A DNA stretch of 57,895 nt from an uncultured Candidatus Saccharibacteria bacterium (GTDB lineage Bacteria > Patescibacteriota > Minisyncoccia > Phycocordibacterales > DSPV01). How positions within the stretch are numbered: the first letter of the stretch is position 1; each line of letters begins with the position of its first letter. The DNA lies in contig CAYGFK010000005.1 in the NCBI GenBank assembly GCA_964349135.1, forward strand, positions 1 to 57,895. The letters are read 5' to 3'. Both the position numbers and the translations under genes were made by a program. Of the stretch, positions 1 through 57,895 are shown in pieces. Below the pieces are notes generated by a model that was not told the DNA's origin, searched no databases, and worked only from the letters and a program-made list of their open reading frames with translations.

Positions 1-1
1 A

Positions 2-763
2 GAAGTTGTATCTAATGGATATACAAGATTCCACGATAGGTTGATGTGGGCAAGAACTTATTTAAGCAAAGCTGGACTCGTATTAAATACGAGAAGAGGT
101 TTTATAAAAATTAGTGATAAGGGTCTTAAATTATTACAATCAAAATCTATAGAAAAAGAAGTCACCTTGGAAGACTTGGCAAAATATGAAGATTTCTTGG
201 ATTTTAAAAATAGTAAAAAAGAAGATGGTGGAAATTTAAAAAGTACAGAAATATCATCAGACACCCCACAGGACAAAATTGATCAAGGATTTAATGAAAT
301 TGAGAAATCACTCAAAGACGAACTTTTGAAGAAACTAAAGGAATCCAATCCGTATTATTTTGAGAAAATTATCTTGATACTTTTCAAAAAGATGGGCTAC
401 GGAGATTTTGAAGAAACTCCTAAGAGTGGAGATGGTGGTATTGATGGAATAATAAGCCAAGATAAACTCGGTCTAGATAGAATTTATACTCAAGCAAAAA
501 GATACACACAAAACAGTGTTGGTGAGAAAGAAATTAGAAATTTTATCGGCGCTATGAGTGGAGATGTGAATAAGGGAATCTTTGTGACAACATCAAGCTT
601 TGATCAATCTGCCATAAAAAAAGCCCATGATGATCACAATCATAAAATTATATTAATTGACGGTATAAGATTGGTAGATTTGATGATTAATTATGATATT
701 GGAGTACAGACAAAAACTACATATAAAATAAAGGAAATCGATGAGGAATTTTTTGTTGAATAA
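2..763 (+). CDS. mrr: Mrr-family type IV (modification-dependent) restriction endonuclease, 5'-truncated by the window edge
   Basis: The frame is open from position 2 (EVVSNGYTRFHDRLMWARTYLSKAGL, typical Mrr N-domain). The Mrr_cat motifs GDGGIDG, IYTQAKRY and KGIFVTTSSF...LIDG are present. Confidence 0.9.
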   Translation, partial: EVVSNGYTRFHDRLMWARTYLSKAGLVLNTRRGFIKISDKGLKLLQSKSIEKEVTLEDLAKYEDFLDFKNSKKEDGGNLKSTEISSDTPQDKIDQGFNEIEKSLKDELLKKLKESNPYYFEKIILILFKKMGYGDFEETPKSGDGGIDGIISQDKLGLDRIYTQAKRYTQNSVGEKEIRNFIGAMSGDVNKGIFVTTSSFDQSAIKKAHDDHNHKIILIDGIRLVDLMINYDIGVQTKTTYKIKEIDEEFFVE

Positions 764-769
764 ATCAAT

Positions 770-1855
770 ATGAGCAACCATAACCATGAGATTTTAATTA
801 CCAAACAAGATGTTGCTCCGTACATCTATTTTGTATGCTCAATGGCCCAGCGGGGCAGGATGTATGGAGGCCTTAGTGGAAAAAGTGATTATATTGGAGG
901 AGTGTTTGATCGTTGGATAAACATCATTCCTGAAAGTGTGATTTTTAATAAATATTTTCTCCCTAAAATAGCAGATAACCTTGAGGTTATTTCTGATTAT
1001 TATGAATATAATCCTAAAAAATCGGGTATTGCACCAGATGTTTTGGGTGTAAGAATTGGAACAAGGGCAATACCGTTTGTTGAGTATATGAATAAATGGC
1101 ACGCCCTAAATAATGCTCCGCAAATTGAAGTTAAATCATTCAAAAAAGCACAATATATGGTTAGCTTGAGAAATCAAGGTTATAACAATCAATATCTTGT
1201 GATGGTTGAAACAAATCTTGAAAGCGATTATTTACTGCCATTTTTTGAGAAAACTGTTGTTGGCGAAGATGTTTATAATAGATTAAAAATGGACGACAGT
1301 ATTTTTATAAAGGAGAATTTAGACAAAGATCTTTCATCAGTTACAAAGATTAAACGGGATAACACTGATTTAGGCTCTCTAAGACTCATTACAGTTTGTT
1401 TGGCAAGTGACTTTATGCAGTATTCTAATTTATGTAATGAAGGGGAAAGTCCTCTTTATATAACAAAAATAACTGAAACCCGGACGCCAAAAACACTACC
1501 ACGAACATTGCTTTTTTCAGATTTAGTAAAGAAAAATAGAAATAATCTGTATAGTTGGAAGAAAAATAAGCTAGATAAAAACAGAAAACACAAATTACTT
1601 GATGTTTATGTTGAAAATATAGATAAAATCAGATTCTTAAAGAATAGTAAAAGTTCAATTACGATTTATACAGAAAATAAGGCAAAAATAAATGACAAAG
1701 AATTAGAGGCCAATAAAACTTATATCATCAAGTTTCAACTATTAGATAGATCTGGATCAAAAAGCAGTGAATATTTTATGCACAAATCTATTATAGATAA
1801 AATCCCAAATAAGGAGGATATTATGCTTGATAATATAAAGCAATATATTAAATGA
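770..1855 (+). CDS. Putative type II restriction endonuclease (PD-(D/E)xK-like), 361 aa
   Basis: Contains APDVLG...QIEVKS (PD...ExK). AT-rich and convergent with a C5 methyltransferase. No specific family recognised. Confidence 0.55.
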   Translation: MSNHNHEILITKQDVAPYIYFVCSMAQRGRMYGGLSGKSDYIGGVFDRWINIIPESVIFNKYFLPKIADNLEVISDYYEYNPKKSGIAPDVLGVRIGTRAIPFVEYMNKWHALNNAPQIEVKSFKKAQYMVSLRNQGYNNQYLVMVETNLESDYLLPFFEKTVVGEDVYNRLKMDDSIFIKENLDKDLSSVTKIKRDNTDLGSLRLITVCLASDFMQYSNLCNEGESPLYITKITETRTPKTLPRTLLFSDLVKKNRNNLYSWKKNKLDKNRKHKLLDVYVENIDKIRFLKNSKSSITIYTENKAKINDKELEANKTYIIKFQLLDRSGSKSSEYFMHKSIIDKIPNKEDIMLDNIKQYIK

Positions 1856-1889
1856 TTTCTAATTCCTGTAAAATATAAAGATCGGGCAA

Positions 1890-3467
1890 CTATTCCATCG
1901 CCCTCATCATCTGCTTGGCCACAGCTTCGATAACTGGCACACTCACAGAATTTCCTGCTTGTTTATACAATGCGGAATCAGAAATCTTCGGTAGAATATA
2001 GTCCTTTGGGAAACCTTGAATTCTAAAACACTCTAAAGGAGTTAGTTTTCTTATTCCTTTTTTATCCTTGATAATTGGTACATTGTGCCCACCTGTTCCC
2101 ATATTTGCAGTTAATGTAGGGCAAACACCACTCTTATTTTCTCTGACATATTGTCTACGCCATTGATAAACTTTACCCTCCTCTTTTACTGAATTTTTTA
2201 GCTTTTCAAACAATGGCTTGCCATTGTAATAGTATTTTTCTGGCACATTTTTCTCTAACAAATCAGTTATTTTAGTATTTAGTTTTATTGGACTAGGAAA
2301 TTCAAATCTTTCTAAATAAAGTTTGTTTTTGAAACCCACGATGTAGATTCGTTCTCGGTTCTGGGGAATATTTCCGTATTCCATAGTATTCAAGACTTTA
2401 ATTTTTACATGATAGCCAAGGTCTTTTAATGCATCCTCAATAATCTTGAAAGTTTTACCACCGTCATGGCTTTTTAGGTTTTTTACATTCTCTAAGAGAA
2501 ATCCTTCTGGTTTTCTTGCCTCTAAGATACGAGCAATATCAAAAAAAAGGTTTCCTCTGCCTTTTTCATCATTAAATCCTTGTCTATACCCAGCAATAGA
2601 AAATGCCTGACAAGGAAAACCACCTAAAAGAAAATCAAAATTAGGCAAATCGTCGATACCAATTTTTCTTATATCCTCAACAACTAATTTTGAATCTTTA
2701 AAATTTAGATCGTAAGTATCTTTGCATTGTGGTTCAAAATCATTTGCAAAAACGGTCTTGAATCCTGCATTTTCAAAACCCATACGAATACCACCTACAC
2801 CAGCAAAAAGATCAATCGTTTTAAACCCGTGTTTCGTTTTCTTTTGCTCTACCTCCCTCGGTTCATTGTTCGGATTACTAATGACTTGAATAACAACGCC
2901 TCGGACTTCAACATCAGTTCTAAATAAGGGCTTCATGTTAGGATTTCTAGCTTCTAGCCTGTATCTATCTTTCTCGGTGTAGAGTTTTTTCAAAGTTGCT
3001 TCGTTGTCATCAATTATTGCGACAACAGTTTGCCCATTTTCTGCTGAGGTTTGGTGTTTTATGACAACAACATCACCATCAAAAATTCCATCCTTAACCA
3101 TAGAATCTCCCACGACACGAAGTGCGTAATAACCCTCTGCCGTTCTAATTTGTGGATTTATTACAGAAACGGAACCATCCCTTTCCTCAATCGCGGGAAG
3201 CGGATAACCGGCTTTGATACTTCCAAGTATTGGAATTTCAATTACCGATTTTATTTCTTTCTTTGGAGTTAAACTTCTAGCAGAATTTTCAGACTTAGAA
3301 AGATATCCCCTGACTTTTAGGGAATCAATGTGTTCGTGAATAGTGGAAACCGCCTTGAGTTTTAACTTCTTCCGTATTTCTTCTATGGTTGGAGATATGC
3401 CATTTTCGGCAAGATAAAGGCTTATGAAGTCGAATACCCGTTTCTGCTTTTTTGTGAGATTTGACAT
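1890..3467 (-). CDS. lexA: LexA repressor (HTH + S24 peptidase) fused to a DNA (cytosine-5) methyltransferase, 525 aa
   Basis: LexA HTH (LTKKQKRVFDFI...PTIEEI...STIHEHIDSL...ARSL), Ala-Gly cleavage site (IKAG), catalytic Ser (GDSM) and Lys (ATLKK). These are followed in frame by C5-MTase motifs DLFAGVGG, GGFPCQ, ENVKNL, QNRERIY, RKLTPLEC and QAGNSV. Start moved to ATG 3467. Confidence 0.92.
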   Translation of the reverse strand: MSNLTKKQKRVFDFISLYLAENGISPTIEEIRKKLKLKAVSTIHEHIDSLKVRGYLSKSENSARSLTPKKEIKSVIEIPILGSIKAGYPLPAIEERDGSVSVINPQIRTAEGYYALRVVGDSMVKDGIFDGDVVVIKHQTSAENGQTVVAIIDDNEATLKKLYTEKDRYRLEARNPNMKPLFRTDVEVRGVVIQVISNPNNEPREVEQKKTKHGFKTIDLFAGVGGIRMGFENAGFKTVFANDFEPQCKDTYDLNFKDSKLVVEDIRKIGIDDLPNFDFLLGGFPCQAFSIAGYRQGFNDEKGRGNLFFDIARILEARKPEGFLLENVKNLKSHDGGKTFKIIEDALKDLGYHVKIKVLNTMEYGNIPQNRERIYIVGFKNKLYLERFEFPSPIKLNTKITDLLEKNVPEKYYYNGKPLFEKLKNSVKEEGKVYQWRRQYVRENKSGVCPTLTANMGTGGHNVPIIKDKKGIRKLTPLECFRIQGFPKDYILPKISDSALYKQAGNSVSVPVIEAVAKQMMRAME

Positions 3468-3500
3468 ATTGCATTTAAAATCTGTTTTCGCTACAATTCT

Positions 3501-3523
3501 AGTATAACCGAATAAAAACCGAA
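3501..3523 (-). promoter_or_regulatory. Putative lexA-fusion promoter (-10 TATACT) with overlapping TTCGG-N6-TTCGG direct repeat (candidate LexA operator)
   Basis: On the + strand, AACCGAA occurs at 3506-3512 and 3517-3523 (11-bp period). AGTATA at 3501-3506 reads TATACT on the - strand. Confidence 0.55.
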
Positions 3524-3550
3524 ACTCCAAGCTAGGTTATCCACACAATT

Positions 3551-3943
3551 ATGGAAGCAAAACTAAAACACCTTGAATTCATACAAACAACCATAAACAG
3601 AATGGCAAATAATTCCTTCCTACTGAAGGGATGGGCAATAACAGTCGTTGGTGGTTTGTTCGCCTTTGGGTTTAAGGACTTAGATTGTAGCTACATATTT
3701 GTCTCACTTTCTATTCTATTTTTCTTTTGGATACTTGACGGATATTACCTGCATCAAGAAAAACTTTTTCGTGAGCTCTACGAGCGTACAGCAAAAAAGA
3801 AGGAGGATGAGATCGACCTCTCAATGAAAACTGACAAATGCGAAAATGGAGAGAGCTGGTTTGATTGTTCATGCTCGACAACCCTACTTGTATTCTATGG
3901 TGGATTATTGGTGGTTCATTTGATTATTATTTTAATTCTATAA
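3551..3943 (+). CDS. Small 3-TM membrane protein, putative effector paired with a TIR protein
   Basis: KHLEFIQ..INRMANNSFLLKGW motif, three hydrophobic segments and LDGYYL.QE.LFR.LY. Lies 9 bp upstream of the TIR gene. Confidence 0.75.
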   Translation: MEAKLKHLEFIQTTINRMANNSFLLKGWAITVVGGLFAFGFKDLDCSYIFVSLSILFFFWILDGYYLHQEKLFRELYERTAKKKEDEIDLSMKTDKCENGESWFDCSCSTTLLVFYGGLLVVHLIIILIL

Positions 3944-3952
3944 ATAAAATAT

Positions 3953-4621
3953 ATGGCAAGAAAAATTTTCATCAGCTACAAATATGGAGATTCAAGCGTT
4001 CAACCTATATCACGTCTCGAAGAAGATGGCACAACAACAGCGAGACATTATGTTGATGCTTTGCAAGCAAAGTTGGACGCGGAAGACCATATCAACAAAG
4101 GAGAAGATGATGGCGAGGACATGAGTGGATTTAAGGACGAAACAATAGAATCAAATTTGAGGGATAAAATCTTTGATAGCACTATCACAATTGTTTTACT
4201 TTCAAAAAATATGAAAGACCAGTATCTTGCCGAGGATGATCAGTGGATTCCGTGGGAGATTGCTTACTCTATGAAAGAAATGACTCGTGACGGTAGAACT
4301 AGTGGTACGAATGGAATGTTGGCTGTTGCCCTCCCAGACGAGACTGGAAGTTATTCGTACATAGTGAACCACTATCAATGTGTTACGAGTTGGAATATCG
4401 CCTCTCTGTTTAAGATTCTCGGTGGCAACATGTTCAATCGAAATGAGAAGAATCTTATTCGTTGCACAAGCTGTAATGGAACACACCATACGGGGCAAGA
4501 CCATTCATATATCCATCCAGTCAAATGGAGTGATTTCATCGCTAATATAAATGGACATCTCGATCATGTTACAAACCACCAAAATAATCTAGATCACTTT
4601 AAAATCGTAAAACAGGTTTAG
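3953..4621 (+). CDS. ThsB-like TIR domain protein (MTH538/DUF1863 type)
   Basis: RKIFISYKY, DSTITIVLLS, and WIPWEI with the candidate catalytic Glu, followed by NGMLAVALP. Confidence 0.85.
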   Translation: MARKIFISYKYGDSSVQPISRLEEDGTTTARHYVDALQAKLDAEDHINKGEDDGEDMSGFKDETIESNLRDKIFDSTITIVLLSKNMKDQYLAEDDQWIPWEIAYSMKEMTRDGRTSGTNGMLAVALPDETGSYSYIVNHYQCVTSWNIASLFKILGGNMFNRNEKNLIRCTSCNGTHHTGQDHSYIHPVKWSDFIANINGHLDHVTNHQNNLDHFKIVKQV

Positions 4622-4731
4622 GGAGTCCTGCCCGCGACCTTTCCGCCCTTCGTGGAAGGGCAAGCACTCAAGGCACTTCCGTTAAGGCGCTATATGCCAT
4701 ATCATTTATTTAAAACTGCTATACTTTTGGT

Positions 4732-5097
4732 ATGGCAAAACCACGGACCGTCAATGAGTACATAACACAAGCGCCAAAAGAGGCGCAAAAGAAATTGCGC
4801 GAAATGCGGACGTGTCTCAGAAGTGTCGCGCCAAAATCATCTGAGAGTCTGAAGTGGAGTATCCCAGCTTTCTTATACGAACGTATACTGTACACGTATG
4901 CCGGTTTCAAGCATCATATTGGTTTTTACCCGACACCTTCTGCTATACGAGCGTTTAAAAAAGAATTAGCCGACTACAGCACCGCAAAGGGCTCTATCCA
5001 GTTCCCGCTAGATAAACCTCTTCCGCTATCTCTCATCAAAAAAATCGCCAGGTTTCGTATCAAAGAATTCAAAGAGAAAGACGCGAAATGGATGTGA
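4732..5097 (+). CDS. DUF1801/YdhG-like protein
   Basis: TVNEYI...LREMR...ESLKWSIPAF...HIGFYP...KGSIQFPLDKPLP signature. Confidence 0.85.
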   Translation: MAKPRTVNEYITQAPKEAQKKLREMRTCLRSVAPKSSESLKWSIPAFLYERILYTYAGFKHHIGFYPTPSAIRAFKKELADYSTAKGSIQFPLDKPLPLSLIKKIARFRIKEFKEKDAKWM

Positions 5098-5171
5098 TGG
5101 AGGTAGAGCATTAAGAGTTGAAGGAGTCTTATCGAGCGTGTCGGAAATATGAAAATAGCTATAATACACTG

Positions 5172-5423
5172 ATGCCTACAAAGAGTCCCACTTCGCGTAT
5201 GCCACATACCATGCCCACAGATTTTCGAAGAGCTCTCACTGCCGACCGGAGAGCGTTCTCGGTGTGGGAAGACATCACGCCACTTGCGCGCAACGAATGG
5301 ATTTGTTGGATTATCTCCGCAAAACAGTCGACGACACGTATACGCCGGATTTCCGTAGGACTCTCAAAGCTCCGGAGCGGGATGCGTCGTCCTTGTTGCT
5401 GGGCAGGGTGTTCTCATCGATGA
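5172..5423 (+). CDS. YdeI/OmpD-associated (OmdA) family protein
   Basis: MP.DFRRAL...WEDITPLARNEWICWIISAKQ.TTR.RRI...RRPCCW. Start placed at ATG 5172. Confidence 0.8.
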   Translation: MPTKSPTSRMPHTMPTDFRRALTADRRAFSVWEDITPLARNEWICWIISAKQSTTRIRRISVGLSKLRSGMRRPCCWAGCSHR

Positions 5424-5448
5424 TTTGATTTGAGATAGCGAAATATAC

Positions 5449-5841
5449 ATGAGCGATGAAGAGTTTGAAAAAATCGTAGCAGACGAGCTCGATGCTTTAC
5501 CGGAGACGATACAGAAGCGTATTAAGAATGTCGCGGTGGTTATAGAACAGGAGCCGTCTCCTGAGGTGCGTAAACGGGAAGGTCTCGAAGGCGACGATAC
5601 ACTCCTTGGCTATTACCACGGCGTGCCACAGACGTCTCGGGGCGTGGATTACGGTGTCGGAGCATTTCTTCCCGATACCATTACCATTTTTAAGAATCCT
5701 GTTATTGAGGAGGCATTGGATAGCAATTGCAGTGTTAAAAAGGTTGTGTACGACACGCTCTGGCATGAATTTGCTCACTACTTCGGCATAGACGAGGAAG
5801 GGGTCCAGGAGAGGGAGCGTGAACGTAGAGAGAAACCTTAA
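5449..5841 (+). CDS. Zincin-like metallopeptidase (DUF1025 type)
   Basis: LLGYYHGVP, ITIFKNP and HEFAHYFG (HExxH). Confidence 0.85.
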   Translation: MSDEEFEKIVADELDALPETIQKRIKNVAVVIEQEPSPEVRKREGLEGDDTLLGYYHGVPQTSRGVDYGVGAFLPDTITIFKNPVIEEALDSNCSVKKVVYDTLWHEFAHYFGIDEEGVQERERERREKP

Positions 5842-5857
5842 CCATACGATTTACCAC

Positions 5858-6271
5858 ATGAAAAAAAGCGAATCAGCAGGCGGGGTTGTCGTCAACTCAT
5901 CGGGCGAGATACTCGTCGTCAATCAGCACGGCGATTCATGGTCGTTACCCAAAGGGCACCTAGACGCCGGTGAAGATGCTCTCACGGCCGCAAAACGGGA
6001 AATTGCCGAAGAGAGCGGGGTGACTCAGCTGGTGCTTGTAAAACCTCTGCCAAGCTATAAACGATTTCGTATCGCCCTTGGAGGCGGGGAAGATAAGAGT
6101 GAACTAAAAACTATCCATATGTTTCTCTTTAAAACGACTGAGGTCACGCTTTCTCCGCAGGACCCGGAAAATCCCGAAGCGAGATGGGTTTCAGCGGATG
6201 AGGTGGGGGATTTGCTTACCCATCCAAAAGACAAGGAATTTTTTAGTCGAATCCGTCTCGAACTGTCTTAG
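5858..6271 (+). CDS. NUDIX hydrolase
   Basis: Nudix box WSLPKGHLDAGEDALTAAKREIAEESG. Confidence 0.9.
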   Translation: MKKSESAGGVVVNSSGEILVVNQHGDSWSLPKGHLDAGEDALTAAKREIAEESGVTQLVLVKPLPSYKRFRIALGGGEDKSELKTIHMFLFKTTEVTLSPQDPENPEARWVSADEVGDLLTHPKDKEFFSRIRLELS

Positions 6272-6282
6272 CGGTCTGGGTA

Positions 6283-6312
6283 TTGACAGGTGGCACTATA
6301 TTGTGATATAAT
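6283..6312 (+). promoter_or_regulatory. Consensus sigma70 promoter
   Basis: TTGACA at 6283-6288, 18-bp spacer, and TG-n-TATAAT with the -10 at 6307-6312. Confidence 0.75.
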
Positions 6313-6332
6313 AGTAGCATAAAGGTGAAATC

Positions 6333-6488
6333 ATGAAAACGGCAACTTCTGATATGGTGGCTGATTTAGTGATTCGTTATTCGGCCGCAAGAGTTTGTTT
6401 TCATGCCGTTGCGTTCCTTCGCGGTAGAGAGTCTCGATTCCGAGCGTGGGCCGGTATCAAGCGAGAGTTTTTTAAACCCACACAGTGA
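6333..6488 (+). CDS. Small hypothetical protein, 51 aa (MKTATSDMVADLVIRYSAARVCFHAVAFLRGRESRFRAWAGIKREFFKPTQ)
   Basis: ATG preceded by AAGGTG, bounded by a consensus promoter and an intrinsic terminator. Below the ORF-track cut-off. Confidence 0.45.
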   Translation: MKTATSDMVADLVIRYSAARVCFHAVAFLRGRESRFRAWAGIKREFFKPTQ

Positions 6489-6496
6489 TTCAAATC

Positions 6497-6525
6497 AAAC
6501 CATCCGCCTCAGCGGATGGTTTTTT
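6497..6525 (+). terminator. Intrinsic terminator
   Basis: AAACCATCCGC-ctca-GCGGATGGTTT followed by a T-tract. Confidence 0.8.
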
Positions 6526-6622
6526 GTTATATTGCTTCGTCTGCAACTTGATGATAGATTTTATTGCGTCATCTGGCATTGAGTGCGGAATGATGGTTGG
6601 TTCTGTTTTGAAATCAAAATAT

Positions 6623-6695
6623 GCGCGGTTAGCTCAGTTGGTAGAGCATCTCATTGACGTTGAGAGGGCCGGGGGTTCGAGTCCCTCACCGCGCA
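6623..6695 (+). tRNA. tRNA-Val(GAC)
   Basis: GCGCGGT/ACCGCGC acceptor stem, anticodon arm TCTCA-TTGACGT-TGAGA, and TTCGA T-loop. CCA not encoded. Confidence 0.95.
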
Positions 6696-6746
6696 CAATA
6701 ATTCACGAGGACAGCTGGTAGCTGTCTGAGTGAAGTATCATTGCGA

Positions 6747-6893
6747 CGCGATGAGGGACTCGAAAGACGGAGGCCGCGAAGCCCCGCCATGGGCGGGTCG
6801 GCCGAGTCGGGGTCGCGACCTTTCGCGTAGCGAAAGAGTTGTGACCGAGTCCCGTTTATTTTATAGCGCGATGAGGGACTCGAAAGACGGAGG
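6747..6893 (+). repeat. Structured cassette (type A) flanked by inverted and direct copies of the tRNA-Val 3' end, plus a second truncated copy
   Basis: 6747-6764 is the reverse complement of tRNA 6676-6693 (17/18). Cassette spans 6765-6846, and CGAGTCCC at 6846-6853 repeats the tRNA. A 27-bp direct repeat lies at 6747-6773 and 6867-6893. Confidence 0.85.
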
Positions 6894-6896
6894 TCG

Positions 6897-7820
6897 TTAT
6901 TTTGTATGAATATGGAGGTAAATATCCTCAAGCGCTTTGACCGCGTCGCCTGCGGCGATATTGTTCTGGTGGTAGAGTCCGTCGGTGCAGTCTCCTGCGG
7001 CCCAGATACCCGTTACCGAGGTCATTTGAGTCCGAGGGTCTACTTTAATGTGTCCCCAGGTGTCGAGCTTAAGAAGGTCTTTGGCAAAGCCGGTTGCCGG
7101 GATAAGTCCAATCTCAACGAAAATGCCTCCAATCGGCATCTCTTTCTCTTCTCCAGTTTTAGTATTTTTATAAACGACGCTTTTGACAAATTTATCTCCC
7201 TTGACCTCAGTTACTTCCGTGTTTCTTTCAATACGGACTTTCTCGTTTTTCGAAAGTTTTTCGACGGTAACTGGGTCTGCACGGAATGAGTCACCACGTA
7301 TGAATATCGTCACTGATTTACAGTACGCGGCAAGCTGAGCGGCCGACTCAAGAGCGGCATTGCCTCCGCCAATCACCAGCGCATCTTGCCCCGCAAAGAG
7401 CGGGCCATCACAGGACGCACAGTAGGTAAGTCCTTTGTGCTCAAATATATCAGCCCCTTTTGCAGGCAACCGACGTCGGCTGGAACCGGTCGCGATGAGA
7501 ACCGTTTTCGTGTCGTACGCTCCCTTAGGGGTCGTGACAAGAAATCCTTCACCTTTCTTTTCGATATGGTCTACCAGTTCTCCTTGGTGAATTGAGACAG
7601 CATCGCTCGCATACGCTTCCAAGTGTTTTTTTAGATTCGTGGCAAGCTCGGGGCCTGAGATGGAGACGGTGCCAATCCAGTTCTGGATATCTTCTGAGAC
7701 AATGGATTGCCCTCCGAAATCTTTGGTCAGAAAGAGCGTTTTCAGTTTCTTTCTGGCGGCATAAACACCTGCGGCAACGCCTGCCGGTCCTGCGCCGATG
7801 ATGGTGAGGTCATAATGCAT
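6897..7820 (-). CDS. trxB: Thioredoxin reductase-like FAD-dependent oxidoreductase
   Basis: IIGAGPAG, YCASCDG (CxxC), VIGGGNAA and AAGD motifs. Start placed at ATG 7820. Confidence 0.88.
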   Translation of the reverse strand: MHYDLTIIGAGPAGVAAGVYAARKKLKTLFLTKDFGGQSIVSEDIQNWIGTVSISGPELATNLKKHLEAYASDAVSIHQGELVDHIEKKGEGFLVTTPKGAYDTKTVLIATGSSRRRLPAKGADIFEHKGLTYCASCDGPLFAGQDALVIGGGNAALESAAQLAAYCKSVTIFIRGDSFRADPVTVEKLSKNEKVRIERNTEVTEVKGDKFVKSVVYKNTKTGEEKEMPIGGIFVEIGLIPATGFAKDLLKLDTWGHIKVDPRTQMTSVTGIWAAGDCTDGLYHQNNIAAGDAVKALEDIYLHIHTK

Positions 7821-7860
7821 AGGGTATAGAATATAGGGTTTACCGTGTCGGGGCAAGTAG

Positions 7861-7897
7861 AAAAAGAAAGCGCCGTCCGCTATAGCGGACGGCGTTT
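7861..7897 (-). terminator. Intrinsic terminator after ftsZ
   Basis: GCGCCGTCCGC-tata-GCGGACGGCGT hairpin with a T-tract on the - strand. Confidence 0.75.
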
Positions 7898-7909
7898 CGT
7901 GTAATACTT

Positions 7910-9097
7910 CTATTTCTTTCTCCTGAGAAATGCCGGAACCGCACCCCAATCATCATCATCAGAAATAGGAACCGCTTTCTCTTCCTTTTTTACATCAACA
8001 GCCGGCTCCTCTTTTTTCTTCACCTCATCTTTCTTCTCCTCCTTGTTGCTACTTCCCATGAGTGTATTAAAGATAGTTGACCCGCTCTTCTTCTCATCGG
8101 CCGGTTCGGTCGCGGTAGAGAAGAGTCGGCGATGCATCGCGCTTTCCGGGAACCCTGAAGCAATTACGGTGATTTTCACTTCGTTCTTCTTGAGGCGGTC
8201 GTCTTTGACCGTACCAAAGATAACTTTCGCATCACTGTCGATTGATTCGGTGATGACCTTCGCTGCATCCTGAATCTCGAACATGGTAAGGTCTTCGCCA
8301 CCGGCGATTGAGAAGAGGACCCCTTTCGCGCCCTGGATAGAAAGGTCGAGGAGCGGGGAGTTGATAGCCATGCGAGCCGCTTCTTCGGCGCGTTTCTCTC
8401 CTGAGGCGATACCAATACCCATGAGTGCCGACCCTGCGTTTTCAAGAATGGATTTGATGTCCGCAAAATCAGTGTTGATGATGCCGGGAATCGTAATGAG
8501 GTCAGAGATGCCTTCGACGGCTTGTTTGAGAATGTCATCGCACATTGCAAAGGCACTGCGGGCCGTGGTCTCCTTTGAGACGTTGGCGAGGAGGCGGTCG
8601 TTCGGGATGACGACGGTTGCATCAACCGCTTTCTTTAGTTCATCGAGACCTTGTTCTGCATAGCGCGAGCGCTGTTGCCCTTCGAATGAGAACGGTTTTG
8701 TGACAATGGCGACGGTGAGTGCTCCAAGTTCTCGCGAGATTTTTGCGATAATCGGTGATGAACCGGTACAGGTGCCACCTCCCATACCACCCGCAATGAA
8801 AACCATATCCGCACCCCTAATGGCTTCTTGAATTTCTTCCTTATTTTCTTCAACGGCCCGCTTGCCGAGTTCCGGATTCATGCCGGTTCCAAGTCCGTGT
8901 GTGAGATTTTTGCCGATATGAATTTTTTTGCGCGCCAAAGAGTTTTGGAGGTCTTGGGCATCGGTGTTTATGGCGATAAACTCAACGCCACGCACCTTCG
9001 AGGTAATCATGTGATTGACAGCGTTTTTTCCCGAACCGCCAACGCCAAGGACTTTAATCCTTGCGAACGCTTCAACTTCTGGTTTTACTTGTGGCAT
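7910..9097 (-). CDS. ftsZ: Cell division protein FtsZ
   Basis: IKVLGVGGSG, GGMGGGTCTG tubulin signature and C-terminal VPAFLRRK. Confidence 0.98.
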   Translation of the reverse strand: MPQVKPEVEAFARIKVLGVGGSGKNAVNHMITSKVRGVEFIAINTDAQDLQNSLARKKIHIGKNLTHGLGTGMNPELGKRAVEENKEEIQEAIRGADMVFIAGGMGGGTCTGSSPIIAKISRELGALTVAIVTKPFSFEGQQRSRYAEQGLDELKKAVDATVVIPNDRLLANVSKETTARSAFAMCDDILKQAVEGISDLITIPGIINTDFADIKSILENAGSALMGIGIASGEKRAEEAARMAINSPLLDLSIQGAKGVLFSIAGGEDLTMFEIQDAAKVITESIDSDAKVIFGTVKDDRLKKNEVKITVIASGFPESAMHRRLFSTATEPADEKKSGSTIFNTLMGSSNKEEKKDEVKKKEEPAVDVKKEEKAVPISDDDDWGAVPAFLRRKK

Positions 9098-9260
9098 AGA
9101 TTTCGTGCGCACGGTTGGCATGAGCCGAACCGATACGCGATTTATAGCTTACGCACTACATAATGGGCGTTTGTCCGATATGATACTGCAATCGGACAAA
9201 AAGAAAAGAGTTGACCCGTGAGAAGAGTGTGTCTTAGTATTTCAATCGTAAAGGACGTTC

Positions 9261-10445
9261 CTAGGGAAGGAGCTGGCGCAAGAGGTTTTTAAGGCCACCC
9301 CCGGCCTTTTTCGCGATTCCGACTCCGAGCGTTTGCTCCTCGCTGTCCTGAGAAAGTCCTATACGGCAGAGCCCGTATACGACCGACCATGAAGCGTCCT
9401 TTATGGGTTCACGCATGTTTCCACCCCAGTTCATTGATGCTGTTCGGGAGGGAAGAGAAAGTGATGCTTTCGCAAGTTCTTCGAGGACGGCAATACCCGA
9501 ACCACCGCCAGTGAGGATAATACCTGCCGGTAGGAGACGATTGCGACCAATCTTTTTTAGGTGGGCTTCGATGAGGTCGAGTATGTCAGATAATCGGGCT
9601 TCAATAATATCGTCTAGTTTCTTTCTTGGGAATGTTGAGCCGGTGATGGCGCCGACCTTGATGCGCTCCGCTTCCTCAATCGGCACCTTGAGCCCGAGCG
9701 CGATGTCGTTGGTTATGTCATTTGAGCCGATGGGGAAGGTCTCGAGAGATATCGGAATATTATTTTCAAAGACGACGATTGAGACTGTTTCGGCGCCGAT
9801 GTTGGCGAGCACGCTCCCCGCAATTTTCTGCTGTTTAGTAAGAGTCACTAAACTTGCGGCGAGTGGTGCGGCCACCGGCATCAATACTTCAACGCCGGCT
9901 TCTTCGACAGCCTGTTCAAGGTCGTAGAGATGGTTTTCAAGCGTCGTCACAAAAAGCACTTTGGCCTCGATTTTGTTCGCCTTCATTCCCGAAGGATTTG
10001 TACCGAGGACGACGTTCCCGTCAATGCGATATTGAATAGGGATAGTGTGAATGATGCGCCGATTTACTGATGTTGCCTGCGGAATGTTGCTTCGCGCGGC
10101 TGCCATCGCATTTTCCATGTCGCGTTCAGTCACTTCAGAGTCGGCGCGAGATATGGCAGTGGTTCCGGTTGCCGTAGTCGAAGAAAGGCCTATGCCTCCG
10201 ACGGAGAGGTAGGCCTGTCTGATGCGGACCCCAGACGCTTTTTCTGCCTGTGCCAAGGCCCCCTTGAGCGCCCTTTGCACGTCGGCTTGATTGATGATGT
10301 AGCCATGGCGGAGCCCTTTTGATTCAGCAAAACCTGACCCGATGATTTTTATCAAGGTTCGTTCAGGCGTTCGGTCTTCTTCAGCTACCATGACCTTTGC
10401 CTGATAGGTTCCAATATCTATCCCAACGGATATTTTTCGTGCCAT
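9261..10445 (-). CDS. ftsA: Cell division protein FtsA
   Basis: VGIDIGT, NIGAETV, IILTGGGS actin-like motifs. Directly upstream of ftsZ. Confidence 0.95.
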   Translation of the reverse strand: MARKISVGIDIGTYQAKVMVAEEDRTPERTLIKIIGSGFAESKGLRHGYIINQADVQRALKGALAQAEKASGVRIRQAYLSVGGIGLSSTTATGTTAISRADSEVTERDMENAMAAARSNIPQATSVNRRIIHTIPIQYRIDGNVVLGTNPSGMKANKIEAKVLFVTTLENHLYDLEQAVEEAGVEVLMPVAAPLAASLVTLTKQQKIAGSVLANIGAETVSIVVFENNIPISLETFPIGSNDITNDIALGLKVPIEEAERIKVGAITGSTFPRKKLDDIIEARLSDILDLIEAHLKKIGRNRLLPAGIILTGGGSGIAVLEELAKASLSLPSRTASMNWGGNMREPIKDASWSVVYGLCRIGLSQDSEEQTLGVGIAKKAGGGLKNLLRQLLP

Positions 10446-10465
10446 GCGAAATGTAAGAGAGAAAT

Positions 10466-10849
10466 TTATACGTGCAAAAATTTTGCACCGATGCGTTTCT
10501 CCTTACCCTCCATTGTACTACCGTGTGTGTGCCCCTTCAAATGGAGTAATCCGTGGATAAACAACATGCCGATGAATTTTGTGTAGGGCAGACCGTATGA
10601 CCGGTGTTGTGCCCTGGCGACGGCGGGGGCGATGATGATGGAACCCATTCCCTTTTTAAGGGTAAATGATAAGACGTTTGTCGGCTTATCTTTCTTTCGG
10701 TGCGTTCGGTTTAGTTGTCGAGACTCTTTCGGAGTGACGAATACGAGCTCAAGCAAAAAGCGCTTTCCGAGGATAGCGCTTTTTATAGCCTTGAAGGGTA
10801 CGCGAGGCGTGCGGGCTTTTGTGGCGTTGATGAGGATAAGGTCTCGCAC
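10466..10849 (-). CDS. ybeY: rRNA maturation RNase YbeY
   Basis: LNRTHRKKDKPTNVLSF and IHGLLHLKGHTH. Confidence 0.93.
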   Translation of the reverse strand: MRDLILINATKARTPRVPFKAIKSAILGKRFLLELVFVTPKESRQLNRTHRKKDKPTNVLSFTLKKGMGSIIIAPAVARAQHRSYGLPYTKFIGMLFIHGLLHLKGHTHGSTMEGKEKRIGAKFLHV

Positions 10850-10863
10850 AGGGGCTCGAGAGA

Positions 10864-11106
10864 TTATTTGCGTACCATCTTATCAGGCATTTTTCCTGAT
10901 TTGATGAGTTGCTCAACTTCTTTTCGTCGCGCAATACGAGTGAGGGTCCGCTTTTTCCTTGTCAGGTGAGACTTATTTCGTTCTTTGTATCGGAGTGAGC
11001 GCACTCGTTTAACGATGCCAGAACCCTGTAGCATCTTGTTGAAGCGTCGTAGTGTTGAAAGCGAGTTTTCGGTCCCCGTCCTCTCTACATTGATATTTAC
11101 TGCCAT
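10864..11106 (-). CDS. rpsU: 30S ribosomal protein bS21-like
   Basis: Basic 80-aa protein with E...S.LRRF.K...SG...VR..RY pattern. Confidence 0.75.
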   Translation of the reverse strand: MAVNINVERTGTENSLSTLRRFNKMLQGSGIVKRVRSLRYKERNKSHLTRKKRTLTRIARRKEVEQLIKSGKMPDKMVRK

Positions 11107-11147
11107 AGGCCAGGCATTGTAACACGGGACACCGTCCTTATGCAAGG

Positions 11148-12395
11148 TTAGGCCTTCAACGCTTTCAGGTGGGCGGGGAGGTCTTGAAGGGATATCGTTT
11201 CCTGTGACCGTGTGGACATATCTCTGACGATAGCGTTTCCTTCAAGTGCTTCTTTCTGTCCGATGATGACCACATAGGGCACCTTCATATTTTCCGCCGT
11301 AGCAATTTGGCTTGAGAGCTTGTCTTTGGCGAGCGATTGGTGCACCGGGATTTTGGCGTGCCGAAGCGCTTCGATAACGTCCAACGATTTCCGTTTGGCG
11401 TCGAATCCGATTTGAATGAAATAGACCTGAGGCTTTTTCATCTTGTGCGACGCTTTCTTGTCTCCGCGTGTTTCTTTGAAAATGAGAGTGACGCCGGCCG
11501 CAGAGAGGTCGCGTTTCGACTCCATTTTCTTGGCGAAGCTTGTCATTCGATAGCCGAGGCCGAGCGTCACTTCAGGTTCGTCTTCTTTTCCGATTGCGTT
11601 GAGTGTTTTGATGAGGAAGATGGTGTGCGAGCAAACGCGACGATTCCCAAGCAGGTGATTGTCTATTTTGTAAGGAACATTCATTGACTCAATGTACTCA
11701 AGCACTTCGGTAAAATGCGCTCGGCTGGTTTCAGTAAGGGAGGAAACCGATTTCGGCGCCTGGTTGGCGAGTTCGACACATTTTTCGTGGGTACACTCAA
11801 GGGGAGCAAAAAGGTCTTTCTTGAGTGCCGTTCGACAATGGGTTTGTAGCATGTCAGCATGTTTTCGATAAAACTGATTCACTTCGCGTGTGAAGTGGGT
11901 AAGGGTATCTTTGTCACCGACAGAATTGATATCTATATAAAGGTCTTTGTAACCCTTTTCGCGAAGTATTTCGAGAGATGCCTTGATGAGTTCCGCTTCC
12001 GCGATACTCTTGGAGGTGCCGAGGATGTCGAGGTGTATCTGTTTATAAGCATTTTTGGGAGTTTTTCGTTGTCCTACCCGAGGAATAGGCCCTTCATAAT
12101 AGAGCATGGTGGCTTGGGCAGGATTGAGGAGTTTGCGTTCCTCGCATGTTCGAATGAGCGCTACTTTTTCTTCAGCGCAGATTCTCATTTCTGGGCAGTC
12201 GGCTTCCCCATAATTTTTCTCATGAGTCTCGGACTCCGTAATTTGTTTTGCAATCTTTACGTCTTGATTCGTGACCACCGGCGCTTCGATAGGCATGAAA
12301 TTATAGTAATAGGCGATTTCTGCCGCGCGGTTGAGTTTTTTGAGTAGGAGATAAGGCGACCTTGCGTTTTTGTTTTTGCGAGCCGTTGTTTTCAT
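11148..12395 (-). CDS. Divergent histidyl-tRNA synthetase paralogue with degenerate catalytic motifs and an intact anticodon-binding domain
   Basis: HisRS architecture (F.PIEAP, YYEGP, INSVGD) and C-terminal QIATAENMKVPYVVIIGQKE...VRDM. The RQFxQ, RGLDYY, GGRYD and GLER motifs are not conserved. Confidence 0.75.
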   Translation of the reverse strand: MKTTARKNKNARSPYLLLKKLNRAAEIAYYYNFMPIEAPVVTNQDVKIAKQITESETHEKNYGEADCPEMRICAEEKVALIRTCEERKLLNPAQATMLYYEGPIPRVGQRKTPKNAYKQIHLDILGTSKSIAEAELIKASLEILREKGYKDLYIDINSVGDKDTLTHFTREVNQFYRKHADMLQTHCRTALKKDLFAPLECTHEKCVELANQAPKSVSSLTETSRAHFTEVLEYIESMNVPYKIDNHLLGNRRVCSHTIFLIKTLNAIGKEDEPEVTLGLGYRMTSFAKKMESKRDLSAAGVTLIFKETRGDKKASHKMKKPQVYFIQIGFDAKRKSLDVIEALRHAKIPVHQSLAKDKLSSQIATAENMKVPYVVIIGQKEALEGNAIVRDMSTRSQETISLQDLPAHLKALKA

Positions 12396-12396
12396 A

Positions 12397-13005
12397 TTAC
12401 TCAGTGAGGGTGGCATTGATGGGAACTAATTCCATACCGGGTCTCCAGTCGATGCGCGAGATGGGAAAAAGTCTCACGATAGGTTTCCCGACGATGTCAG
12501 TTCGCGGGAGAGGTCCCCATCGTCGCGAGTCGGAACTTGCTGAGCGATTATCTCCGAGCACGTAATATTCGTCAGGACCGAGCGTGACCGTTAAGAAGTC
12601 ACTACTTTGATTTTTGACGAATGGTTCATCGAGCATGAATGGTTCCGAGCCGTCTGTGGGTGTGATTCTGATGCGTGCGCCTTCGAATTGTACGGTCTCG
12701 CCCGGAAGCCCCACGATACGTTTAATAAAATATTTCTGTGGCTCAAGGGGGTAGTGCAGGATGATAGTGTCGTGACGCTTGGGTTCGCTGAAACGGTACG
12801 AGAGCTCATCAACGATAAGGTATTCTCCATTGTGGAATGTCGGAATCATTGAGTCGCCAGAAACGATGAATGGTTGAGCAATAAAGGTTCTGATGATGAA
12901 TACGAAGGCAACCGCAACTACGACGAATCGGACGGTTTCAAGGAGTTCGGACTTTTTTTTCGTAGCTATCGGCGCGGCGACCGGTTCTGGATTCTGTTCA
13001 GTCAT
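12397..13005 (-). CDS. lepB: Signal peptidase I
   Basis: PFIVSGDSMIPT, YFIKRIVGLPGE, GDNRSASSDSR and an N-terminal TM. Confidence 0.95.
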   Translation of the reverse strand: MTEQNPEPVAAPIATKKKSELLETVRFVVVAVAFVFIIRTFIAQPFIVSGDSMIPTFHNGEYLIVDELSYRFSEPKRHDTIILHYPLEPQKYFIKRIVGLPGETVQFEGARIRITPTDGSEPFMLDEPFVKNQSSDFLTVTLGPDEYYVLGDNRSASSDSRRWGPLPRTDIVGKPIVRLFPISRIDWRPGMELVPINATLTE

Positions 13006-13105
13006 ATTTCACCCATTGTAATATACGTCTCGTTTGACTAAAAGTTTCTTTACGTGGCTTTGTGTTATGTTGCACGATGGAGTCCGTGATACTATTATTC
13101 TCGCT

Positions 13106-13696
13106 ATGAGTTACGTCATCGTTGGGTTGGGAAATCCCGGAGAGGAATACGAACACACCCGGCATAATACCGGACGCATCCTTGTCGAGGATTTTGCTCG
13201 CAGAATGAAATGTGATGCGTTTGAGCACGACAAGAAAGCGAACGCAGATACGGTCACGGGGAAGGTGAAGCGAGAAGCATTCACACTCGTGCTTCCCGAT
13301 ACGTTCATGAATAAATCGGGGAATGCGGTGGCACGGTACGTGAAATCGAAGAAGGCGGCTGAACAGCTTGTCGTTATTCATGACGACCTTGATTTGCCAC
13401 TTGGCCGAATCAAACTATCGTTCAATCGTGGCTCTGGCGGGCATCGCGGTGTCGAGTCGATTGTGCGTGCACTAAAGACAGAAGCGTTCGTGCGTCTACG
13501 CGTAGGTATCTCAAAAGATGCCGGAAAAGGGAGAGTAAAGAAACCTGTTGGCGAAGATGCGGTAGGGGATTTTATTCTCGGCGCATTCAAACCGGCTGAG
13601 GAGAAGGAATTTAAGAAAGTATCGAAACTCGTCTCCGAGGTGCTTGAGTTTATTGTCGAGGAAGGCCATCAGGCGGCCATGCAGGAGTTTAATTGA
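13106..13696 (+). CDS. pth: Peptidyl-tRNA hydrolase
   Basis: IVGLGNPG.EY..TRHN.G, FMNKSG, HDDLD and GGHRG. Confidence 0.96.
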   Translation: MSYVIVGLGNPGEEYEHTRHNTGRILVEDFARRMKCDAFEHDKKANADTVTGKVKREAFTLVLPDTFMNKSGNAVARYVKSKKAAEQLVVIHDDLDLPLGRIKLSFNRGSGGHRGVESIVRALKTEAFVRLRVGISKDAGKGRVKKPVGEDAVGDFILGAFKPAEEKEFKKVSKLVSEVLEFIVEEGHQAAMQEFN

Positions 13697-13725
13697 GTTT
13701 TCTTGTCTATATAAATAGCGCGTGT

Positions 13726-13761
13726 AAAAAAACCGTTCGCTGTGTGGCGAACGGTTTTTTT
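13726..13761. terminator. Bidirectional intrinsic terminator between pth and the S1 gene
   Basis: AAAAAAACCGTTCGC-tgtgtg-GCGAACGGTTTTTTT. Confidence 0.85.
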
Positions 13762-13848
13762 GTTTATTGCCTAGCGAGTGAGTGGAGAGAAAAAGGACTT
13801 TCTTTTTCTCTCCCGAACGAGCGACGGCAACAAAGGGTTTAATACCCT

Positions 13849-14979
13849 TTATTCTTTTGTGACGTACGAGAGCGTCATACGTTGTTCTTTTGGTTCAAAG
13901 ACCATAATCTTGAAATCGTAGGTCTTGCCGAGTTCGAGGGCCAAGCGGAGTTTGTCTTCACTGCCAAACTCACTGATATGCACGAGCCCCGCGACCCCTT
14001 CTTCGATTGAGGCCAGTGCGCCATGTTTGTTGTACTTGATGACCACGCCTTTCACCGTCTGGTCTTTAGCGTATTTTTCTCCGGCTGCAACCCACGGGTT
14101 TGGTTTCAAGGCCTTGATTGAGAGTGAGATTTTCCCATCTTTGATTTCGATGACGCGGACGCGTACCGAGTCGCCCATCTTGTAGCGATTGCGCGGGTCG
14201 TCGACGAGTGCCCAATCCATTTCAGAAATGTGCACCAATCCTTCGAGCCCCTCTTCAATCTTCACAAAGATACCGAAGTCAACGGCTCCCGTGACCACTC
14301 CTTCGAGCTCGTCACCGACGGCGTATTTCTCGACAATCTTTTCTTTTTCCTTCTCGTTCTGATTCTTCTCAGAGAAAATGAGCTTTCCTTCTTGTGGTGA
14401 TGCGGTGATGATGGAAACGGAAATCGGGTGACCGACAAGTTTCTTCAACTCTTCAAGAATTCGGTCTTTGTTACCGTCGGAAATGCGCGGATAGTGTTCA
14501 GGTTTGAGCTGGGATGCCGGAAGAAATCCCGGTATACCTTGCCATTCGAGAATGAGTCCTCCTTTATTCGCTTCTTTGACCGGAAGTTCAAGAATTTTCT
14601 TTTCTTTGATGGCAATTTCAGCTTCGCCCCAGATAAGTGCACGTCGAGCTTCTTTGAGCGAGAGTTCGATGTATCCTTCCGAATTATCCGTACTGACGAT
14701 TTTAGCCGCAATGACGTCCCCAACGTTGATTTTCTTGATGAGGTCTCTCGCGTTGATGTACTCGCGACCATAAATGATACCGGTGCCGAATGGAGGCAAG
14801 TCAACGTAAACCGCCCCTCGAGCGATTCCTAATATCTTTCCTTCTACGACTTCTCCGGTTTCTCTCGGAGAAGCGGACTTCGAGAGCATGCGCCCCATAA
14901 GGGTCTCATTTTCTCGGTCGGCGTCTGTCATGGCCTCTTTAGGCGTCTCCTGCACAGCCGTAAGATTCTGTTCTTCCAT
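13849..14979 (-). CDS. rpsA: 30S ribosomal protein S1-like (four S1 domains)
   Basis: Repeated S1 motifs (GFLPASQL, DFGIFV...EGLVHISE, AGLVHISE). Confidence 0.88.
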   Translation of the reverse strand: MEEQNLTAVQETPKEAMTDADRENETLMGRMLSKSASPRETGEVVEGKILGIARGAVYVDLPPFGTGIIYGREYINARDLIKKINVGDVIAAKIVSTDNSEGYIELSLKEARRALIWGEAEIAIKEKKILELPVKEANKGGLILEWQGIPGFLPASQLKPEHYPRISDGNKDRILEELKKLVGHPISVSIITASPQEGKLIFSEKNQNEKEKEKIVEKYAVGDELEGVVTGAVDFGIFVKIEEGLEGLVHISEMDWALVDDPRNRYKMGDSVRVRVIEIKDGKISLSIKALKPNPWVAAGEKYAKDQTVKGVVIKYNKHGALASIEEGVAGLVHISEFGSEDKLRLALELGKTYDFKIMVFEPKEQRMTLSYVTKE

Positions 14980-15196
14980 AATTATGTGAAGCAGATGTCC
15001 GGCGTCCTTTCGTGGTCTATCACGACGACGGGGTTATCCCTGCTCCTTATTTATTAGTAAACGTCTTTGGTATGCCTCTTTGCCTAAGCGAACTCAAGCG
15101 AAGAAGAGACGTGGGGAGTAGTATACCTTTTTTTCGTATGGTGTAAATAGTCCCTCGACTTGCTCGAGCCCCGTATTAGCTATACTCTTATAGTCT

Positions 15197-15838
15197 ATGA
15201 TTATTACGTATCACGGGGCAGAATCATTCAAAGTCCAGTATGGGGATGTGGTTTTGGCATTTAACCCGCTCTCTAAGAACTCTCAATTAAAAAATACTCG
15301 ATTTGGTGCCGATATCGCGCTTATTACGGCAAACCATATCGACCTTAACGGAGTCGATTCAGTCACGTTTGGCGGGAAAGAACCTTTTGTTATCTCTGGA
15401 CCAGGCGAATATGAATATAAGGGTGTGTTAGTGCACGGATTTTCGTCGACGACGTCGTATGGCGGTGAGGCAATGGGTAACACAATATACATGGTTACTC
15501 TCGAAGGCATCAATCTTTGTTTCTTGGGTGCGCTCGATAAAAAAGAACTTCCCAAGGAGGCGACTGAAGAGCTAGAGGGTATTGATATTCTTTTTGTCCC
15601 TGTCGGAGGTGACGGTGTGCTCTCTCCGGTAGATGCGTACGGGCTTGCCGTGTCGCTCGAGCCAAAAATTATTATACCGATGCATTATGGAGATGTCGGT
15701 GCCAAGAATGCGCTCAGCTTATTTCTCAAGGAAGGCGGGGTTGAAAAGAGTGCCGAAGAGATGGAGAAGTTGACGCTTAAGAAAAAAGATTTTGACGGTC
15801 GCGAAGGCGACATTATTGTACTGAAGCCATTAAATTGA
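15197..15838 (+). CDS. MBL-fold metallo-hydrolase (Lactamase_B_3-like)
   Basis: ITANHIDLN, GPGEYE, IDILFVPVGG and IIIPMHY. Confidence 0.85.
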   Translation: MIITYHGAESFKVQYGDVVLAFNPLSKNSQLKNTRFGADIALITANHIDLNGVDSVTFGGKEPFVISGPGEYEYKGVLVHGFSSTTSYGGEAMGNTIYMVTLEGINLCFLGALDKKELPKEATEELEGIDILFVPVGGDGVLSPVDAYGLAVSLEPKIIIPMHYGDVGAKNALSLFLKEGGVEKSAEEMEKLTLKKKDFDGREGDIIVLKPLN

Positions 15839-15851
15839 TTCGCCAAAACTC

Positions 15852-16151
15852 ATGCGACTTTTCGATTTTTTGGAGCGATTGCGCGAGGAGCCCGAATCAC
15901 ACCGACGGCGTACGGCATTTGTGGTAGCCCTTTCCGTTACGGGGCTTGTCGCTCTCGGGTGGTTCATGTCGTGGTCGGGAGGGTCCCGTGTGTCCTACAC
16001 GAGCACTGAGGCGACGTCGTCACCTCTTACGGTGCTCGCACAAACCCTGACGGAGGGTAGGGAAATGTTCCATGATTTATTCGGAGCTCTGGGAGAATCT
16101 CGGGATGTTTTCATTGCCCCAGACGCACCTCCCGAAGAATCAGAGAACTGA
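15852..16151 (+). CDS. Hypothetical single-TM protein
   Basis: 99-aa ORF with one hydrophobic segment. Fills the gap between the MBL gene and gyrA. Confidence 0.65.
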   Translation: MRLFDFLERLREEPESHRRRTAFVVALSVTGLVALGWFMSWSGGSRVSYTSTEATSSPLTVLAQTLTEGREMFHDLFGALGESRDVFIAPDAPPEESEN

Positions 16152-16195
16152 AATATCCTTTGTTTTTAGCGCTTTTTATGCTATACTAGACCAAT

Positions 16196-18637
16196 ATGGC
16201 GGATAAGAACGAGAAGCCGAAAAATGGGATTTTGACCCGTCCGATTACGCTTGAGATGAAGGAGTCATACTTGGATTACGCGATGTCCGTGATTACGGCT
16301 CGCGCGCTTCCTGATGTCCGAGACGGACTTAAGCCGGTTCACCGTCGCATTCTCTATTCAATGCATGAAATGGGTCTAACGTCTTCGGCGCGGTTCAGGA
16401 AATCTTCGGCCGTTGTCGGTGAAGTGCTTGGTAAATATCATCCGCACGGCGATATGGCCGTGTACGACGCGCTCGTAAAAATGGCTCAGGATTTTTCGAT
16501 GCGGTACCCGCTTATCTTCCCGCAAGGTAACTTCGGCTCTGTCGACGGCGACGGTGCGGCGGCTCCTCGATACACGGAAGCAAAAATGTCGCGCATTTCA
16601 GGTGAGCTCATCAAAGACCTTGAAAAGGAGACGGTTGCGTGGCGACCGAATTACGACGGGACACGAAAAGAGCCGATTGTACTACCTTCAACATTTCCCA
16701 ATTTGTTACTCAACGGAACGCTCGGTATTGCGGTTGGTATGGCAACCAATATCCCTCCGCACAACCTTCGCGAGGTCTCCGATGCGCTTATCTATCTTAT
16801 AGAGCATAACGACGCGACTACCGAGGACCTTCTTCAATTTGTGAAAGGCCCTGATTTTCCGACCGGAGGCATTGCGTACGGAAAGAAAGATATTAGCCAT
16901 GCGTACGCTAACGGCAAGGGTGGTGTGGTTGTTCGGGGCGAGGCGGAGATTGTCGAAACGAAGGCGGGAACATTTCAGATTGTTGTTTCGTCCATTCCGT
17001 ACCGCGTCAACAAATCAGACCTTATCATGGCGATTGCCGATTTGGTCCGTGAGAAGAAGCTTGATGGGGTTAAAGGACTCCGCGATGAATCCACGAAAGA
17101 TATCCGTATTGTTATTGACCTAAAGTCGGGTAGTCACCCTCAGTCAGTCCTGAATTATCTCTATAAACATACACAGCTCGAAGACACCTTCCACTATAAT
17201 TGTGTTGCGCTCGTTGACGGCGTTCCGCAAACGCTTTCACTCAAGCTTATGCTTGAGAATTTCCTAAAGCATCGCAAGGAGGTTATCAAGCGCCGGACAG
17301 AATTTGATTTACGTAAAGCGGAAGAGCGAGAGCACATTCTCCTCGGGCTGAAGAAGGCGCTTGACCATATCGACAAAATCATCAAGCTCATCAAGGCATC
17401 AAAAGATGTCACTGAGGCGCGCTTGAAGCTCATGAAGGAATTCAAGTTTTCCGAACTTCAGGCCAATGCGATTCTCGATATGCGACTTCAGAAGCTTGCC
17501 GGCCTTGAGCGAAAGAAGATTGAGGATGAATTGAAGTCTATTCAGGAAATCATCAACGACTTAAAAGATATTCTTGCGAAACCGAAGCGTATTCTCTCGC
17601 TTGTCAGAAGTGAGTTGAGTGACGGCGCGGCTAAGTACGGCGACGAGAGGAAGACGAAGGTGTTTGCCCACGAAGCGAAAGCTTTTTCAATTGAAGATAC
17701 CATTCCCGATGCAGAGAGCGTGCTGGTGCTTACGGCGGGCGGGTACGTCAAACGGACTGACCCGGAAGAGTACCGGAAACAGCGTCGCGGAGGCGTTGGT
17801 GTTGTCGACCTCGACACTAAAGAAGAGGACTTTGTTTCTATGTTCCTGACCGCTTCGACTCATTCCGACCTCTTATTCTTTACCGATAGAGGCAAAGCGT
17901 ATCAGATAAAAATGTATGAAATACCGGAAGCGCGCCGTGCCACGCGAGGCAAGTCAGTGATGAATTATCTCGCGCTTGCGGAAGGCGAGAAGGTGACCTC
18001 GATTTTACCTATGCCGAAGTCGTCTCGAGGAGCCGACCATGCTCTGATGATGGTTACGGCCGGAGGGACGGCAAAGAAGGTGGACGCGAAGAGTTTTGAG
18101 GACGTGCGTAGGTCCGGCATCATTGCGATAACGCTTTCAGATGGAGATTCTCTTGAGTCGGTTCAGTTTGTCGGCAAGGGTGACACGATGATTGTCGCGA
18201 CCTTAAAGGGGCAGTCGATACGTTTTAAAGAATCAGATATTCGCGTTATGGGCCGGAGTGCCGGAGGTGTGCGGGCCATCAAACTCAGGAAAGGAGATGC
18301 CGTTATCGGTTCTGACGTGGTGAAGAAAGATGACCAAAATGCTTTGTTTTTGGTGGTTTCCGAGAACGGGTATGGCAAGACCACGTCACTGAAGGAGTAT
18401 AAAATTCAGAAACGGGGCGGTTCAGGAATTAAGACTGCAAAGATTACTCCTAAGACCGGCGCACTCATCGGGTCGCGCGTTCTCTCGGAAGACCTTGAAA
18501 TCGTTGCGATTTCTAAAAAGAGCCAGGTTATTCGGCTCGATGCAAAAGAAATACCGGAGCTTGGTCGCCAAACGCAAGGAGTTCGTGTTATGAAACTCAG
18601 GACAGGAGACGCTCTCGCTTCAGTGACCTGTTTGTAA
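16196..18637 (+). CDS. gyrA: DNA gyrase subunit A
   Basis: [23 protein letters not shown] (catalytic Tyr), GyrA-box QRRGGVG and C-terminal pinwheel repeats. Confidence 0.98.
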
Positions 18638-18698
18638 AGTTGTACACACTGTTTTGTCTGTATACTGCTATAATGAAGGGAGCTCTTAAGAGCTCCCT

Positions 18699-19229
18699 AT
18701 GCCTTTTTCTGACCCTGTTTCAAATATCGCACAGTTTGAAATAGGAGCCGGAGACATCATCGCAGACCTCGGCGCTGGTTCCGGTTTCTATACACTTGCT
18801 GCGGCGCATGCGACCGGAAGCACCGGCAAGGTATATGCCGTTGAGGTCCAAAAGGACCTTTTGGATAGAATAAAGAATTCCGCAACAAGCGATGGACTGC
18901 ATAACGTAGAGATTATTTGGGGCGATATCGAGGAACATGGAGGAACGCGCCTCCGTGACTCGTCAGTTGATAAAGTTATCCTTTCAAACGTACTCTTCCA
19001 GGCAGATGAGAAAATGTCTGTCATCAACGAAATTATGCGTATCCTAAAACCAGCTGGAAAAACTCTTTTTATAGAGTGGTCCGATAGTTCGTCGGTGTCG
19101 GGGCCGGACCGCTCACACCTCATACCTGAACATGAAGCTCGTGCGTTGTTTGAACGCGCAGGCTTTTCCATCGCTCGAACGATTCAGGCGGGGAAGCATC
19201 ATTACGGGTTTATCGCAGAGAAACCATGA
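18699..19229 (+). CDS. Class I SAM-dependent methyltransferase
   Basis: IADLGAGSG motif I, VYAVEV, VDKVILSN and LKPAGK. Confidence 0.85.
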   Translation: MPFSDPVSNIAQFEIGAGDIIADLGAGSGFYTLAAAHATGSTGKVYAVEVQKDLLDRIKNSATSDGLHNVEIIWGDIEEHGGTRLRDSSVDKVILSNVLFQADEKMSVINEIMRILKPAGKTLFIEWSDSSSVSGPDRSHLIPEHEARALFERAGFSIARTIQAGKHHYGFIAEKP

Positions 19230-20515
19230 GGAATATAAGCATGTTTCAACTGGTAGTTCTCGGCGTATTCTTCATTTTCTTTTTAGGAGGCATATTAGTT
19301 GTGGCTATCTACAGTTCGCGGGGGTCACAGAATGCTATTCAACCGATATCGGTAGTTGTGTGGGGCTCATTGAACGGTGGTCAAATGCGGCAGGCAATTG
19401 AACGTCTTGAGTCAGAGCGGAAGATACAAATTACCTATGTTCAGAAGAATGAGTCGGTTTTTGATTCCGGATTAGCCGAAGCCATTGTCACCGGAGAGGG
19501 GCCGGATATTATTCTCCTCCGACAAGACGCGCTTCCGGCGAATATTCAGAAAATTTCATATGTACCCTACGACCTGTATTCCCGACGGGAATTCCAGGAC
19601 ACGTTTGTCGAGAGCGGAGAAATATTCCTTTCTTCGCTCGGTGCCTATGCTATTCCGTTTGTTATTGACCCGCTCGTAATGTATTGGAACCGCGACTTAT
19701 TTTCGCAGAAAGCACTCACCAACCCGCCTCAATATTGGGATGAGGTGTTCGCGCTTGCGGGACAACTAACCACCTTTGATGCAAATGGGGGTGTGCTTCA
19801 AAGTGCCGTTGCGCTTGGCGCGTATGACAACGTCAAGAATGCCAAAGAAATTATTTCTACACTTTTCTTACAAGGCGGGATTTCGATTACTGAATGGAAT
19901 CAGGCGCGTACCGTCGTTACCTCCTCGCTTTCACGCGACCTCTATGCTGCCGCCGACGCGTTATCGTTTTACATGCAGTTTGCCGATGCGCGAAAGAGCG
20001 TGCGTTCATGGACTCGTGCGCTTCCGGATTCCGAGACCATGTTTCTCTCAAACCGTCTGGCCGTCTACTTTGGGTTCGCCTCTGAGGTGAATGGGTTGCA
20101 GTCACGGAGCCCAAATCTCAATTTCGATGTTGCCCTCATTCCGCAATCAAGAAGCAAAGCTCCGGAATCAGTGACGCTCGGTCGGACGTATGCGTTTGCG
20201 GTGCTCAATAGCGCGGAAGACAAACTCGGTGCGTTTGAGGCGGTCAAGGCGCTCACCTCAAAAGGTGTTGTGGAGCAGTTCTCATCGATTTCAGGCATTC
20301 CTCCGGCTCGCAGGGATATTAGTGCCCCGTCAGGAGACCCGTTTCAGTCGGTGTTTTATCGCTCGTCGATTATTTCAGAAGCATGGCTTGACCCAAGGAG
20401 AGATGAGACAGGGTTTATCTTCAAAGATATGATTGATTCAGTCGCCTCCGGTTTTTCGACGCCCCTTGACGCAGTCGGCAAAGCGGAACAACAGCTTAGA
20501 TTTGTAAATCAATGA
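19226..20515 (+). CDS. Extracellular solute-binding protein (family 1, sugar-binding-like) with N-terminal anchor
   Basis: GEGPDI, IPFVIDPLVMYWNRDLF...PPQYWDE, F.SNRLAVYFG. No permease or ATPase nearby. Confidence 0.8.
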   Translation: MRNISMFQLVVLGVFFIFFLGGILVVAIYSSRGSQNAIQPISVVVWGSLNGGQMRQAIERLESERKIQITYVQKNESVFDSGLAEAIVTGEGPDIILLRQDALPANIQKISYVPYDLYSRREFQDTFVESGEIFLSSLGAYAIPFVIDPLVMYWNRDLFSQKALTNPPQYWDEVFALAGQLTTFDANGGVLQSAVALGAYDNVKNAKEIISTLFLQGGISITEWNQARTVVTSSLSRDLYAAADALSFYMQFADARKSVRSWTRALPDSETMFLSNRLAVYFGFASEVNGLQSRSPNLNFDVALIPQSRSKAPESVTLGRTYAFAVLNSAEDKLGAFEAVKALTSKGVVEQFSSISGIPPARRDISAPSGDPFQSVFYRSSIISEAWLDPRRDETGFIFKDMIDSVASGFSTPLDAVGKAEQQLRFVNQ

Positions 20516-20937
20516 GAAAAACTAAAATAATTCGTGGCGTACTTTTCATTTCGGTCCTTATGATAGCCAGCACGCCTTTTCTTGTCGGCGCTCAACCGTC
20601 GCAGATTGTACCGGGAGATTGCAATACAACCATTGGCGAGAACGGTACCTTTACTGACCCGTGTGGGTGGACTCATTTTGTACAACTTGCAAACAATATT
20701 TTGCAATTTCTAGTCTACCTTTCGGTCCCCATCGCCGCCGTTGCTTTTGTGTACGCTGGCTGGCTCTATTTGTCGTCTCAGGGTAATCCGGGGCAGATCA
20801 GCCGTGCACATGGCATCTTTCTTAATGTTGCCATAGGGCTTATTATTGTCTTAGTGTCGTGGCTTGTGGTTGACCTCATTCTAACGTCACTGGCTACCCC
20901 TGGAAGTTATCTTGATATTTTAAGTCCGGGTAATTGA
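20512..20937 (+). CDS. TrbC/VirB2-like pilin (CPR type)
   Basis: Signal-like N-terminus, C..C loop, then TM-YAGWLYLSSQGNP...A-TM. Confidence 0.75.
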   Translation: MRKTKIIRGVLFISVLMIASTPFLVGAQPSQIVPGDCNTTIGENGTFTDPCGWTHFVQLANNILQFLVYLSVPIAAVAFVYAGWLYLSSQGNPGQISRAHGIFLNVAIGLIIVLVSWLVVDLILTSLATPGSYLDILSPGN

Positions 20938-20949
20938 TAATTTTTTGTG

Positions 20950-22059
20950 ATGTATCGGCTAACGAAACCAATAAGTGTCAGTGTTTCAGGAATATTCGTT
21001 ATTTCTTCATTATTACTACCGCTAGTTGCGGGGGCTCAGTCTTGTGAAATTGGAGGGAATTGTTTTATTCCCGTCGAAGCCACATGCTCTGTTTCTCCCA
21101 CAAGCGCTCCGACGTTTGGTGATGTCACTTGGACGGTGACCAGTGTTACTGGTGGGGTGGTTACTGGTTCCACTAATGCAGTGAGCCCATTTGGGTATAG
21201 TTATAACTGGTCTGGCTCAGATAACTTGAGCGGTATTACAGAGTCAGTGACATGGCAGTACGCTACGCCGGGAAGCAAATCAGGTACGGTAACAGTATCA
21301 GCAAATAACACTTCCATTACGGGTCTTCAAGCTACGGTTTTTTGTGGTTCTACGGGCATTTATGCCGTTCCACAGTGCAGTGACGGATTTGACAATGATA
21401 GTATCGAGGGTGTTGATGCTGCTGACCCGGATTGTACGGGTGCCTCAGATAATTCAGAGACGATGGTGCCTCTAAACGGTTCTTGCTCAGTGACACCTTC
21501 ATGTGGTGTCGCCGACACGACGACGTTTACGTGGAACGCCAGTGCAACGGGGGGTCGGGGTAATTATGAATTTAATTGGCTGGATGGTGGCAATCTCGTA
21601 GGCCAAGGTACTTCATTTGCTCAGAGTTACAGTATTCAAGGTACAAAGACTTTGTATATGGCGGTAGTTTCAGACGGATTCGATGAGGTCTCTACCTGTT
21701 CGGTGCAGGTGGTTGCAAGTCAGAATTTGTGCAGTGGTGGCGGTGGAAATACCGGTCCGCCTCCGGATTCTGGAGGAGGAACGGTTTCAGTCGGAACTAT
21801 TCAAAACCCTCTGTCGATAAATAGTATCAACGAATTTTTAGCTAAAGTACTCGGGTTACTGGTTCAACTTCTTGTACCGATTATCGTTCTGTTCTACGTC
21901 GTTACCGGCCTTATGTTTGTCACGGCCCGAGGGAAACCCGAGAAATTGGCGCTCGCTCGGAAAGCGTTCCTATACACAACTGTCGGTGCGGCCATCGTGC
22001 TTGGTGCGTGGGTCTTGGCAGAAGTTATCAGTAATACGATAGACGCTATTCAAGGTTAA
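20950..22059 (+). CDS. Secreted PKD/Ig-like and Cys-rich domains fused to a C-terminal TrbC/VirB2-like pilin module
   Basis: Two PKD-like units (YSYNWSG...YATPGSK; YEFNW...YSIQGTK), a CSDGFDND...ADPDC motif, and terminal G.MFVTARGKPEKL..ARK..TM pilin segment. Confidence 0.7.
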   Translation: MYRLTKPISVSVSGIFVISSLLLPLVAGAQSCEIGGNCFIPVEATCSVSPTSAPTFGDVTWTVTSVTGGVVTGSTNAVSPFGYSYNWSGSDNLSGITESVTWQYATPGSKSGTVTVSANNTSITGLQATVFCGSTGIYAVPQCSDGFDNDSIEGVDAADPDCTGASDNSETMVPLNGSCSVTPSCGVADTTTFTWNASATGGRGNYEFNWLDGGNLVGQGTSFAQSYSIQGTKTLYMAVVSDGFDEVSTCSVQVVASQNLCSGGGGNTGPPPDSGGGTVSVGTIQNPLSINSINEFLAKVLGLLVQLLVPIIVLFYVVTGLMFVTARGKPEKLALARKAFLYTTVGAAIVLGAWVLAEVISNTIDAIQG

Positions 22060-22061
22060 GT

Positions 22062-22415
22062 ATGAAGAAGCATATTTTGGCAACAGGGGTAATAGCGCTC
22101 ATTTTCCCTTTTATTTCCTTGGCACAGACAAGATTCGATTCAGTTGTCGGGACTATTTTAGTTTTTCTAAACCAGGCAGGCCTTGTGCTCATAGGAGCAG
22201 GTGTCGTGTTTGTGGCGTATGGAATATTTAGATATTTGTCGGCGGGAGGTGACCCGGTGAAGCGTGCGCAAGGAGGGTCTGTTCTCTTCTGGGGAATTAT
22301 TGCTCTTGCAATCATGGTTTCGTTCTGGGGACTCGTCAATATTTTACTCTACAGTCTCTTTGGTGGTGTAGGGTCTAATTTCCAGTTAAATCCAGGCCTT
22401 TTCAATCCTCAGTAG
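22062..22415 (+). CDS. TrbC/VirB2-like pilin
   Basis: TM-GIFRYLSAGGDP...G...WGIIAL..MVSFWGLVNIL. Confidence 0.78.
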   Translation: MKKHILATGVIALIFPFISLAQTRFDSVVGTILVFLNQAGLVLIGAGVVFVAYGIFRYLSAGGDPVKRAQGGSVLFWGIIALAIMVSFWGLVNILLYSLFGGVGSNFQLNPGLFNPQ

Positions 22416-22551
22416 AGGTCTTAAGGGGAATGTTTTTTGTCCTCGGATATCCACAGCAGGATTACTAGGAGACTTGATTCATGATATTCTTATCACTGAG
22501 TTAAAAGTTATCAGGTCGTTTATTAGCACTATTATTAGTTTCTTTTTTGCA

Positions 22552-22938
22552 ATGAAAAAAGCAATAATCGCGAGTAGCTTACTTCTGCCGGCGGTATCAT
22601 TCGCCCAGAATTACGATGTTGGTTCACTTCAGGGTATCGTTGATGCTATCCAGGGCATCTTGAACCTTATCTTCCCAGTTCTTCTCGCCATCGCAGTGTT
22701 TGTCATCGCCTGGGGTATTTTCAAGTTCATCTTGAATGCCGGTGATGAAGAGGCTCGCAAGTCGGGACGAAGCTTCATCCTTTGGGGCGTTGTAGGAGTT
22801 TTCCTCATGCTCTCAATTTGGGGCTTGGTGAACATTCTTGTGGGAACATTCTCACTCGATAACACCGCAATCACTCCTCCGGAACTTCTTCCGGGTGCGG
22901 GTACAGGTGGAGCTCCTGGAGCTGGTGGTGGTATATAG
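22552..22938 (+). CDS. TrbC/VirB2-like pilin
   Basis: TM-GIFKFILNAGDEE.RK.GR..ILWGVVG..MLSIWGLVNIL. Start placed at ATG 22552. Confidence 0.78.
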   Translation: MKKAIIASSLLLPAVSFAQNYDVGSLQGIVDAIQGILNLIFPVLLAIAVFVIAWGIFKFILNAGDEEARKSGRSFILWGVVGVFLMLSIWGLVNILVGTFSLDNTAITPPELLPGAGTGGAPGAGGGI

Positions 22939-22963
22939 AGTATCGTAGCAGTGCCATCTTCTC

Positions 22964-23203
22964 ATGATTCTCGAGAGAATTCTCCAGTATGTAGTAAACC
23001 CACTGATCTATCTACTTATCGGTATCGCGGTCGTGGTGTTTCTCTGGGGAGTCGTCGAGTTTATCATCAAGTCTGATGACCCATCAGGCAGGATAGAAGG
23101 ACAAAAGCACTTGCTATGGGGGATTGTTGGGTTAGCTATCGCCTTCGGCGTATTTGGGATACTCAACGTCATCCAAAACACTCTATTAGGCCTTCTTAGT
23201 TAA
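22964..23203 (+). CDS. Short TrbC/VirB2-like pilin
   Basis: FLWGVVEFI...GQKHLLWGIVGLAI. Confidence 0.7.
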   Translation: MILERILQYVVNPLIYLLIGIAVVVFLWGVVEFIIKSDDPSGRIEGQKHLLWGIVGLAIAFGVFGILNVIQNTLLGLLS

Positions 23204-23222
23204 ACTGAAAGAACGCTTATAC

Positions 23223-23295
23223 AAAAACACCCGCTTCGGCGGGTGTTTTTGGTATAAAAAAGCAGGGAATCGTGAGATTCCCTGCGTGTTTTTTT
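23223..23295. terminator. Two back-to-back intrinsic terminators between convergent genes
   Basis: AAAAACACCCGC-ttcg-GCGGGTGTTTTT and GCAGGGAATC-gtga-GATTCCCTGC with A/T tracts. Confidence 0.8.
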
Positions 23296-23298
23296 GCG

Positions 23299-24495
23299 CT
23301 AACGTTTTCCGCGCGCGACGATGGCTAACGGAGATGATTCGGTTCCGTTGTTCCAGTCAATGAACCCACTGTAGCTATGTGGCGCAACTTTCCGGACTTT
23401 CCATGTCCCGTGCTGTGGCCGACCAGGTGTCCTCCACGTGCCTACAGACTCAGTCTGGTTCCACGAGAACTCCATAGCTCCTCGGGTGCCATTGTCGACG
23501 TAGAACACTTTGAGGGCAATGTGCTCGTCATCCATCGCTGTCACAAAGGTCTCGTACTTCTGGTTTTTCATATAGAGGTCCCAGGTGAGATTGGTCAGTG
23601 ACTGCGGTGTGGGAGTGTGGGCAATCTGCGGTCGCTCACTCTTCACCTTTTCGTTGATGACCGATGTCGTGATGAAGAAGATGATGAGCATGAGAACGAT
23701 TGATATCTTACGGACCGTTCGGTGTTCGCCCATGGTCACGATGCCAAGCACCGGGACGATAAGTCCTGTGAGCCACCACACGGCTTGCGTACCTCGGATA
23801 TCCTCGAATATGTTCCTGTTGGTATGAATTCCGACCCAGGTGAGGATGCCGAAGATAACTCCGGCAGTGAGGCCACTATAGAGTACGAATCTCCACGCTC
23901 CTTTCCCAATGACTGCCCACTGTATCATCCGACGTGCGGAGAAGAGGGCAACAGCAAGCGCAATGACGACAAGCGTAATGACGGTGTACTTAACAATTCC
24001 GGAGCCACTCTGCTCTGCGACAAAGCTCCAAAGCATGGCGACTGATTCGGTGAAGCGTCCGTGGAATCTCCACGCCACGAGCGCGAGCGCTACGAGTAAG
24101 ACGGTCCACAAAGCAGTAGACCACCGTATCCTTTCTGTAACGGCCCGCCGTTTTGCGATAAGTAACATGAAGCCCGTAAGACTGCAAAGTATTACCGCAG
24201 TCCATGTTATCGCAGGTGAAGCGGACATTCTACCGAGCATCGGCACGGACACGACAAGGAGATACACGGTGATGGTAGCTCCCACGGCGATGACGAGTAA
24301 TTTCACGAGAGGAGAGAGGTCCCCCCATCGAGCGAGTTTTCTTACGGCTCCAACAAGCCATGGTATTAGCTTCATGGCGAAGCGTTTAAGGAATAGCAAT
24401 GTCGGTATGACAGCGCGTCTCATGACGATAGACGCGAAGGCGATGATGTGTGTCAAAAGCTTGGCACACATAGCGAGTATGGTTTTTGAGTTCAT
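23299..24495 (-). CDS. Hypothetical multi-pass membrane protein with C-terminal soluble beta-rich domain
   Basis: 398 aa with about 8-9 hydrophobic segments. Has its own promoter and RBS. Confidence 0.75.
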   Translation of the reverse strand: MNSKTILAMCAKLLTHIIAFASIVMRRAVIPTLLFLKRFAMKLIPWLVGAVRKLARWGDLSPLVKLLVIAVGATITVYLLVVSVPMLGRMSASPAITWTAVILCSLTGFMLLIAKRRAVTERIRWSTALWTVLLVALALVAWRFHGRFTESVAMLWSFVAEQSGSGIVKYTVITLVVIALAVALFSARRMIQWAVIGKGAWRFVLYSGLTAGVIFGILTWVGIHTNRNIFEDIRGTQAVWWLTGLIVPVLGIVTMGEHRTVRKISIVLMLIIFFITTSVINEKVKSERPQIAHTPTPQSLTNLTWDLYMKNQKYETFVTAMDDEHIALKVFYVDNGTRGAMEFSWNQTESVGTWRTPGRPQHGTWKVRKVAPHSYSGFIDWNNGTESSPLAIVARGKR

Positions 24496-24518
24496 GTAAA
24501 AGGTCCTTTCTAAGGGGA

Positions 24519-24547
24519 ATTATAGCATTTTTATCAGCACGTGTCAA
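24519..24547 (-). promoter_or_regulatory. Perfect sigma70 promoter
   Basis: On the - strand: TTGACA (24547-24542), 17 bp, TATAAT (24524-24519). Confidence 0.85.
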
Positions 24548-24551
24548 ATAG

Positions 24552-24581
24552 AAAAACCGGCTAAGCATTGCTTAGCCGGTT
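24552..24581 (-). terminator. Intrinsic terminator after the SPFH gene
   Basis: AACCGGCTAAGC-att-GCTTAGCCGGTT with a T-tract on the - strand. Confidence 0.75.
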
Positions 24582-24592
24582 GTGTGCCCCTC

Positions 24593-25912
24593 CTAGGTAG
24601 AGCGAGGGGGATTTTGTGGTGGCGTGTCTGAGCGCGCCGGGACCGTGACGAGTGAAGGCGCCCCGCCTTCGACATAGGTCGTAATGCTACTTTCCTTCAA
24701 TGCGCTGATACGGTCAACACCGAGTTGCGCCTGTAGGATTGCTTCACTACCTCCCACGGCATCAAACTGTGCCTTAAGAGCATCGGCTCGTCCTTGGCCT
24801 TCCTCAATTCGAGCTCTTCTCTCAAAGGAGGCTTGTGCTAGGCGGGCCTCGCCTTGGCGAACCGCGACTTCTTTTGCTCGTAGTGCCTTCAATACATCTT
24901 CGGCCTCCTTGATGGGGATGATGTCTTGTACCCATGCATTTCGGATCCAGACGCCGAACTCCTCGATAGTGCCTCGAGGGGCTTTGTCAGTGTGAGCGTT
25001 CAGCTTGCTGAAGACACGGAGATAAAACTTCTCATCCCCGTATCCTGACTTGATGAAGCGAACAAACTGCCTCATGGTCATACTTCTGCAGAAGTCGACG
25101 ATGGCACTTCTGATAGTCGCAGACAGGTTAGCAAACATGTTGTCCGGCTGATACACAAACACCGGCCGGTACGGCATGATGACCTGCAGAATGCTTTGCA
25201 CGACGATGTCCGCTTGAAAGAAGTCAGCAAATTCGACTCCTTTGACGATGATGGGGCGGGGGAATTGCCAGAGAAATCCGGTTGCGTTCAGGAGAGGGTC
25301 CTCGGTGACAATCACTTCTGCCGCCGCTTCTCCTTCCGAGCGACTGCCGGTAAGCGAGGTAGACTCGCGGAGTTTAATCCTCGGGATTTCATCGAAGCGA
25401 TGAAGTCTTCGGTACGGGTATATGAGACTGACCCAGTAGAAACCAAATCGCCCCTCAAGGATGCCGGGGGAATATTTCTTTCTCCGCTCTTCTCGCTCGA
25501 GGGCTATTTTATCCCGTACTTCTTCCGTCTGCTTTCCGAACCATTCTTGATTCAGGGGAGGATTGATTGGAAGAATCGCATCAATGACGGGTACTGACAT
25601 TGGCCGAACCGACATTTTAGGAAGTCGTAAGACATCAGGTTCCTCGTTTGCCGTTTTAGGCAATGAGATTTCGTCGAATTCCGAATCGCTGATATCGGCG
25701 ACGTCAATTTCAAACCCCCCGTTTCCTTGGTGGAAGTAGTAACCTTCCACATTGACGAGAGTTCGTATTGGCCTCTCTCCCGAGAGCACGAATTCCATGG
25801 TGCCGGGCTCCGTGAAGCTGGCGTGGCGTTTTGACTTGGCGGCGTCAATGAGGAGCAGTGCGACAAATGCGCATGTTCCGACAAGACACAGCCCCACAAT
25901 GAGGTAGTTCAT
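24593..25912 (-). CDS. SPFH/Band-7 domain membrane protein
   Basis: N-terminal TM, then ATIRSAIVDFCRSMT, EEFGVWIRNAWVQDI, followed by an Ala/Glu-rich coiled coil (ARIEEGQGRADA). Confidence 0.7.
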   Translation of the reverse strand: MNYLIVGLCLVGTCAFVALLLIDAAKSKRHASFTEPGTMEFVLSGERPIRTLVNVEGYYFHQGNGGFEIDVADISDSEFDEISLPKTANEEPDVLRLPKMSVRPMSVPVIDAILPINPPLNQEWFGKQTEEVRDKIALEREERRKKYSPGILEGRFGFYWVSLIYPYRRLHRFDEIPRIKLRESTSLTGSRSEGEAAAEVIVTEDPLLNATGFLWQFPRPIIVKGVEFADFFQADIVVQSILQVIMPYRPVFVYQPDNMFANLSATIRSAIVDFCRSMTMRQFVRFIKSGYGDEKFYLRVFSKLNAHTDKAPRGTIEEFGVWIRNAWVQDIIPIKEAEDVLKALRAKEVAVRQGEARLAQASFERRARIEEGQGRADALKAQFDAVGGSEAILQAQLGVDRISALKESSITTYVEGGAPSLVTVPARSDTPPQNPPRST

Positions 25913-26039
25913 ATTCTGCCTTTCTGTATGAGGTTTTGGTTGAATTCAAGACGGGCTATAGGTAGGCACGTCAACGTTCTAATCTGCGTCGCAGACTATC
26001 ATAAAATAGGAGCTTAGTCAAGTCTTCCTATCCTATATT

Positions 26040-26654
26040 CTAGTAGAGGAAGGGAATAATTTTCCAGGGAGTATGCTCTACGTATGAGCGATAGGTTTCG
26101 TCTTGAGCAAGAAAAGTTTCTTCCCGCTTGATACGGGATACCATCAGGGGAAAGAAGCTCATCATGAGGAATGCGTTCCAAACGGTTGGGTGGCTGAGAT
26201 AGTAGCCACCATAGAGCAGAATGTAGCTTGCGTAGATTGGGTGCCGGACGTAGACGAACATTCCTCTCGTCTTAATATCTCTGAGTGCCGGGGCGAGACT
26301 GATACTGGTGCCGAGTGACGCATAGGCCCACGTAAGGAGTAAGGCGCCAAGTATATTGAGGAGTGTTCCTTGGAAGAGGTCGTTGTGCTGGTCAGGTCGG
26401 AAGAGTATCGGGACGACAAGCATCATGATAGAGACAAGCCAGTCTGATGGTTTGAGAGAGAACGCTCTCGCTTCTTTTCGAATAACGAATGAGATGACGA
26501 GGATGCTTTCAGCGACGGTGAGGACAAGAGCACTTATACTTCCGTAGGTGAAAAAGGCCCGAATATTTGTGTACGCCAACCAGCCAAGCAATCCGGCGAG
26601 GATAAGGTTTCCTGCAAGGTGGCCGATTTTCCTAAGTGTCTTATTTTCAGTCAT
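26040..26654 (-). CDS. Isoprenylcysteine carboxylmethyltransferase/PEMT family membrane protein
   Basis: TRGMFVYVRHPIYASY...RIKREETFL...Y..Y...TPWKIIP. Confidence 0.85.
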   Translation of the reverse strand: MTENKTLRKIGHLAGNLILAGLLGWLAYTNIRAFFTYGSISALVLTVAESILVISFVIRKEARAFSLKPSDWLVSIMMLVVPILFRPDQHNDLFQGTLLNILGALLLTWAYASLGTSISLAPALRDIKTRGMFVYVRHPIYASYILLYGGYYLSHPTVWNAFLMMSFFPLMVSRIKREETFLAQDETYRSYVEHTPWKIIPFLY

Positions 26655-26660
26655 AAAATA

Positions 26661-26741
26661 TGGGCGGGAGAGGACTTGAACCTCCATGCCTCGCGGCACT
26701 AGCTCCTAAGGCTAGCGTGTCTGCCATTTCACCACCCGCCC
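26661..26741 (-). tRNA. tRNA-Leu(TAG)
   Basis: GGGCGGG acceptor stem, CTAGC-CTTAGGA-GCTAG anticodon arm and a long variable arm. Confidence 0.93.
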
Positions 26742-26802
26742 GAACCCTAACGCAACTGGAGCAGTCCAGTTGCTCTGGACGAACAACTTGCTCCGCTACG
26801 TG

Positions 26803-26876
26803 TCCGCCCAGTAGGATTCGAACCTACGACCATTCGCTTAAGAGGCGACTGCTCTACCAACTGAGCTATGGGCGGA
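26803..26876 (-). tRNA. tRNA-Lys(CTT)
   Basis: CCGCCCA/TGGGCGG acceptor stem, loop CTCTTAA, and GTAGG-TTCGAAT-CCTAC T-arm. Confidence 0.93.
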
Positions 26877-26976
26877 AATATTGACCTAGAAAATAGTACA
26901 GAATAAATGACGTTTACACAAACCGTTCGACAAATCGAATGAAGATGAGGATGGAATTTAAACTCAATTTACAAAA

Positions 26977-27058
26977 TGCCCGGGGAGAGACTCGAACTCT
27001 CATTCCTTACGGAATCCGATCTTAAGTCGGACGCGGATACCAATTTCGCCACCCGGGC
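26977..27058 (-). tRNA. tRNA-Leu(TAA)
   Basis: TCCGA-CTTAAGA-TCGGA anticodon arm and a long variable arm. Confidence 0.93.
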
Positions 27059-27166
27059 GCTTGTATACTCTACCACTTTTCTTTTTATTATAAAGAAGAA
27101 TCCTCGGGCGTTAGCAGAGGGATGCGGTCGATTCCCTGCGGAAGCGATACCATCGCTTCCTACCGA

Positions 27167-27289
27167 GCTTGAAGGCACGGGCGGGAATCTCGGCTACCGC
27201 CGCGGGTGGTTCTCGATTTCACTCCGTTCAATAACGAGAACCCTTTCGATTCCCGCACGCACGCAAGCTGTTGCGTGCTCTGTGCTTGA
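27167..27289 (-). repeat. Structured cassette (type B) with inverted and direct copies of the tRNA-Cys 3' end
   Basis: 23-bp exact repeat at 27167-27189 and 27284-27306. A 12-bp inverted copy lies at 27245-27256 and the cassette spans about 27190-27246. Confidence 0.85.
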
Positions 27290-27361
27290 AGGCACGGGCG
27301 GGAATCGAACCCGCGCATGGCGGTTTTGCAGACCGCAGCGTTACCACTTCGCCACCGTGCC
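27290..27361 (-). tRNA. tRNA-Cys(GCA)
   Basis: GCGGT-CTGCAAA-ACCGC anticodon arm and U73 discriminator. Confidence 0.95.
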
Positions 27362-27365
27362 AAAT

Positions 27366-27695
27366 TTATTCTCTTGAGAGCTCGTCAATTCGTTGGCGAT
27401 TCTTTTCGCCATCATCGAGTTTTATATTGAGGAATGGAGTTGCTGAACCGAGCCGTGCATGCTCTTTGATGTAAGACCTGATACTGGAAGCATGTCTCTT
27501 CAGAAGTGCGAGAGCCTTCTCTTCTTCCGTTTGCGGAAACACGCTCAAGAGGATGGTAGCATACTTCCGGTCATCTGACAGTAGGACGTTGGTGACGGTG
27601 ATAAGTGATTGCCTTCCGCTCTCTCGGGCAATGTACTCGGCGATAAGTTTCTGAATGAGCGAAACGCTCCGGTCGTGCTTGTAGTCAGCTTTCAT
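27366..27695 (-). CDS. rbfA: Ribosome-binding factor A
   Basis: ITVTNVLLSDDRKYATI...PFLNIKLD. Directly downstream of infB. Confidence 0.9.
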   Translation of the reverse strand: MKADYKHDRSVSLIQKLIAEYIARESGRQSLITVTNVLLSDDRKYATILLSVFPQTEEEKALALLKRHASSIRSYIKEHARLGSATPFLNIKLDDGEKNRQRIDELSRE

Positions 27696-27700
27696 ACGTA

Positions 27701-29218
27701 TTACTTGATGGTGGTTGTGTATACCGAGATTCTGTCTCCTTCGGCAGGTTCAATGGAAAGCTCAAGCATGGCGCCGAATTCTTTTCCTTTACTAATTTCA
27801 TCTGCTTTCAGTTTCTGTTGCTGGAGACCTTTTATTTTTCCTCGGCCGACTTCTTCGTCTCTGCGTAAGAGTTTTAGCGAAGCTCCTGTCTTAAGCAGTC
27901 CCGCATCAACGCGCCCGCCGATGACGAATTTCCCTTTTTCCGAATTAAATACTTTCAGAATTTTTGCATTGCCCATTTCCTCTTCGACTTCAATTCGAGG
28001 ACGTCGACGTTCAGCTTCTTCTTGAAGCCATTCGGAAAGTCTATAAATGATATCGAAATTTTTAATCGTGATTTCGAGTCGTTCACTTCCTGCTTTGGCC
28101 TGCGCATCAGTTCGCACATTGAAGCCAATTATGACAGGTTCCTTTCCGACGCGTGCGGTTTTCACGTCACTTTCCGTGATAGTTCCAACTCCGGCGTGAA
28201 GTATTCTGAAAATAACATTTTCAACGGTGATTTTCTTTATTTCGTGCTGAATAGCGTCGAGTGACCCCACGGTATCAGTACGTATGATGAGCGGGATAAC
28301 GACACGCTTTTCATCTTCGGATTCTGCCTGTTGAATAGGTTTCTTTATGTGCGGTGCGGTCGGTTGATAGTCGCTAGCGGCCTTTTCAGCTTCTTTTTTG
28401 TTTGCGACTTCGCGAAATAATTCTCCGACAACAGGTACCTGATTCCACCCAACGAGACGAACCGGACTTCCGGCGCGTGCCTGTTCAATGAGGTCACCTT
28501 TGTAATTTTCAATACTTCGGATTGGTGAGAAGGCGACACCTGAGACAACGTAATGTCCTTGAGTGAGTGTGCCGTCTTTAATGACGAGCGATGCCGTTGT
28601 CCCTCGTTTCTGGTCGAGATGTGCCTCAATGACGATGCCTTCAGCGGGCTTAGAGAGGTCGCAGGTAAGGTCTTGTAGTTCCGCCATAAGTGAAAGCATT
28701 TCTAATAGTTCAGAGACCCCTTGCCCGGTTGTTGCGGAGCAGGCCACGAAAGGGATATCGCCCCCATATCCTTCAATATAGATTTCATTCTCGGCGAGGT
28801 TGGCTTTGGTCTGTTCAAGATTAGCGCTCGGTTTATCTATCTTATTGATGGCGATGATGAAGGGAATATTACTTTCTTTAATGCAGGAAAGTGCCTCAAG
28901 TGTTTGTGGTTTAACTCCGTCTTCGCCCGAGACAACGAGTACGGCGAGGTCTGCCGCACGTGCACCGCGCTCTCTGATAGTACAAAAGGCTTCGTGGCCC
29001 GGGGTGTCGAGAAAGGTGAGGGCGTGTGTCACCCCACTCTTGTCGGTTATCTGTGCTTCGTAGGCGCTGACGTGCTGGGTGATACCCCCAGCTTCTTTGT
29101 CGGTCGTGTTTTCCTTTCTGATGTAGTCGAGAAGGGTCGATTTGCCATGGTCAACATGCCCAAGTACGACAATGACGGGAGCACGGCGAGTTTTCTGTTG
29201 TTTCGTTTGGGTAGGCAT
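27701..29218 (-). CDS. infB: Translation initiation factor IF-2 (short form lacking the N-terminal extension)
   Basis: [33 protein letters not shown] and NKID. Confidence 0.97.
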
Positions 29219-29250
29219 ATGTTTGATGGAGACGTGGAAGCAGAGACATG

Positions 29251-29721
29251 TTATTTCTTCATCTCACCCGTCGCTTTGTCGAGCGCACCGCGCTCTTCTT
29301 TGGTTAGTTCGAACGGTGAATTAAATTCAGCAATAGGTTTTGCATAGACACTTACAAAGTCTCGGGAATATATCGTAGAGATAACCACTCCTTCTCCTTG
29401 CTCGTTGACGAAGGCGCTTGCAAAGCTCTGATTTCCTCCGCCACCGATTCCTTTGAATGCTTGGAACCGGACGGTGCCGACACCCTGCACTGAGCGCTTC
29501 AGACGTTTTTCGACGCCGGTCAGATAGTGTTCGACGTGTCCTCGGAACAATGTCAGCGCGCGTATCTCTTTCTCAAGCGAGCCGATACTTTCTCCGAGCG
29601 TTTCAGCTTTGCCTCCTCTCAGGAATCGGGATACTTTGCGGTCAAGGACAATAAGCCAGATTACTAAGGCGACGGTTATCGCCATGAGCACGTAAACCAC
29701 GTATTCCAAAGGAAAAACCAT
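29251..29721 (-). CDS. DUF4446-like membrane protein
   Basis: N-terminal TM, coiled coil, VRFQAF...GGNQSFASAF...GVVISTIYSR. Confidence 0.75.
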   Translation of the reverse strand: MVFPLEYVVYVLMAITVALVIWLIVLDRKVSRFLRGGKAETLGESIGSLEKEIRALTLFRGHVEHYLTGVEKRLKRSVQGVGTVRFQAFKGIGGGGNQSFASAFVNEQGEGVVISTIYSRDFVSVYAKPIAEFNSPFELTKEERGALDKATGEMKK

Positions 29722-29818
29722 AACAGGGACGATTATACAATAAAAACACTGTATTTACCACGGTATTGCTTTTTAAGAGCCGTCGAGTAATATTTTATGT
29801 ATGACAAGAGGATTTGCC

Positions 29819-29927
29819 ATGATTATTGCGATTATCATTGAGCCGCAGAGCGGTGGAGGTCTTACTTGTGTCTAAATAAAACGAACGTTTTGATACAAGC
29901 CAGCTCTCCACCGAGAGCTGGCTTTTC
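29819..29927 (+). promoter_or_regulatory. Putative Ile-responsive transcription attenuator (leader peptide MIIAIIIEPQSGGGLTCV + antiterminator + terminator)
   Basis: Leader ORF 29819-29875 has 5 Ile codons among codons 2-7. CGGTGGAG (29851-29858) is complementary to CTCCACCG (29906-29913) in the terminator AGCCAGCTCTC-cacc-GAGAGCTGGCT-TTT. Confidence 0.7.
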
Positions 29928-29977
29928 TTCCGAGAACGGAAGGTATTAGTTCTTTACCATAAGAGAAAGGATGCAGT

Positions 29978-30331
29978 ATGTATGCCGAAGTGAATTATTG
30001 GTCGGTAACGCTCTATGCGTGCAATCGAGATGAGGAACTGGCTTCCTTGAAACGTCTCCTGGTGTTATGTCGTGAGCTTTGTATCGTGGCAGGTTCGCAA
30101 TATCTCCATGACCCTTATTGGATTTCAGGTGTTGATGCGGAAGAGAGAAAAAAGGAATACCTCTCGTTTGCACCTTCGCTCTGGCTTGCACACTGTGATG
30201 AGGAAGATGCGCGAAGTCTTCTTTCGCTCATGGGTATTAGTGCCGATTCGGTATCGTTTACACCCATTGAATCTGCGGTGAATCATGAGTCAAAGACTCC
30301 TTCTTGTGTGTCATACCCCCGTCTTGAGTGA
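29978..30331 (+). CDS. Hypothetical protein, 117 aa, downstream of the Ile attenuator
   Basis: AGGA 6 nt upstream of the ATG, followed by the terminator at 30315-30342. Confidence 0.65.
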   Translation: MYAEVNYWSVTLYACNRDEELASLKRLLVLCRELCIVAGSQYLHDPYWISGVDAEERKKEYLSFAPSLWLAHCDEEDARSLLSLMGISADSVSFTPIESAVNHESKTPSCVSYPRLE

Positions 30332-30342
30332 CGGGGGTTTTT
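30315..30342 (+). terminator. Intrinsic terminator
   Basis: ACCCCCGTC-ttgagt-GACGGGGGT-TTTT. Confidence 0.8.
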
Positions 30343-30378
30343 CTTGCGCGTACGATTTGCGTGTCCTATAGTGTGCGC

Positions 30379-31557
30379 ATGGCAACACGTACCTATCTCG
30401 ATTTTGCTACTACGACCCCACTTGATGCGCGCGTTGAGCGGGCAATGAAGCCGTATTGGACGAAGTCGTTTGGTAATCCAAGCTCGCTTCATGCTGAGGG
30501 GGTCTTGGCAAAGGAATCTCTCGAATCAGCGCGTCGCGACGTGGCCAACGCCATACAAGCGCATCCGCACGAAATCATATTTACCGGAAGTGGAACCGAA
30601 GCAAACAATCTTGCAATTTTGGGATGTGTTCGTGCCCATCTTACTCGCGGTACGAAGCCGGAGGCGCTTCATGCACTCGTTTCTTCAATTGAACACTCAT
30701 CGGTGAGAGAGTGTTTTGAAGAACTCGCGCGGCTCGGGGTTCGTGTTGAGACTATTCCTGTTTCTTCACAGGGAATCGTTTCTCTCGAATCCATCGAGAA
30801 GTTGTTAAAGCCGGAAACCGTACTTATCTCGGTGATGTATGCGAATAATGAAATTGGTACGATACAACCCATTCGAAAAATAGCATCGATAGTGAGAAAG
30901 AGATATGACGGGAATACAAAACCGGCACTTCATGTCGATGCGTGCCAAGCGCCACTATACCTTTCTGTGTTACAGAGTTATCTTGGCGCCGACCTCGTCT
31001 CGTTTGATGCGCATAAGATGTATGGTCCTAAAGGTGTTGGTGCGCTTTACGTCCGAGAGGGAACGAAACTCACCCCGATTCTTTTTGGAGGCGGACAGGA
31101 GAGAGGGAGACGTCCGGGAACTGAGAATATTCCGCTTGTCATAGGATTTGCCAAAGCGCTTGAACTTGCGGTATCAGGGAGAGAAAAAGAATCAAAGCGA
31201 ATTACTCTTCTTCGAGATATGTTTTTTAATGAACTCATGAAAGTGATTCCGTCGGCAGTGGTGAACGGGGATGCGCACGAAAGACTTCCTAACAATGTCA
31301 ATATTGCAATCACAGGTCTTGATGCGGAATTTGCATGCGTGCAACTCGATACGCGAGGCATTTCATGTTCGGCAAAAAGCGCTTGTCTCGAAGGAGTAAA
31401 GGATTCGTTTGTTATTTCGGCCCTCGGGAAGGGGAATGATGCGTCCCGTTCCTCATTGCGTTTCAGTTTAGGGAGAAGCACGACCCGAAGCGATGTGAGG
31501 CGCGCGGTTCGGGCGCTCTCTGAGGTGGCACATGAACAGCTCGCCGGTCGTTTTTGA
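30379..31557 (+). CDS. iscS: Cysteine desulfurase (IscS/NifS group I)
   Basis: YLDFATTTP, FTGSGTEANN, DAHKMYGPKG (PLP Lys) and SAKSAC (catalytic Cys). Confidence 0.92.
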   Translation: MATRTYLDFATTTPLDARVERAMKPYWTKSFGNPSSLHAEGVLAKESLESARRDVANAIQAHPHEIIFTGSGTEANNLAILGCVRAHLTRGTKPEALHALVSSIEHSSVRECFEELARLGVRVETIPVSSQGIVSLESIEKLLKPETVLISVMYANNEIGTIQPIRKIASIVRKRYDGNTKPALHVDACQAPLYLSVLQSYLGADLVSFDAHKMYGPKGVGALYVREGTKLTPILFGGGQERGRRPGTENIPLVIGFAKALELAVSGREKESKRITLLRDMFFNELMKVIPSAVVNGDAHERLPNNVNIAITGLDAEFACVQLDTRGISCSAKSACLEGVKDSFVISALGKGNDASRSSLRFSLGRSTTRSDVRRAVRALSEVAHEQLAGRF

Positions 31558-31591
31558 TTGTGTTTTAGGTTCGATTTGATACTATGTGCGT

Positions 31592-32422
31592 ATGGAAGAC
31601 CTCACGAAGCAACAGGTAATACTTATGGCGCTTCTCGTTAGCTTTGTCACTTCAATTGCGACAGGCATTGTTACCGTGTCTCTCATGGACCAGGCACCCG
31701 CAAGTGTGACACAAACCATCAATCGAGTTGTTGAGCGGACCATCGAGACCGTTGTACAGGCTCCAACACAGGCTTCAGTCGTTACCAAAGAAACAGTCGT
31801 AGTAAAAGAGGACGACCTGGTGGTGGCCGCGATAGAGGAAAATACCGGAAACGTAGTGCGATTTCTTGCTTCAAAGGAAGGTAGTGATGTTATTGCACTC
31901 GGACTTCTCATTTCGTCAGACGGGTTGATTGCTGTTGATATCGGACAAGGGCTTTCCGGTTCGTCCTATGTGGTAAAGATTGGCGGTAACGTTTATGACT
32001 CTGAAAGAGTATTTAAGACAAGCGACGTGGTGTTGTTCCAGGTTGTTACTGAAGATGGTCATTCGTTCCCGCACGCACGGCTCGCTGATTCAGATAAATT
32101 GAAACTCGGGCAGACACTTGTGTTTATCGGGGGTCTAAATGAAAATCGTGTAGAGACAAGTCTCATCTCAAGCGTTCAATACGAGAAAGTAGATGAAAAA
32201 TCTGCAAGTTCGACGCCACCTCTTATCCCGAAAGTGGTAGGTATCTCAGCAGATTTAGACTTTTCTTCTTCGTCGGGAGGGATTCTCTCAAATCTATCTT
32301 CGGAAATCATTGCTTTTGGCGTCGAACGCTCATCTGGATTCGTCCCGAGCAATACCATCAGTGTGGCTCTCGCAGGATATAAAGCATCTCTCTCAAGTAC
32401 GACACCCCGCATTTTCGAGTAA
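31592..32422 (+). CDS. Membrane-anchored trypsin-like (S1C) protein, catalytic His apparently absent
   Basis: N-terminal TM, GLLISSDG, SDVVLF, KLGQTLVFIG and SSSGG. Confidence 0.6.
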   Translation: MEDLTKQQVILMALLVSFVTSIATGIVTVSLMDQAPASVTQTINRVVERTIETVVQAPTQASVVTKETVVVKEDDLVVAAIEENTGNVVRFLASKEGSDVIALGLLISSDGLIAVDIGQGLSGSSYVVKIGGNVYDSERVFKTSDVVLFQVVTEDGHSFPHARLADSDKLKLGQTLVFIGGLNENRVETSLISSVQYEKVDEKSASSTPPLIPKVVGISADLDFSSSSGGILSNLSSEIIAFGVERSSGFVPSNTISVALAGYKASLSSTTPRIFE

Positions 32423-32473
32423 TTGACATCGTAATATTATTGTGTTATTAAAGTGGTTTATTGAAAGTGAACC

Positions 32474-35161
32474 ATGCCCCCATTCCAAAATTTCACAACT
32501 AAAGCCAAGGAAGCGATTCGACGTGCTCATGAGCTCGCTATAGAGCGTGGCCAGAACCACGTCAATCCACTCCATTTACTTATTGCACTGTTACTCCAGG
32601 AAGACAGTGTTGTTTTGTCGATGCTTGAAAAGCTTGAAATTGACACTTCACTGTTGACGGAATCGTTGGCTGAAAGCATTGAATCACCTGAATCATCAGC
32701 GGTACTTTCTCCTTCGTATCAGGTGTATCTCACCCCTGAGCTCGCCCAGACCATCGAAATTTCCGCCAAGGTTGCACGTTCGATGAAAGATGAATTCATA
32801 TCGGTTGAGCATCTTTTCTTGGCGATGTTTGAGGTGCCTGGTCAGGCACGAGAACTGTTAGCTCGTTTTCGCATCGAAAAAGATACGGTTGTTCGCGTGC
32901 TCGATGAACTGCGCAATTCAAAGATTACCGATGTGAATCAGCCGAAACGATACCGCCTCATCGGAAAGTACACCCGTAGTCTTACGAAACTTGCTTCAGA
33001 GAATAAGCTTGACCCAGTCATTGGCCGAGAACAGGAAATTACGCGTATCATCCAGATTTTGTCGCGTCGCACAAAAAACAATCCGATTCTTATCGGTGAA
33101 GCAGGCGTTGGAAAAACGGCCATTGTCGAAGGTCTTGCTCAGCGTATTGCATCAGGTGACGTCCCTGAATCTCTCAAGGATAAAGAACTTGTCTCGCTCG
33201 ACCTTGGCCTTCTTATTGCCGGAACAAAATATCGAGGTGAGTTTGAAGAGCGTCTCAAGAACATCATGAAAGAAATCGAGCGTGCCGAAGGCAGATTTAT
33301 TCTCTTTATAGATGAGATTCACACTATTGTGGGAGCTGGAGCGGCTGAAGGTTCGATGGATGCATCAAACATGCTCAAGCCGGCACTCTCCCGTGGAGAA
33401 CTTCGAGCCATCGGAGCAACGACATTGCGTGAGTATCAGAAACATATCGAAAAAGACCCGGCTCTTACGCGTCGGTTCCAGCCCGTATTTGTTTCAGAGC
33501 CTTCCGTCGAGGATGCGATAACTATTTTGCGAGGTCTGAAAGAGAAGTATGAGTTGTATCATGGTGTGCACGTGACCGATGCGGCCATTGTCGCAGCGGT
33601 GAATTTTTCGTCCCGGTATATCACTGACCGATTTCTTCCCGATAAAGCAGTTGACCTTATCGATGAATCAGCCTCGTCGTTGAAAATTGCACTGCAGAGC
33701 AAACCCCCTGTATTGGAAGAGACTGACCAGAAAATCACGAAACTTGAGATTGAGAAAGAGGCACTTAAGAAAGAGTCTGCAAATTCAAAGAAGGTGAAAG
33801 AGCGGATTAAATCGATTGAAAAAGAAATCGCAGATTTAAAAGATGAGGTAAAGGAAATCGAGCTCAGGTGGAAGAATGAGAAGGAAACACTTTCCGCTAT
33901 GAAGGAGATTAAGAAGACGCTTGAAGAATTGCGTCTCGAAGCCGATTCTGCGGTATTGCATGGAGACCTTGTCCGGGCGGCTGAGATACGCTACGGAAAA
34001 GTCCCCGTTCTTGAAAAAGAACTTGAAACAAAGATGCGACGCCTGAAGCGTCTGCAGGGTTCCCGACGACTTCTCAAGGAGGACATCACAGAGAATGATA
34101 TTGCAGGTGTTGTTTCTCGCTGGACCGGTATTCCAATAAATCGAATGCTTGAAGCTGAAGCGGAGAAATTGGTGCGTATGGAAGAGGAACTTCAGAGTCG
34201 CGTTGTCGGACAGAATGATGCGGTGGCCCGTATCGCGAATGCCGTCCGTCGGTCGCGTGCTGGCGTTTCAGACCCGAACCGTCCGATAGGCTCGTTTATT
34301 TTCCTTGGGCCGACCGGAGTCGGGAAGACCGAACTCACGAAAGCGCTCGCTGAATTCATGTTTAACGATGAGAAATCGCTTATTCGCGTCGATATGTCCG
34401 AGTTCATGGAGAAGCACTCTGTATCCAAACTCATCGGTGCGCCTCCCGGCTATGTTGGGTTCGATGAAGGCAGTTCGTTTACGGAAACCGTACGTCATCG
34501 TCCGTACTCGGTTATTCTTTTTGACGAGATAGAAAAAGCGCATCCCGAAGTCTTCAACGTACTTCTGCAGATTCTCGATAACGGTCGTTTAACGGACGCG
34601 AAGGGGCGAGTGGTCAACTTTAAAAATACCGTTATCGTGCTGACGTCGAATATCGGCGCGCAGTTTATCGATAAAATGGAACGCATTGGCTTCGTGGCCG
34701 ACCCCAACGACCAGGCAGCGTATTCTGAAGTTAAAGAGAAGGTGATGAGTGCGCTCAAAGACCATTTCAGTCCGGAGTTCCTGAATCGTCTCGATGAAAT
34801 TATTCTCTTCGACATTCTTTCACCACAGGCAATTCGCACTATCGTTGACCTTCAAATTACGCAGGTAAGAAATCGGCTTACCGATAAAGAGATTACACTT
34901 TCACTTGCCCCTGAAGTTCTCGAATATCTGGCAAAAGAGGGATATAACCCCCAATACGGCGCTCGACCGCTTAAGCGTGTCATTCAAACGAAGCTTTTGA
35001 ATACGGTTGCGTCCCTCATGATTTCGAAGGGTATTGTACGGGGCGGTTCAATTGTTGTATCACTCAAAGATGGTGAGCTTGTATTCGACGTCAAAAAGGG
35101 GAGAAAAGGAGCCATTCTCGAAGAATCTCCCATTGAAGAGCCGACAAAGATGGCAAGCTAG
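32474..35161 (+). CDS. clpB: Chaperone ClpB
   Basis: Clp N repeats, [14 protein letters not shown]-domain coiled coil, GPTGVGKT and FDEIEKAH. Confidence 0.95.
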
Positions 35162-35277
35162 ACACGCCGCCCAATGGGCGGCGTGTTCATTGACTCTTGT
35201 CGCGTTTACGATTACCCTCGTATGAGACTAGCTCAGGCTAGGACGTACAACCTCAACCACAAAGAAAGGACCGTGTT

Positions 35278-35769
35278 ATGGAAGCATTACATGAATGCGC
35301 TCAGGAGTCAGAAACCACCGTCTCGCAACACGTTCAAAAAACGAAGGCGAAAAAACCGCTTGCACACGCACTTCGAATCGCGGGAATCAAACCTCTCGAT
35401 TTCTGGGGGGTGAAGAGTGAGCAGATGCTCATGAAGGTCAGATACTGCAGTCAGCGAGTGAACTATCTTGGTAGTACGCTCGCACATCTCCATGCGTTTG
35501 ATTTTGCGCACAGTTTCAACTCCGCTCTGCACCTTGTCGGATGGGTCTCGTTTTCATACGAAGAATACCTGTTCATGGGACAGAATACACGGAAGGCTGA
35601 ACGGGCAGGTATCTTCTATTCAGCGGTTCCGCAGGCAGTGGTCATGATTGCTCGGGAAGTTCGTCAACGGGTTCCTGGGGCGGTACTCACGGTCGAAGCA
35701 TTTCTCGACGACCCGTATCTTCGAGTCCAACTCGATAATGAGGATTACTACCTCGCGTACTGGCAGTGA
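35278..35769 (+). CDS. Hypothetical protein, 163 aa
   Basis: RBS AAAGGA. Bounded by hairpins at 35162-35186 and 35783-35813. Confidence 0.7.
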   Translation: MEALHECAQESETTVSQHVQKTKAKKPLAHALRIAGIKPLDFWGVKSEQMLMKVRYCSQRVNYLGSTLAHLHAFDFAHSFNSALHLVGWVSFSYEEYLFMGQNTRKAERAGIFYSAVPQAVVMIAREVRQRVPGAVLTVEAFLDDPYLRVQLDNEDYYLAYWQ

Positions 35770-35782
35770 GATTTATTCTCCC

Positions 35783-35813
35783 AACCCGCACTTAGGTGCG
35801 GGTTTCTTTTTTT
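35783..35813 (+). terminator. Intrinsic terminator
   Basis: AACCCGCAC-ttag-GTGCGGGTT followed by a T-tract. Confidence 0.8.
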
Positions 35814-35871
35814 GGTGAGAAGTTGCGATGCGACTGACAATTCGCTATTATCTATCGGCAACCACACAGAC

Positions 35872-35955
35872 GCGCAGGTGGCGGAGTGGTCAATCGCAAC
35901 AGACTGTAAATCTGTCGGCCAATGGCCTACGAAGGTTCGAATCCTTCCCTGCGCA
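35872..35955 (+). tRNA. tRNA-Tyr(GTA)
   Basis: ACAGA-CTGTAAA-TCTGT anticodon arm and a long variable arm. Confidence 0.95.
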
Positions 35956-36158
35956 ATAAAACAAAGGAGGCGGGATGCGAAAGCGTCCCGCCCCTCTTGT
36001 TTTAACGCGGGGAAGGATTCGAAAGACGGAGGCGCGAAGCCCCGCTGAAAGCGGGTTGCCGAGTCGGGGTCGCGACCGCCGAAGGCGAGTCGTGACCGAA
36101 TCTATAGGTTCCCTGCGCAATAAAACAAAGGAGGCGGGATGCGAAAGCGTCCCGCCCC
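35945..36158 (+). repeat. 50-bp direct repeat (tRNA-Tyr 3' end + hairpin) enclosing an inverted tRNA copy and a type A cassette
   Basis: 35945-35994 is identical to 36109-36158. 36006-36023 is the reverse complement of 35936-35953 (17/18). Cassette spans 36024-36097. Confidence 0.9.
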
Positions 36159-36187
36159 CTTTGTTTAGGGGTATTTTTAGGCCTGTG

Positions 36188-36805
36188 TTAAAACAGTGGG
36201 TCTTGAAAATCTTTCTTTACCGGTCGGATGTCCTCTAGGGATGTCTCTGGAATTGGATTTTTGATGTCGTTTACAGTGTCCGGAAGTGTACTAAAACTCG
36301 CCTCGAATCCCTTCATCATTGTTGGATTCCGAAGTGCGGCAGCGGGATGAAAAAGAGGTACGATAGTGCGCCCGTCTACCGTAAATACTTTTCCTTGGTC
36401 GCGAGTGATTTTTGCTTCAGGGAGGAAATAATTCATTGAAAAACGCCCAAGCGTTGCGATGATAGTGGGATTGATAATTTCGATTTGTCGCGTGAGATAA
36501 GGTTTATAGGCCTCAATCTCTTCGGGTAATGGGTCGCGGTTATCGGGCGGGCGCCGTTTGACGATGTTGGTGATGTATACGTCTGTACGCTTCCAACCGA
36601 TTCGTTCTATGTGTTTATCCAGAAGTTTTCCTGCACGACCCACAAACGGACGTTTCTGCTCGTCCTCAGTTTGTCCTGGCGCTTCGCCGATAAATAGCAC
36701 ATCACAATCGGGATTTCCTTCGCCGAAGACCAGATTAGTCTCAAGTGGAAGACTTGCTTTATGCATCTCTTCCGAGAGTGCTTCAAGTCGTTGCATCTTA
36801 TCCAT
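36188..36805 (-). CDS. Uracil-DNA glycosylase, family 4
   Basis: FIGEAPG..ED.QKRPFVGRAG, ITNIVK.RPP.NR.P and FHPAAALR. Confidence 0.93.
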   Translation of the reverse strand: MDKMQRLEALSEEMHKASLPLETNLVFGEGNPDCDVLFIGEAPGQTEDEQKRPFVGRAGKLLDKHIERIGWKRTDVYITNIVKRRPPDNRDPLPEEIEAYKPYLTRQIEIINPTIIATLGRFSMNYFLPEAKITRDQGKVFTVDGRTIVPLFHPAAALRNPTMMKGFEASFSTLPDTVNDIKNPIPETSLEDIRPVKKDFQDPLF

Positions 36806-36861
36806 TCCGGTATTATACCCCGCTGGTTTCTTTTTGGCCTGATTCGGCTATACTTTTGGCT

Positions 36862-38031
36862 ATGACAAAGGGCAAGAGTGGCGGATATGGAGGATTTCAG
36901 AATAGTGGCTTACGCACATGGATTGAAGTTGACCGAGACGCCATTCGGTTTAATTATCGCATCTTCCGCTCGCTCATCAGTAAAAAGACTCGCTTGATGG
37001 CGGTGGTTAAATCAAACGCCTACGGACACGATATGCTCCAGTTTGCAAAAGAGGTAGAGGGCCTCGGGGCTGATTTTATTGGAGTTGACTCACTCGTTGA
37101 GGGGGTGACACTACGAAATGCCGGTGTTCGCGTTCCTATCCTTGTACTTGGTTACACCATGCCGGAGCGCCTTCACGAGGCAAGTCAGTATGATATTAGC
37201 GTTTCGCTCTCCACTATGGAGCATCTCAAAGCGCTAATTCGCACTAAACTTGAGAAGCCACTTTCCATACATTTGAAAGTCGATACCGGGATGCATCGTC
37301 AAGGATTTCTCTCGTCGGATATCCCGCGTGTCATTACCGTATTGCGCTCGCCCTCGTTCAAGAAAAGAGCTCGACTTGAGGGTCTGTTTACGCATTTTGC
37401 TTCCGCGAAGAATCCGGCTTTTCCCGCGTACACAAAACTCCAACTTACCGAGTTTGCCCGTTGGCGTGACGCTCTTACAAGGGCAGGATTCTCGTTCTTG
37501 TCTCATGCTTCAGCGACAGGAGGAACCCTGCTTTTCCCGGAAGCACATTTCGATATGGTTCGTGTTGGTATTGGTTTGTACGGTCTCTGGCCATCAGTAG
37601 AGACTGAGAGTTTTTTAAGAGATAAACTTACATTCAAACCGGCGCTTGTGTGGAAGACGGTTATTTCAGAGTTTAAGACTTTGTCTGCGGGTTCGAAGGT
37701 TGGATATGATTGTACTGAAACACTTGAGAAGAAGTCGGTCGTGGCCGTATGCCCTGTGGGTTATTGGCACGGATTTTCTCGTAAACTCTCAAGTATTGCT
37801 CGTGTCCTTGTGCGCGGTGTTCCGTGTCGTGTCGTAGGGCGTGTTTCTATGGACATGATTTCTATAGACATTAGTTCTGTCCCAAATCCTCACGTGGCCG
37901 ATGAAGTAATTCTTATCGGTACGAGTGCAACACGTTCTGTCACTGCAGAAGATATGGCACGTCTTGATGAGACGTCTGTTTATGAGACGATAACCCGTAT
38001 CAATCCGCTTATCCGTCGGATTTACCGGTAA
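36862..38031 (+). CDS. alr: Alanine racemase
   Basis: AVVKSNAYGH (PLP Lys), HLKVDTGMHRQG, VGYWHG and GRVSMD. Confidence 0.96.
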   Translation: MTKGKSGGYGGFQNSGLRTWIEVDRDAIRFNYRIFRSLISKKTRLMAVVKSNAYGHDMLQFAKEVEGLGADFIGVDSLVEGVTLRNAGVRVPILVLGYTMPERLHEASQYDISVSLSTMEHLKALIRTKLEKPLSIHLKVDTGMHRQGFLSSDIPRVITVLRSPSFKKRARLEGLFTHFASAKNPAFPAYTKLQLTEFARWRDALTRAGFSFLSHASATGGTLLFPEAHFDMVRVGIGLYGLWPSVETESFLRDKLTFKPALVWKTVISEFKTLSAGSKVGYDCTETLEKKSVVAVCPVGYWHGFSRKLSSIARVLVRGVPCRVVGRVSMDMISIDISSVPNPHVADEVILIGTSATRSVTAEDMARLDETSVYETITRINPLIRRIYR

Positions 38032-38085
38032 ATTGCGCTTCAGTGCGTTTTAGGGTATAGTCTCAGAACACGTAATTTAAACGAT

Positions 38086-38244
38086 ATGTCACAGGATAGA
38101 CTCATAAAACTGGCGTGCTCAAAGTGCAAGCGAGTCGGCTACTGGTCAAGTAAGAATAAGAGGAAAGTAGAGCGCAAAATCGAAGGCGCGAAGTATTGTA
38201 AGTGGTGCAAGAAACGCACGCCACATAAAGAGACGAAGAAGTAA
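38086..38244 (+). CDS. rpmG: 50S ribosomal protein L33 (Zn-ribbon form), 52 aa
   Basis: MSQDRLIKLACSKCK...KYCKWCKKRTPHKETKK. Lies upstream of tRNA-Trp. Confidence 0.93.
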   Translation: MSQDRLIKLACSKCKRVGYWSSKNKRKVERKIEGAKYCKWCKKRTPHKETKK

Positions 38245-38252
38245 TTTTTTCT

Positions 38253-38396
38253 GAAATAATTCTCAAGAACACGGATAAACGGCGCCTGCGCGCCGTTTTC
38301 CTACGCTCGGTTCGCGACGGTCAAGAGCCCTCGCATTGCTCGGGTCATTGACAGGCCTTGCTCGCTCGCCTCCGCGATGTTCTTGAGAATTATTTC
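38253..38396. repeat. 144-bp element bounded by a perfect 19-bp inverted repeat, with internal hairpins
   Basis: GAAATAATTCTCAAGAACA at 38253-38271 and its reverse complement at 38378-38396. Confidence 0.8.
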
Positions 38397-38456
38397 GGGG
38401 CATGGGGTAGGAGCAAGCTGGTAGATTGCTTTTTGTTGATGTAGGATAAAGTTCGA

Positions 38457-38528
38457 GGGCCTGTAGTTTCAATGGTAAAACATCGGTCTCCAAAACCGAG
38501 GTTCCCAGTTCGAGTCTGGGCGGGCCCG
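38457..38528 (+). tRNA. tRNA-Trp(CCA)
   Basis: TCGGT-CTCCAAA-ACCGA anticodon arm. Confidence 0.93.
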
Positions 38529-38631
38529 TAGATAATAACTATGACTCTGCTATTTGAAATAGAGAAAATTAAAGGAGAAGTCTTACAGATTGTTGTTTTT
38601 GACGTTATCTTAGACTTAAAGCACTAAAAAT

Positions 38632-39792
38632 GTGGAACCGCTTGCATCACAACTACGGCCGAAGACGCTTAAGGAGTTTATTGGCCAGGAACATCTGGTC
38701 GGTAAGGGTAAACCACTTCGCACGGCGATAGAGAAGAAGCACCTATTTTCATTTATTTTATGGGGACCGCCCGGAGTGGGGAAGACGACACTTGCCAAGA
38801 TTTACGCACAGGCGCTTGAGGCCAAGCTCTATGAACTGTCTGCCGTTTCAGCGGGTAAGGACGATATCAAACGGATTATCGAGGAGTCAACACTTCTCGA
38901 TGACCGTCCTCGAGTTTTGTTTCTCGACGAGATACACCGATTCAACAAAGCACAGCAGGATTTTCTCCTGCCGTATGTCGAGTCGGGTAAACTCACGCTC
39001 ATTGGAGCGACAACTGAAAATCCATCATTCGAGGTCATTTCCGCACTCCTCTCGCGTTGTCGCGTCTTTGTTTTAAAATCCCTCTCAGAGAGTGAAATTG
39101 TTTCTATTGCGAAGCGAAGTAAGGTAAAGCTCGATGCAAAAGCGCTTGCATGGCTGGCCGAGGTTGCAAACGGAGACGCGCGTACCGCATTGACGATTCT
39201 TGAGAATACACTTCGGTTGTATAAGAAGGTGGACGTAAAGACGCTCACGGAGACCCTGCAACACGCATTTCTTCGGTTTGATAAAAAAGGTGATGAGCAC
39301 TATGACACCGTCTCGGCGTATATTAAAAGTATGCGAGCGGGAGACGCTGATGCGGCGATGTACTATCTTGCTCGGATGCTTGAAGGAGGAGAAGACCCGA
39401 AATTCATTGCACGTCGTATGGTCATTTTTGCATCGGAAGACGTGGGGCTCGGACAGTCCACGGCGCTTGTTGTGGCAAACGAAGTCTTTCAGGCGGTAGA
39501 TTCTATCGGTATGCCGGAGGCCGCAATTACTCTCGCACACGGCACCGCATATCTTTCGCTCGCGAAGAAGGATAGGAGTTCGTATGATGCCCTTCGTTCC
39601 GCCCAAGAGGATGTACGCAAGTTTGGTAATATCCCGATACCTCTCAAAATCAGGAACGCTCCTACAAAACTCATGAAAGAGCTCGGATATGGCACAGGGT
39701 ACGAGAAGTATGATACGGAGAGCTATCTCCCCGATAAGCTCAAAGGAAGACGATATTTTAAGAAACAGGTGGAAAACAAAAAGCGCAAATAA
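38632..39792 (+). CDS. rarA: Replication-associated recombination protein A (RarA/MgsA)
   Basis: LRPKTL.EFIGQ, WGPPGVGKTT, LDEIHRFNK.QQD, ATTENPSF and IKSMR. Confidence 0.95.
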   Translation: MEPLASQLRPKTLKEFIGQEHLVGKGKPLRTAIEKKHLFSFILWGPPGVGKTTLAKIYAQALEAKLYELSAVSAGKDDIKRIIEESTLLDDRPRVLFLDEIHRFNKAQQDFLLPYVESGKLTLIGATTENPSFEVISALLSRCRVFVLKSLSESEIVSIAKRSKVKLDAKALAWLAEVANGDARTALTILENTLRLYKKVDVKTLTETLQHAFLRFDKKGDEHYDTVSAYIKSMRAGDADAAMYYLARMLEGGEDPKFIARRMVIFASEDVGLGQSTALVVANEVFQAVDSIGMPEAAITLAHGTAYLSLAKKDRSSYDALRSAQEDVRKFGNIPIPLKIRNAPTKLMKELGYGTGYEKYDTESYLPDKLKGRRYFKKQVENKKRK

Positions 39793-39823
39793 CCAAGCGA
39801 GGCGTATAATCTAAGTATACGCT

Positions 39824-41395
39824 ATGGAAACAGCGCTCCTTGTTCATAATATTGTTTTTGTCGCTGATGCGGTTATTTTGATTGCGCTCATCACGATTAT
39901 TCTTCGTGCACCTAAGACGACCGCTAGTGTCACGCTCGCACTCGGGCTTTCAGCCGTTGTCGTGTTTTGTGTCTCGCACGTTATTGGCGTAAGTCTCAAC
40001 GACCCTGAACTGTCTCGTCTCGTTCTCATGGCGAATGTCAGTACCATCCTCATTACCGCGTTCGTTAATCACAGTGTCTTCGCTATTCTTGGAAAAGAGA
40101 AAACGCACCAATTCGGCATTGTGGCAGTGTACATACTTTCTGTTTTTCTTCTTGCTATGTATACATTTTTTCCAGATACCTTCCTCGCACTATCCGTGCC
40201 GAAACTGTATTTCCCTAATTATTATGTGGCAGGGTCTCTGCACTGGGTTATGCGTCTTGCCTTCAACCTTATTGTTCCGCTTTACTTCATCTTCCACCTC
40301 TACCGGACGTACCGAAAGGCCGACTATTCCCTGAAGAACAGACTTCGCTACTTATGGGTTGCGTTTTTTCTGGGCTACAGTGTCGGAGGTCTCCCTATTC
40401 TTTTAATTTACGATATCCCGTTTAATCCGGTGTGGGGCGCGTTGTTTGTGCCGTTCTTCGCCATTCCGTTTACGTATACCGTTGTGCGTTACGAGCTGTT
40501 GGATATAAAACTTGTCGCGAGGCGAGCTCTTCTCTACACAGGCCTTGTTCTTGGACTCGGATGGATATTGAGTTCGCTTATCTACATTCAGAACAGTCTC
40601 GTTGTACTGTATCCGGACTTTCCGCAATGGATACTGCCTTTTGTGTCGGCACTTGTGACCGTTGTCGTCGGTATTCTTGTTTGGCGCGCGATACGTCAGA
40701 CAGATATCTTGAAATATGAATTCGTGACAGTCGTGAGCCATAAGTTCCGCACGCCCCTGACCTACATCAAATGGTCCCTTGCAAATTTGCGTAAGAAGGG
40801 TGGTGGCGAGTCCGCCCAGAAAGACCTTGATACTATTGAGCATGCTTCCGAGACGCTCAATCGTCTTACTGACGTTCTTGCCGGCGTGGGGGACACCGAA
40901 GAGCTCTCGGTGTATTACACCGAAATTCTTTCACTCGAGCCACTTTTGCGCTCTATCGTCAATACGGTGAAAAGGGATGCGGAATCGAAAGGTGTTTCAC
41001 TGCGTGTTCATATCGAGCACCACGTACCCTCGGTGCGCGTGAATAGTAAACGGATTGAGTCCGTGTTCGAGATAGTGATTGCTAACGCTATTACCTACAC
41101 TCCTCGAGGCGGTGCCGTGCACATCTCCCTTACGGGAGGAGGTCATGGAGAGAGTGCGATTGTTACCGTAGAGGATAATGGCATAGGCATTACCAAACAG
41201 GAACTACAGGGCATCTTCCAAAAGTTCTTTAGGAGTGGTCGTGCGCGGGAAGTGTACACTGAAGGATTTGGTATCGGTCTCTATCTCTCTAAGGTTATTA
41301 TTGAGCGTCATGGTGGTAAGATACGCGTGCATTCCGGAGGGGAAGGAAAGGGAACGGTCGTCGTTATTACGCTACCGGTGGCGGTGAAGTACTAA
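39824..41395 (+). CDS. Membrane sensor histidine kinase (about 9 TM + HisKA + HATPase)
   Basis: H-box SHKFRTPL, N-box NAITYT, G1 DNGIGI, F-box and G2 GFGIGL. Confidence 0.9.
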   Translation: METALLVHNIVFVADAVILIALITIILRAPKTTASVTLALGLSAVVVFCVSHVIGVSLNDPELSRLVLMANVSTILITAFVNHSVFAILGKEKTHQFGIVAVYILSVFLLAMYTFFPDTFLALSVPKLYFPNYYVAGSLHWVMRLAFNLIVPLYFIFHLYRTYRKADYSLKNRLRYLWVAFFLGYSVGGLPILLIYDIPFNPVWGALFVPFFAIPFTYTVVRYELLDIKLVARRALLYTGLVLGLGWILSSLIYIQNSLVVLYPDFPQWILPFVSALVTVVVGILVWRAIRQTDILKYEFVTVVSHKFRTPLTYIKWSLANLRKKGGGESAQKDLDTIEHASETLNRLTDVLAGVGDTEELSVYYTEILSLEPLLRSIVNTVKRDAESKGVSLRVHIEHHVPSVRVNSKRIESVFEIVIANAITYTPRGGAVHISLTGGGHGESAIVTVEDNGIGITKQELQGIFQKFFRSGRAREVYTEGFGIGLYLSKVIIERHGGKIRVHSGGEGKGTVVVITLPVAVKY

Positions 41396-42302
41396 GCCAC
41401 TGTCGAACGAGTTTTTTTGCGTCCGTAGGGTCGTCAATCCAACGGATTGATTTGTCTCGATTAAACCAGGTTAGTTGTCGTTTGGCATATCGATAGATTT
41501 CACGTTCAAGACGTTCTTCAAATTCCTTTCTCGAAAGAGTTCCTTGGAGGTAGTACGAAAGACAGCGATACTCAAGCCCGAGTACCTCCATTCGTTTCCA
41601 TGAGAGTCCGTGCTCATGGAGACGGCGCGCCTCGCTTAGCATTCCTCGCTTGAGGCGCGATTTGAGTCGCGCGTGAATTCGTTTCCTGAGTGTTTCCATT
41701 GAAAATTGTATGCCGATTTTTATCGGGTTATAGCACGAGGTTTTGGAGAGCCTCGGGACTTTTCCGAATACGTTTGTAATCTCTAGTGCTCGGATGAGTC
41801 GTCGTTTGTTGAAAGCGTCTATGGTCGACGCTCGTTCAAGGTCCTCTTTCTGGAGTCTCTCTAAGAGTTCTCGAGCTGTTTTACGCTCGAGCGTAGCGCG
41901 TAATTTTTTATTTGGGGGCACTTCAGGAAGGACAATGCCGTTTATAAGCGCATCAATATAAAAACCGGTTCCTCCGCATATAATAGGAAGTTTCCCACGG
42001 CGCTCAATCTCTTTAATCGCGCGTTTCGCCAGTGCTATAAAACGAGTTACTGAAAATTGTCTGCGTGGGTCAGCAACATCAAGGAGATGATGTCGGACAC
42101 CTTTCATCTCGTGTTTCGAGACCTTTCCTGTGCCGATGGTGAGCCCGCGATAGACTTGACGCGAATCGGCTGAAATTACCTCTCCGTTGAATGCGCGAGC
42201 AAGCTCAACAGCCAAGTCGCTTTTGCCTGATGCGGTTGGGCCAAGAACCACGACAACCTGAGGCCGTGATTCTTGGCTTCGCGCTACTCTCACTACGCTC
42301 AT
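41367..42302 (-). CDS. miaA: tRNA dimethylallyltransferase
   Basis: LGPTASGKS, ISADSRQVY, GGTGFY and YAKRQLTWF. Confidence 0.96.
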   Translation of the reverse strand: MSVVRVARSQESRPQVVVVLGPTASGKSDLAVELARAFNGEVISADSRQVYRGLTIGTGKVSKHEMKGVRHHLLDVADPRRQFSVTRFIALAKRAIKEIERRGKLPIICGGTGFYIDALINGIVLPEVPPNKKLRATLERKTARELLERLQKEDLERASTIDAFNKRRLIRALEITNVFGKVPRLSKTSCYNPIKIGIQFSMETLRKRIHARLKSRLKRGMLSEARRLHEHGLSWKRMEVLGLEYRCLSYYLQGTLSRKEFEERLEREIYRYAKRQLTWFNRDKSIRWIDDPTDAKKLVRQWLSTSPPPVA

Positions 42303-42435
42303 ATGCCGGGAGAGATATCGGCTACCACGTAGCCAGGTGTTTTTCGACCTCGCCGACTCGGTAACGAAAAACCTTTCGATTCTCTCACGCCGTGAAGCAG
42401 TTCACGGCTTCCCGTCAATTTCGCTTTGCTCATAA
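42303..42435 (-). repeat. Structured cassette (type B) with inverted and direct copies of the tRNA-Leu(CAA) 3' end
   Basis: 13-bp repeat at 42303-42315 and 42435-42447. Inverted TTCGATTCTCTC at 42375-42386. Cassette spans about 42318-42376. Confidence 0.8.
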
Positions 42436-42517
42436 TGCCGGGAGAGAGAATCGAACTCTCATGGATTGCTCCACACGATTTTGAGTCGTGCGCGTCTACC
42501 AATTCCGCCATCCCGGC
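42436..42517 (-). tRNA. tRNA-Leu(CAA)
   Basis: CACGA-CTCAAAA-TCGTG anticodon arm and a long variable arm. Confidence 0.94.
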
Positions 42518-42600
42518 CCTGTTCACAACTAAATTATCACCAAAACGGGTTTTGCTCAAACATCCTATGATGATAAGATATCGTTATAACTATTGAGACC

Positions 42601-43599
42601 ATGTCGCATTTCTACGGTGATGCCATATTTTGGCTTGAAGTAGGTAAGATAAAACCAAATCCATATCAGCCACGTCAGGAGTTTGACGAGGCGCGTCTTC
42701 GTGATTTAGCCGAATCTATACGCACGTATGGCGTACTTCAACCTCTCGTGGTGACTCGCAAAGAAGTGCAACGTCCGGACGGGAGTTTATTTGTGGAATA
42801 TGAGCTTGTTTCCGGAGAACGGCGCTTGCGCGCATCGAAACTTGCCGGTATTGCGCAGGTCCCGGCTATCATTCGCAATGATACCGATGATTCAAAGATT
42901 AAACTTGAGCTTGCTATCATCGAAAACCTTCAGCGAGAAGACCTTAATCCTGTGGACCGTGCGAAAGCATTTCAACGCCTTGCTGACGAGTTTTCTTACA
43001 AACATACGGAGATTGCACAGAAGATAGGGAAGAGCCGAGAGTATGTTTCAAATACCCTCCGTATCCTCGCACTACCTGAAGAAATTCTAATTGCTCTTGC
43101 GGCAAAACGTATTTCTGAAGGACACACCCGCCCCATTTTGATGTTGTCGGACCGGCCTGAAGAACAAATGACTCTCTTTAAGGAGGTGATTATGAGACGG
43201 ATGACCGTGCGCGAGGCCGAAGGTATTGCACGTCGCATTGCTTTCGATAAAGTTCGTAAGAAGGACCGAGCCGTGGACCCTGAGATTGTTGAGATGGAGG
43301 AGAAGCTCTCAGAGACCCTTGGAACCCGCGTGCAGATTGAGCGTAAGGAAAAGGGAGGCAAAATACACATTGATTTCTTTTCGCCCGAAGACCTTGCGCA
43401 GATAATTACGATGATAGAAGAGCGTCGTCATGTGCTTGCGCAGAGTCAGGGAGTAATTCCTCCGGAGCGTTCCGCGGAAGAAATCGCGGGTGAGGTTGCT
43501 CAAACTATTGCACAGGAACAGGAGGCGCCGATTGACGATTCGACCGAGCAAGACAATGAAGGGGACAATCTTTACTCCATTCGGGATTTCTCAGTTTAA
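42601..43599 (+). CDS. parB: ParB/Spo0J family partition protein
   Basis: PNPYQPR..F, GVLQPLVV, SGERRLRA, IENLQREDL and an HTH. No parA adjacent. Confidence 0.92.
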   Translation: MSHFYGDAIFWLEVGKIKPNPYQPRQEFDEARLRDLAESIRTYGVLQPLVVTRKEVQRPDGSLFVEYELVSGERRLRASKLAGIAQVPAIIRNDTDDSKIKLELAIIENLQREDLNPVDRAKAFQRLADEFSYKHTEIAQKIGKSREYVSNTLRILALPEEILIALAAKRISEGHTRPILMLSDRPEEQMTLFKEVIMRRMTVREAEGIARRIAFDKVRKKDRAVDPEIVEMEEKLSETLGTRVQIERKEKGGKIHIDFFSPEDLAQIITMIEERRHVLAQSQGVIPPERSAEEIAGEVAQTIAQEQEAPIDDSTEQDNEGDNLYSIRDFSV

Positions 43600-43601
43600 A
43601 T

Positions 43602-43630
43602 AAAAACGGCCCGTAAAGCGGGCCGTTTTT
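43602..43630. terminator. Bidirectional terminator between parB and topA
   Basis: AAAAACGGCCCG-taaag-CGGGCCGTTTTT. Confidence 0.85.
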
Positions 43631-43643
43631 CTATTCCTTCTTT

Positions 43644-43905
43644 TTTCGTCCCGGCTGATGCATATCGCACGCTTTGTTTGAACAGCGTTCGGGAATGGTT
43701 TTCGGTCACACCTCTCACGTTCGCCGTCGCGAACGTTCGGGTGCGACCCCGGCTCGCGGTTTTTGCTTCTGCAAAAACATCGCTCCGCCTTACGAAAACC
43801 TATGCGTACACCGTGAAGACAGTGTACTACTTCTCCACTTTCTTTCGTCCCGGCTGATGCATGTCGCACGCTTTGTTTGAACAGCGTTCGGGAATGGTTT
43901 TCGTA
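43644..43905 (-). repeat. 61-bp duplication of the topA 3' end enclosing a type A-like cassette and a 10-bp inverted target copy
   Basis: 43644-43704 vs 43843-43903 (60/61 identical). TACGAAAACC at 43791-43800 is the reverse complement of 43896-43905. Cassette spans 43705-43792. Confidence 0.9.
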
Positions 43906-46010
43906 CCTTCCATCATGAGACTGCCACAGAGTTGGCAGGTACGTCCGGTCGGCCGGGCTTTGATAGCGAATCGACACTTCGGATAGTTTGAACAGGAGAA
44001 GAATGGGCCAAAGCGTCCGCGACGTTCAACAATTTCTCCCGTTTTACACTCAGGACAGGTAACGCCGGTCTTTGCTTTTTCCTCCTCTTCAGCACTCTTT
44101 TTGATGAATTTACACTTAGGATAGTTTGCACAGGCGACGAATCGTCCGAAGCGCCCATCTCGCTCAATGAGCTTACCCCCGTCTTTCGGGCAAATTTCCC
44201 CGGTCTCCTTCGGCCCCGCAAGCTCAACACCGTCTATGGTGCGCGCGCCTGTACATTCGGGGAACTTTGCGCACGACATAAATTTTCCGGCTTTTGAGAG
44301 CTTGATTATCATTGGTCCACCACATTTAGGACATTTCCACTGTGGGTCAGCGTCGCCAAGATTGGTAATCTTTTCGGCAGTTTTTGATTTCTCTTTCACT
44401 TCTTTGAGGAACGGTTTGTAGAAATCTGAAAGTGTTTTCTCGTATTTACGTTTGCCTAGCGCAATTTCATCGAGCTCGTCTTCCATTCGAGCGGTGAATG
44501 AGTCGCCGATATATTCGTTGAAATTATTCTCAAGGAATCCGGAGACAACCATGCCGGTATCGGTCGGTTGGAGTGAACGCCCTTCTTTGGTGACATATTC
44601 TCGGCTTACGAGAGTTTCGATGATGGAGGCATAGGTTGACGGGCGACCGATACCGCGTTTCTCGAGCTCTTTAATAAGGCCAGCTTCGGTATATCGAGGT
44701 GGTGGTTGCGTCTGTTTTTCTTCAGTGTGTATTTCGTGGAGCGAGAGTTTTTCGCCTTCGGAGAGCTTGGGCAATTCAGTATCTTCTCCGCGCGCTTCCG
44801 GGTCGGCAAGTAGCCATCCCGGGAAAATAACTCGAGAACCGGTTACGGCAAAATCTGGTATGGGATTTTCTTCGACATTGGCAACGACTTTGGTACGAAG
44901 CGTCTTTGCGTCCGGCATTTGGCTCGCAACGGTTCTCTGCCAAATGAGTCGATATACCTTCTTTTGGTCGTCCGTTGTCCCGACGGCAGTCTTTGAAAGG
45001 TCGGTCGGGCGTATGGCTTCATGGGCTTCTTGCGCATTCTTTACCTTTTTTGAGTAGGTGCGTAGTGAGACAAATTCTTTTCCGAATTTTTTAGTGATGG
45101 TATCGGCCACCATATGTTTTGCAACCTCAGCGAGGTTTGTGCTGTCGGTACGCATGTAGGTGATGTGTCCCGCTTCGTAGAGTTTTTGTGCCGCACGCAT
45201 GGTGCGTCCGGGAGAGAAACCAAGACGAGAACTTGCCGTTTGTTGTAGGGTAGAGGTGATGAACGGTGCCTTGGGTGACCGGGCAACTTCCGTTTCAGTT
45301 ATTTTTTTGATTGACCAAGAGCCTTTTTTTGCTTCTGTAACAATTCGGTCTACTTCAACACGTTCTCGGGGCTCTTCGGCGCACGTGAACGTGAGCGTAC
45401 CTTGTGTGGCGTTTGTAAGGTCGGCTGTGATAGACCAGAATGTTTCAGGTTTAAAACTTTCGATTTCACGCTCTCGTACGGCGAGAATGCGAAGGGCTGG
45501 GGATTGTACGCGTCCGGCTGATAGCCCGTATCGCACCTTCTTCCAGATGAGGCCGGAAAGGTCGTAGCCGACGAGTCGGTCGAGCACGCGACGCGCTTCT
45601 TGTGCGCGACGAAGGTTTTCATCTATCTTTCGCGGATTTTTAAGCGCTTCTATGACGGCCTCTTTAGTAATCTCATGATAAACCGCCCGTGAGATGGGGA
45701 TTTTGATTTTCTTCTCTTTTAGGATTTCGGCGAGGTGCCAGGCAATTGCTTCGCCTTCACGGTCGGGGTCGGTTGCGAGAATAATCTCACTGGCCTTTTT
45801 TGCCGCCGAGGTAATGTCCGAGACCACTTTCTCTTTTGCTTTTACGATTTCGTAATGCGGGATAAAACCACCTGCGATATCAATCGCATTTTTGTTCGAT
45901 TTCGGGAGGTCTCGGATGTGACCGACAGACGCTTTCACAATGTATTCTTTCCCGAGGTATTTAGAAATCGTCTTTGATTTTGCAGGCGACTCTACTATAA
46001 GGAGTTTCAT
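43827..46010 (-). CDS. topA: DNA topoisomerase I (type IA) with C-terminal Zn ribbons
   Basis: LLIVESPAK, ATDPDREGE, GRVQS, HITYMRTD (catalytic Tyr) and four C4 Zn fingers. Confidence 0.98.
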   Translation of the reverse strand: MKLLIVESPAKSKTISKYLGKEYIVKASVGHIRDLPKSNKNAIDIAGGFIPHYEIVKAKEKVVSDITSAAKKASEIILATDPDREGEAIAWHLAEILKEKKIKIPISRAVYHEITKEAVIEALKNPRKIDENLRRAQEARRVLDRLVGYDLSGLIWKKVRYGLSAGRVQSPALRILAVREREIESFKPETFWSITADLTNATQGTLTFTCAEEPRERVEVDRIVTEAKKGSWSIKKITETEVARSPKAPFITSTLQQTASSRLGFSPGRTMRAAQKLYEAGHITYMRTDSTNLAEVAKHMVADTITKKFGKEFVSLRTYSKKVKNAQEAHEAIRPTDLSKTAVGTTDDQKKVYRLIWQRTVASQMPDAKTLRTKVVANVEENPIPDFAVTGSRVIFPGWLLADPEARGEDTELPKLSEGEKLSLHEIHTEEKQTQPPPRYTEAGLIKELEKRGIGRPSTYASIIETLVSREYVTKEGRSLQPTDTGMVVSGFLENNFNEYIGDSFTARMEDELDEIALGKRKYEKTLSDFYKPFLKEVKEKSKTAEKITNLGDADPQWKCPKCGGPMIIKLSKAGKFMSCAKFPECTGARTIDGVELAGPKETGEICPKDGGKLIERDGRFGRFVACANYPKCKFIKKSAEEEEKAKTGVTCPECKTGEIVERRGRFGPFFSCSNYPKCRFAIKARPTGRTCQLCGSLMMEGTKTIPERCSNKACDMHQPGRKKVEK

Positions 46011-46059
46011 TAGGCGTAAGTATTACATGAACCTGAAAAAAATGGCAACTGTTGAATAA

Positions 46060-46223
46060 AAAAATAACGCTGCTGTATGTCCATACAGCAGCGTCGATGC
46101 AGAGTACAAACGTCGCATGCGAGCCCGCCTGTTGCGGGCGGACAGCGGTCGTCCCGACGTAAGCCTGGTGGCGTCTTCAATCTATAGCCGGCTCGTTATC
46201 AGTTGTTTTCTCCGCAAAGTCTA
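46060..46223 (-). ncRNA. Candidate ~160-nt structured small RNA between dprA and topA
   Basis: On the - strand: TTGACA (46257-46252), 16 bp, TATGAT (46235-46230). Several hairpins, a strong terminator at 46060-46094 and no convincing ORF. Confidence 0.4.
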
Positions 46224-46253
46224 AGAGATATCATACCCACTTTTACCTGTTTG

Positions 46254-47123
46254 TCAAGTAAGGCGTATTTCCCCGAGACTTTCTGATATAAACCCTTTTA
46301 TTTCGAGCACTGAAATGGCGGCATTCACTTCGCTGGCGCTCAGTCCGGACGTTCTAATCAGGTCGTCACGGGATTTCGGTTCGCGCAAAAGTTCGATAAT
46401 GTGACGTTCTGGCTCAGAGCATAATGCGTAATTTCTCGGTACGTTGCGTTTTGATAGTTCGTCTTGTATGCCAAGAGCGTCTCGAAGTTCTGCAGGAGAA
46501 GTGATTGGAGTTGCGCCGAGTCTGATGAGCATATGTGGTCCCGCAGAACCTGCGTTAAAAATAGACCCGGGTACGGTGAATACGTCACGGTTATATTCAG
46601 TCGCGAGCCGAGAGGTAATGAGTGTGCCGGAGCGCTGTTCAGCTTCAATAACGAGGACTGCGTGCGACATGCCGGCCATAATGCGATTTCGTTTTGGAAA
46701 TGAATACGGCGTTGCTCGGAATCCGGGTTCGAATTCGGAGAGAAGAGCGCCTCCATGCTCGAGAATAGAGCGAGCGAGTGGAACGTGTGAGGCAGGGTAA
46801 AGCGTTTCCCATGATAACCCTGAACCCGGCACGGCAATTGTTTTTAATCCGGCGCGCATCGCGGCTTTGTGTGCGATTGAATCAATGCCGAGCGCAAGAC
46901 CGCTTACGATAATCACCGGATAACCGCTAAGGCCCGCGATAAGTTGTTCGCAGACTTCACGTCCGTAGCTCGAGTATTTTCGTGAACCGACAACGGCAAG
47001 TAGGGTATAGTCGTCCCACGCAGGCAATTCACCCCTCCTTGTCAGCGTTGAGGGAGGGTCAGGTATTTCACTCAGGAGTGGTGGAAACTCGTTTGGTGTT
47101 AGTGTGTGTATGTCGTCAGACAT
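46254..47123 (-). CDS. dprA: DNA-processing protein DprA
   Basis: AVVGSRK.S.YG, IVSGLALGID..AH, FPKRNRI, SGTLITS and VPGSIF. Confidence 0.96.
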   Translation of the reverse strand: MSDDIHTLTPNEFPPLLSEIPDPPSTLTRRGELPAWDDYTLLAVVGSRKYSSYGREVCEQLIAGLSGYPVIIVSGLALGIDSIAHKAAMRAGLKTIAVPGSGLSWETLYPASHVPLARSILEHGGALLSEFEPGFRATPYSFPKRNRIMAGMSHAVLVIEAEQRSGTLITSRLATEYNRDVFTVPGSIFNAGSAGPHMLIRLGATPITSPAELRDALGIQDELSKRNVPRNYALCSEPERHIIELLREPKSRDDLIRTSGLSASEVNAAISVLEIKGFISESLGEIRLT

Positions 47124-47180
47124 TCATGTGCAGAGCGTTTTCGCTCGAAAATATCTTGTGTTATCATTGTCGTACGGTTT

Positions 47181-48452
47181 ATGCTTGATATCAAGTTTAT
47201 CCGAGAGAATAAAGAAATTGTTGACCTCGCCGCAAAAAAGAAGCGGATGAAATTTGACGTTCATGCGCTTATAAAATCAGATGATGAGCGTCGTACCCTT
47301 CTGCAAGGAATTGAAGCGAAACGTGCCGAGCAAAATGAGTTTTCAGGGCAAATTGTGGCTATGCCTCATGGCGAAGGCAAGGAAGCACTGCTTGGTAAGA
47401 TGAAGACTCTAAAGGGAGAACTCCAAGAAGAAGAAAAGAAGTTGGATGAGGTCATGAAGAAGTGGAGGAAGCTGATGCTTGATGTCCCGAACATCCCCGA
47501 TATGTCAGTTCCTGATGGCGCTAGTGATGCGGAAAATCAGGAGCTTCGTACGTGGGGCGCGAAACCGGTATTTTCGTTTGAACCAAAGAGTCATATTCAG
47601 CTTGCCGAGTCGCTTGACCTCGCTGATTTTGCGCGCGGAGCCGAAGTAAGCGGTTTTAGAGGTTATTTTCTTAAGAATGAGGGGGCACTACTTACGTTCG
47701 CGCTTTGGCAGTTTGTCACGCAGTTTTTTCGAGAGAAGCGTTATATGCCGATGATTGTACCGTCACTCGTGCGTCAACAGACACTGCTTGGCACCGGATA
47801 TTTACCACAGGGAGAAGAAGACCTCTATCACACCCAGGACAAAGAATATCTTGCGGGGACTGCCGAAGTTGCAACGATGTCGTACTATGCGGACCGTGTG
47901 TTTGAGAAGGGTGAGTTGCCACAGAAAGTTATTGCGTTTTCCGATTCATTTCGTCGTGAGGCGGGAAGCTACGGTAAGGATACCAAAGGACTTATGCGCG
48001 TCCATGAGTTCTATAAATTTGAACAAATTATTCTCTGTGAGGCGAGCCACGAGACAAGCGTTGCATTCCATGAGGAGCTTTTGAGGAATGCGGAGGCCTT
48101 GATGCAGGCGCTTGAAATCCCGTATCATGTTGTCGTCAATTGTTCAGGTGACCTGGGCCAAGGACAGGTAAAGAAATATGATATCGAAGCGTGGATTCCG
48201 TCAGAGGGTAGATACCGTGAGACGCACTCATGCTCGTATTTCCATGATTTCCAGACAAGGCGTTTAAATATCAAATACAAGGATGCCGACGGAAAGATGC
48301 GTTTTGCGCACTCGCTCAACAACACCGCACTTGCGATGCCACGCATTTTGATTCCACTTATTGAGAATAATCAACAAGCTGACGGTTCGATAAAAGTTCC
48401 GAAAGTGCTCGTGCCATTTGTCGGTACTGATACCATTCACGCGAAGCGATAG
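47181..48452 (+). CDS. serS: Seryl-tRNA synthetase
   Basis: MLDIKFIREN, coiled-coil arm, TAEV, FRREAG..G.D..GL.RVHEF.K.E and HSLNNTALA.PR. Confidence 0.97.
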   Translation: MLDIKFIRENKEIVDLAAKKKRMKFDVHALIKSDDERRTLLQGIEAKRAEQNEFSGQIVAMPHGEGKEALLGKMKTLKGELQEEEKKLDEVMKKWRKLMLDVPNIPDMSVPDGASDAENQELRTWGAKPVFSFEPKSHIQLAESLDLADFARGAEVSGFRGYFLKNEGALLTFALWQFVTQFFREKRYMPMIVPSLVRQQTLLGTGYLPQGEEDLYHTQDKEYLAGTAEVATMSYYADRVFEKGELPQKVIAFSDSFRREAGSYGKDTKGLMRVHEFYKFEQIILCEASHETSVAFHEELLRNAEALMQALEIPYHVVVNCSGDLGQGQVKKYDIEAWIPSEGRYRETHSCSYFHDFQTRRLNIKYKDADGKMRFAHSLNNTALAMPRILIPLIENNQQADGSIKVPKVLVPFVGTDTIHAKR

Positions 48453-48456
48453 AGCC

Positions 48457-49299
48457 ATGGGTACATTTTTGATGCACGAACGACCCCGCTTCTCTCGCGT
48501 CGTGCGAAGGAGGTGGAAGCACCGCTTTGTCTATGCATTGTTGATTGTGGTCATGTCAGTATCTTTTATAGGTTTGCTCGGGTTTTTGTCACATCGAGAT
48601 GGATATCTCATTGTTGAAATACAATCGAAAGGTAATACGCTTCTGCCTGGGGCGGATATCGCGTCTGAGACGAAAGAGTTTCTTGCGGGTTCGTATCTAG
48701 CTCTCTTTCCAAAAAATAATATATTTCTCCTGAGGAAGGGGGCTCTTATCGCCGCACTTCAGTCCGCGTTTCCGGTTATTGAGTCGGCTGATGTAAAGAA
48801 ACTCTCATTCACGTCAATTGCGATAGAGGTTAGAGAGAGGGAGCCGTATGCCCTTTGGTGCTCTCTTCAGGTAGATATCGGGCACCCTTGTTTTTTTGTT
48901 GACCGGAATGGGCTCCTGTTTTACGAAGCCCCGATATTTTCCGAGCAGGTGTATCTGACATTTTCGGAAAACGGAGGTCGAATACTTTCGGTGGGCGAGC
49001 ATGTCTTTACGGAGACTCGATTTAGTGAGTTTTTCTTCTTTATTCAATCGCTCGACACACTTGGTTTGAATGTAAAAGAGATTCGCATCGAGCCGGGTGC
49101 CGGTGACCTTGAAGACTATGCGCTTGTTCTTGGGCAAGGCACAGAGCTTTTTATTAGCAATAGTCTTGAGCTCGACCGGACACTTGAAAACATTACTGAT
49201 TTTTTTAGCGACCAAACTCTCATGTCTTCGCGGGACGCTTTTCTTGAGGGTATTTCGTACATCGATTTTAGGTTTGGCAATAAGGTCTACTATAAGTGA
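48457..49299 (+). CDS. FtsQ/DivIB-like cell division protein
   Basis: Basic N-tail, one TM, POTRA-like segment, and C-terminal YIDFRFGNKVYYK. Confidence 0.75.
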   Translation: MGTFLMHERPRFSRVVRRRWKHRFVYALLIVVMSVSFIGLLGFLSHRDGYLIVEIQSKGNTLLPGADIASETKEFLAGSYLALFPKNNIFLLRKGALIAALQSAFPVIESADVKKLSFTSIAIEVREREPYALWCSLQVDIGHPCFFVDRNGLLFYEAPIFSEQVYLTFSENGGRILSVGEHVFTETRFSEFFFFIQSLDTLGLNVKEIRIEPGAGDLEDYALVLGQGTELFISNSLELDRTLENITDFFSDQTLMSSRDAFLEGISYIDFRFGNKVYYK

Positions 49300-49354
49300 G
49301 TAATGTCCACGCCAAACCCTCTAGAGGAGTTTTGGACGAGGTATAATACATGGT

Positions 49355-49750
49355 ATGCATGTAGCATCAATTCTACCGAGTTATGTCATGTGGCATTACT
49401 CGATTGCGTTTCGGGATATTACCCGAGTGTGGACGAATTTTCTCTGGTTTTTCTTTAACTTTTTTTCGCTTGGCCTGCTTGCCAAATCACTCTTTGCACC
49501 ATGGCGTCGGATACGAGAGGAGAAGGGGCGAGGTTTCAGTATCGAGAGAATTGCTGAAGCAATCGTTACCAATACCGTCATGCGTCTGGTTGGTTTTGTG
49601 ATGCGTCTCGTTATACTCATTATCGGTACAGCCGTCTTTCTTATCGTATTTTGGGTAGGGATGGTCTTTTACCTGGTCTGGGCGCTTTATCCGGTAGTCA
49701 CGGTCGTTTCATTCGTGTACGGATTATCAACACTGACCGGACTTGTATGA
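49355..49750 (+). CDS. Small membrane protein translationally coupled to the Clp-like ATPase
   Basis: Stop overlaps the ATG at 49747 (ATGA). Has hydrophobic C-terminal segments. Confidence 0.75.
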   Translation: MHVASILPSYVMWHYSIAFRDITRVWTNFLWFFFNFFSLGLLAKSLFAPWRRIREEKGRGFSIERIAEAIVTNTVMRLVGFVMRLVILIIGTAVFLIVFWVGMVFYLVWALYPVVTVVSFVYGLSTLTGLV

Positions 49751-52254
49751 CCTTGTTCGATATTGAAAATCAGTCGAAGAGGTTTTATCCGGTGCTGGCG
49801 CTCGATACATTTTTCTCACGTTCACTCAGGGCTCATCTCATTAAGATTTTATTAGTCGTGCTCGCGTTCTCTGGTGCCGTTACGATACTTGCGTGCATTC
49901 CGTATATCTATACTCTTTTAATAACGTACGCATCGGGATTTGAAGACATACTCGCTCTTTTTGAAGGCACATTTTTTATCGTGCTCGCGTTCTTTCTTCC
50001 ACTATTTTCGATTCATACATTCTCGAACTCTCTTTATTACAGCGGGTTTGATAAGGTACTTACCGAGCACACGGAGAAAGGAAAGAGTCGGGTGTCGTTT
50101 TCAGTCGCCGCACTTTGCTTTGGCATGGATGCGCAAGACGTGACAAGGAGCTTTCTTCAGTTTTCGTACGGACATTTGATTTTGACTCGTGCAGGACTTG
50201 AACCCAATGAAATTGAACTCTTTCTTAAGAATCGGGCTTCGCCATTGCCCGCAGAGAAATTACTCATCGACCTATCTCGAGAAGAAGGGGTGGTGCATCT
50301 CTCGGATATTGCGCTTGCGATTTTCCATCAGGATAAAGAGTTTTCCGATTTTCTTTTTCATCGCGGTATCCAGGAGAAAAATTTTGCTGATGCCTCGCTT
50401 TGGGTGGCGCGTGATATTGCTCGGTTTAAGAAATATTCAAGATGGTGGTCTCGCGACCGGCTCGGTCGTGTTGAAGGCATTGCGAAAGATTGGTCGTACG
50501 GTACCGCATTTCGGCTCAGACGCTACTCGATTGAATTGACCGCGCTTGAATTCGCCCCACTTTCTACCAAACCAAAATATATTCAGGATGATGTTGAGCG
50601 TCTTGAGGCGACGCTTGCACGGACGCGCGTGGCGAACGCGATGCTTGTTGGTGTAACGGGGGGGAGCCGGAACGATGTGCTACGAGGTTTTTCATCTTTG
50701 GTGCAGGAAGGAAAAGCATTTCCCTCACTTGAGCATAAGAAGATTTACCTATTCGATTCGCAACGTCTTATATCGGAAGCGGGCAATAAGGCGAAACTTG
50801 AATCCGAGTTTACCAAACTTCTTGATGAAGCACTTGATGCACAGAATGTCATTATCGTTATCGACGAATTTGCGAGTTTTATTGAAAGTGCAACGAAAGT
50901 TGGGGTGAGTGTTGAGAGTATCCTGACACCGTATCTAAGAAGTCCGAAAATCCAGTTTATCTGTTTATCGAACCCTGAGATGTATCACCAGTATATCGAA
51001 CCAAATGCCGGACTTAAGGAACATTTTGAGACCGTGCTTTTAAAGGAGGGAGAGGACCTCGACATCATTCAGACTCTCCAAGATGAAGCGTCAACTCTTG
51101 AGGCTCAGCTTGGCGTTATCATTCCGCAGTCGACACTTACGCTCGTTGCGGAAAGTGCGGACCGTTATATTGTCGATGGCATTATGCCCGATAAGGCGAT
51201 AAGTCTTTTACATGAAGTGGCGACAAAATCTGCTCAAGAAAAACGGCCGCATGTTGGCAGGGGAGAAGTGCTCGCACTTATTCGGACGAAAACGGGTATT
51301 CCAACCGGCGCCGTGTCGGACGAAGAGCGAGATAAACTTATGAAGCTTGAAGAAGTCTTGCATCAGCGGGTTATTGGTCAAGACGAAGCCATTATGGCAA
51401 TTGCTGGTGCGATGCGACGGGCGCGCGCCGGAGTAACCAATCCGAATCGTCCAATCGGTTCTTTTCTCTTTATGGGTCCAACGGGTGTCGGAAAGACTGA
51501 AACGACGAAAGCGCTTGCTGAGGCATTCTTCGGCGATGAAGATAAAATTCTTCGTTTTGATATGTCAGAGTACAAGGCACATGATGCACTTTCGAAACTT
51601 ATCGGCGCGTTCGGGTCAAGTGCGCCCGGCGTGTTGACCACGATGCTCCGTGAGAAGCCGTATGGAGTTCTGCTCCTTGATGAGTTTGAGAAGACAACTA
51701 AAGATGTGATGGACCTCTTTCTGCAGATTCTTGATGAGGGGATGTTTGCGGATATGCGCGGAAAGAAAGTGAATGCTCGCAACCTTATTATTATTGCCAC
51801 CTCAAACGCGGGAAGCGACCTCATTTATGCAACCGTAAAACAAGGAGAAAATCTTGCCGCGAAGAAAGATACAATTATTGATTCAGTCATTGCACAAGGC
51901 GTGTTTAAACCCGAGCTCATGAACCGATTCGACGGTGTTATTCTCTTTCAACCTATCGATGATGTTCGACTTCGCGAGATTGCCAAACTCATGCTGGAGC
52001 GTTTCCGTTCCCGTCTCAAGTCACGAAGTATAGATTTGGTGGTGACCGATGAACTCATCAACTTTCTTATGCGGTATGGTGCCGACCCAAAATTTGGTGC
52101 GCGTCCGATGAATCGAGCCATTCAAGATGTTGTTGAACAAATTATTGCAGACAAGATTATTAAGGGCGAAGTTGGGCAAGGGCAGAAAATTGAGCTTACG
52201 AAAGATGATTTAGCTCGGAAGAGCTTGACACCACCGCCACCTGTGGTAGGATAG
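49747..52254 (+). CDS. Membrane-anchored Clp/Hsp100-like AAA+ ATPase (first AAA module degenerate)
   Basis: Two N-terminal TMs. Module 1 has GVTGGSRN in place of Walker A. Module 2 is intact ([32 protein letters not shown]). Confidence 0.88.
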   Translation: MTLFDIENQSKRFYPVLALDTFFSRSLRAHLIKILLVVLAFSGAVTILACIPYIYTLLITYASGFEDILALFEGTFFIVLAFFLPLFSIHTFSNSLYYSGFDKVLTEHTEKGKSRVSFSVAALCFGMDAQDVTRSFLQFSYGHLILTRAGLEPNEIELFLKNRASPLPAEKLLIDLSREEGVVHLSDIALAIFHQDKEFSDFLFHRGIQEKNFADASLWVARDIARFKKYSRWWSRDRLGRVEGIAKDWSYGTAFRLRRYSIELTALEFAPLSTKPKYIQDDVERLEATLARTRVANAMLVGVTGGSRNDVLRGFSSLVQEGKAFPSLEHKKIYLFDSQRLISEAGNKAKLESEFTKLLDEALDAQNVIIVIDEFASFIESATKVGVSVESILTPYLRSPKIQFICLSNPEMYHQYIEPNAGLKEHFETVLLKEGEDLDIIQTLQDEASTLEAQLGVIIPQSTLTLVAESADRYIVDGIMPDKAISLLHEVATKSAQEKRPHVGRGEVLALIRTKTGIPTGAVSDEERDKLMKLEEVLHQRVIGQDEAIMAIAGAMRRARAGVTNPNRPIGSFLFMGPTGVGKTETTKALAEAFFGDEDKILRFDMSEYKAHDALSKLIGAFGSSAPGVLTTMLREKPYGVLLLDEFEKTTKDVMDLFLQILDEGMFADMRGKKVNARNLIIIATSNAGSDLIYATVKQGENLAAKKDTIIDSVIAQGVFKPELMNRFDGVILFQPIDDVRLREIAKLMLERFRSRLKSRSIDLVVTDELINFLMRYGADPKFGARPMNRAIQDVVEQIIADKIIKGEVGQGQKIELTKDDLARKSLTPPPPVVG

Positions 52255-52265
52255 GGGCCGACAAT

Positions 52266-52376
52266 ATGCATAGACAGTGGTTTAATTTTTTCTTTTTTGC
52301 AGACTCTCGTTGAGAGCCAGTTTTTGTTGTTAAATCGATTGACACCATAAACGGACTCTCAACAGAGTCCGTTTTT
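52266..52376 (+). promoter_or_regulatory. Putative Phe/Trp-responsive transcription attenuator (leader MHRQWFNFFFFADSR)
   Basis: Leader ORF 52266-52313. GTTGAGAG (52309-52316) is complementary to CTCTCAAC (52356-52363) in the terminator AAACGGACTCT-caac-AGAGTCCGTTT-TT. Upstream promoter TTGACA (52225-52230), 16 bp, TGnTAGGAT. Confidence 0.8.
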
Positions 52377-52428
52377 AGTTCTTTCACAAGGTGTATGTCT
52401 AGTCAAACCCTCAACAATAGGAGAACCT

Positions 52429-53586
52429 ATGGTAGTTACAATGGAACCAGGAGTGCCCGCAAATGGCGAATCAGTCGCGGCTGTGGTGAGAAAAGCTCAA
52501 GAATACGGTCTTAACCCGGATGTAAAGACCGAAAAAGGTAAGAAGTACGTACTGACCCAAGTATTCTTACGTGATGGCTCGAAGACGTTAAGCGCCTCTG
52601 TCCCGGAACATATTTTCCGTGGATTGCCGGACGTGAATGCGGTCGTTCGAGTGACGCCACCTCGGGTCAGTGTATTCCACCGAGGAAACGGCGACCATCA
52701 TAAGGTCGATGTCGGTGGCGGTATGATTGGCACCGGACTTCCATGTTTGCTCGTTGCCGGACCATGCACGGTCGATACAAACATAAACGCCATTGCAGAA
52801 GGTCTTGCTAAGCAAGGTATTCGTCGATTGCGTGGTGGATGTTGGAAGCCTCGTTCGTCGCCATATTCATTTCCCGGTTTTGGGGAGAAATCGGTCCAGT
52901 GGCTACTCCGTGCCGCTAAGGAACACAACATGTCATCAGTATTTACTGAGGTAATGGAGTCGTCGCATATCGATGTTATCCGTCGCATCAAGCGAAAGGT
53001 CCGATACCATGGAACCGTAGTGCTGTGGGTTGGTGCTCGGACGGCGAATCCGATTCTATTGCGTGCCCTTGGTGCGCAATTAGAATTTCCGGTTATGGTG
53101 AAGAATTCACTCGACGCACTGGGTGTGGACGACCTCTTCGAGCGTGCAGAATGGGTACTTTCGGGAAATATTACGTGGGGAGAGAATGGTGACCTTGACC
53201 CAAAACGAAGTCTCCGTTCCGCCAATCACCACGTCATTTTGTGCCTTCGTGGTACAAGACAAACCGATAGGCGAAGTCCGTGGCGGTTTAATCCGAATCA
53301 TCACTGGACGGAACTTGTCCAGAGTCAGTCGTGGGCGCCAGTTGCCATCGACCCGTCGCACAGCGCAGGCAATCGCGACTTAGTGTATCGCAACATAAAG
53401 ACGGCATTGTCGTTTAGTCCGTCACTCTTGATTGTCGAAGGGGGATATCCTGCTAAAGGATTCCCCGGTCCTTATGGACAAGGATTTTGCGACGTCTCTC
53501 AAATGGTACCCGCTGAGCATATGTGCCATGTATCCGAATTGGTGACGGCACATAATGTTGAGAAGTATCGTAAGGAAACGTTCTGA
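52429..53586 (+). CDS. aroF: DAHP synthase, type I-beta, with N-terminal ACT-like regulatory domain (divergent)
   Basis: N-terminal ferredoxin-like domain, VAGPC, RGGCWKPRSSPYSF.G, VGAR, DPSHSAG, VEG and CD (four candidate metal ligands C/H/E/D). Confidence 0.82.
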   Translation: MVVTMEPGVPANGESVAAVVRKAQEYGLNPDVKTEKGKKYVLTQVFLRDGSKTLSASVPEHIFRGLPDVNAVVRVTPPRVSVFHRGNGDHHKVDVGGGMIGTGLPCLLVAGPCTVDTNINAIAEGLAKQGIRRLRGGCWKPRSSPYSFPGFGEKSVQWLLRAAKEHNMSSVFTEVMESSHIDVIRRIKRKVRYHGTVVLWVGARTANPILLRALGAQLEFPVMVKNSLDALGVDDLFERAEWVLSGNITWGENGDLDPKRSLRSANHHVILCLRGTRQTDRRSPWRFNPNHHWTELVQSQSWAPVAIDPSHSAGNRDLVYRNIKTALSFSPSLLIVEGGYPAKGFPGPYGQGFCDVSQMVPAEHMCHVSELVTAHNVEKYRKETF

Positions 53587-53596
53587 ACACATACAC

Positions 53597-53635
53597 AGCC
53601 GCCCGTTGCGCACGCAACGAGGCGGCTTTTCTTTT
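53597..53635 (+). terminator. Intrinsic terminator
   Basis: AGCCGCC-CGTTGC..GCAACG-AGGCGGCT followed by a T-tract. Confidence 0.8.
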
Positions 53636-53663
53636 AACCAAACGCTTGGTATCGTTCCTTTGT

Positions 53664-54626
53664 ATGAGAGATTTTTGGAAACAACTCAAGAAACCCTTTT
53701 TTGTGCTTGCGCCAATGGCGGACGTAACCGACTCCGTATTCCGGGAGATTATTGCAAAGTATGGGAAGCCACACGTCTTTGTCACCGAGTTTACCTCTGC
53801 CGATGGGCTTATGAGCGCCGGAAGGGAGAAGCTTATGCATAATCTTCGTTTTACTCAGGGTGAACGTCCTATCATCGCTCAGTTTTTTAGTGCAAAACCT
53901 GAACAGATAAAAGGGGCATCAGCACTTGCGCGCGAACGTGGGTTCGACGGTGTTGATATCAATATGGGATGCCCTGACCGCGCCGTGGTGAAGCAGGGTG
54001 CCGGAGGTGCGCTCATCAGGACGCCGAAACTTGCGCGCGAGCTTATTCGCGCAGCGAAAGAAGGCGCGGTTGATATACCTGTTTCGGTGAAGACGCGTCT
54101 CGGTTTCAATAAAGATACGCTTGAAGAGTGGCTCCCCGAACTTCTGGCGGAGCATCCCGCTGTTGTTACTATTCATGCGCGAACGGTCAAAGAACTTTCA
54201 AAAGTCCCGGCTCGTTGGGAACGCATTCGTGATGCGGTCGCTATTCGCGACTCACTAGGAAGTGAGACGCTTATTGTGGGGAATGGCGATGTCGCCAATC
54301 TTGCAGATGCGCGTCGCAAGGCAGAAGAGACGGGGGCAGACGGTGTAATGCTTGGTCGCGCTATCTTTGGAAACCCGTGGCTATTTTCTGAGTCAGGGAA
54401 TGCGCCAAATGAGCATGAAAAGCTCCGCGTGCTCGTAGAACACGCAAATCTTTTCGAGACTTATTTTAAAGATATCAAAAGTTTCGCGGTGATGAAGAAG
54501 CATTTTAAGGCGTACGTAAACGGGTTTGATGGCGCTCGGGATTTGCGCATCGTACTGATGGAAGGGGATGATACGGCGGAATCCGTGCGTCGGAAGATAC
54601 ATGAATTTCTTGACAGCAGAAAATAA
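53664..54626 (+). CDS. dus: tRNA-dihydrouridine synthase (DusB-like)
   Basis: LAPMADVTD, DINMGCP, PVSVKTRLG, TIHART, GNGDV and GVMLGRA. Confidence 0.93.
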   Translation: MRDFWKQLKKPFFVLAPMADVTDSVFREIIAKYGKPHVFVTEFTSADGLMSAGREKLMHNLRFTQGERPIIAQFFSAKPEQIKGASALARERGFDGVDINMGCPDRAVVKQGAGGALIRTPKLARELIRAAKEGAVDIPVSVKTRLGFNKDTLEEWLPELLAEHPAVVTIHARTVKELSKVPARWERIRDAVAIRDSLGSETLIVGNGDVANLADARRKAEETGADGVMLGRAIFGNPWLFSESGNAPNEHEKLRVLVEHANLFETYFKDIKSFAVMKKHFKAYVNGFDGARDLRIVLMEGDDTAESVRRKIHEFLDSRK

Positions 54627-54776
54627 GACTGGTAATCTCTTTAACTAGGCAACCTGCTCGACCGCGGGTTGAGAACCGCAGTTAACGCTAACGCTTGTAG
54701 CTATGACTGCAATCACATCTGGCCTTGTGCGCCTCGGGACGTAGGATCCCGCCAGGTTCCACATACGGTCAATGCT

Positions 54777-54819
54777 GGAGAGGAAGGGTTCCCCATTTCA
54801 TATCCTTCCTCTCCTTTTT
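54777..54819 (+). terminator. Terminator-like hairpin
   Basis: GGAGAGGAAGG (54777-54787) pairs with CCTTCCTCTCC (54804-54814), followed by TTTTT. Confidence 0.65.
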
Positions 54820-54944
54820 GTTTCCTGCAATTCGTTTTTTTCTTCACTTTGTTCATCTTATTTCTATACACTTTATTTCTGTAAATATAATTGGTCATTT
54901 CTATAATATAGAGTTGGCACTTATTCACCTATTCATCTACTCAT

Positions 54945-54994
54945 TCCCCATATGTCTTTAACAACGCTATAGCGTTGTTAAAGACATATGGGGA
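54945..54994. repeat. Perfect 50-bp palindrome with no spacer
   Basis: TCCCCATATGTCTTTAACAACGCTA|TAGCGTTGTTAAAGACATATGGGGA equals its own reverse complement. Confidence 0.95.
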
Positions 54995-55086
54995 GTTACA
55001 GCCTGTTTAGTAGCTTCTCGTACCTTTATATAGAGGCAAATCTTTCTTCCGTGATTTCTTTTATATGGGAATGGTATACTACTGCC

Positions 55087-56127
55087 ATGAAAAATGCCGA
55101 GACGGCGCTTTACCGGAAATATCGACCCCAGAAGTTTTCTGAAGTCTTGGGGCAGGAGCATGTTACAAAGGTGCTTGAAGGGGCCATCTCGCTTGGCCGT
55201 GTTTCGCATGCCTATTTGTTTGCGGGCTCTCGGGGGACGGGTAAAACCAGCGTTGCGCGTATTCTTGCGCGTTCGATTGGTACCACCTCAAATGACGTGT
55301 ATGAGATAGATGCGGCGTCAAATACCGGCGTCGATGACATTCGTACGCTCAATGAATCTGTTTCGGTTCTCCCACTCGAATCTGATTACAAAGTCTACAT
55401 TATAGATGAGGTGCACATGCTCTCGAAATCGGCGTTCAATGCGCTTCTGAAAACACTCGAAGAACCGCCACGACACGTCATTTTTATACTGGCGACCACG
55501 GAAATGGAAAAGCTCCCGGATACCGTTGTATCACGCTGTCAGACGTTTTCGTTTCGTCGACCAACGCAGGACACACTTTCAGGTGTGGTAATGCAGGCGG
55601 TAAAGAAAGAAGGATTTTCGCTAGAGAAACCTAGTGCGGACCTTATCGCACTGTTGGCGGACGGTAGTTTCCGCGATGCGCTCGGTATTCTTCAGAAAGT
55701 CATTAGTTCATCGGGCGATAAAAAGATTTCTGTCGAAGAGGTAGAAATTGTCACCGGTTCTCCTCGTGGAGAGTCTATCAACCGCATCATTTCCGCTATT
55801 GAGACAGGGAAGACTGAAGAGGCGTTAGGTGTGCTTGAAGGTGTACGAAAGGAGAACGTTGATATGCGTGTGCTTGCAAAACTGCTTTTGCGAAAACTTC
55901 GCTTCATTCTACTACTTCGTCACGCACCTCGTCTCAAGGAGATGATTGGGAACGAACTATCAGCAGAAGATTTCGCCTTCGTATCTGCGCGCGCGGGCGA
56001 CCCCAATTCACGTATTAGTGAAGAGACACTCATCGAATTTCTTGATGCCTATGAAAAAACAGCTCGGGCGTATATTCCCGAACTACCTCTTGAGCTTGCG
56101 TTCATTAAATTACTTTCAAAAGCTTAG
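55087..56127 (+). CDS. dnaX: DNA polymerase III subunit gamma/tau (short form)
   Basis: ALYRKYRPQ.F.EV.GQEHV, GSRGTGKTS, IDEVHML, NALLKTLEEPP and SRC. No Zn module and no C-terminal tau domains. Confidence 0.95.
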   Translation: MKNAETALYRKYRPQKFSEVLGQEHVTKVLEGAISLGRVSHAYLFAGSRGTGKTSVARILARSIGTTSNDVYEIDAASNTGVDDIRTLNESVSVLPLESDYKVYIIDEVHMLSKSAFNALLKTLEEPPRHVIFILATTEMEKLPDTVVSRCQTFSFRRPTQDTLSGVVMQAVKKEGFSLEKPSADLIALLADGSFRDALGILQKVISSSGDKKISVEEVEIVTGSPRGESINRIISAIETGKTEEALGVLEGVRKENVDMRVLAKLLLRKLRFILLLRHAPRLKEMIGNELSAEDFAFVSARAGDPNSRISEETLIEFLDAYEKTARAYIPELPLELAFIKLLSKA

Positions 56128-56792
56128 ATTCCTTCAGCGCGGAGAATGGTGAGTATCGTCTGGAGACAGACGACAGCATCGTAGAGGACGATGAAGGGTC
56201 CTGAATGAGTTTTGCAGAAATGCGCGTAGTCCATATCGGTTTGTTCCTGATTCAGTCCGTATTTGACGGATTTATGCGATTGGAATCGCCCCGTGAGGCC
56301 CGCTTTGAGAATACGTTTCGCATGGAGTCCTCCCTCGATACTATTTTTGTATTCGACGGGGTTAGTCGGACGCGGGCCAACGAGCGTCATGCGACCGATA
56401 AGTACAAGAAAAAGTTGCGGGAACTCATCAAGGTATACTTGCCGTAAGGCCAAACCAGTCGGTGTGAAATTTCGAAAATCTTGCTCAAGTTCTTTTGTAT
56501 GGATAGTGCCGTTTTTTCGTGCATTCGAAATGCTAGAGAGTTTAAAGGTGCGTAATTTATAGAACGTGAATGGTTCTCCTTGCGAAATACGGGTTTCTGT
56601 ATAGAGGAGTGGTCCCCGTGTTGATGGCATGAATAGGCGCTCTAGGAGAATAGCGATGAGGAAGAGTGTTATGACAGGGGAGAGCGCTACAATAATGCTT
56701 GCGCTCGCGATAACGTCAAACGCCCTTTTCCAGGGCGAGAGAGGGATAATCTCTAGTTGTTCGGCCATAAGGGTATGAAGTGATAGTGGCAT
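56124..56792 (-). CDS. Sugar transferase (Bac_transf/phosphoglycosyltransferase family)
   Basis: KRAFDV, YKLRTF, LDEFPQLF.VL.GRMTLVGPRP. Exact start uncertain. Confidence 0.88.
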   Translation of the reverse strand: MPLSLHTLMAEQLEIIPLSPWKRAFDVIASASIIVALSPVITLFLIAILLERLFMPSTRGPLLYTETRISQGEPFTFYKLRTFKLSSISNARKNGTIHTKELEQDFRNFTPTGLALRQVYLDEFPQLFLVLIGRMTLVGPRPTNPVEYKNSIEGGLHAKRILKAGLTGRFQSHKSVKYGLNQEQTDMDYAHFCKTHSGPFIVLYDAVVCLQTILTILRAEGI

Positions 56793-56820
56793 TTTTTTCT
56801 CGATACCGCAATCGAGCAAA

Positions 56821-56860
56821 GAAAAAGCCGTTCATTCGCGATGGCGAATGAACGGCTTTT
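56821..56860 (-). terminator. Intrinsic terminator
   Basis: AAAAGCCGTTCATTCGC-gatg-GCGAATGAACGGCTTTT. Confidence 0.8.
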
Positions 56861-56871
56861 GATGCGACCGG

Positions 56872-57201
56872 TTACGGCGCTATGAGGGCCAGAACGGCGA
56901 CGACGAGAAACGATAGCCCCATAAATATAATCATCCCGGTGATGAGTATTCTGAGCGGGTGCCCGCGCTCTTCTTTTTCAACGGTGTGCCTGTGGATTAT
57001 GGCTCGGTCCAATCGAGCGGCATGTTCTTTGTTCCAGCTTAGTTGAGACACACGCACGGCCTCGTCGTAGTCCTTTCTTGCCCGTTCAACTTCTTGGAGG
57101 GCACTAGGTCTTGATTTGATGAAGAAACGGAGTTGTTTGGTTCCAAAGAAGATAGCGGCTCCACCGAAGAGGCCGAGTATAATGGCAGATATAGGGTCCA
57201 T
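56872..57201 (-). CDS. Hypothetical two-TM protein
   Basis: TM, helical linker, TM. Bounded by terminators on both sides. Confidence 0.65.
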   Translation of the reverse strand: MDPISAIILGLFGGAAIFFGTKQLRFFIKSRPSALQEVERARKDYDEAVRVSQLSWNKEHAARLDRAIIHRHTVEKEERGHPLRILITGMIIFMGLSFLVVAVLALIAP

Positions 57202-57280
57202 AACGTTCCTTTTGTTGAGGTTCAATTCGGACTCACACTACAATATCATCGCAAATAGTCAAGACCTTGTGTTGGAAAAG

Positions 57281-57318
57281 AAAAAACCGTCCGTTCGTTG
57301 AGGCGAATGGACGGTTTT
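57281..57318 (-). terminator. Intrinsic terminator
   Basis: AAAACCGTCCGTTCG-ttgagg-CGAATGGACGGTTTT. Confidence 0.75.
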
Positions 57319-57323
57319 AAAGT

Positions 57324-57893
57324 TTATTTCAGGAGCGCATTGAGCTTCGCGCGTGTTTTAGGCCCAATGAGTCCGTAGGCGTTCGGGTCGGATGTCAGGT
57401 TGTAGTGCTTCTGGAACTCTGTTACTGCCCGTTTGGTCGCCGGTCCGAAATAATTTGTTTCTTTTCCTGCTGAACCGGAGCCAGTCGTTGAGACGGTGAA
57501 GCCGAGTCGGTTGAGGAGCTGTTGGAGTATTTTTACTTCAGGATGCGAGATGCCGGGATAAAGAGGGACGGTAAAGCTTCCTGAAATCGAGACGGTCGAC
57601 GTAGGTTTATTTTGCGTCTCCGCGGGTACTTCTATCGTGCCTCCGTACAGTGAAATACTCACGGCATTAATGACGTCTTGGCTTGCACCGAAGGCGCGCA
57701 AGAGATTGAGGATAGATTCGATTTGCGCATCGGAGAGCGATGAACGAGGAATTACTTTAGTTATCATACCTGACGAAGAAGTCTGGTTTATGGTTGATAC
57801 GGTTGAGGTAGAACTTGAAAGCACGATACCGCTTGTGGTACTTGCCGTTGTGTTTGTTGTAATCGGGGGGATATAGATGGCTCCGCCGCCACC
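57324..57893 (-). CDS. C-terminal part of a surface protein with a PG_binding_1 domain (5'-truncated by the window edge)
   Basis: The frame is open to the window end. Thr/Ser-rich linker, then LYPG....EVKILQQLLN...G...YFGPATKRAV..FQ...G..GPKTRAKLN. Confidence 0.85.
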   Translation of the reverse strand, partial: GGGGAIYIPPITTNTTASTTSGIVLSSSTSTVSTINQTSSSGMITKVIPRSSLSDAQIESILNLLRAFGASQDVINAVSISLYGGTIEVPAETQNKPTSTVSISGSFTVPLYPGISHPEVKILQQLLNRLGFTVSTTGSGSAGKETNYFGPATKRAVTEFQKHYNLTSDPNAYGLIGPKTRAKLNALLK

Positions 57894-57895
57894 TC

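Follow-up and report, generated by a model that had tools for sequence, protein, structure and literature searches.

A probable type V Thoeris system beside a LexA-family gene in the small genome of a Candidatus Saccharibacteria bacterium

Type V Thoeris is an anti-phage defense system that consists of two proteins, ThsB and ThsF, and it was described in a preprint of December 2025 (Yirmiya et al., bioRxiv, 10.64898/2025.12.03.692087). [quoted passage not shown] Two of these systems, from Bacillus sp. 1NLA3E and from Bacillus thuringiensis DAR 81934, provided phage defense in B. subtilis, and both TIR proteins made 3'cADPR upon infection (10.64898/2025.12.03.692087). The defense was canceled by the sponge Tad1. 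When 3'cADPR was added, toxicity was seen with the B. thuringiensis system but not with the 1NLA3E system, and several of the new Thoeris types use other isomers of the signal (10.64898/2025.12.03.692087).

Here we analyzed a stretch of 57,895 nucleotides (the window), which is contig CAYGFK010000005.1, positions 1 to 57,895, of the assembly GCA_964349135.1 of an uncultured Candidatus Saccharibacteria bacterium. An earlier note on this DNA had proposed that a membrane protein gene and a TIR gene close to its start (Table 1) make up a Thoeris-like system of minimal size, with the small membrane protein acting as the signal-gated effector. This proposal fits well with what we found, as the architecture is that of type V Thoeris and a validated ThsF, the 132-aa protein P0160 of Bacillus sp. 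1NLA3E, shares 45% identity with the membrane protein over 128 aa (E 3e-38). The gene just upstream of P0160 (L099:2412-2999) contains the exact sequence listed in Table S1 of the preprint under IMG 2506742000, which is the TIR of the defending 1NLA3E type V system (10.64898/2025.12.03.692087). We reached the 1NLA3E locus by a protein search and an exact-sequence look-up; a scan for it by TIR sequence gave only relatives at 71% identity. In the loci that we examined, TIRs sharing 49 to 71% identity with those of the two validated type V systems adjoin ThsF homologues. The effector class named "3TM" in the preprint was also considered and was rejected, because its TIRs show only a generic similarity of about 28 to 30% to the TIRs beside ThsF homologues, compared to the 49 to 71% for the type V TIRs. 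The pair in the window is thus very probably a type V Thoeris anti-phage system with the gene order thsF-thsB. It is an ordinary member of a system that has already been described and tested and is not new; the novelty that had been attributed to the pair is lost, since type V Thoeris was already characterized, and PADLOC also has a candidate system, PDC-M50, to which the membrane protein belongs.

Table 1. Positions of the features at the start of the window
Feature	Position	Strand	Description
Mrr-type type IV (modification-dependent) restriction endonuclease	2-763	+	Cut by contig end; Pfam Mrr_cat E 8e-35 and Mrr_N; PADLOC mREase_IV E 1e-57
361-aa ORF	770-1855	+	Lies after the Mrr gene and before the LexA-methyltransferase fusion
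LexA (HTH and S24 peptidase) fused to C5 DNA methyltransferase	1890-3467	-	Pfam LexA_DNA_bind, Peptidase_S24 and DNA_methylase in one ORF; divergent from thsF
Divergent control region, 83 bp	3468-3550	.	Separates the LexA-methyltransferase fusion from thsF
Direct repeat CCGAA-N6-CCGAA, 11-bp period	3508-3523	.	Candidate operator of the LexA-family domain
TTATCCACA box (DnaA-box consensus)	3537-3545	+	Putative; 5 nt before the thsF ATG
thsF	3551-3943	+	130 aa, three TM helices; PADLOC PDC-M50A family
thsB	3953-4621	+	222-aa TIR-domain protein, predicted sensor and signal synthase; catalytic Glu102, codon 4256-4258

The two genes lie on the same strand with a gap of only 9 nt. As the earlier note had read it, the upstream gene encodes a membrane protein without SIR2, Macro, or SLOG domains, and both the open reading frames and Pfam agree with this, as no match to any of these three domains was found in Pfam. 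A hydropathy scan of ThsF gave three hydrophobic segments (approximately residues 22-41, 45-64, and 108-130), and the AlphaFold2 model of the monomer (pLDDT 89.6) has helices at residues 2-39, 46-82, 103-107, and 110-129. If the N terminus is cytoplasmic, the N-terminal helix and the loop of residues 65-107 share one face of the membrane. ThsF of the window matches all four PADLOC models for PDC-M50A, the best being PDLC04686 with an E value of 5e-46, and it carries all of the invariant residues of the family (H7, R17, N21, F23, W28, F59, W60, L62, D63, and E70). The invariant residues cluster outside the membrane core, and the conserved residues K4, K6, H7, R17, and K26 are all located on the N-terminal helix. 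No PDB entry matched the fold of the ThsF model at an E value better than 1.3, and NCBIfam has no match for either protein of the pair. We found at least 1173 homologues of ThsF, and there are at least 507 loci in a collection with one genome per species. The family is sharply conserved, and its loci occur in Patescibacteria, Acidobacteriota, Pseudomonadota, Bacillota, Bacteroidota, and archaea.

The TIR protein passes the cut-off of Pfam PF08937 (ThsB_TIR) with 29.5 bits against 21.2, matches the PADLOC ThsB1 model PDLC00428 with an E value of 1e-75, and, along its entire length, matches the PDB entry 9VYL, "Putative cyclic ADP-D-ribose synthase TIR1," with an E value of 4e-63. A literature search on 9VYL matched no paper on that structure. 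The WExxY-type glutamate that had been noticed in the sequence is E102, which lies in the stretch WIPWEIAY (W101-E102-I103-A104-Y105) and aligns with the WIPWE of 9VYL. The window TIR is 51% identical, over its full length, to a TIR listed in Table S1 as "DUF2270 - Type V" (10.64898/2025.12.03.692087). It is also 49% identical to a ThsB that is encoded beside a SIR2 ThsA on the Bacillus cereus plasmid NZ_CP053657.2. The locus on this plasmid (L093, positions 10329-16054) is a type I Thoeris system in which a SIR2 ThsA is accompanied by three or more TIR genes from different subfamilies; one of these resembles the window ThsB (49%), and another resembles the B. thuringiensis type V TIR (53%). 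The subfamily of the window TIR differs from those of both validated type V TIRs, and with the TIR of 1NLA3E it has only the catalytic motif in common. The genome of 711 kb holds a single ThsB, which is that of the window, and it gave no SIR2_2 match at an E value of 1 or better, in line with the earlier remark that there is no canonical ThsA.

The label DUF2270 deserves comment. ThsF of the window has no match to Pfam PF10028 (DUF2270) at an E value of 0.1 or better. Among 57 members of the ThsF family, 15 do match PF10028, but all of them are below the cut-off. One protein of the family reaches 24.8 bits compared to a cut-off of 25. When 12 genomes that carry a ThsF gene were searched with PF10028, the ThsF genes appeared only at an E value of about 0.7, and one true DUF2270 was present elsewhere. 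An hhalign comparison of the 57 ThsF proteins with four true DUF2270 proteins gave a probability of 1.8%, which is not significant. Because of these subthreshold matches and the nonsignificant profile comparison, we dropped the description of ThsF as a member of Pfam DUF2270. The validated ThsF of 1NLA3E likewise fails PF10028, which indicates that the label does not separate members of the family from nonmembers. The ThsF family therefore stands at the fringe of DUF2270, and the criterion that can be used is homology to a validated ThsF and not the Pfam label. With the copy of Pfam that we used, we could not reproduce the assignment of ThsF to DUF2270.

A related problem concerns automated annotation. 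A check with PADLOC, which had been proposed earlier, gave a divided result, as PDC-M50A was matched (E 5e-46) whereas PDC-M50B was unmatched at an E value of 0.1 or better. The candidate system PDC-M50 of PADLOC-DB v2 consists of PDC-M50A and PDC-M50B. The membrane protein of the window thus resembles this system, but the TIR differs from it in matching the ThsB1 models instead of PDC-M50B. With a TIR of this kind, an automated run of PADLOC v2 might call neither system. The models split the pair between two systems, and automated annotation can report a lone ThsB without an effector. A full-text literature search for "PDC-M50" found nothing.

The association of ThsF with TIR genes is not limited to this genome. 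We collected the 80 best related loci and added the window's own, which gives 81 loci; the 80 were picked by similarity to the query and are not independent events. An adjacent TIR gene on the same strand, counting both sides, is present in 67 of the 81 loci; four more have TIRs of the CAP12 type, and three more loci are cut by a contig end. That homologues of the two genes occur together had been named earlier as a test of the proposal, and this is what the loci show. A close downstream open reading frame on the same strand is present in 70 loci, and 66 of these 70 neighbors have a Pfam TIR domain (56 ThsB_TIR, 6 TIR_2, and 4 CAP12-type TIR). The ThsB-like TIR model PDC-M50B is matched by 47 of the 70. 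In nine loci (L036, L048, L049, L051, L063, L065, L066, L067, and L078) there is a TIR gene on each side of thsF, which suggests that one effector may serve two different sensors. On plasmids, the host distributions of the membrane protein family and of the B. thuringiensis-type TIR are nearly identical (42 and 43 records for Klebsiella and 36 and 36 for Escherichia, respectively), and the two are adjacent in plasmid records of Terribacillus and Klebsiella. The Klebsiella pneumoniae plasmid pCuAs (NZ_CP006663.1, positions 41763-43068; L104) carries a ThsF-like gene of 141 aa followed by a TIR gene of 287 aa. This pair is annotated merely as "hypothetical protein" and "TIR domain-containing protein," and the same pair is found on dozens of Klebsiella and Escherichia plasmids.

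These data also bear on a different division of labor, in which the TIR itself would be the killer through depletion of NAD+ and the membrane protein would be a sensor, an anchor, or an unrelated neighbor. TIRs that act as NADase effectors are known in CBASS, Pycsar, and short pAgo systems, and 4 of the 70 downstream neighbors have a TIR of the CAP12/Pycsar type. However, the TIR of the window is of the ThsB signaling type, and the membrane protein family is tightly and specifically linked to TIR genes. The toxicity and sponge data for type V systems moreover place the membrane protein downstream of the signal (10.64898/2025.12.03.692087). We consider it highly improbable that the TIR acts as the killer here.

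If ThsB is the sensor and ThsF the effector, there are two ways in which they could communicate. The earlier note had left room for activation of the membrane protein by direct contact with ThsB, with no diffusible messenger, and the very small size of the effector, which has no recognized ligand-binding domain, would fit with that. Against it, ThsF proteins that are 82 to 92% identical to that of the window are paired with TIRs that are just 18 to 25% identical to the window TIR. Such pairing of nearly identical ThsF proteins with unrelated TIR subfamilies favors a diffusible signal over direct contact. In addition, 3'cADPR alone is toxic with one type V system and a signal sponge abolishes defense (10.64898/2025.12.03.692087). 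Activation by direct contact is therefore disfavored, and we regard it as improbable.

With a diffusible signal, the following course of events can be proposed. ThsB would sense phage infection, and its TIR domain, with Glu102 as the catalytic residue, would convert NAD+ into a cyclic ADP-ribose signal. This signal would bind to the cytoplasmic face of ThsF, formed by the N-terminal helix and the loop of residues 65-107, where nearly all of the invariant residues are located. ThsF is expected to form a homo-oligomeric ring in the membrane, and its activation would breach the membrane, so that the infected cell would stop growing or die ahead of phage release. What our analysis shows directly is the identity of the two proteins and the conservation of their linkage; we infer the steps from sensing through a cADPR-type signal to membrane damage by ThsF from the experiments that were done with homologues.

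The most likely candidate for the product of the window ThsB is 3'cADPR, and we favor it with moderate confidence, as both tested type V TIRs make this molecule (10.64898/2025.12.03.692087). The subtype to which the window TIR belongs is also found beside a SIR2 ThsA on the B. cereus plasmid, which points in the same direction. The solved relative 9VYL, with its name TIR1, would be an additional argument if it is the type I ThsB of Bacillus dafuensis, the product of which activates the ThsA of B. cereus. Alternatively, the same architecture may work with another signal, such as 2'cADPR, canonical cADPR, N7-cADPR, His-ADPR, or a new molecule, with ThsF tuned to match. Many TIR subfamilies are paired with ThsF, and this would be in line with a variety of signals. 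Furthermore, several new Thoeris types use other isomers and the type V system of 1NLA3E did not respond to 3'cADPR (10.64898/2025.12.03.692087). The absence of toxicity of 3'cADPR with the 1NLA3E system suggests that certain ThsF proteins may depend on a different signal or on an additional input. Set against the observations that favor 3'cADPR, a different signal appears possible but rather unlikely, and 3'cADPR is the one that we retain for the window system.

A further aspect of the locus is found upstream of thsF. A LexA-family gene, with both LexA_DNA_bind and Peptidase_S24, is located directly upstream of thsF in 19 of the 81 loci. All 19 are among the loci with the ThsF proteins closest to that of the window (the window itself and loci within L002-L028, together with L042 and L076). 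The LexA-family gene can be divergent from thsF or codirectional with it. Its fusion partner is a C5 methyltransferase in the window and in L003, L005, L008, and L010, and an N6/N4 methyltransferase in L006, L013, and L076. In ten loci the LexA-family gene is free-standing; L042 has only a fragment, cut by the contig end. The adjacency of LexA and thsF stays while the methyltransferase varies or is absent. In homologous regions of nine other loci, the layout of the 83-bp control region is the same as in the window.

Two elements in this region are of interest. The CCGAA repeat is kept in the window, L003, L005, L008, L010, and L013, where in L013 it is an inverted repeat pair, and ACCTAA repeats take its place in L002 and L004, where the LexA-like protein is a different one. 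The direct repeats between the divergent genes change with the LexA variant, and the CCGAA repeat is a candidate operator of the LexA-family domain. The second element is the box that precedes thsF. On the thsF strand, eight loci have TTATCC[A/C]CA at 2 to 9 nt ahead of the start codon, and 11 of the 81 loci have it within 120 nt; of random 120-nt windows, only 3.5% contain the box. The box is kept in eight loci whose intergenic regions otherwise differ. The TTATCCACA box occupies the place expected for a ribosome-binding site. Promoter-like matches in the 83-bp region are no more common than by chance, and a promoter and terminator scan of positions 3300-4800 gave nothing above the chance level around the operon.

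Tentatively, type V Thoeris in the clade of the window may have a third component, a self-cleaving repressor of the LexA family, and together with the box this repressor might couple the operon to DNA damage or replication stress. We regard this possibility as less likely than not. The preprint mentions no regulator (10.64898/2025.12.03.692087), and our literature search found no paper that links Thoeris with LexA. That thsF is preceded by a LexA-family gene and by a conserved box may be new as an observation.

The pair lies within a low-GC defense island in a genome of 28 contigs. The defense-island setting had already been recognized, and it holds up, as the Mrr gene, the 361-aa open reading frame, and the LexA-S24-C5 methyltransferase fusion lie alongside the pair. 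The GC content of the island is 29 to 42%, compared to about 50% further on. The start of the window is the contig end, and the left edge of the island is outside the window. Some 2 kb beyond the island, on its right side, a tRNA-Val(GAC) gene is present at positions 6623-6696 on the forward strand. The 361-aa open reading frame has no match in Pfam, PADLOC, or NCBIfam; it is possibly the restriction partner of the methyltransferase, as judged from its position only. Among relatives the ThsF family is patchy, being present in 3 of 61 genomes and, within the same genus, in 2 of 6 genomes. A distribution in 3 of 61 genomes is as expected of a mobile defense gene. We infer that this low-GC island, which thsF and thsB share with restriction-modification genes, was horizontally acquired.

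What does this locus add? As a defense system it adds little, being a further instance of type V Thoeris in a host with a genome of 711 kb. It does confirm the wide occurrence and the mobility of the type V family. The LexA-family gene that recurs upstream of thsF provides, with the box, a testable handle on the regulation of Thoeris operons, which is not addressed in the literature that we searched. If the link with LexA is true, it would tie the expression of Thoeris to DNA damage or replication stress.

Small membrane effectors that are gated by nucleotides are known from CBASS and type III CRISPR systems, with Cap15/S-2TMbeta and Csx23 as examples. The window system would resemble them in having a short membrane protein gated by a cyclic nucleotide-like second messenger, but there is no sequence or fold relationship that we could find, the best fold match in the PDB having an E value above 1. 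Type II Thoeris, which has an effector with TM and Macro domains and uses a His-ADPR signal, is similar in combining a TIR sensor with a membrane-spanning effector, a presumed pore former. Divergent Macro domains can escape Pfam. ThsF of the window, however, not only lacks a Macro match in Pfam but also has no room for such a domain; it is much smaller, and the TIR belongs to another subfamily and likely makes another signal. With type I Thoeris (a SIR2-SLOG ThsA and ThsB), the window system shares the ThsB subtype, close to the "TIR1" of 9VYL, and probably also the signal. It differs in that a SIR2-SLOG ThsA is absent from the genome and in that the effector would act on the membrane and not on NAD+. 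Even in comparison with the described type V systems there are differences: the effector gene comes first in the window, whereas the TIR gene comes first in the Bacillus systems, the host has a tiny genome, and the clade of the window has the upstream LexA-family gene and the conserved box, both of which are absent from the text of the preprint. Nevertheless, type V Thoeris is the system that the locus matches in its basic plan, a two-gene operon in which a ThsB TIR protein is encoded together with a three-helix TM effector of about 130 aa.

Follow-up and report, generated by a model that had tools for sequence, protein, structure and literature searches.

Behind the tRNA-Val gene of an uncultured Candidatus Saccharibacteria bacterium the tail of that same gene recurs twice in antisense, and the question raised by the locus is what these copies are. 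The stretch of DNA analysed, of 57,895 nucleotides, is referred to below as the window. A first-pass annotation had noted the two copies, the first followed by a full cassette and the second cut off at a trxB stop codon, and had proposed repeated insertion or tandem amplification at one site along with sequestration of the tRNA 3' half in a read-through transcript. Its description, the full cassette and the tandem amplification were all borne out, while the membership of the cassette in a very large family of units at tRNA tails had been missed. We regard it as rather probable that the two antisense copies represent the 5' closing arms of units arranged in tandem, and that these units belong to a gene-less insertion element, structured and present in many copies, which is guided by base pairing to the 3' ends of tRNA genes. 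The element is occasionally found at the ends of other genes, e.g., topA.

The units behind tRNA-Val

The tRNA-Val(GAC) gene is intact, lacks an encoded CCA, and is the host gene of the element. Its nucleotides 54-72 (TTCGAGTCCCTCACCGCGC) were used to search both strands of the window with up to two mismatches allowed. The matches were tRNA-Val itself and two minus-strand copies, located at 6746-6764 (17/19) and 6866-6884 (18/19), each of which is directly followed by AGACGGAGG; in 100 shuffles of the window, the number of such antisense copies expected by chance was 0. Both are part of a 30-nt direct repeat, CGCGATGAGGGACTCGAAAGACGGAGG(C/T)CG, found at 6747-6776 and 6867-6896 (120 nt apart, 29/30 identical), and a 24-mer including AGACGGAGG occurs at these two sites only, both in the window and in the whole 711-kb genome. 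The features of the locus are as follows.

6623-6695, forward strand: tRNA-Val(GAC) (ARAGORN; Rfam tRNA, 69.3 bits)
6676-6694, forward strand: D1, nt 54-72 of tRNA-Val, i.e., the T-loop and the 3' strands of the T stem and acceptor stem; the sequence to which both arms are antisense
6696-6746, forward strand: spacer hairpin H0 (CAATAATTCACGAGGACAGCTGG/TAGCTGTCTGAGTGAAGTATCATTG, then CGA), without a U tract
6747-6853, forward strand: unit 1 as a whole, complete, with its 3' arm shrunk to 8 nt
6747-6765, forward strand: 5' arm of unit 1, antisense of tRNA nt 54-72 with one A.C mismatch
6763-6765, forward strand: J12 of unit 1 (AAA), the first two A complementing T54 and T55
6766-6845, forward strand: core of unit 1, from alignment, RNAalifold, covariation and covariance model R1 (96.9 bits, E = 2e-29, this unit being itself a seed of the model)
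6766-6768 with 6806-6808, forward strand: P2a of unit 1, GAC/GUC
6769-6771 and 6804-6805, forward strand: internal loop of unit 1, GGA/GA
6772-6803, forward strand: P2b variable hairpin of unit 1, followed by J23 (GGG)
6812-6819 with 6838-6845, forward strand: P3a of unit 1, GUCGCGAC/GUUGUGAC, which holds the family-invariant G.U pair 6815.6842
6820-6836, forward strand: P3b hairpin of unit 1, followed by the bulged A6837
6846-6853, forward strand: 3' arm (D2) of unit 1, a direct copy of tRNA nt 56-63 only, CGAGTCCC
6854-6865, forward strand: A+T-rich linker between the units, GTTTATTTTATA
6866-6896, forward strand: unit 2, truncated, with an 18/19 arm, J12, the 5' strand of P2a, GGA and the first bases of P2b (R1, 26 bits)
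6897-7949, reverse strand: thioredoxin-reductase-like (trxB-like) gene, convergent (Pfam Pyr_redox_2, 3.8e-43)

The cassette after the first copy is thus complete and ends with GTGAC followed by CGAGTCCC (6841-6853), and all of the family marks are present in unit 1: arms of P1 built from the target, J12, P2a, the GGA/GA loop, P3a (GGUCG/UGACC) with its G.U pair, and the bulged A. Unit 2 duplicates the 5' end of unit 1 almost exactly. In both antisense copies an A stands opposite C67, where a perfect antisense would have G, so the two copies derive from each other and were not independently templated by the present tRNA. Judged by this shared A, unit 2 arose locally by tandem duplication of unit 1. 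Homology between the two ends at 6896, within 3 nt of the trxB-like stop codon (6897-6899, reverse strand), which abuts the truncation point; a deletion or rearrangement beside the trxB-like gene is the simplest reading of the truncation. Tandem units are frequent in the family and were also observed at the Asp and Glu loci of this genome and in two others (G025 and G111).

Three simpler accounts of the repeats were discarded. Chance or a simple local palindrome is ruled out by the shuffles and by the existence of the family described below. A 59-aa open reading frame (6730-6909) in which AMRDSKDGGR occurs twice is an artefact of the direct repeat and not a coding repeat. A pseudo-tRNA on the minus strand fails because the stretch 5' of the minus-strand TTCGAGTCCCTC is unable to pair as a T stem.

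Comparison with relatives places unit 1 in time. The results from BLAST analyses indicate that homologues of H0 occupy the spacers behind Val-GAC (genomes G004, G002 and G078), Val-TAC (G026) and Leu-CAG (G041). As these homologues lie behind other tRNAs and in other families, H0 is a part of the element that travels with the core and not the trailer of the tRNA. Behind Val-GAC, the same spacer and unit are also present in two genomes of the genus, G004 and G002. The downstream tail copy of G004 is truncated and carries an interruption, much as the rest of D2 has been lost from unit 1 in the window; that of G002 matches perfectly (18/18), and the arm there has ceased to match in its distal part. 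Position 57 of the T-loop is G here and A in G002, alike in the tRNA, the arm and the tail copy, which points to concerted change or re-insertion. The genes flanking the Val-GAC units differ within the genus. The most likely reading is that unit 1 is an old copy common to other members of the genus, in which the displaced tail has decayed to 8 nt.

A structured core between target-copying arms

A BLAST search of relatives with positions 6697-6896 returned many loci per genome, and a second site in the window behind tRNA-Tyr. Two sister units are found in the window.

36006-36119, forward strand: unit behind tRNA-Tyr (35872-35955), with the core as in unit 1 and other hairpin loops
43687-43808, reverse strand: unit at the 3' end of topA, a non-tRNA target

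In the Tyr unit, a 6-nt insert interrupts the tRNA tail that forms the 3' arm, and downstream of this arm the terminator of the tRNA occurs for a second time. The arm of the topA unit, GGTTTTCG plus TA, is antisense to TA followed by CGAAAACC, and a copy of the final ~60 nt of topA stands on either side of the unit. A covariance model, R1, built from 12 aligned units, identified 13 strong units in the 711-kb genome, and its matches include units outside the seed behind tRNA-Ser(GGA), Ser(GCT), Ile, Gly and Glu. In the layout common to the units of this genome, the tRNA is followed by a spacer hairpin or a terminator, next by the antisense tail copy, and then by the core and a direct copy of the tail. 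Each unit is ~100 nt in length, of which the core accounts for ~80 nt. The consensus of the core reads GAA-AGRCGGAGG, a variable hairpin, GAGNNGGGGUCGCGAC, a second variable hairpin and GUYGUGAC, after which the tail copy starts from C56 of the T-loop.

The core folds as a three-way junction on the tRNA-sense strand. In the RNAalifold prediction from 12 units, P1 is formed by the two arms, P2a continues through the GGA/GA loop into P2b, and P3a is joined via the bulged A to P3b; compensatory changes occur in 15 of the 27 pairs. Among 34 units aligned with the model, 97.6% of the cells pair and double changes are found in 22 of the 27 pairs; this alignment was fitted to the model and so favours the structure, and the margin over the controls is large. 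None of 500 shuffles reached the observed values, and slid controls paired at 33-46%. The three base pairs of P2a, for example, occur as GAC/GUC, AAC/GUU, ACC/GGU, GGC/GCC and GCC/GGC. The G.U pair of P3a is invariant in 32 of 33 sequences, and further G.U pairs are tolerated on the tRNA-sense strand only. On the opposite strand a G.U pair would read C.A, which assigns the fold to the tRNA-sense strand, either as RNA or as a folded single strand of DNA. In many units the arm is bipartite, with a small hairpin (loop AACTGCT) at exactly the point that corresponds to the exit of the D and anticodon arms from a tRNA.

Searches of Rfam 15, in which the catalogued self-cleaving ribozymes and the bridge and omega RNAs are included, returned only tRNAs for the units of the Val region at E <= 10, and four well-preserved units were without a match at E <= 1. 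The Rfam models for tmRNA and tRNA-like structures gave no match, and YrlA gave a sub-threshold hit to the neighbouring tRNA genes of another locus (27.9 bits vs a 69-bit cutoff). Given that the units have no Rfam match, hammerhead and other known ribozymes, T-box, tmRNA, YrlA and introns were set aside as identities; a hammerhead-like string near the arm (CGAUGAG...GAAA) is the complement of the T arm. A full-text search of the literature found no description of the element, which thus appears to match no described RNA family or mobile element that we could find.

The arms, by contrast with a fixed core site, follow each target. The 5' arm complements the 3' strand of the tRNA, T-loop included. 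It was considered whether the arm might instead be a copy of the tRNA's own 5' strands, as would be left by a deleted tRNA duplicate; the G.U positions and the T-loop complement say otherwise. Thus, opposite U64 the arm bears A, whereas G50 is the base that tRNA-Val itself places there; in Asp, T69 is likewise faced by A. The analogy with a primer-binding site was likewise rejected, as the arm has no complement of CCA. In a set of 31 further units, D2 always begins at C56, and its usual end is the discriminator or C74. The match of D2 to the tRNA tail is 18/18 at about 15 loci, i.e., a direct repeat at both ends of the insert is a family-wide feature. At several loci the arm is complementary to the real tRNA at 15-18 of 18 positions and D2 is decayed (L065, L068, L070, L073, L078, L082 and the Val locus). 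There is a tentative two-state pattern, in which a perfect arm accompanies a decayed D2 and a perfect D2 accompanies a short arm; because many arms carry a hairpin or bulge, this pattern is partly an artefact of ungapped scoring.

The copying extends across the joint, that is, between positions 55 and 56 of the tRNA. Relative to the joint, the antisense copy runs from -2 to about +17, with the sense copy beginning at +1. J12 opens with a dinucleotide that does not belong to the core and is complementary to the one immediately left of the joint in the intact target: AA for TT at 28 tRNA loci, TA for TA at topA of this genome (G000), TG for CA at topA of G002, G004, G047 and G041, and GA for TC at a tRNA-Gly with an unusual T-loop (G118). 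These two bases are unable to pair inside the unit. The arm must therefore have been copied from the uninterrupted target, or else pairs with it.

Distribution and signs of gain and loss

With model R1, units were detected in 123 of 151 genomes of the order to which the window belongs, with up to 25 per genome of 0.6-1 Mb. In a phylum-wide sample of 201 genomes they were found in 9, of which 3 are from the window's own order and 6 from other classes; the 7 listed genomes of the window's class that fall in other orders are all without units. A strict core pattern was present at at least 120 loci in a collection of species-representative genomes and had no match in viral contigs. Among the listed matches, the labels are Paceibacterota/Parcubacteria groups, Saccharibacteria (these labels are automatic) and Elusimicrobia. 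In Elusimicrobia and a few otherwise labelled MAGs, the unit is again behind a tRNA, and the arms are matched. About 25 of the 31 further units inspected in other genomes lie 20-60 nt behind a tRNA on the same strand. The upstream tRNAs in this set are Val, Trp, Ala, Asp, Arg, Gln, Leu, Met, Gly and Lys; one unit is behind a tmRNA-like tail, and one is behind a tRNA with a group I intron.

Related genomes differ in which sites are occupied. One lineage of spacer and core follows Val-GAC, Val-TAC and Leu-CAG in different families. Within a single genus, the tRNA-Tyr site is filled in three ways: by one unit in the window, by a different one in G002, and in G004 by a pair of units whose core is of another type. 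The 3' end of topA is occupied in 8 sampled genomes from several families (G000, G002, G004, G005, G047, G026, G041 and G019), empty in 9 (G001, which is of the same genus as the window, G010, G012, G030, G035, G040, G046, G055 and G059), and holds a relic in G060. Such occupied, empty and differently occupied sites among close relatives indicate that the element is mobile.

The topA site also suggests which DNA was inserted. A native-type terminator stands after D2, and D1 has its own stop codon; from their placement, the insert is best read as a replacement 3' end, the spacer, the arm and the core, in that order. The arms of topA units are only 8-10 bp in length. In G000, G002, G004 and G005, both D1 and D2 are open for TKTIPERCSNKLCExHQPGRK. 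The two copies differ by ~25% in G002, G004 and G005, mostly synonymously. In G002 there are about 10 synonymous and 2 non-synonymous codon differences, and Tyr replaces a zinc-ligand Cys in D2. The synonymous bias fits either the import of one copy from another functional topA or the translation of both.

No open reading frames were found within the units, and the frames of at least 40 aa across the ~200-nt Val insert are spurious and derive from the repeats. The neighbouring genes at six loci showed nothing recurrent, and in L147 the unit has a gene for a large serine recombinase at a distance of ~1.4 kb. Reverse transcriptase (PF00078) is absent from G000 (13 units), G047 (25 units), G101, G041 and G064, and was found in 9 of 21 genomes with the element and in 6 of 20 without it. 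Its absence from unit-rich genomes, and its failure to track the element, argue against retro-mobility, and retrotransposition was rejected for this reason. The units are not MITEs or IS-derived repeats either, since the arms differ per locus and copy the local target, and the direct repeat ranges from 8 to ~60 nt.

A probable base-pair-guided element and its alternatives

From these observations we infer an insertion model in which the arm would have a guide role and the catalyst would be either the core or an enzyme. The inserted DNA would consist of the replacement copy of the gene 3' end, the spacer, the arm and the core, and would enter between positions 55 and 56. Entry at this point with a replacement tail leaves the gene intact and displaces the original tail downstream. 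The arm would act as a base-pairing address that docks the target strand on the junction core, beside the joint of core and C56, next to which the junction has its invariant bases, and strand exchange would be performed by the folded core itself or by an enzyme encoded away from the units. Considerations against this reading are that the units contain no open reading frame and that a pre-formed circle carrying the tail of one tRNA would produce a dead chimaeric tRNA on entering another. A more specific proposal, which we put forward tentatively and hold to be doubtful, is that the core carries out a programmable strand swap as a small RNA of a new kind (or as a folded strand of DNA), being either catalytic itself or the recruiter of an enzyme. 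The arm might then dock any sequence starting with C-R-A, normally the T-loop of a tRNA, place the 55/56 phosphate beside the core/C56 joint, and allow the two downstream segments to be exchanged.

The sequestration suggested by the first-pass annotation agrees with the predicted folding of a read-through transcript. In the minimum-free-energy fold of 6623-6860, tRNA nt 54-73 are paired with arm 1, with H0 at the tip, and the cloverleaf is not favoured. The predicted advantage over an enforced cloverleaf is 10.7 kcal/mol for the tRNA, H0 and arm 1 only, 6.1 kcal/mol for a transcript through unit 1, and 16.0 kcal/mol for one through the unit 2 stub, in which the tRNA is paired with arm 2 and unit 1 forms a closed fold of its own; these values are for unmodified RNA at equilibrium and ignore co-transcriptional folding, tRNA modification and processing. 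Sequestration by the arm is thus a thermodynamic prediction of 6-16 kcal/mol, and no terminator-like site was found between tRNA-Val and the arm. It might be that the arm exists for this purpose, pairing in cis with the tRNA 3' half in precursors so as to sequester it, destroy it or regulate its maturation. The pairing of J12 with T54 and T55, which is possible in the tRNA context only, would be in keeping with such a role, as would the 15-18/18 complementarity that several arms have kept beside a decayed D2. Long quasi-palindromes, however, can stay perfect through templated DNA repair with no need of an RNA function, a simple antisense action has no need of a conserved 80-nt core, and the topA arm, at 10 nt, lies ~90 nt from its complement. 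Moreover, like arms occur at loci with a terminator between the tRNA and the unit (a strong one at Tyr here, another at Asp in G138), which argues against obligatory co-transcription, and the strong Tyr terminator means that sequestration cannot be the general purpose of the family. Cis-regulation by the arm is, in our view, quite unlikely. As antisense and sense tail copies are the rule in the family, the complementarity at Val stems first from the construction of the element. We consider it unlikely too, if a little less so, that the unit is a host or selfish small RNA gene scaffolded on a tRNA, co-transcribed with it and excised by RNase P, RNase Z and the CCA-adding enzyme as a stable minihelix mimic of arm and D2, the core having a function of its own such as protein binding. 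The reproduction of acceptor and T stems by arm and D2, the usual end of D2 at exactly the discriminator or C74, the bipartite arms with the AACTGCT-loop hairpin at the exit point of the D and anticodon arms, the RNA-type covariation with its invariant G.U, and the position behind strongly transcribed genes are all what such an RNA would show. It would leave unexplained the covariation of J12 with the target, as those bases cannot pair within the unit, the topA units with arms of 8-10 bp, the presence of up to 25 paralogues with different arms, and the loci at which D2 has decayed (Val) or a terminator precedes the unit; the arm, besides, follows the complement of the 3' strand and not the 5' strand of the tRNA (U64 in Val, T69 in Asp).

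Excision as RNA has also been weighed, in a scheme where D1, spacer, arm and core are removed together and the gene body is joined to D2 as an alternative 3' exon, the arm presenting the 55/56 joint and then the core/C56 joint to one active site. The pairing of the arm across the upstream joint (with the 2-nt overlap) and with D2 resembles P1/P10 of group I introns, D2 is 18/18 identical to the tRNA tail at many tRNA loci, and both topA frames are open in G000, G002, G004 and G005, with mostly synonymous differences in G002. This bias is, however, equally explained by import from another functional topA, and G002 D2 has Tyr for a zinc-ligand Cys. With few exceptions the upstream tRNA is intact, no tRNA emerged when six loci lacking a called tRNA were spliced virtually, D2 is degenerate at the Val locus, at topA of G041 and elsewhere, and terminators would lie inside the putative intron (Tyr). 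We regard this scheme as highly improbable. Among these loci, L081 is a decayed 5' part of tRNA-Leu running into a unit and not a clean case for splicing. A direct repeat from the T-loop to the 3' end of a tRNA is the classical signature of T-loop-targeting integrases, and such a repeat is present here; with the large serine recombinase gene ~1.4 kb from the unit in L147, it might suggest the scar or satellite of an integrase-driven island, the repeat being attL/attR and the remainder a degraded att arm. That the inserts are 120-250 nt without an open reading frame, that the core has been kept with compensatory changes across an order and into another phylum, that the arms are antisense to each different target, and that a single genome can have one core lineage behind many different tRNAs make this the least probable of the readings considered.

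The base-pair-guided insertion element, which remains our preferred reading, shares features with several known systems and is identical with none of those compared. As with integrative elements that target the part of tRNA or tmRNA genes between T-loop and 3' end (tyrosine-integrase prophages, islands and ICEs) and with their gene-less derivatives (cis-mobilisable elements), the tRNA is left intact and a replacement 3' end is supplied; the direct repeat from T-loop to tRNA end, the displaced native tail downstream, and the use of gene 3' ends (topA) as targets are also held in common. Unlike those elements, the units have no integrase or open reading frame, are 100-250 nt in length, contain a covarying three-way-junction core and a target-antisense arm, form tandem arrays, and occur as one lineage at many tRNAs per genome. 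A single-stranded segment that pairs with both sides of the reaction site is known from group I introns (P1/P10), the IS110 bridge RNA and the IS1111 seekRNA; the guide-like arm described here spans -2 to about +17 and covaries with the target. In contrast to group I introns and bridge RNAs, there is no Rfam match and no adjacent transposase, and the fold is far smaller than an intron; moreover, the host gene is uninterrupted, and a copy of the downstream exon is carried along. With integron attC sites and the CTX-phi attP hairpin, the units share imperfect inverted repeats, conserved unpaired or extrahelical bases, and stems in which structure counts for more than sequence, but their stems copy each target and not a fixed core site, and the G.U pairs point to RNA or to one of the two strands in particular. 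Finally, the paired ends mimic the stack of acceptor and T arm, with the 3' end at the discriminator, as in the tRNA-like domain of tmRNA, viral tRNA-like structures, mascRNA and YrlA; here, however, the T-loop is replaced by an 80-nt junction, and it is the neighbouring tRNA that is copied and not one fixed tRNA.

At the Val locus, the complementarity of arm and tRNA is a feature of construction, and misfolded read-through precursors are its testable prediction. For annotation, the family accounts for many of the 'tRNA fragments', 'att scars' and odd trailers in assemblies of Patescibacteria and Elusimicrobia. If the family is as it appears, it represents a very abundant and uncatalogued genetic element that chooses its targets by base pairing without an encoded protein, and that occupies up to half of the tRNA genes in some genomes of the candidate phyla radiation. 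It would bear on how selfish DNA is tolerated and spreads in minimal genomes, on the evolution of tRNA loci, and on breaks of assemblies at these loci, and possibly on the repertoire of programmable RNA- or DNA-guided rearrangement systems. Should the strand swap prove true, the unit would be a gene-less, self-addressing module for integration or trans-splicing that spreads within genomes and between phyla, i.e., Patescibacteria and Elusimicrobia.

Duplicated units and duplicated topA ends

Two unit arrangements involve duplication, one in contig C10 of the window's genome (G000) and one at topA, a gene that sometimes carries a unit in place of a tRNA.

G000 contig C10:4600-4935, orphan pair of units with tRNA-Asp-type arms
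window 43634-43900, minus strand, topA end, two copies flanking a unit (further loci L087, L088, L089, L095 and L096)

The orphan pair has no tRNA-Asp upstream, despite its arms. It differs very little from the second of the units that follow the real tRNA-Asp (C10:1784-1885), which marks the pair as a unit array copied by segmental duplication. At topA, the unit is flanked by two copies of the gene's final ~20 codons. Both copies retain an open frame in G000, in G002 and G004 of the same genus, and in the relatives G005, G047 and G026, and the differences between copies are mostly synonymous; in the downstream copy of G002, a zinc-ligand Cys is replaced with a Tyr.

Irregular arms, a second core and an interrupted tRNA gene

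In many 5' arms, which are antisense to the target's tail, a small hairpin interrupts the antisense sequence, and its loop is often AACTGCT (L066, L135, L147, L150, L165, L185, L186 and G000 C10:4700-4745). This hairpin lies between the acceptor-complement and the T-stem-complement, so that the unit outline is cloverleaf-like. The D2 tail copies (the 3' arms) frequently include an insert of 2-11 nt where the T-loop meets the T-stem.

window 36100-36119, Tyr unit, insert TATAGG
G000 C10:1870-1895, Asp unit, insert AAAGCCG
L028:518-545, Val unit of G004, insert CATTACTATCT

Two units of the window share the arm, core and tail-copy layout of the main family, with a shorter and different core, GAA-AGGKUUYUCG...GGUAGC|CGA, and neither was detected by R1, the family's covariance model. 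The end of the Leu-CAA unit adjoins the next ORF.

window 27190-27262, minus strand, tRNA-Cys, then the unit
window 42318-42390, minus strand, tRNA-Leu(CAA), then the unit

A unit also lies behind the 3' end of an interrupted tRNA gene, whose anticodon loop contains roughly 230 nt of inserted, intron-like sequence and which was not called by ARAGORN.

L080 (G146:C40), interrupted tRNA gene on the same strand as the unit, roughly 300-590 nt upstream

Neighbouring reading frames and contig ends

window 6897-7949, minus strand, trxB-like ORF
L147 75-1595, plus strand, large serine-recombinase-like ORF (506 aa, FIYTRKSTDDKDRQ...SISDQ)

The trxB-like ORF, as listed, has a TTG start followed by about 45 residues ahead of the FAD-binding motif, and its Pfam match begins at residue 46; the real start is probably further downstream. 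The serine-recombinase-like ORF, in a MAG labelled Bdellovibrionales, is located ~1.4 kb from a unit and is a single, non-recurrent case.

The contigs of L097, L100, L101 and L103 stop just past topA, and the units of L064, L121 and L144 are located at contig starts. That several assemblies are broken at, or adjoining, units suggests that unit repeats fragment short-read MAG assemblies.

Follow-up and report, generated by a model that had tools for sequence, protein, structure and literature searches.

Small non-coding cassettes of ~55-130 nt with a conserved fold adjoin about half of the tRNA genes of this bacterium, a tiny-genome organism of the candidate-phyla-radiation type, and also a topoisomerase gene. 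The closing arms of each cassette are copied from the gene in which it lies. There is good support for their having invaded the T-loop of tRNA genes and of tmRNA genes; rare copies lie at other sites, in protein genes. The cassette is best read as an undescribed, proliferating, structure-based element that was probably copied in by fold-back or template-switch replication, and it seems to have propagated with no transposase, integrase or reverse transcriptase of a known kind. Neither Rfam nor the literature yielded a family or paper matching such target-derived arms, so that the preliminary description, which knew no name for the element, stands on this point.

Architecture of the cassette loci

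All five loci of the window (the whole 57,895-nucleotide stretch of DNA analysed) have the order gene, X, spacer, Xbar, core, X', where X is the 3' part of the gene from the T-loop on, Xbar its inverted copy and X' a second direct copy; as a formula, W/X-S-Xbar-core/X', with W/X the intact gene and S its terminator. This shared layout had been noticed from the letters of the window, and the locus sequences confirm all five places with exact coordinates, given here for the tRNA loci:

6678-6853, +: tRNA-Val locus overall (type A)
6678..6696, +: X, 3' part of tRNA-Val(GAC), C56 to end
6697..6746, +: spacer, apex of the long X:Xbar hairpin
6709-6727, +: spacer hairpin GGACAGCT-ggt-AGCTGTCT
6747..6764, +: Xbar, inverted tRNA positions 54-71, one mismatch, 3' end ...TCGAA
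6765..6845, +: type A core, three-way junction with P2 and P3
6846..6853, +: X', direct copy CGAGTCCC, only 8 nt retained
6866..6893, +: second Xbar and first 11 nt of a type A core, then unrelated DNA
35938-36166, +: tRNA-Tyr locus overall (type A)
35938..36002, +: X and the intrinsic terminator of tRNA-Tyr
36006..36023, +: Xbar CGCGGGGAAGGATTCGAA
36024..36096, +: type A core, 80% identity to the Val core
36097..36166, +: X' and second terminator copy
27307-27167, -: tRNA-Cys locus overall (type B)
27284..27307, -: X and 6 nt trailer
27259..27278, -: branch hairpin hp GCACGCAA-cagc-TTGCGTGC, then GT
27245..27256, -: proximal Xbar block GCGGGAATCGAA, complement of positions 54-65
27190..27244, -: type B core
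27167..27189, -: X', 23 nt identical to X and trailer
27118..27160, -: second unit, hairpin, GC and AGGGAATCG, with 6 nt instead of a core
42453-42297, -: tRNA-Leu(CAA) locus overall (type B)
42428..42453, -: X and trailer
42410..42417, -: distal Xbar block TGACGGGA, 7/8 complementary to positions 66-73
42389..42408, -: branch hairpin hp
42375..42386, -: proximal Xbar block GAGAGAATCGAA
42321..42374, -: type B core
42297..42320, -: X', small indels

Stacked units occur, the newer adjoining the gene: the second Xbar unit at Val (6866..6893) is a truncated older unit, and the second unit at Cys (27118..27160) is older than the first. At Tyr the duplication covers 70 nt, with a 7-for-2 nt replacement after CGAATC.

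Genome-wide, ~19 of 39 tRNA genes have, within ~200 nt downstream, an inverted copy of 10 nt or more of the gene's 3' end, a frequency far above chance, and the local tRNA is the unique best match to Xbar at 14 of 16 loci, bearing out the earlier proposal that the inverted flank tracks the local target. The cassette-free genome G010 has no such copy at 29 of the 30 tRNA genes checked and a weak match (10 nt, 90%, 174 nt away) at the remaining one. Xbar is complementary to X over a stretch that starts at about the gene end and reaches back to T54, and it is often 17-24 nt long; the layout first described for the arm ends holds, but not the proposed Xbar end at TCG/CGA, since its 3' limit (T54, T55) lies two bases further upstream than the start of X' (C56). 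Types B-E and some type A copies have Xbar in two blocks, a GC hairpin and 'GT' being interposed near the T-stem/acceptor boundary; at 6-7 of 12 loci the distal block, which lies upstream of this branch hairpin, is significant. Either the terminator of the gene or a GCRAAGC mini-hairpin serves as spacer, and folding of the segment from T54 to the end of Xbar always gives a single closed hairpin or a Y, the terminator lying at the apex (dG -36 to -66 kcal/mol).

These features support well that X' is the displaced old 3' end of the target gene, that the inserted unit is a long hairpin (X:Xbar, terminator at the tip) joined to the core, and that the insert corresponds topologically to a circle or dumbbell (X-S-Xbar-core) that has been opened at core/X and set between T55 and C56. 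The target gene is still intact because the insert, 100-250 nt in length, supplies a fresh 3' end; direct duplications of the target range from 8 to 97 nt.

The order W-X-S-Xbar-core-X' is exactly what circle insertion would give, which raises the alternative, unlikely in our estimation, that a small circular (single- or double-stranded) DNA or dumbbell integrates, its X:Xbar stem mimicking the duplex target, while a host Xer-like or unrecognised site-specific recombinase exchanges strands between core/X and T55/C56, on the model of folded phage CTX attP or integron attC sites. CTX attP(+) and attC likewise have two inverted arms around a 50-140 nt variable middle, a stem imitating a duplex site, strand-specific structure recognition and small-circle insertion topology, but their arms are fixed (dif-like, or R''/R') and read by XerCD or IntI, whereas each new target provides the sequence of the cassette arms, and the search for a matching recombinase gave none. 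Integration of a circle would suit the strand-specific structure with its conserved G·U, the conserved junction and loop bases, which resemble a protein-binding site, and the spacers adjoining X that are unlike the native terminator beside X' (at Arg-TCT, the Val-TAC locus on contig C8 and Glu), as if X and S were element-borne; a recombinase, however, leaves the rewriting of X and Xbar for twenty tRNAs, topA and a glycosyltransferase gene unaccounted for.

Integrases classically leave a direct repeat of the tRNA 3' end and stacked insertions at tRNA and tmRNA genes, and this genome encodes one large serine recombinase; the loci could accordingly be read as scars left by integrase-borne islands of the ordinary kind (attL/attR remnants, cis-mobilisable elements), a reading to which we give next to no chance. 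Integrative elements targeting tRNA and tmRNA genes, and their miniature derivatives (CIMEs), also share entry in or near the T-loop, an element-borne 3' end restoring the gene, the old 3' end as direct repeat and tandem stacking, but the cassette is a 100-250 nt insert of conserved fold without an integrase, and one core family serves many different genes. Island scars are already contradicted by the locus-specific arms, the inverted target copy, which no att-site model predicts, and the lack of any integrase correlation.

Core fold and agreement of the arms with their targets

Homologous cores dispersed through the genome were confirmed, but not their division into only two types: the family numbers ~30 copies, whose cores fall into five or more types (A-E). 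The type A core is a three-way junction (96% paired, 26/27 pairs compensatory) with a G·U conserved in 31/34 copies, conserved core loops CAGCAG and CGACGG and, across the order, conserved tetraloops and an internal loop with tandem G·A. Identity between cores at different tRNAs reaches 80-86% while the arms are specific to each locus, which points to spread from target to target. At locus L004 Xbar matches the tRNA at 18/18 positions while X' has decayed, and in each of three genomes the tRNA-Glu elements agree with that genome's own tRNA; to judge from such comparisons, the arms appear to be rewritten or held in step with the target. Because of the G·U positions of tRNA-Val and tRNA-Gln, Xbar can be assigned to the 3' strand, of which it is the exact complement, rather than to a copy of the tRNA 5' strand.

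The very strong covariation, conserved G·U, internal loop and tetraloops would also be in keeping with a host-useful RNA module, a stable small RNA or cis-acting element that mimics, with its closing helix, the acceptor/T-arm helix of the tRNA next to it, for handling by tRNA-processing or tRNA-binding proteins or for pairing with the pre-tRNA 3' half (a 'switch'), its copies arising by ordinary local duplication. The branch hairpin is placed where the D and anticodon arms leave the tRNA acceptor/T stack, the association with the same tRNAs persists across families, and Xbar stays complementary to the functional tRNA even beside a decayed X'. We nevertheless consider such a module quite unlikely: a terminator usually lies between tRNA and cassette, the architecture recurs at topA and, antisense, at a glycosyltransferase gene, copies without a tRNA exist, and Xbar is not a copy of the tRNA 5' strand. 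The intrinsic terminator ahead of the inverted copy, the protein-gene sites and the antisense copy likewise weaken the RNA switch that the preliminary description had offered as its alternative.

Distribution, non-tRNA targets and candidate enzymes

Copy number of type A ranges from 0 to 16 in the order, 35 of whose 41 genomes contain it, and the distribution across the phylum is patchy (17 of 300 genomes). Both type A and type B are missing from six near-complete genomes, among them G010, of the same genus as G012 (9 copies); the cassette is therefore dispensable, which argues against the host-useful module. Type A is found at the same tRNAs in different families (Val-TAC, Glu-CTC, Ser-GGA, Gly-TCC), the Val spacer being ~80% conserved between families; orphan copies also exist. 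Within-genome core identity does not exceed 86% except in one duplicate pair, and on this measure the family appears to give no sign of very recent activity. Three further assemblies of the same strain, made independently, have an identical sequence, and their agreement excludes the assembly artefact that had been considered; no movement was observed among them.

The topA locus has the following features:

43903-43631, -: topA locus overall
43827..43903, -: X, last 77 nt of the functional reading frame, stop codon included
43807..43826, -: hairpin TACACTG-tcttca-CGGTGTA
43791..43800, -: Xbar GGTTTTCGTA, complement of TA/CGAAAACC, covering target positions -2 and -1
43705..43790, -: type A core
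43631..43704, -: X', displaced topA 3' end with its own stop codon, then the native terminator

The duplication of the topA 3' end is 66 nt long and 98% identical, and the hairpin at 43807..43826 recurs in two relatives with a conserved loop and a co-varying stem. The two extra bases of Xbar are TA in this genome (G000; target GGTA/CGA) and TG in two relatives (target GGCA/CGA); compared with G002 and G004, the G000 Xbar differs exactly at -2 and +8, where the G000 target differs. Inside one genus the site is filled (G000, G002, G004), empty (G001 and G003, the empty orthologous sites that had been sought) or differently filled (G005). The functional topA end of G005 resembles the element-borne end of other genomes, and its X' the native end of G003, as integration of a circle would allow.

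At the 5' end of the glycosyltransferase gene the cassette is antisense to the gene, with arms CGCGCCACCCC and a 44-nt perfect duplication containing GTTCGAT. Transfer RNAs with a TTCAAAT loop have CAAATCC arms, tRNA-Met has GTGCAAT arms and tRNA-Ile(TAT) carries its cassette at position 48/49; together with the glycosyltransferase arms, these make the suggested insertion at CGA too narrow. Genes for tmRNA are also targeted and protein-gene sites are rare. The topA and glycosyltransferase copies indicate DNA-level targeting rather than a tRNA-specific role, and non-tRNA targets, the variable topA site, the 0-16 copies and stacked units uphold the non-autonomous, proliferating behaviour first proposed. 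MITEs, REP/BIME, Correia and Rickettsia palindromic elements are similarly small, multi-copy, hairpin-forming, non-coding and mostly intergenic, but have fixed terminal repeats, short fixed-length target duplications and a partner transposase (DDE or RAYT), whereas cassette arms are target-derived and the duplications vary from 8 to 97 nt.

The co-distributed transposase, recombinase or reverse transcriptase envisaged earlier was not found among RVT_1, Y1, serine recombinase and IS110. Copy number did not co-vary with RVT_1, Y1_Tnp or Resolvase among the genomes compared, G019 having 21 copies and none of the three, and IS110 is absent from 16/16 genomes. One Xer-like tyrosine recombinase (~300-390 aa) is present in every genome, cassette-bearing or not, with a second match in G004 and G010; its equal presence in cassette-free genomes, like the missing co-occurrence of serine recombinases, IS110 and Y1 enzymes, counts against integration of a circle.

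Xbar spans the junction from -2 to about +18, as a guide would, and the core is a conserved three-way junction, features that would fit a ribozyme-like cassette RNA using Xbar against target RNA or DNA and fixed by reverse transcription. Such retro-insertion is very improbable, as there is no RVT_1 match in G000, G002, G019, G025 or G026, all copy-rich; the cassette matched none of the known ribozyme families, the glycosyltransferase copy is antisense to the mRNA, and a fixed guide cannot account for the rewriting of arms. The missing reverse transcriptase largely refutes this route and leaves the RNA-mediated option of the preliminary description unsupported.

Proposed route of spread

Template switching is a plausible and, to us, the preferred route. 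As a whole, the best explanation combines a structured cassette family with spread by host-run DNA copy choice, a mechanism that we infer; we put it at a little under an even chance. A single copy-choice event, driven by host replication and repair machinery, would begin with synthesis restarting in the T-loop, re-copying X and the terminator; fold-back at the palindromic terminator would let the displaced strand be copied backwards into Xbar, with run-off at T54; a switch onto an existing cassette, made through the conserved palindromic microhomology TTCGA, would copy the core, and synthesis would return to the target at C56. The three target copies would afterwards stay alike through conversion, through quasi-palindrome correction or through selection for pairing. 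SbcD is absent from 16/16 genomes and found in 13/14 control genomes; lacking the SbcCD hairpin nuclease, the lineage can tolerate palindromes this long. Since the core loops are conserved, some factor or activity would recognise the folded sense strand.

Copy choice would require 3 or 4 ordered template switches, and leaves the branch hairpin hp and the non-native spacers next to X (Arg-TCT, Val-TAC on C8, Glu) unexplained. We know of no direct precedent for it as a recurrent, programmed process. In quasi-palindrome template switches and fold-back DUP-INV-DUP structures, the inverted copy directly adjoins a hairpin that was already present, a direct duplication lies next to it and the junctions fall at microhomology (PMC7954356, PMC10766186). 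The cassettes share all three features, but those products are sporadic mutations, whereas the cassette is the same ordered product recurring hundreds of times across the order and carries a conserved structured core.

Mobile GC clusters and double-hairpin elements of fungal mitochondria are protein-less, GC-rich hairpins that proliferate in small genomes, and gene 3'-end replacement is known beside free-standing homing endonucleases, the invaded gene working via its duplicated or replaced end. Coding palindromes occur in the mitochondria of Nematomorpha (PMC6649704). The cassettes resemble these systems in hairpin proliferation and in a gene kept working. Neither target-derived closing arms nor tRNA T-loop specificity has, to our knowledge, been described for any of them.

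Given the persistence at the same tRNAs across families and the conserved G·U and loops, a selected RNA or protein-binding function accounts for the cassettes no less well than a purely selfish element that needs no enzyme.

Layout of the cassettes and origin of their arms

The window holds eight tRNA genes (called with ARAGORN and Rfam), and cassettes stand at five loci: Val, Tyr, Cys (minus strand), Leu-CAA (minus) and topA (minus). Read on the sense strand of the target, all five have the common order proposed in the preliminary description: the gene as far as T55, its 3' part from C56 (X), a spacer (S), an inverted copy ending ...TCG(AA) (Xbar), a GC-rich core, and a second copy of the 3' part (X'). 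Wherever a locus is complete, X' repeats X in direct orientation, with duplicated lengths of 8, 23, 24, 44, 66, 70 and 97 nt. Xbar has its endpoint at T54 and X' begins at C56, so that Xbar runs two bases further; this offset is masked at tRNAs, where the 'AA' of 'AAAG' supplies the complement of TT, and is exposed at topA, where Xbar ends TCG-TA at a GGTA|CGA target in this genome and TCG-TG at a GGCA|CGA target in two congeners. The initial proposal that insertion takes place at a CGA needs widening, as other arms are seen at further loci and CGA is not obligatory.

Xbar is a long arm that often falls into two blocks. The distal one (complement of positions 66-74) comes first, followed by one or two bases, a 7-9 bp GC branch hairpin, 'GT', and a proximal block (complement of 54-65). 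At six loci the distal block matches at 9/9, 8/9, 8/9, 7/9, 7/9 and 6/9 positions (shuffle p <= 0.03). S is the gene's own terminator, in the form of a GCRAAGC mini-hairpin or of an intrinsic terminator. Taken from T54 through the whole of Xbar, the sequence folds as one closed structure at 15 of the 15 loci folded (dG -36 to -66 kcal/mol), with X:Xbar as outer stem, the terminator at the apex and the branch hairpin at the side, and the inserted unit X-S-Xbar-core is a long hairpin plus the core. Two other readings of Xbar were rejected. The Xbar halves and their hairpin are not a degenerate tRNA 5' half, since at the G·U pairs of tRNAs Xbar shows Watson-Crick complementarity to the 3' strand, and since it complements the T-loop as well; nor is Xbar a primer-binding site, since it matches the gene past position 73 and not the added CCA. 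As a separate observation, a motif around the GCGAAGC-type mini-hairpin, GAGC(A/G)AAGCGA, occurs 10 times in the whole genome versus 0.7 expected (in the window at 42421-42431, minus), placed at the tip of tRNA trailers and also as a loop cap within cores.

Across the 711-kb genome (28 contigs, of which the window is C5), about 19 of 39 tRNA genes have 10 nt or more of their own 3' end repeated downstream in inverted orientation. Searches with nhmmer and covariance models recovered about 30 cassettes; the two core types first distinguished, A and B, both exist, within a set of at least five.

Core types and their locations in the genome
Type A: Val, Tyr, topA, Glu (two), Ser-GGA, Asp (two), Ile-TAT, Gly-TCC, Val-TAC, one orphan
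Type B: Cys, Leu-CAA, Arg-GCG, Lys-TTT, Gln, one intron-bearing tRNA, one partial copy
Type C: four copies
Type D: five to six copies, tmRNA and a glycosyltransferase gene among them
Type E: one copy

The claim that the inverted flank tracks its local target is borne out: at 14 of 16 loci Xbar matches the local tRNA better than any other, the remaining two being ties, and the arms differ between all loci, each matching its local gene. Homology of the cores, likewise noted beforehand, reaches 80-86% identity at different tRNAs with arms that are locus-specific. Stacks of two units occur at Asp, Glu, Arg-TCT, Cys, Ser-GCT, Gln, Val and an intron-bearing tRNA, where a gene-adjacent unit is followed by the full old 3' end, the old terminator and the old Xbar. 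Exact-protein look-up found four contigs of other assemblies, and the window sequence recurs unchanged where they were read, over the topA cassette in two and over the Leu-CAA cassette in one, with no strain-level difference at either; the arrangement is therefore not an assembly artefact, a concern raised at the outset.

The five tRNA genes with an encoded CCA (Arg-CCT, Phe, Ala-GGC, Thr-GGT, Thr-CGT) are all without a cassette; in another genome of the order (G012) a tmRNA with encoded CCA does bear one. Outside the window, at C2:68570-68900, an intact tRNA-Ile(TAT) is nested within a second, broken copy, in its anticodon loop, and this outer copy has a type A core at 48/49 with arms of only 5-6 nt; here the whole gene was supplied, not merely its 3' end. 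Three stubs consist of Xbar and the first 10-11 nt of a type A core. Right ends of the Val and Gln stubs were looked for and none was found; the stub at C1:49450 has a matching right end 1.2 kb off with two ORFs in between. At this locus (C1:49440-50720, outside the window, behind an intron-bearing tRNA) all that is left of type A is the first 10 nt and the last 5-8 nt, and the ORFs putatively encode a signal-peptide beta-rich protein and a VirB2-like pilin, making it one possible candidate for a cargo-carrying version of the element.

Protein-gene targets, turnover and concerted change

Two targets are protein-coding. In topA the last 77 nt are duplicated, 66 nt of them aligning at 98% identity, and the native terminator lies on the displaced copy. 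In the glycosyltransferase gene the first 44 nt are perfectly duplicated, and a type D cassette lies antisense to the gene. The latter segment contains GTTCGAT and the topA site is GTACGAA, so both sites resemble a T-loop. We also observed that the glycosyltransferase cassette (C17:5100-5600, outside the window) displaces the native GTG start and GGAG ribosome-binding site, leaving the working copy with an ATG start preceded by 15 nt of unrelated sequence; expression of the gene may be shut off, or may come from inside the cassette.

The comparison with empty orthologous sites called for in the preliminary description reveals turnover at topA within a single genus: the site carries an orthologous type A cassette in G000 (the genome of the window), G002 and G004, and is empty in G001 and G003, where the stop codon is followed by the terminator. 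In G005 a different hairpin insert of ~190 nt stands at nearly the same place, with the 3' end again duplicated (locus L034, 960-450, minus). Its displaced copy is like the native end of G003, and its working copy like the end that lies on the element side in G000 and G004.

X, Xbar and X', the three copies of the target, evolve together. At topA of this genome Xbar fits both X and X', which share 98% identity here and ~80% in the relatives, and Xbar differs from that of the relatives at exactly -2 and +8, where the target itself differs. At locus L004, Xbar matches the working tRNA-Ser at 18/18 positions and X' is much changed; tRNA-Glu cassettes from three genomes each fit their own, different tRNA-Glu. 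Compared over the loci, Xbar is usually a closer match to X than to X', and small insertions near the start of X' are frequent. In a rival reading the cassette is a folded single-strand circle, like CTX or attC, integrated by a host or other candidate recombinase. The integrated order is that of a circle of X-S-Xbar-core opened between core and X and set between T55 and C56, and this topology fits, as do the cases in which X travels with the element, but the rewriting of the arms is unexplained, and we consider such a circle unlikely.

Core fold and distribution

The type A core is a three-way junction, formed by P1 (the target-derived arms, which close the structured core), P2 (with a GGA/GA internal loop) and P3 (GGUCG...UGACC). 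In an alignment of 34 copies from 30 other genomes, 96.4% of cells are paired and 26 of 27 pairs exhibit compensatory change; none of the shuffles or register shifts came near the observed pairing and covariation. One G·U is retained in 31 of the 34 copies, which assigns the fold to the sense strand. Most apical loops read CAGCAG and CGACGG, unlike the usual stable RNA tetraloops. Nothing in Rfam resembles the cores, so that the match to a described family, named beforehand as grounds for refutation, did not appear: at gathering scores the sole matches in the window are tRNAs, and at permissive E-values the cassettes give only noise (<= 17 bits; ribozymes, riboswitches, tRNA-like, Y RNA, retron msr, HEARO etc.). 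Known ribozyme models did not match the cassettes, and inspection by eye also rejected hammerhead, hairpin, twister and k-turn: the junction strands misfit, and P2 has an internal loop with tandem G·A but a bulge of only one base.

Type A is present in 35 of 41 genomes of the order, in 0-16 copies, and type B in 20 of 41; six near-complete genomes have neither. Elsewhere type A is patchy (17 of 300 further genomes sampled evenly across the phylum), and more than 300 copies were found in total. A called tRNA lies next to 21 of the 29 type A loci from genomes other than this one; of the remaining eight, the four that were read are two at tmRNA and two orphans, one more is the G002 topA copy and three stand at contig ends. 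In the cassette-free genome G010 an inverted 3'-end copy is absent at 29 of the 30 tRNA genes checked (the exception, L077, being a weak 10-nt, 90% match), from which it follows that Xbar comes with the cassette; this rules out the alternative that Xbar pre-exists behind tRNA genes and that cores insert into it. The tmRNA of G010 has a coreless mirror copy behind its terminator, the only such case in that genome, which may be a remnant or a pure fold-back product. Separately, the Val spacer (window 6697-6746 versus 1445-1495 of locus L005) retains ~80% identity between two families, with GAC here and TAC there, and is more conserved than topA DNA within the genus, which suggests selection on it or horizontal transfer of a whole tRNA-plus-cassette module.

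The conservation would fit a host RNA module mimicking the tRNA acceptor/T helix, akin to the RNA switch first suggested. The protein-gene and antisense copies, the terminators and the dispensability of the cassettes do not fit it, and we judge such a module decidedly unlikely. Readings at the DNA and RNA levels are nonetheless compatible, as a selfish element may carry a core that needs to fold for copying.

Mode of spread and relation to known elements

The preliminary description had suggested looking for a co-distributed HUH transposase, recombinase or reverse transcriptase. Comparison of ten copy-rich and six copy-free genomes revealed none among RVT_1, Y1_Tnp, Resolvase, IS110 and tyrosine recombinase. 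The first three have no relation to cassette presence in these 16 genomes: G019, with 21 copies, is without all of them; RVT_1 has no match in the genome of the window and four other copy-rich genomes; Y1_Tnp is absent in copy-rich G002, G012 and G019 and present in copy-free G009, G016 and G023; and Resolvase is absent from G012, G017, G019, G025 and G026. IS110 transposase (PF01548, DEDD) is absent from all 16. Every genome, with cassettes or not, has one Xer-like tyrosine recombinase (Phage_integrase match), and a second match occurs in G004 and G010; over the 16 genomes, the presence of cassettes goes with no additional tyrosine recombinase. SbcD, a hairpin nuclease subunit, is also absent from 16 of 16 genomes of the order, and its model matches 13 of 14 control genomes. 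This absence fits the persistence of 85-110-nt near-palindromes, and the lineage may be without a hairpin and palindrome nuclease altogether.

The evidence points to proliferation at the DNA level. Our best explanation, held at a little below even confidence, is that a replicative copy-choice event spreads the cassette. Synthesis would restart at a T-loop break or nick, copying X and the terminator anew; fold-back at the terminator palindrome would let the displaced strand be copied in reverse, writing Xbar and running off at T54; the core would be copied from an existing cassette via the conserved palindromic TTCGA microhomology; and synthesis would return to the target at C56. Copy-choice accounts for six features: duplications of variable length, a spacer in mirror image, the offset of two bases, the preference for T-loops, the spread from tRNA to tRNA and the lack of an enzyme. 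Not covered by it are the branch hairpin, the loci with a non-native spacer beside X, and the conserved core loops.

The cassettes do not match what defines MITEs, REP/RAYT elements, derivatives of IS200/605, integrase islands, retroelements or IS110; a full-text literature search found no description of such an element. MITEs have fixed terminal inverted repeats in all copies and short target-site duplications of constant length, whereas the arms here vary by locus and the duplications span 8-97 nt. REP/RAYT and IS200/IS605-derived palindromic elements depend on a Y1 HUH transposase, and IS110/IS1111 bridge-RNA elements on a DEDD transposase, neither of which accompanies the cassettes. Retrons, group II introns and DGRs have a reverse transcriptase; retro-insertion, in which the cassette would arrive by way of RNA as the RNA-mediated route first proposed implies, is very improbable given that no such enzyme was found in this genome or four other copy-rich ones. 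As in integrase-borne tRNA islands and CIMEs, a direct repeat of the tRNA 3' end flanks the insert, but a site-specific tyrosine or serine integrase matching the att repeats is lacking, and that the cassettes are integrase scars is exceedingly improbable. With integron attC and CTX att sites they share imperfect inverted arms, a variable middle and one-strand folding; the arms are target-derived instead of following a fixed consensus (R''/R' GTTRRRY or dif-like), and for the dedicated IntI or XerCD reaction no additional tyrosine recombinase is seen alongside the cassettes. The cassette works most like three things, fold-back and template-switch rearrangements among them; it is like folded single-stranded att sites in having a stem that mimics its target, and like tRNA-targeting integrative elements in stacking and in the duplicated 3' end that repairs the gene.

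We raise as a possibility, on balance doubtful, a new class of element with no gene and no fixed ends, comprising a conserved folded core and accessory hairpins, with both closing arms and a spare gene end written by host replication from each target. Such an element would home on the universally conserved palindromic tRNA T-loop as a self-retargeting, nucleic-acid-only parasite or symbiont of tRNA genes, enabled by SbcCD loss in reduced genomes. The cassettes explain tRNA 3'-end duplications that are widespread in Patescibacteria genomes and easily mistaken for integrase scars or assembly errors, and they offer replication-repair research hundreds of natural fold-back or template-switch products. 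At least one of their cores, type A, is a new, strongly co-varying structured motif that merits an Rfam entry. Were they host RNA instead, they would constitute a new class of RNA linked to tRNAs, in a phylum where hardly any non-coding RNAs have been characterised. If the arms are truly target-written, the cassettes would represent a kind of DNA mobility that none of the schemes based on transposase, integrase, reverse transcriptase or guide RNA covers, in which a structured nucleic acid alone colonises essential genes without killing them.

Follow-up and report, generated by a model that had tools for sequence, protein, structure and literature searches.

The enterobacterial ilvGMEDA (ilvL), ilvBN (ivbL), leu (leuL) and trpL systems are leader-peptide attenuators, in which the position of the ribosome selects the fold of the leader RNA. 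Like ilvL, ivbL, leuL and trpL, the element described in our study has a brief leader ORF that contains a series of codons for the sensed amino acid. It also shares with them an intrinsic terminator in which the 5' arm has an alternative partner, the end of the leader ORF, so that an antiterminator can form, and a G/C-rich ORF tail encoding Gly-rich residues. It differs from the enterobacterial leaders in several respects. First, no resemblance to the leader families of Rfam (Leu_leader, Thr_leader, Trp_leader, His_leader and others) was detected, either in sequence or by covariance model. Second, it lacks a conserved 1:2 hairpin, and its leader mRNA is probably leaderless or near-leaderless. 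Third, the Ile and Leu versions are built on one RNA scaffold, and the unit is monocistronic. Fourth, its target is a small orphan protein in an organism without the pathway. In actinobacteria, attenuators and leader peptides have also been described, including ilvB leaders and classical attenuators before trpS and leuS in Streptomyces (Seliverstov et al. 2005, PMC1262725). Those systems share with ours the occurrence of leader-peptide attenuation outside Proteobacteria and the fact that some targets are not biosynthetic enzymes; however, the phylum and the RNA sequences differ, and the actinobacterial non-biosynthetic targets are aminoacyl-tRNA synthetases with an obvious amino-acid link, whereas the protein controlled here has no known one.

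Bacteria of the CPR are regarded as amino-acid auxotrophs with little regulation, and our literature searches on attenuators or LeuA in CPR found no published leader-peptide attenuation for CPR/Patescibacteria; yet diversified and conserved attenuators appear to monitor the charging of tRNA-Ile and tRNA-Leu in pathway-less genomes of this group. The mechanism that we propose is the textbook one. The departures from the textbook are the lineage, the scaffold shared between Ile and Leu leaders, the missing pathway and the kind of target, and the Ile/Leu attenuator family of this Paceibacteria order is previously uncatalogued. Such elements offer a handle on how ultra-small symbionts respond to the shortage of one specific amino acid.

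The locus

The stretch of DNA analyzed (57,895 nucleotides, the window) is contig C5 of a 711-kb genome in 28 contigs. The attenuator sits in a 256-nt spacer between a divergent DUF4446 gene on the minus strand and a 117-aa ORF on the plus strand, which we call gene X. The genes around it are the following:

29251-29721, minus strand: DUF4446 gene, downstream of infB and rbfA
29978-30331, plus strand: gene X, encoding a 117-aa protein of the orphan family X (MYAEVNYWSVTLYA...)
30315-30338, plus strand: terminator of gene X, overlapping its stop codon
30379-31557, plus strand: NifS-like gene, the next gene after X

Since gene X ends in its own terminator, the leader and X form a monocistronic unit ahead of the NifS-like gene. 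We consider it very likely that positions 29801-29930 form a transcription attenuator of the ribosome-mediated, leader-peptide type, which senses how far tRNA-Ile is charged and controls accordingly whether RNA polymerase continues into gene X. This reading is based on the anatomy of the element, the conservation of that anatomy, compensatory changes in both helices, the identity of the run codons, which tracks the downstream enzyme, and the tie of X to Ile leaders. An earlier note on this DNA had proposed an Ile-sensing leader-peptide attenuator; all of the elements it described were found at their positions when the sequence was re-read, and the comparative tests agree with its proposal (the Ile run is present in every orthologue, related leaders precede citramalate synthase or IlvA, and the helices carry compensatory changes).

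The leader ORF and its start

Three elements make up the 5' part of the attenuator:

29766-29771 (-35, TTGCTT) and 29788-29793 (-10, TAATAT), plus strand: candidate promoter with a 16-nt spacer, read from the sequence
29801-29875, plus strand: leader ORF of 24 codons, peptide MTRGFAMIIAIIIEPQSGGGLTCV, stop codon at 29873-29875
29822-29839, plus strand: regulatory codon block ATT ATT GCG ATT ATC ATT, five Ile in six codons, ending 12 nt before strand 2

The candidate promoter at 29766-29793 scores below the threshold of our consensus scan, and its weakness by consensus counts against the Ile-attenuator reading; the homologues have near-consensus promoters 6-13 nt ahead of the leader ATG. The predicted transcription start lies at about 29800 and the ATG at 29801 comes 7 nt after the -10 element, which suggests that the leader may be translated from a leaderless or near-leaderless mRNA. 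An alternative in-frame ATG is present at 29819, behind an SD-like AGAGGA (29807-29812), and the earlier note had started the leader there. Both ATGs and the AGAGGA are indeed present, but the start at 29819 is probably wrong: relatives read ATC or GAA at that position, and the start conserved by homology is the upstream ATG at 29801. As an ORF the leader is preserved in G005, G001, G004, L064 and Taylorbacteria 43_32b, where insertions and deletions leave the frame intact.

The Ile run is present in all orthologues, where it takes forms such as IIIAII, IISKIIII and IIITAIII. The distance from the last codon of the run to the 5' strand of the antiterminator (strand 2, below) is 6-12 nt in 37 of 39 family copies (12 nt here), and the stop codon lies past the start of strand 2 in all copies, by 21-63 nt family-wide and by 21 nt here. 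Given the established size of the ribosome footprint, this spacing implies that a stalled ribosome would leave strand 2 free, while a terminating ribosome would cover it.

The terminator and the antiterminator

The 3' part of the attenuator consists of three overlapping elements:

29897-29929, plus strand: intrinsic terminator (strands 3:4), with a 12-bp stem AAGCCAGCTCTC / GAGAGCTGGCTT (29897-29924), loop CACC and then TTTTCTT
29851-29872, plus strand: strand 2, the antiterminator 5' strand, CGGTGGAGGTCTTACTTGTGTC, corresponding to the last seven codons of the leader
29892-29913, plus strand: strand 3, the antiterminator 3' strand, GATACAAGCCAGCTCTCCACCG, overlapping the 5' arm and the loop of the terminator

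The terminator alone folds with about -22.1 kcal/mol, and the antiterminator (29851-29872 with 29892-29913) is predicted to be an interrupted helix of about 22 positions with -26.9 kcal/mol. The two structures are mutually exclusive, since both need 29897-29913. The earlier note had recognized the complementarity of CGGTGGAGG (29851-29859) and CTCTCCACCG (29904-29913), which is present; the helix as folded is not limited to the 8 bp that it had given. As a whole, the region folds with a z-score of -4.85 against shuffles.

Both helices are conserved among the homologues. In an alignment of seven sequences, 96% of the terminator cells are paired and three of the pairs show compensatory changes; for the antiterminator the paired fraction is 94%, and it drops to 29-47% when the registers are slid. 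Column 74 of this alignment bears on both helices at once: a C->U change in the terminator still allows a G:U pair in the antiterminator, and a G->A change in the 3' arm of the terminator compensates for it. Among 39 distinct copies, 82% of 26 antiterminator positions pair, against 31-46% in slid registers, and when the partners were permuted among the copies pairing was 73.5% +/- 0.7% and none of 2000 permutations reached the observed value; the homologues are related, so these conserved-pair counts, like the leader/gene counts given below, are of non-independent events. At antiterminator positions 21-25, around or beyond the stop codon, the 39 copies have several kinds of pair (TA, AT, CG and GC). 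The antiterminator pairing accounts for the fact that the nucleotides of the last seven codons and of the terminator loop hardly vary.

The earlier note had also drawn a 1:2 hairpin (GCCGC-aga-GCGGT), and this part did not survive the comparison: it is conserved in no homologue, and no upstream 1:2 pause or anti-antiterminator hairpin is conserved among them. The lack of a conserved 1:2 hairpin speaks against the Ile-attenuator reading, although such a pause hairpin is not universal in the trpL/leuL/ilvL class. A pairing of the SD region (29804-29817) with strand 2, predicted by minimum free energy, was dropped as it is not conserved in the homologues. An Rfam cmscan of 29000-31000 with E-values up to 10 returned only noise, with no leader, T-box, riboswitch or sRNA family.

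Proposed mechanism

We infer the stalling kinetics of the Ile leader, its leaderless start and the regulation in vivo, and the resulting course of events would be as follows. From the promoter just upstream, a transcript would start at or near the leader AUG, and a ribosome would translate the 24-codon leader while RNA polymerase proceeds. With plentiful Ile-tRNA, the ribosome would pass strand 2 (29851-29872), reach the stop codon at 29873 and occlude strand 2, whereupon strand 3 would pair with strand 4 and the terminator at 29897-29924 would end the transcript near 29925-29930. With scarce Ile-tRNA, the ribosome would stall on the ATT/ATC block at 29822-29839, strand 2 would pair with 29892-29913 and sequester the 5' arm of the terminator, and the polymerase would read through, so that X would be made.

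A family of Ile and Leu attenuators across the order

A covariance model (R1) was built from seven copies of the element and used to search 401 genomes from 223 genera of the order. Matches were found in 66 of the 401 genomes and in 46 of the 223 genera, often two per genome, and the 70 loci that we parsed yielded two types of leader, Ile-run and Leu-run, on one RNA scaffold. The Ile leaders stand ahead of X, of full citramalate synthase (G004 and G406; TIGR00977, 668-670 bits), of genes with only the CimA C-terminal part (G001, G302 and G257; NCBIfam), or of IlvA (G057, G321 and G271; NCBIfam). Behind the Leu leaders (NLLGLLLL is an example) lies LeuA in 12 genomes; the alternative is an orphan gene that we call Y. 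Among the genes of known specificity, the Ile leaders are followed by CimA or IlvA in 8 of 8 cases and the Leu leaders by LeuA in 12 of 12, with no crossing (exact test, p about 8e-6, the cases being phylogenetically related).

Any stall within the first 13 codons would free strand 2, and in L156 the Ile run is weak and mixed with Met codons; both observations would fit a translation-coupled switch that is not specific for Ile and that answers to general ribosome availability or translation speed, to an RNA-binding protein or to a tRNA. We regard this explanation as very improbable, because runs of 5-8 identical codons are the rule, the identity of the run tracks the specificity of the enzyme in 20 of 20 cases, and no T-box or other riboswitch matches the region.

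The same comparison bears on a further explanation, according to which the leader is an independent small gene, encoding a hydrophobic micropeptide or a small RNA of about 125 nt with its own terminator, and X is transcribed from its own promoter. A conserved ORF followed by a strong terminator is what such a gene would look like, and the peptide tail GGGL(A/T)(C/R)V does look conserved within the genus. However, the peptide is freely variable apart from its Ile or Leu run. In L155 the GGGTGGAGAG stretch lies in a different reading frame, and in L156 the leader stop codon falls within it, which indicates that the constraint is on the RNA and not on the peptide tail; for this reason a micropeptide or type I toxin was rejected. 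In addition, the nucleotides of the tail pair with the terminator arm through compensatory changes, the amino acid of the run switches along with the downstream enzyme, there is no Rfam match, and a consensus scan found no promoter-like site between the terminator and the start of X. We regard an independent small gene as very improbable.

The Ile and Leu units also occur side by side. In several genera (L081, L082, L099, L101, L102 and L154), a Leu leader with Y or a small ORF adjoins an Ile leader with X or a gene for the CimA C-terminus, and the Leu and Ile units of this cassette each have their own promoter and terminator. In other genera (L108, L112, L114 and L139), the cassette consists of a Leu leader with leuA and an Ile leader with ilvA or cimA. 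The IlvA at L106 (G057) has 319 aa, matches positions 5-320 of the 418-position model and is without the C-terminal regulatory domain. Elsewhere, it is only the regulatory domain of CimA that remains.

Gene X in the place of citramalate synthase

In three sister species, the leader and the terminator have 78-82% nucleotide identity with those of the window, whereas the X protein is only 34% identical. The gene order infB-(DUF4446)-[Ile leader]-gene-nifS is shared within the genus and its middle gene varies: it encodes a complete citramalate synthase in G004 (TIGR00977, 668 bits), no more than the C-terminal LeuA_dimer part of CimA in G001 and Taylorbacteria 43_32b, and the orphan X in this genome, in G005 and in one metagenome contig. 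X occupies the cimA slot. Within one genus, the gene under control thus codes for an enzyme in some genomes, for only the regulatory domain of that enzyme in others, and for an orphan protein in still others.

The pathway itself is missing. In this genome cimA, leuA, ilvA, leuB, leuC and ilvD were not found, a genus-wide search recovered no Iso_dh or ILVD family member, and the aconitase family occurs in the genus only in one bin with 6% contamination. Without an aconitase-family (LeuC), Iso_dh (LeuB) or ILVD gene, the CimA and LeuA of G004, which each stand behind their own attenuator (L014 and L111), are orphan first committed enzymes that have no pathway to feed. The absence of the Ile pathway is one of the points against the Ile-attenuator reading, since the physiological logic must differ from that of the textbook case; another is that X has no known tie to isoleucine.

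These findings raise the question of whether the attenuator is a relic, inherited from an ancestor in which it controlled cimA and left in place when cimA was replaced by X, with no regulatory meaning at present (for example, as a constitutive partial terminator). The full citramalate synthase in the same locus of G004 (infB, Ile leader, gene, nifS), the reduction to the C-terminal domain in G001 and the loss of cimA and the Ile pathway from this genome are in line with such a history. Nevertheless, all three close relatives with X have kept the Ile codons, the two helices and the U tract without damage. Moreover, 5 of the 401 genomes, including members of three other families of the order, encode X, always preceded by an Ile leader, and four metagenome contigs with X also carry an Ile leader; this association in 9 of 9 cases points to a maintained pairing and not to a leftover. 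We therefore consider a relic very improbable and retain a working Ile attenuator as the preferred reading. The earlier note had proposed looking for Ile runs and alternative helices upstream of the relatives of the 29978-30331 gene, and both turned out to be conserved.

The target had been described in the earlier note as not being a recognizable ilv enzyme, and we arrive at the same view, since the X protein has no Pfam or NCBIfam match. A word-based homologue search found nothing beyond X itself, and an exhaustive search of 1.8 billion representative proteins gave about eight small relatives with no annotated family. The AF2 model of X (pLDDT 89.7) is a compact alpha/beta sandwich of the order beta-beta-alpha-beta-(alpha)-beta-alpha-beta. 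Its best Foldseek matches in the PDB are eIF1/aIF1 chains, although they are weak (E 0.03-0.1, TM 0.44-0.59); the SUI1/eIF1 topology is beta-beta-alpha-beta-beta-alpha-beta. A profile of X against PDB sequences and Pfam found nothing, which leaves the eIF1-like fold without sequence-level support. Two candidate origins were rejected: X shows no detectable similarity to the LeuA allosteric domain (PF08502) or to the CimA C-terminus (no Pfam match, hhalign probability of 0.2%, and hmmsearch no better than for shuffled sequences), and as a decayed remnant of cimA it finds no support in a tblastn of the G004 CimA against this genome, which gave nothing.

Our best guess is that X is a small binding or regulatory protein that would be made only under Ile shortage, in an organism unable to make Ile; the attenuator would give this uncharacterized family its first functional context, "induced by Ile shortage". 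On a larger scale, we advance only tentatively the possibility that an order unable to make branched-chain amino acids employs attenuators of its own, with Ile or Leu codons, for no other purpose than to sense tRNA charging, and that the outputs of these attenuators have been swapped at conserved loci from CimA, IlvA and LeuA to free regulatory domains and then to X and Y, as starvation-induced effectors that might bind RNA or the ribosome. If this were true, a shortage of one particular amino acid would lead X and Y to modulate translation or the relationship with the host.

The region between the terminator and gene X

Three short elements follow the attenuator terminator:

29926-29943, plus strand: second small hairpin, TCTTCCG-agaa-CGGAAGG, directly 3' of the U tract
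29947-29955, plus strand: TAGTTCTTT motif, between the terminator and the ribosome-binding site
29962-29971, plus strand: Shine-Dalgarno region of gene X, AGAGAAAGGA

Homologues have a hairpin at the position matching 29926-29943, with other stems (TCCCA/TGGGA, TTTCGG/CCGAAA and CCTC/GAGG). The TAGTTCTTT motif follows the terminators of all three attenuators of this genome (29947-29955, 52376-52384 and, about 40 nt after the terminator, the minus strand of contig C17). Genome-wide it has 8 copies against 6.7 expected, 3 of the 8 being at attenuators, and most homologous attenuators across the order have GTTCTTT at the equivalent position. The motif might pair with GAAAGGA as an anti-SD element, act as a NusG pause signal of the TTNTTT type or, being U-rich, enhance translation. 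GAAAGGA is also found ahead of the start codon in L064, G005 and the C17 copy.

Other attenuators of the genome

The earlier note had suggested that attenuation is used more widely in this lineage and that the genome be scanned for codon-run leaders followed by terminators. Such a scan gave 12 matches, compared with 2 in a reversed-sequence control, and only three of the 12 are intergenic leaders with an ATG (Ile, Phe and Leu); the genome thus holds at least three attenuators, with Phe and Leu leaders besides the Ile one. A Thr-run candidate on contig C1 was rejected, since its ORF merely lies out of frame within the last part of a coding gene.

The Leu attenuator lies on the minus strand of contig C17, at roughly 455-864, with the leader MNSMYGKQNKNLLLNLLALLLSQGGEFACACIKG and the same type of antiterminator and terminator. 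It precedes the 82-aa orphan Y (MLSSSSVAQLESLGL...), between secF and the 16S rRNA gene, and the equivalent slot in G004 holds a Leu leader with leuA. The AF2 model of Y (pLDDT 74) is alpha-beta-beta-beta-alpha and has weak dsRBD and Acb4-like matches. A derivation of Y from a LeuA/CimA regulatory domain was rejected, as hhalign and hmmsearch performed no better than with shuffled sequences. In the window itself, a Phe/Trp leader (MHRQWFNFFFFADSR) and a terminator (AACGGACTCTCAACAGAGTCCGTTTTT) were found at 52267-52384, before a DAHP_synth_1 gene (52429-53586); this is the further attenuator of the window to which the earlier note alludes.

A minor observation concerns the other side of the spacer. 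The sequence GATTATACAA at 29731-29740 (minus strand TTGTATAATC) is conserved in G005, G004, G001 and L064, and on the minus strand it reads as an extended -10 element (TGTATAAT) about 10 nt before the start codon of the DUF4446 gene, which suggests that the divergent DUF4446 transcript may be near-leaderless as well.

Follow-up and report, generated by a model that had tools for sequence, protein, structure and literature searches.

The tRNA-Tyr(GUA) gene of this genome is followed by a second copy of its own 3' end and of the hairpin behind it, which raises the question of what lies between the two copies and how the arrangement arose. The gene (35872-35955) is the sole tRNA-Tyr gene detected by ARAGORN in the 711-kb, 28-contig genome, and it is found in the 57,895-nucleotide stretch of DNA analyzed here, which as a whole is called the window. 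Our preferred answer, to which we give a probability of roughly 0.55, is that an insertion cassette occupies the locus, one member of a very abundant Patescibacteria (CPR) family whose cassettes lack any open reading frame (ORF), enter the T-loop and replace the end of the gene. The enzyme has not been identified.

RESULTS

Organization of the tRNA-Tyr locus

The features of the locus, in window coordinates, are as follows.

35823-35851, plus strand: promoter-like site TTGCGA-17-TATTAT upstream of tRNA-Tyr (consensus scan, pattern match only)
35872-35955, plus strand: tRNA-Tyr(GUA) (ARAGORN; Rfam tRNA model, 64.1 bits), with T54 at 35936 and C56 at 35938
35939-35955, plus strand: proximal copy of tRNA-Tyr positions 57-73, in use by the gene (based on the junctions of 126 cores and on 65 copy pairs)
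35956-36005, plus strand: trailer with a terminator-like hairpin, stem 35969-35992 and tail CCTCTTGTTT, read as cassette-borne
36006-36023, plus strand: antisense arm CGCGGGGAAGGATTCGAA, complementary to tRNA-Tyr positions 54-71 at 17 of 18 nt (94%); 5' strand of helix P1
36024-36097, plus strand: type A core, ending TGACC (match to covariance model R1 at 36014-36104, 73.2 bits, E=1.3e-17)
36098-36119, plus strand: distal copy of tRNA positions 57-73, read as displaced, GAATC-[TATAGG]-TTCCCTGCGCA; 3' strand of P1
36120-36166, plus strand: second copy of the trailer hairpin, with a terminator-like stem at 36133-36156

A first-pass annotation, made from the sequence alone, had described a 50-bp duplication comprising the tRNA end and its downstream hairpin, with a short insertion after CGAATC in the second copy. 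Both claims held. The direct repeat (35945-36002 versus 36109-36166) was measured at 58 nt with 97% identity and contains the last 11 nt of tRNA-Tyr and the entire downstream hairpin. Where the tRNA reads CGAATC-C-TTCCCTGCGCA, the distal copy reads CGAATC-TATAGG-TTCCCTGCGCA, such that TATAGG (36103-36108) takes the place of one C (C61) and the T-stem strand is broken. The second trailer hairpin directly abuts the 3' end of a convergent UDG gene (36188-36805, minus strand, PF03167).

The Tyr module is a 92-nt folded block, here termed type A, in which an antisense copy of the tRNA end comes first and a sense copy comes last. The antisense arm complements the T-loop, the T-stem and the acceptor 3' strand of tRNA-Tyr and lacks a CCA end. 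In the predicted fold, it pairs with the distal sense copy to form P1, the helix that closes around the core. The core consists of the junction AAAG, P2 (36025-36065), GG (36066-36067) and P3 (36068-36097); P2 contains a G-GA/GA internal loop, a GCGAAGC mini-hairpin and a CCCCGC/GCGGG hairpin, and P3 contains an invariant G.U pair and a bulged A. Together, the trailer, the tRNA end and the antisense arm make up one long quasi-palindrome. No ORF was found in the unit of ~160 nt.

The entire 418-nt intergenic region was 100% identical in the ENA assemblies ERZ27247828 and ERZ27247820, including both differences between the repeat copies. These are separately assembled samples, whose contigs were retrieved via the neighbouring UDG protein, and one of them is possibly the source of the present genome. 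Since the two repeat copies differ from each other, a duplicate created by the assembler is argued against. This replication in two assemblies supports the duplication, and we consider the Tyr repeat likely to be real, on the evidence of assemblies only and without read-level data.

Related cassettes in the window and the genome

Further type A copies were located in the window at a tRNA-Val gene and at topA.

6623-6696, plus strand: tRNA-Val(GAC), host of a sister type A cassette (ARAGORN, Rfam)
6748-6853, plus strand: Val type A cassette, made up of an antisense arm at 6748-6764 (GCGATGAGGGACTCGAA), the core and a sense arm GAGTCCC at 6847-6853 (R1 match 6755-6853, 91.1 bits)
6867-6893, plus strand: truncated start of a second cassette at the Val locus, a 27-nt exact copy of 6747-6773 that stops after GACGGAGG
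43697-43800, minus strand: type A core in the last codons of topA (R1 match, 91.8 bits), with arms that match topA (GGTTTTCG / CGAAAACC)

The claim that the Tyr and Val modules keep common stems and swap their loops and inner hairpin was also upheld. The hairpin is CCCCGC-TGAAA-GCGGG at Tyr versus CCCCGCC-ATG-GGCGGG at Val, and the inner hairpin is C-GCC-GAA-GGC-G versus C-TTTCGC-GTA-GCGAAA-G. Common to both modules are GAAAGACGGAGG, GCGAAGCCCCGC and the 19-mer GCCGAGTCGGGGTCGCGAC, the last of which occurs exactly 2 times in the window against an expectation of 0.00. The Val arms, GCGATGAGGGACTCGAA and GAGTCCC, are tRNA-Val's own sequence. As the Tyr and Val arms each match their own tRNA, the outer helix covaries with the host gene and the core is constant. 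The first-pass annotation was incomplete rather than wrong on this point: it missed that the outer helix is built from the 3' end of the neighbouring tRNA, copied once in antisense and once in sense, and it therefore missed the duplication as the signature of an insertion that replaces the end of a gene.

No terminator was found between tRNA-Val and its cassette. At topA, the left junction is GGTAC/GAAAACC (a slash marks the junction here and below), and a diverged spare copy of the last 75 nt of topA is present. The topA antisense arm contains GTA, the complement of the TAC that precedes the junction; the arm is therefore templated by the target and is not a fixed GAA.

Inspection of 330 nt downstream of 40 tRNA genes revealed the cassette layout behind about half of them, with at least three core types. 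The order throughout the genome was spacer hairpin, antisense arm, core and sense copy from position 56/57 onwards. Within the window, types B and C are found behind tRNA-Cys and tRNA-Leu(CAA). Elsewhere, a 3.3-kb segment between two stacks of tRNA-Asp cassettes encodes NUDIX, PurD and a hydrolase and has no recombinase.

The type A core is a conserved fold on the tRNA-sense strand

Alignment of 12 type A copies with MAFFT and RNAalifold yielded a three-way junction of helices P1, P2 and P3, with compensatory changes in 21 of 28 pairs. The covariance model R1, built on 12 type A copies, recovered hundreds more. In an alignment of 46 copies, standard pairs filled 97.0% of pair cells, versus 73% in column shuffles; when one partner was slid by 1-3 columns, paired cells dropped to 30-49%. 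Changes on both sides were observed in 26 of the 28 pairs. The 46-copy alignment was fitted to R1 and is hence biased towards it, though the margin is large, and the 12-copy run was independent. The type A fold is thus under selection. The first-pass annotation had made the same claim from two copies and had proposed a structural alignment with additional copies, in which an absence of covariation would count as a refutation; in the alignments with more copies described here, covariation was strong.

Several unpaired nucleotides are invariant, namely GAA(A) after P1, the G-GA/GA internal loop in P2, the RG linker and the bulged A in P3. At the Tyr locus, the plus strand folds at -58.8 kcal/mol and the minus strand at -45.7 kcal/mol (z = -4.2). 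The P3 G.U pair is kept in 37 of 44 distinct copies, and G.U cells outnumber A.C cells by 63 to 11. Because the plus strand folds better, the P3 G.U pair is retained and G.U exceeds A.C, the folded strand is the tRNA-sense strand. The topology of the core is tRNA-like: P1 is comparable to an acceptor stem, and the 3' strand of P1 runs straight on from P3.

An argument on DNA versus RNA folding from the DNA-type mini-hairpin GCGAAGC was dropped, as this 7-mer is common throughout coding sequence and hence uninformative.

Distribution of the family and structure of its junctions

The R1 search detected type A cores in 251 of the 301 genomes of the order, scoring at most 13 cores per genome, and model R2 detected type B cores in 77 of 301. 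When one genome per species was scanned with a pattern, 120 loci were recovered, almost all of them labelled as Patescibacteria, Paceibacterota or Parcubacteria lineages, and these contained 126 type A cores. For 101 of these 126 cores, a tRNA or tmRNA gene was located on the same strand no more than 400 nt upstream, and ~20 tRNA identities were represented. Among IMG/VR viral contigs, a loose pattern gave 102 matches; of the 80 that were examined as loci, none matched the covariance model. The arms change with the target, across ~20 tRNA types, tmRNA and topA, and the end of the gene is replaced.

For tRNA targets whose proximal copy could be placed, the left flank was GTTC/ (T54-T55-C56) and the core ended TGACC/, giving the junction sequences GTTC/GAAT and TGACC/GAAT. 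Variants of the left flank were GTAC/ at topA and GTCC/ at tRNA-Ile(UAU). P1 is usually ~8 bp long, consisting of T-loop positions 57-60 and the T-stem strand, with a tail of lengths reaching 22 bp; the Tyr helix, at 16-18 bp, is at the long end of this range. TCGAA is changed to GAGAA in ~30% of copies, which places tandem G.A opposite G57-A58.

We compared proximal and distal copies in 65 pairs. All 17 positions from 57 to 73 were identical in 45 of them, and the run of identity mostly stopped at 17-19 nt, that is, at position 73 plus 0-2 nt, with unrelated trailers beyond. Across the family, the length of the repeat varied from 7 to >40 nt. As identity stops at the tRNA end and the trailers differ, these data point to an insert that arrived ready-made, complete with 57-73 and a trailer of its own, and not to a simple local duplication. 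Runs of 37 nt or more occurred in merely 3 of 65 pairs, and the Tyr locus is unusual in that one hairpin follows both copies.

These junctions also bear on an alternative that dispenses with a dedicated enzyme. In this scenario, cassettes pass from cell to related cell by natural transformation and homologous or homology-facilitated recombination, with tRNA positions 1-73 serving as the left arm and distal positions 57-73 as a short right arm, and the core serves the stability of the imported strand, termination or another purpose. In its favour, the identity block ends exactly where homology between species ends, at the tRNA 3' end; all targets are ends of highly conserved genes (tRNA, tmRNA and topA); and carriers such as G002, a genome of the same genus, have no reverse transcriptase, RAYT-like gene or small GIY-YIG nuclease. 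Against it, recombination leaves unexplained the antisense arm, the invariant junction nucleotides GTTC/ and TGACC/, the purifying selection on an 80-nt fold in >250 genomes and the presence of one core family on ~20 different tRNAs. We regard this alternative as unlikely.

Cassettes turn over between related genomes

The occupancy of tRNA-Tyr was examined in other genomes. Within the same genus, the 96%-identical tRNA-Tyr of one genome (G004) is followed by a type C cassette plus one more; at the same gene, G002 carries a type A unlike the one in the window, and its trailer differs as well. A member of another genus of the same family (G009) has no cassette at this gene. Two genomes of other families (G037 and G070) carry type A at tRNA-Tyr with the trailer hairpin found in the window, TAAAACAAAG...CTTTTGTTTT; in G070, this hairpin repeats after the distal copy and is followed by a run of N. 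Stacking was also seen at a gene confirmed as tmRNA, behind which two identical 193-nt units stand in tandem. In each unit, a terminator and a split antisense arm lie between the tail copy and the core; the tail is present a third time beyond them, there with another trailer. These observations show that cassettes turn over between congeners.

The main rival to insertion is that the cassette is a structured RNA with a function for its host, produced by read-through from the tRNA and folded around a tRNA-like three-way junction, the closing helix of which would reproduce the acceptor and T stems of the host tRNA. Such an RNA might serve as a decoy, or help to mature tRNAs or control their quality; the patchiness of the cassette would then reflect frequent gain and loss. 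Support for this reading comes from the strong covariation and the conserved G.U pair, from recurrent tandem G.A motifs, including the GAGAA variant of the P1 end in ~30% of copies, from the tRNA-like topology, with P1 similar to an acceptor stem and P3 continuous with the P1 3' strand, and from the Val locus, where no terminator separates tRNA and cassette. Other observations count against it: a terminator-like hairpin lies between tRNA-Tyr and its cassette, congeners have other core types or none at the same tRNA, cassettes stack in tandem, and one copy is in the coding end of topA with arms matched to topA. Furthermore, P1 is usually ~8 bp long, so that the acceptor stem is mostly not mimicked. 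A functional RNA remains possible.

A proposed insertion model

Under the insertion reading, which we prefer, the mobile unit would be the copy of positions 57-73 together with the trailer hairpin, the antisense arm and the core, inserted between positions 56 and 57. This unit is inferred, without data on excised forms, empty-site polymorphism or transcripts. At Tyr it would be ~160 nt long, extending from 35939 to 36097 and ending TGACC, and would sit in the T-loop between C56 and N57. The left junction is inferred to be 35938/35939 (GTTC/G), which would mean that the proximal copy of 57-73 (35939-35955) was brought in by the cassette. The tRNA-Tyr gene would now use the 3' end supplied by the cassette, and its original 3' end, displaced downstream, would pair with the antisense arm and so close the core as helix P1.

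We propose that the form in which the cassette moves is a preformed, single-stranded unit of the tRNA-sense strand, either single-stranded DNA (ssDNA) or possibly RNA, and that the enzyme is supplied in trans. For genes replicated co-directionally, the tRNA-sense strand is the lagging-strand template. The antisense arm would act as an address that can pair with either sense copy, and this pairing may place the cut sites, GTTC/N57 on the left and GACC/N57 on the right, at equivalent helix junctions beside the core. A strand transferase provided in trans would cut and rejoin at both junctions, resulting in scarless insertion or removal akin to that at IS200/IS605 ends or at folded attC and CTX sites. 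How an arm is rewritten for a new target was not explained by any model tested, and this counts against the insertion reading. The same is true of the tandem G.A motifs and the tRNA-like topology, which also fit a functional RNA.

The identical hairpins on the two Tyr copies require an extra step: for example, the same element may have inserted before, or the region may have been duplicated locally. The simplest account, in our view, is that a tRNA-Tyr-specific cassette landed where its own hairpin was already present, as hinted at by the units repeated in G070; duplication in place remains a possible source. Because the distal Tyr copy has decayed through TATAGG, we infer that the genome would be left without an intact tRNA-Tyr gene if the cassette were lost.

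A bolder reading, which we put forward only as a possibility, is that the family constitutes a programmable insertion system guided by nucleic acid. The constant core would be a scaffold that recruits a housekeeping or unrecognised enzyme, and the 8-18-nt antisense arm would select the target through base pairing, making the scaffold re-addressable to any conserved gene end. The substitute end would render the cassette harmless at first, and the cassette could no longer be lost once the displaced end had decayed, as at the Tyr locus.

Search for an enzyme

Reverse transcriptases were examined by domain, and no PF00078 (RVT_1) candidate was found (0 candidates) in the genome, which is 100% complete. 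Across the 301 genomes, reverse transcriptase was not associated with type A, being as frequent in carriers (42%) as in non-carriers (42%; odds ratio [OR] 1.0). These results bear on a retroelement-type insertion, in which a reverse transcriptase copies the cassette RNA and switches template onto the tRNA 3' end, after which the cDNA recombines into the tRNA gene. Template switching of this kind has been described for Neurospora mitochondrial retroplasmids. Such a route would, by inference only, account for the capture of both sense and antisense tRNA 3' ends and for easy retargeting. It is disfavoured by the lack of RVT_1 and by the equal frequency of reverse transcriptase in carriers and non-carriers, as well as by an antisense arm without a CCA end, and we consider it very unlikely.

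The genome has a single RAYT-like gene of the Y1/HUH type (C12:2968-3645, 226 aa), which has an HYH motif and weakly matches the model for the REP-associated tyrosine transposase. Homologues were present in 62% of type A carriers versus 32% of non-carriers (OR 3.5, p=1e-4, 301 genomes), and with one genome per family the figures were 66% versus 39% (OR 3.1, p=0.04). The gene was absent from 95 of the 251 type A carriers (38%), including the near-closed congener G002; no core adjoined it in any of 12 copies checked; and it was not associated with type B (301 genomes, model R2). We therefore treat the RAYT-like gene as a weak lead, and no dedicated enzyme is established.

Small GIY-YIG nucleases, of which the genome encodes four paralogues, showed an association with type A (OR 2.05, p=0.04). 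They are absent from several cassette-rich genomes and were rejected as the cassette enzyme.

The recombinases of the genome are one tyrosine recombinase (C13, in the region 6929-7459) and one large serine recombinase in a tmRNA island (C2), both away from the Tyr cassette, and no cassette core was found in the tmRNA island. These findings relate to a further alternative, namely that the repeats are leftover attachment sites of a deleted, integrase-borne island (a CIME-like relic) and that the intervening sequence is meaningless. An integrase classically leaves direct repeats of a tRNA 3' end that begin in the T-loop, as seen here, and the genome does have the large serine recombinase island at tmRNA and the tyrosine recombinase. 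However, what lies between the repeats is conserved and covarying, a module present in 251 of 301 genomes on many tRNAs, the tmRNA island has no such core, and an arm antisense to the target is not expected of attachment sites. Contradicted by both covariation and distribution, the relic explanation is very improbable.

DISCUSSION

Comparison with known systems

Like integrative elements that target the T-loop sublocation of tRNA and tmRNA genes, and like CIMEs, the cassette is situated in the 3' part of a gene and provides a replacement 3' end that keeps the gene intact; flanking direct repeats of the tRNA end and tandem stacking are also shared. It differs in being ~160 nt long without any gene or integrase, in having one structured core for ~20 tRNA targets, tmRNA and a protein gene, and in its antisense arm, which att sites do not have.

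The integron attC site and the attP hairpin of CTX phage (XerCD, IMEX) act through the fold of one particular strand, as the cassette would too; they also resemble it in that structure is conserved more than sequence and no enzyme is encoded, and in both cases the target is regenerated, so arrays build up. In contrast to attC and CTX sites, the paired arms of the cassette copy the target and vary with it, and the core is a three-way junction. By-eye inspection of the cassette consensus revealed no R/L boxes, no GTTRRRY (RYYYAAC/GTTRRRY) and no dif-like 11-6-11 site. No integron integrase was found, although the sole search was for the general tyrosine-recombinase family, which gave one match.

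Similarities also exist with the Y1/HUH systems, including IS200/IS605 "peel and paste" elements, PATE derivatives of these that lack an ORF, and REP/RAYT. These are strand specific and rich in hairpins, and one RAYT-like gene is present in the genome. As with IS200/IS605, insertion may take place 3' of a short fixed motif (GTTC) without target duplication; GTTC, however, is found in every tRNA T-loop, so motif and target are inseparable. The cut sites could likewise be presented by base pairing beside the foot of a hairpin. Unlike IS200/IS605, the cassette has a pairing arm of 8-18 nt, versus 4, and carries a copy of the downstream part of its target. Unlike REP/RAYT, the RAYT-like gene is missing in 38% of carriers and is unlinked to cores, and type A lacks the GTAG REP signature.

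The RtT repeats of the Escherichia coli tyrT operon (RF00391) are non-coding repeats behind tRNA-Tyr that each include a copy of the tRNA 3' end. RtT is a local tandem repeat that is not spread over many tRNAs or genomes, whereas the cassette has an antisense arm and a type A core, and RF00391 gave no match at the Tyr locus even at E<=10. In fungal mitochondria, mobile ORF elements replace gene ends, as in the C-terminal duplications of atp6. Here too the end of an essential gene is targeted, a substitute end is brought in and the original end is left as a downstream pseudo-copy, but those elements encode a homing endonuclease; the cassette is non-coding, with a folded core that is conserved.

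Other candidates were rejected. A tRNA intron, either group I or bulge-helix-bulge, was ruled out by the uninterrupted 84-nt tRNA-Tyr (64 bits) that precedes the cassette. A MITE was excluded because the inverted arms copy the target and not the element, and because the repeat length is variable. Readings as a hammerhead, HDV, box C/D, k-turn or integron box did not fit, on by-eye comparison only.

Within the window, only tRNA passed the gathering thresholds of Rfam 15, and nothing credible was found on the locus at E<=10. In ten typical family members, no Rfam family hit the core at E<=0.1, and the only matches overall were to tRNA or tmRNA. No description of the family was found in the full-text literature searched. 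With neither an Rfam match nor a description in that literature, the cassette family is apparently undescribed.

Implications

The Tyr locus is of practical use, since its TATAGG indel would allow an excised circle, an empty site and the integrated form to be told apart by sequence, with the predicted joints being GTCGTGACC-GAATCCTTCCCTGCG for the circle, without TATAGG, and GAAGGTTC-GAATCTATAGGTTCCC for the empty site. If the address helix really guides an enzyme, the cassettes would point towards a compact site-specific insertion chemistry.

If the insertion reading is true, it would account for the odd repeats of tRNA tails that break CPR assemblies, and the 3' ends of tRNA genes in these genomes would be chimeric. 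It would also provide a new model for retargeting by non-autonomous elements. Ultra-small CPR genomes, otherwise stripped of mobile DNA, would each hold gene-less selfish elements, with the number of sites reaching a dozen or more, and such an element would hide in the ends of the most conserved genes, repair its own damage and carry a readable address.

Type B cassettes

The cassettes located behind two tRNA genes of the window contain a core of a different type (type B), which reads ...ACCCGCGGCGGTAGCC.

27181-27256 (-): type B cassette behind tRNA-Cys
42309-42386 (-): type B cassette behind tRNA-Leu(CAA)

The arms of each cassette match its own tRNA, and type B was found in 77 of the 301 genomes of the order.

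Variation and truncation of type A cassettes

At the inner end of the type A antisense arm, GAGAA takes the place of TCGAA in approximately 30% of copies at loci L170-L289 (the pattern scan of one genome per species), which places a tandem G.A opposite G57-A58 instead of two Watson-Crick pairs; this variant was observed with many different tRNAs. In the same loci, CCA is encoded by the distal, displaced tRNA end and not by the proximal end in use in eight copy pairs, and by the proximal but not the distal end in three.

Three truncated type A copies were observed in the genome containing the window (G000), each as the last member of a stack of cassettes.

Window 6867-6893: truncated type A copy
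G000:C1:49440-49472: truncated type A copy
G000:C10:20389-20420 (-): truncated type A copy

The hairpin is kept in all three, as are the antisense arm and GAAAGACGG(A/G)G, and the breakpoint is recurrent, with each copy stopping at the same place in the core helix P2.

A type A core was also observed as an insertion in the last codons of a protein-coding gene, topA.

Window 43697-43800 (-), flanks 43630-43900: type A core with arms matching topA

The last 75 nt of topA are present as a diverged spare copy, giving two alternative C-termini.

Arrays, nuclease genes and possible cargo

In G070, a genome of another family, repeated units of tRNA-Tyr tail and hairpin are followed by a run of N (L063, 1663-1761). 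Cassette arrays thus appear to break or mask assemblies.

G000:C12:2968-3645 (-): gene for a RAYT-like Y1/HUH protein of 226 aa with an HYH motif; outside the window
G000:C20:170-406, C9:1464-1688, C9:34880-35047 and C4:65-292: small GIY-YIG nuclease paralogues

The RAYT-like gene is single copy in G000. Its homologues are multicopy in many genomes of the order (up to nine matches counted), which is unexpected given a genome size of approximately 0.7 Mb. One of the four GIY-YIG paralogues held by the 0.7-Mb genome lies directly after tRNA-Gln, and in G037, from another family, such a gene directly precedes a cassette-laden tRNA-Tyr.

G000:C10:1502-4950: segment of 3.3 kb with genes for a NUDIX hydrolase, PurD and an alpha/beta hydrolase; outside the window

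Two cassette stacks, both with tRNA-Asp arms, bracket this segment, whose terminal part duplicates the 3' end of tRNA-Asp. The three genes look like cargo that may have been acquired via the cassette route.
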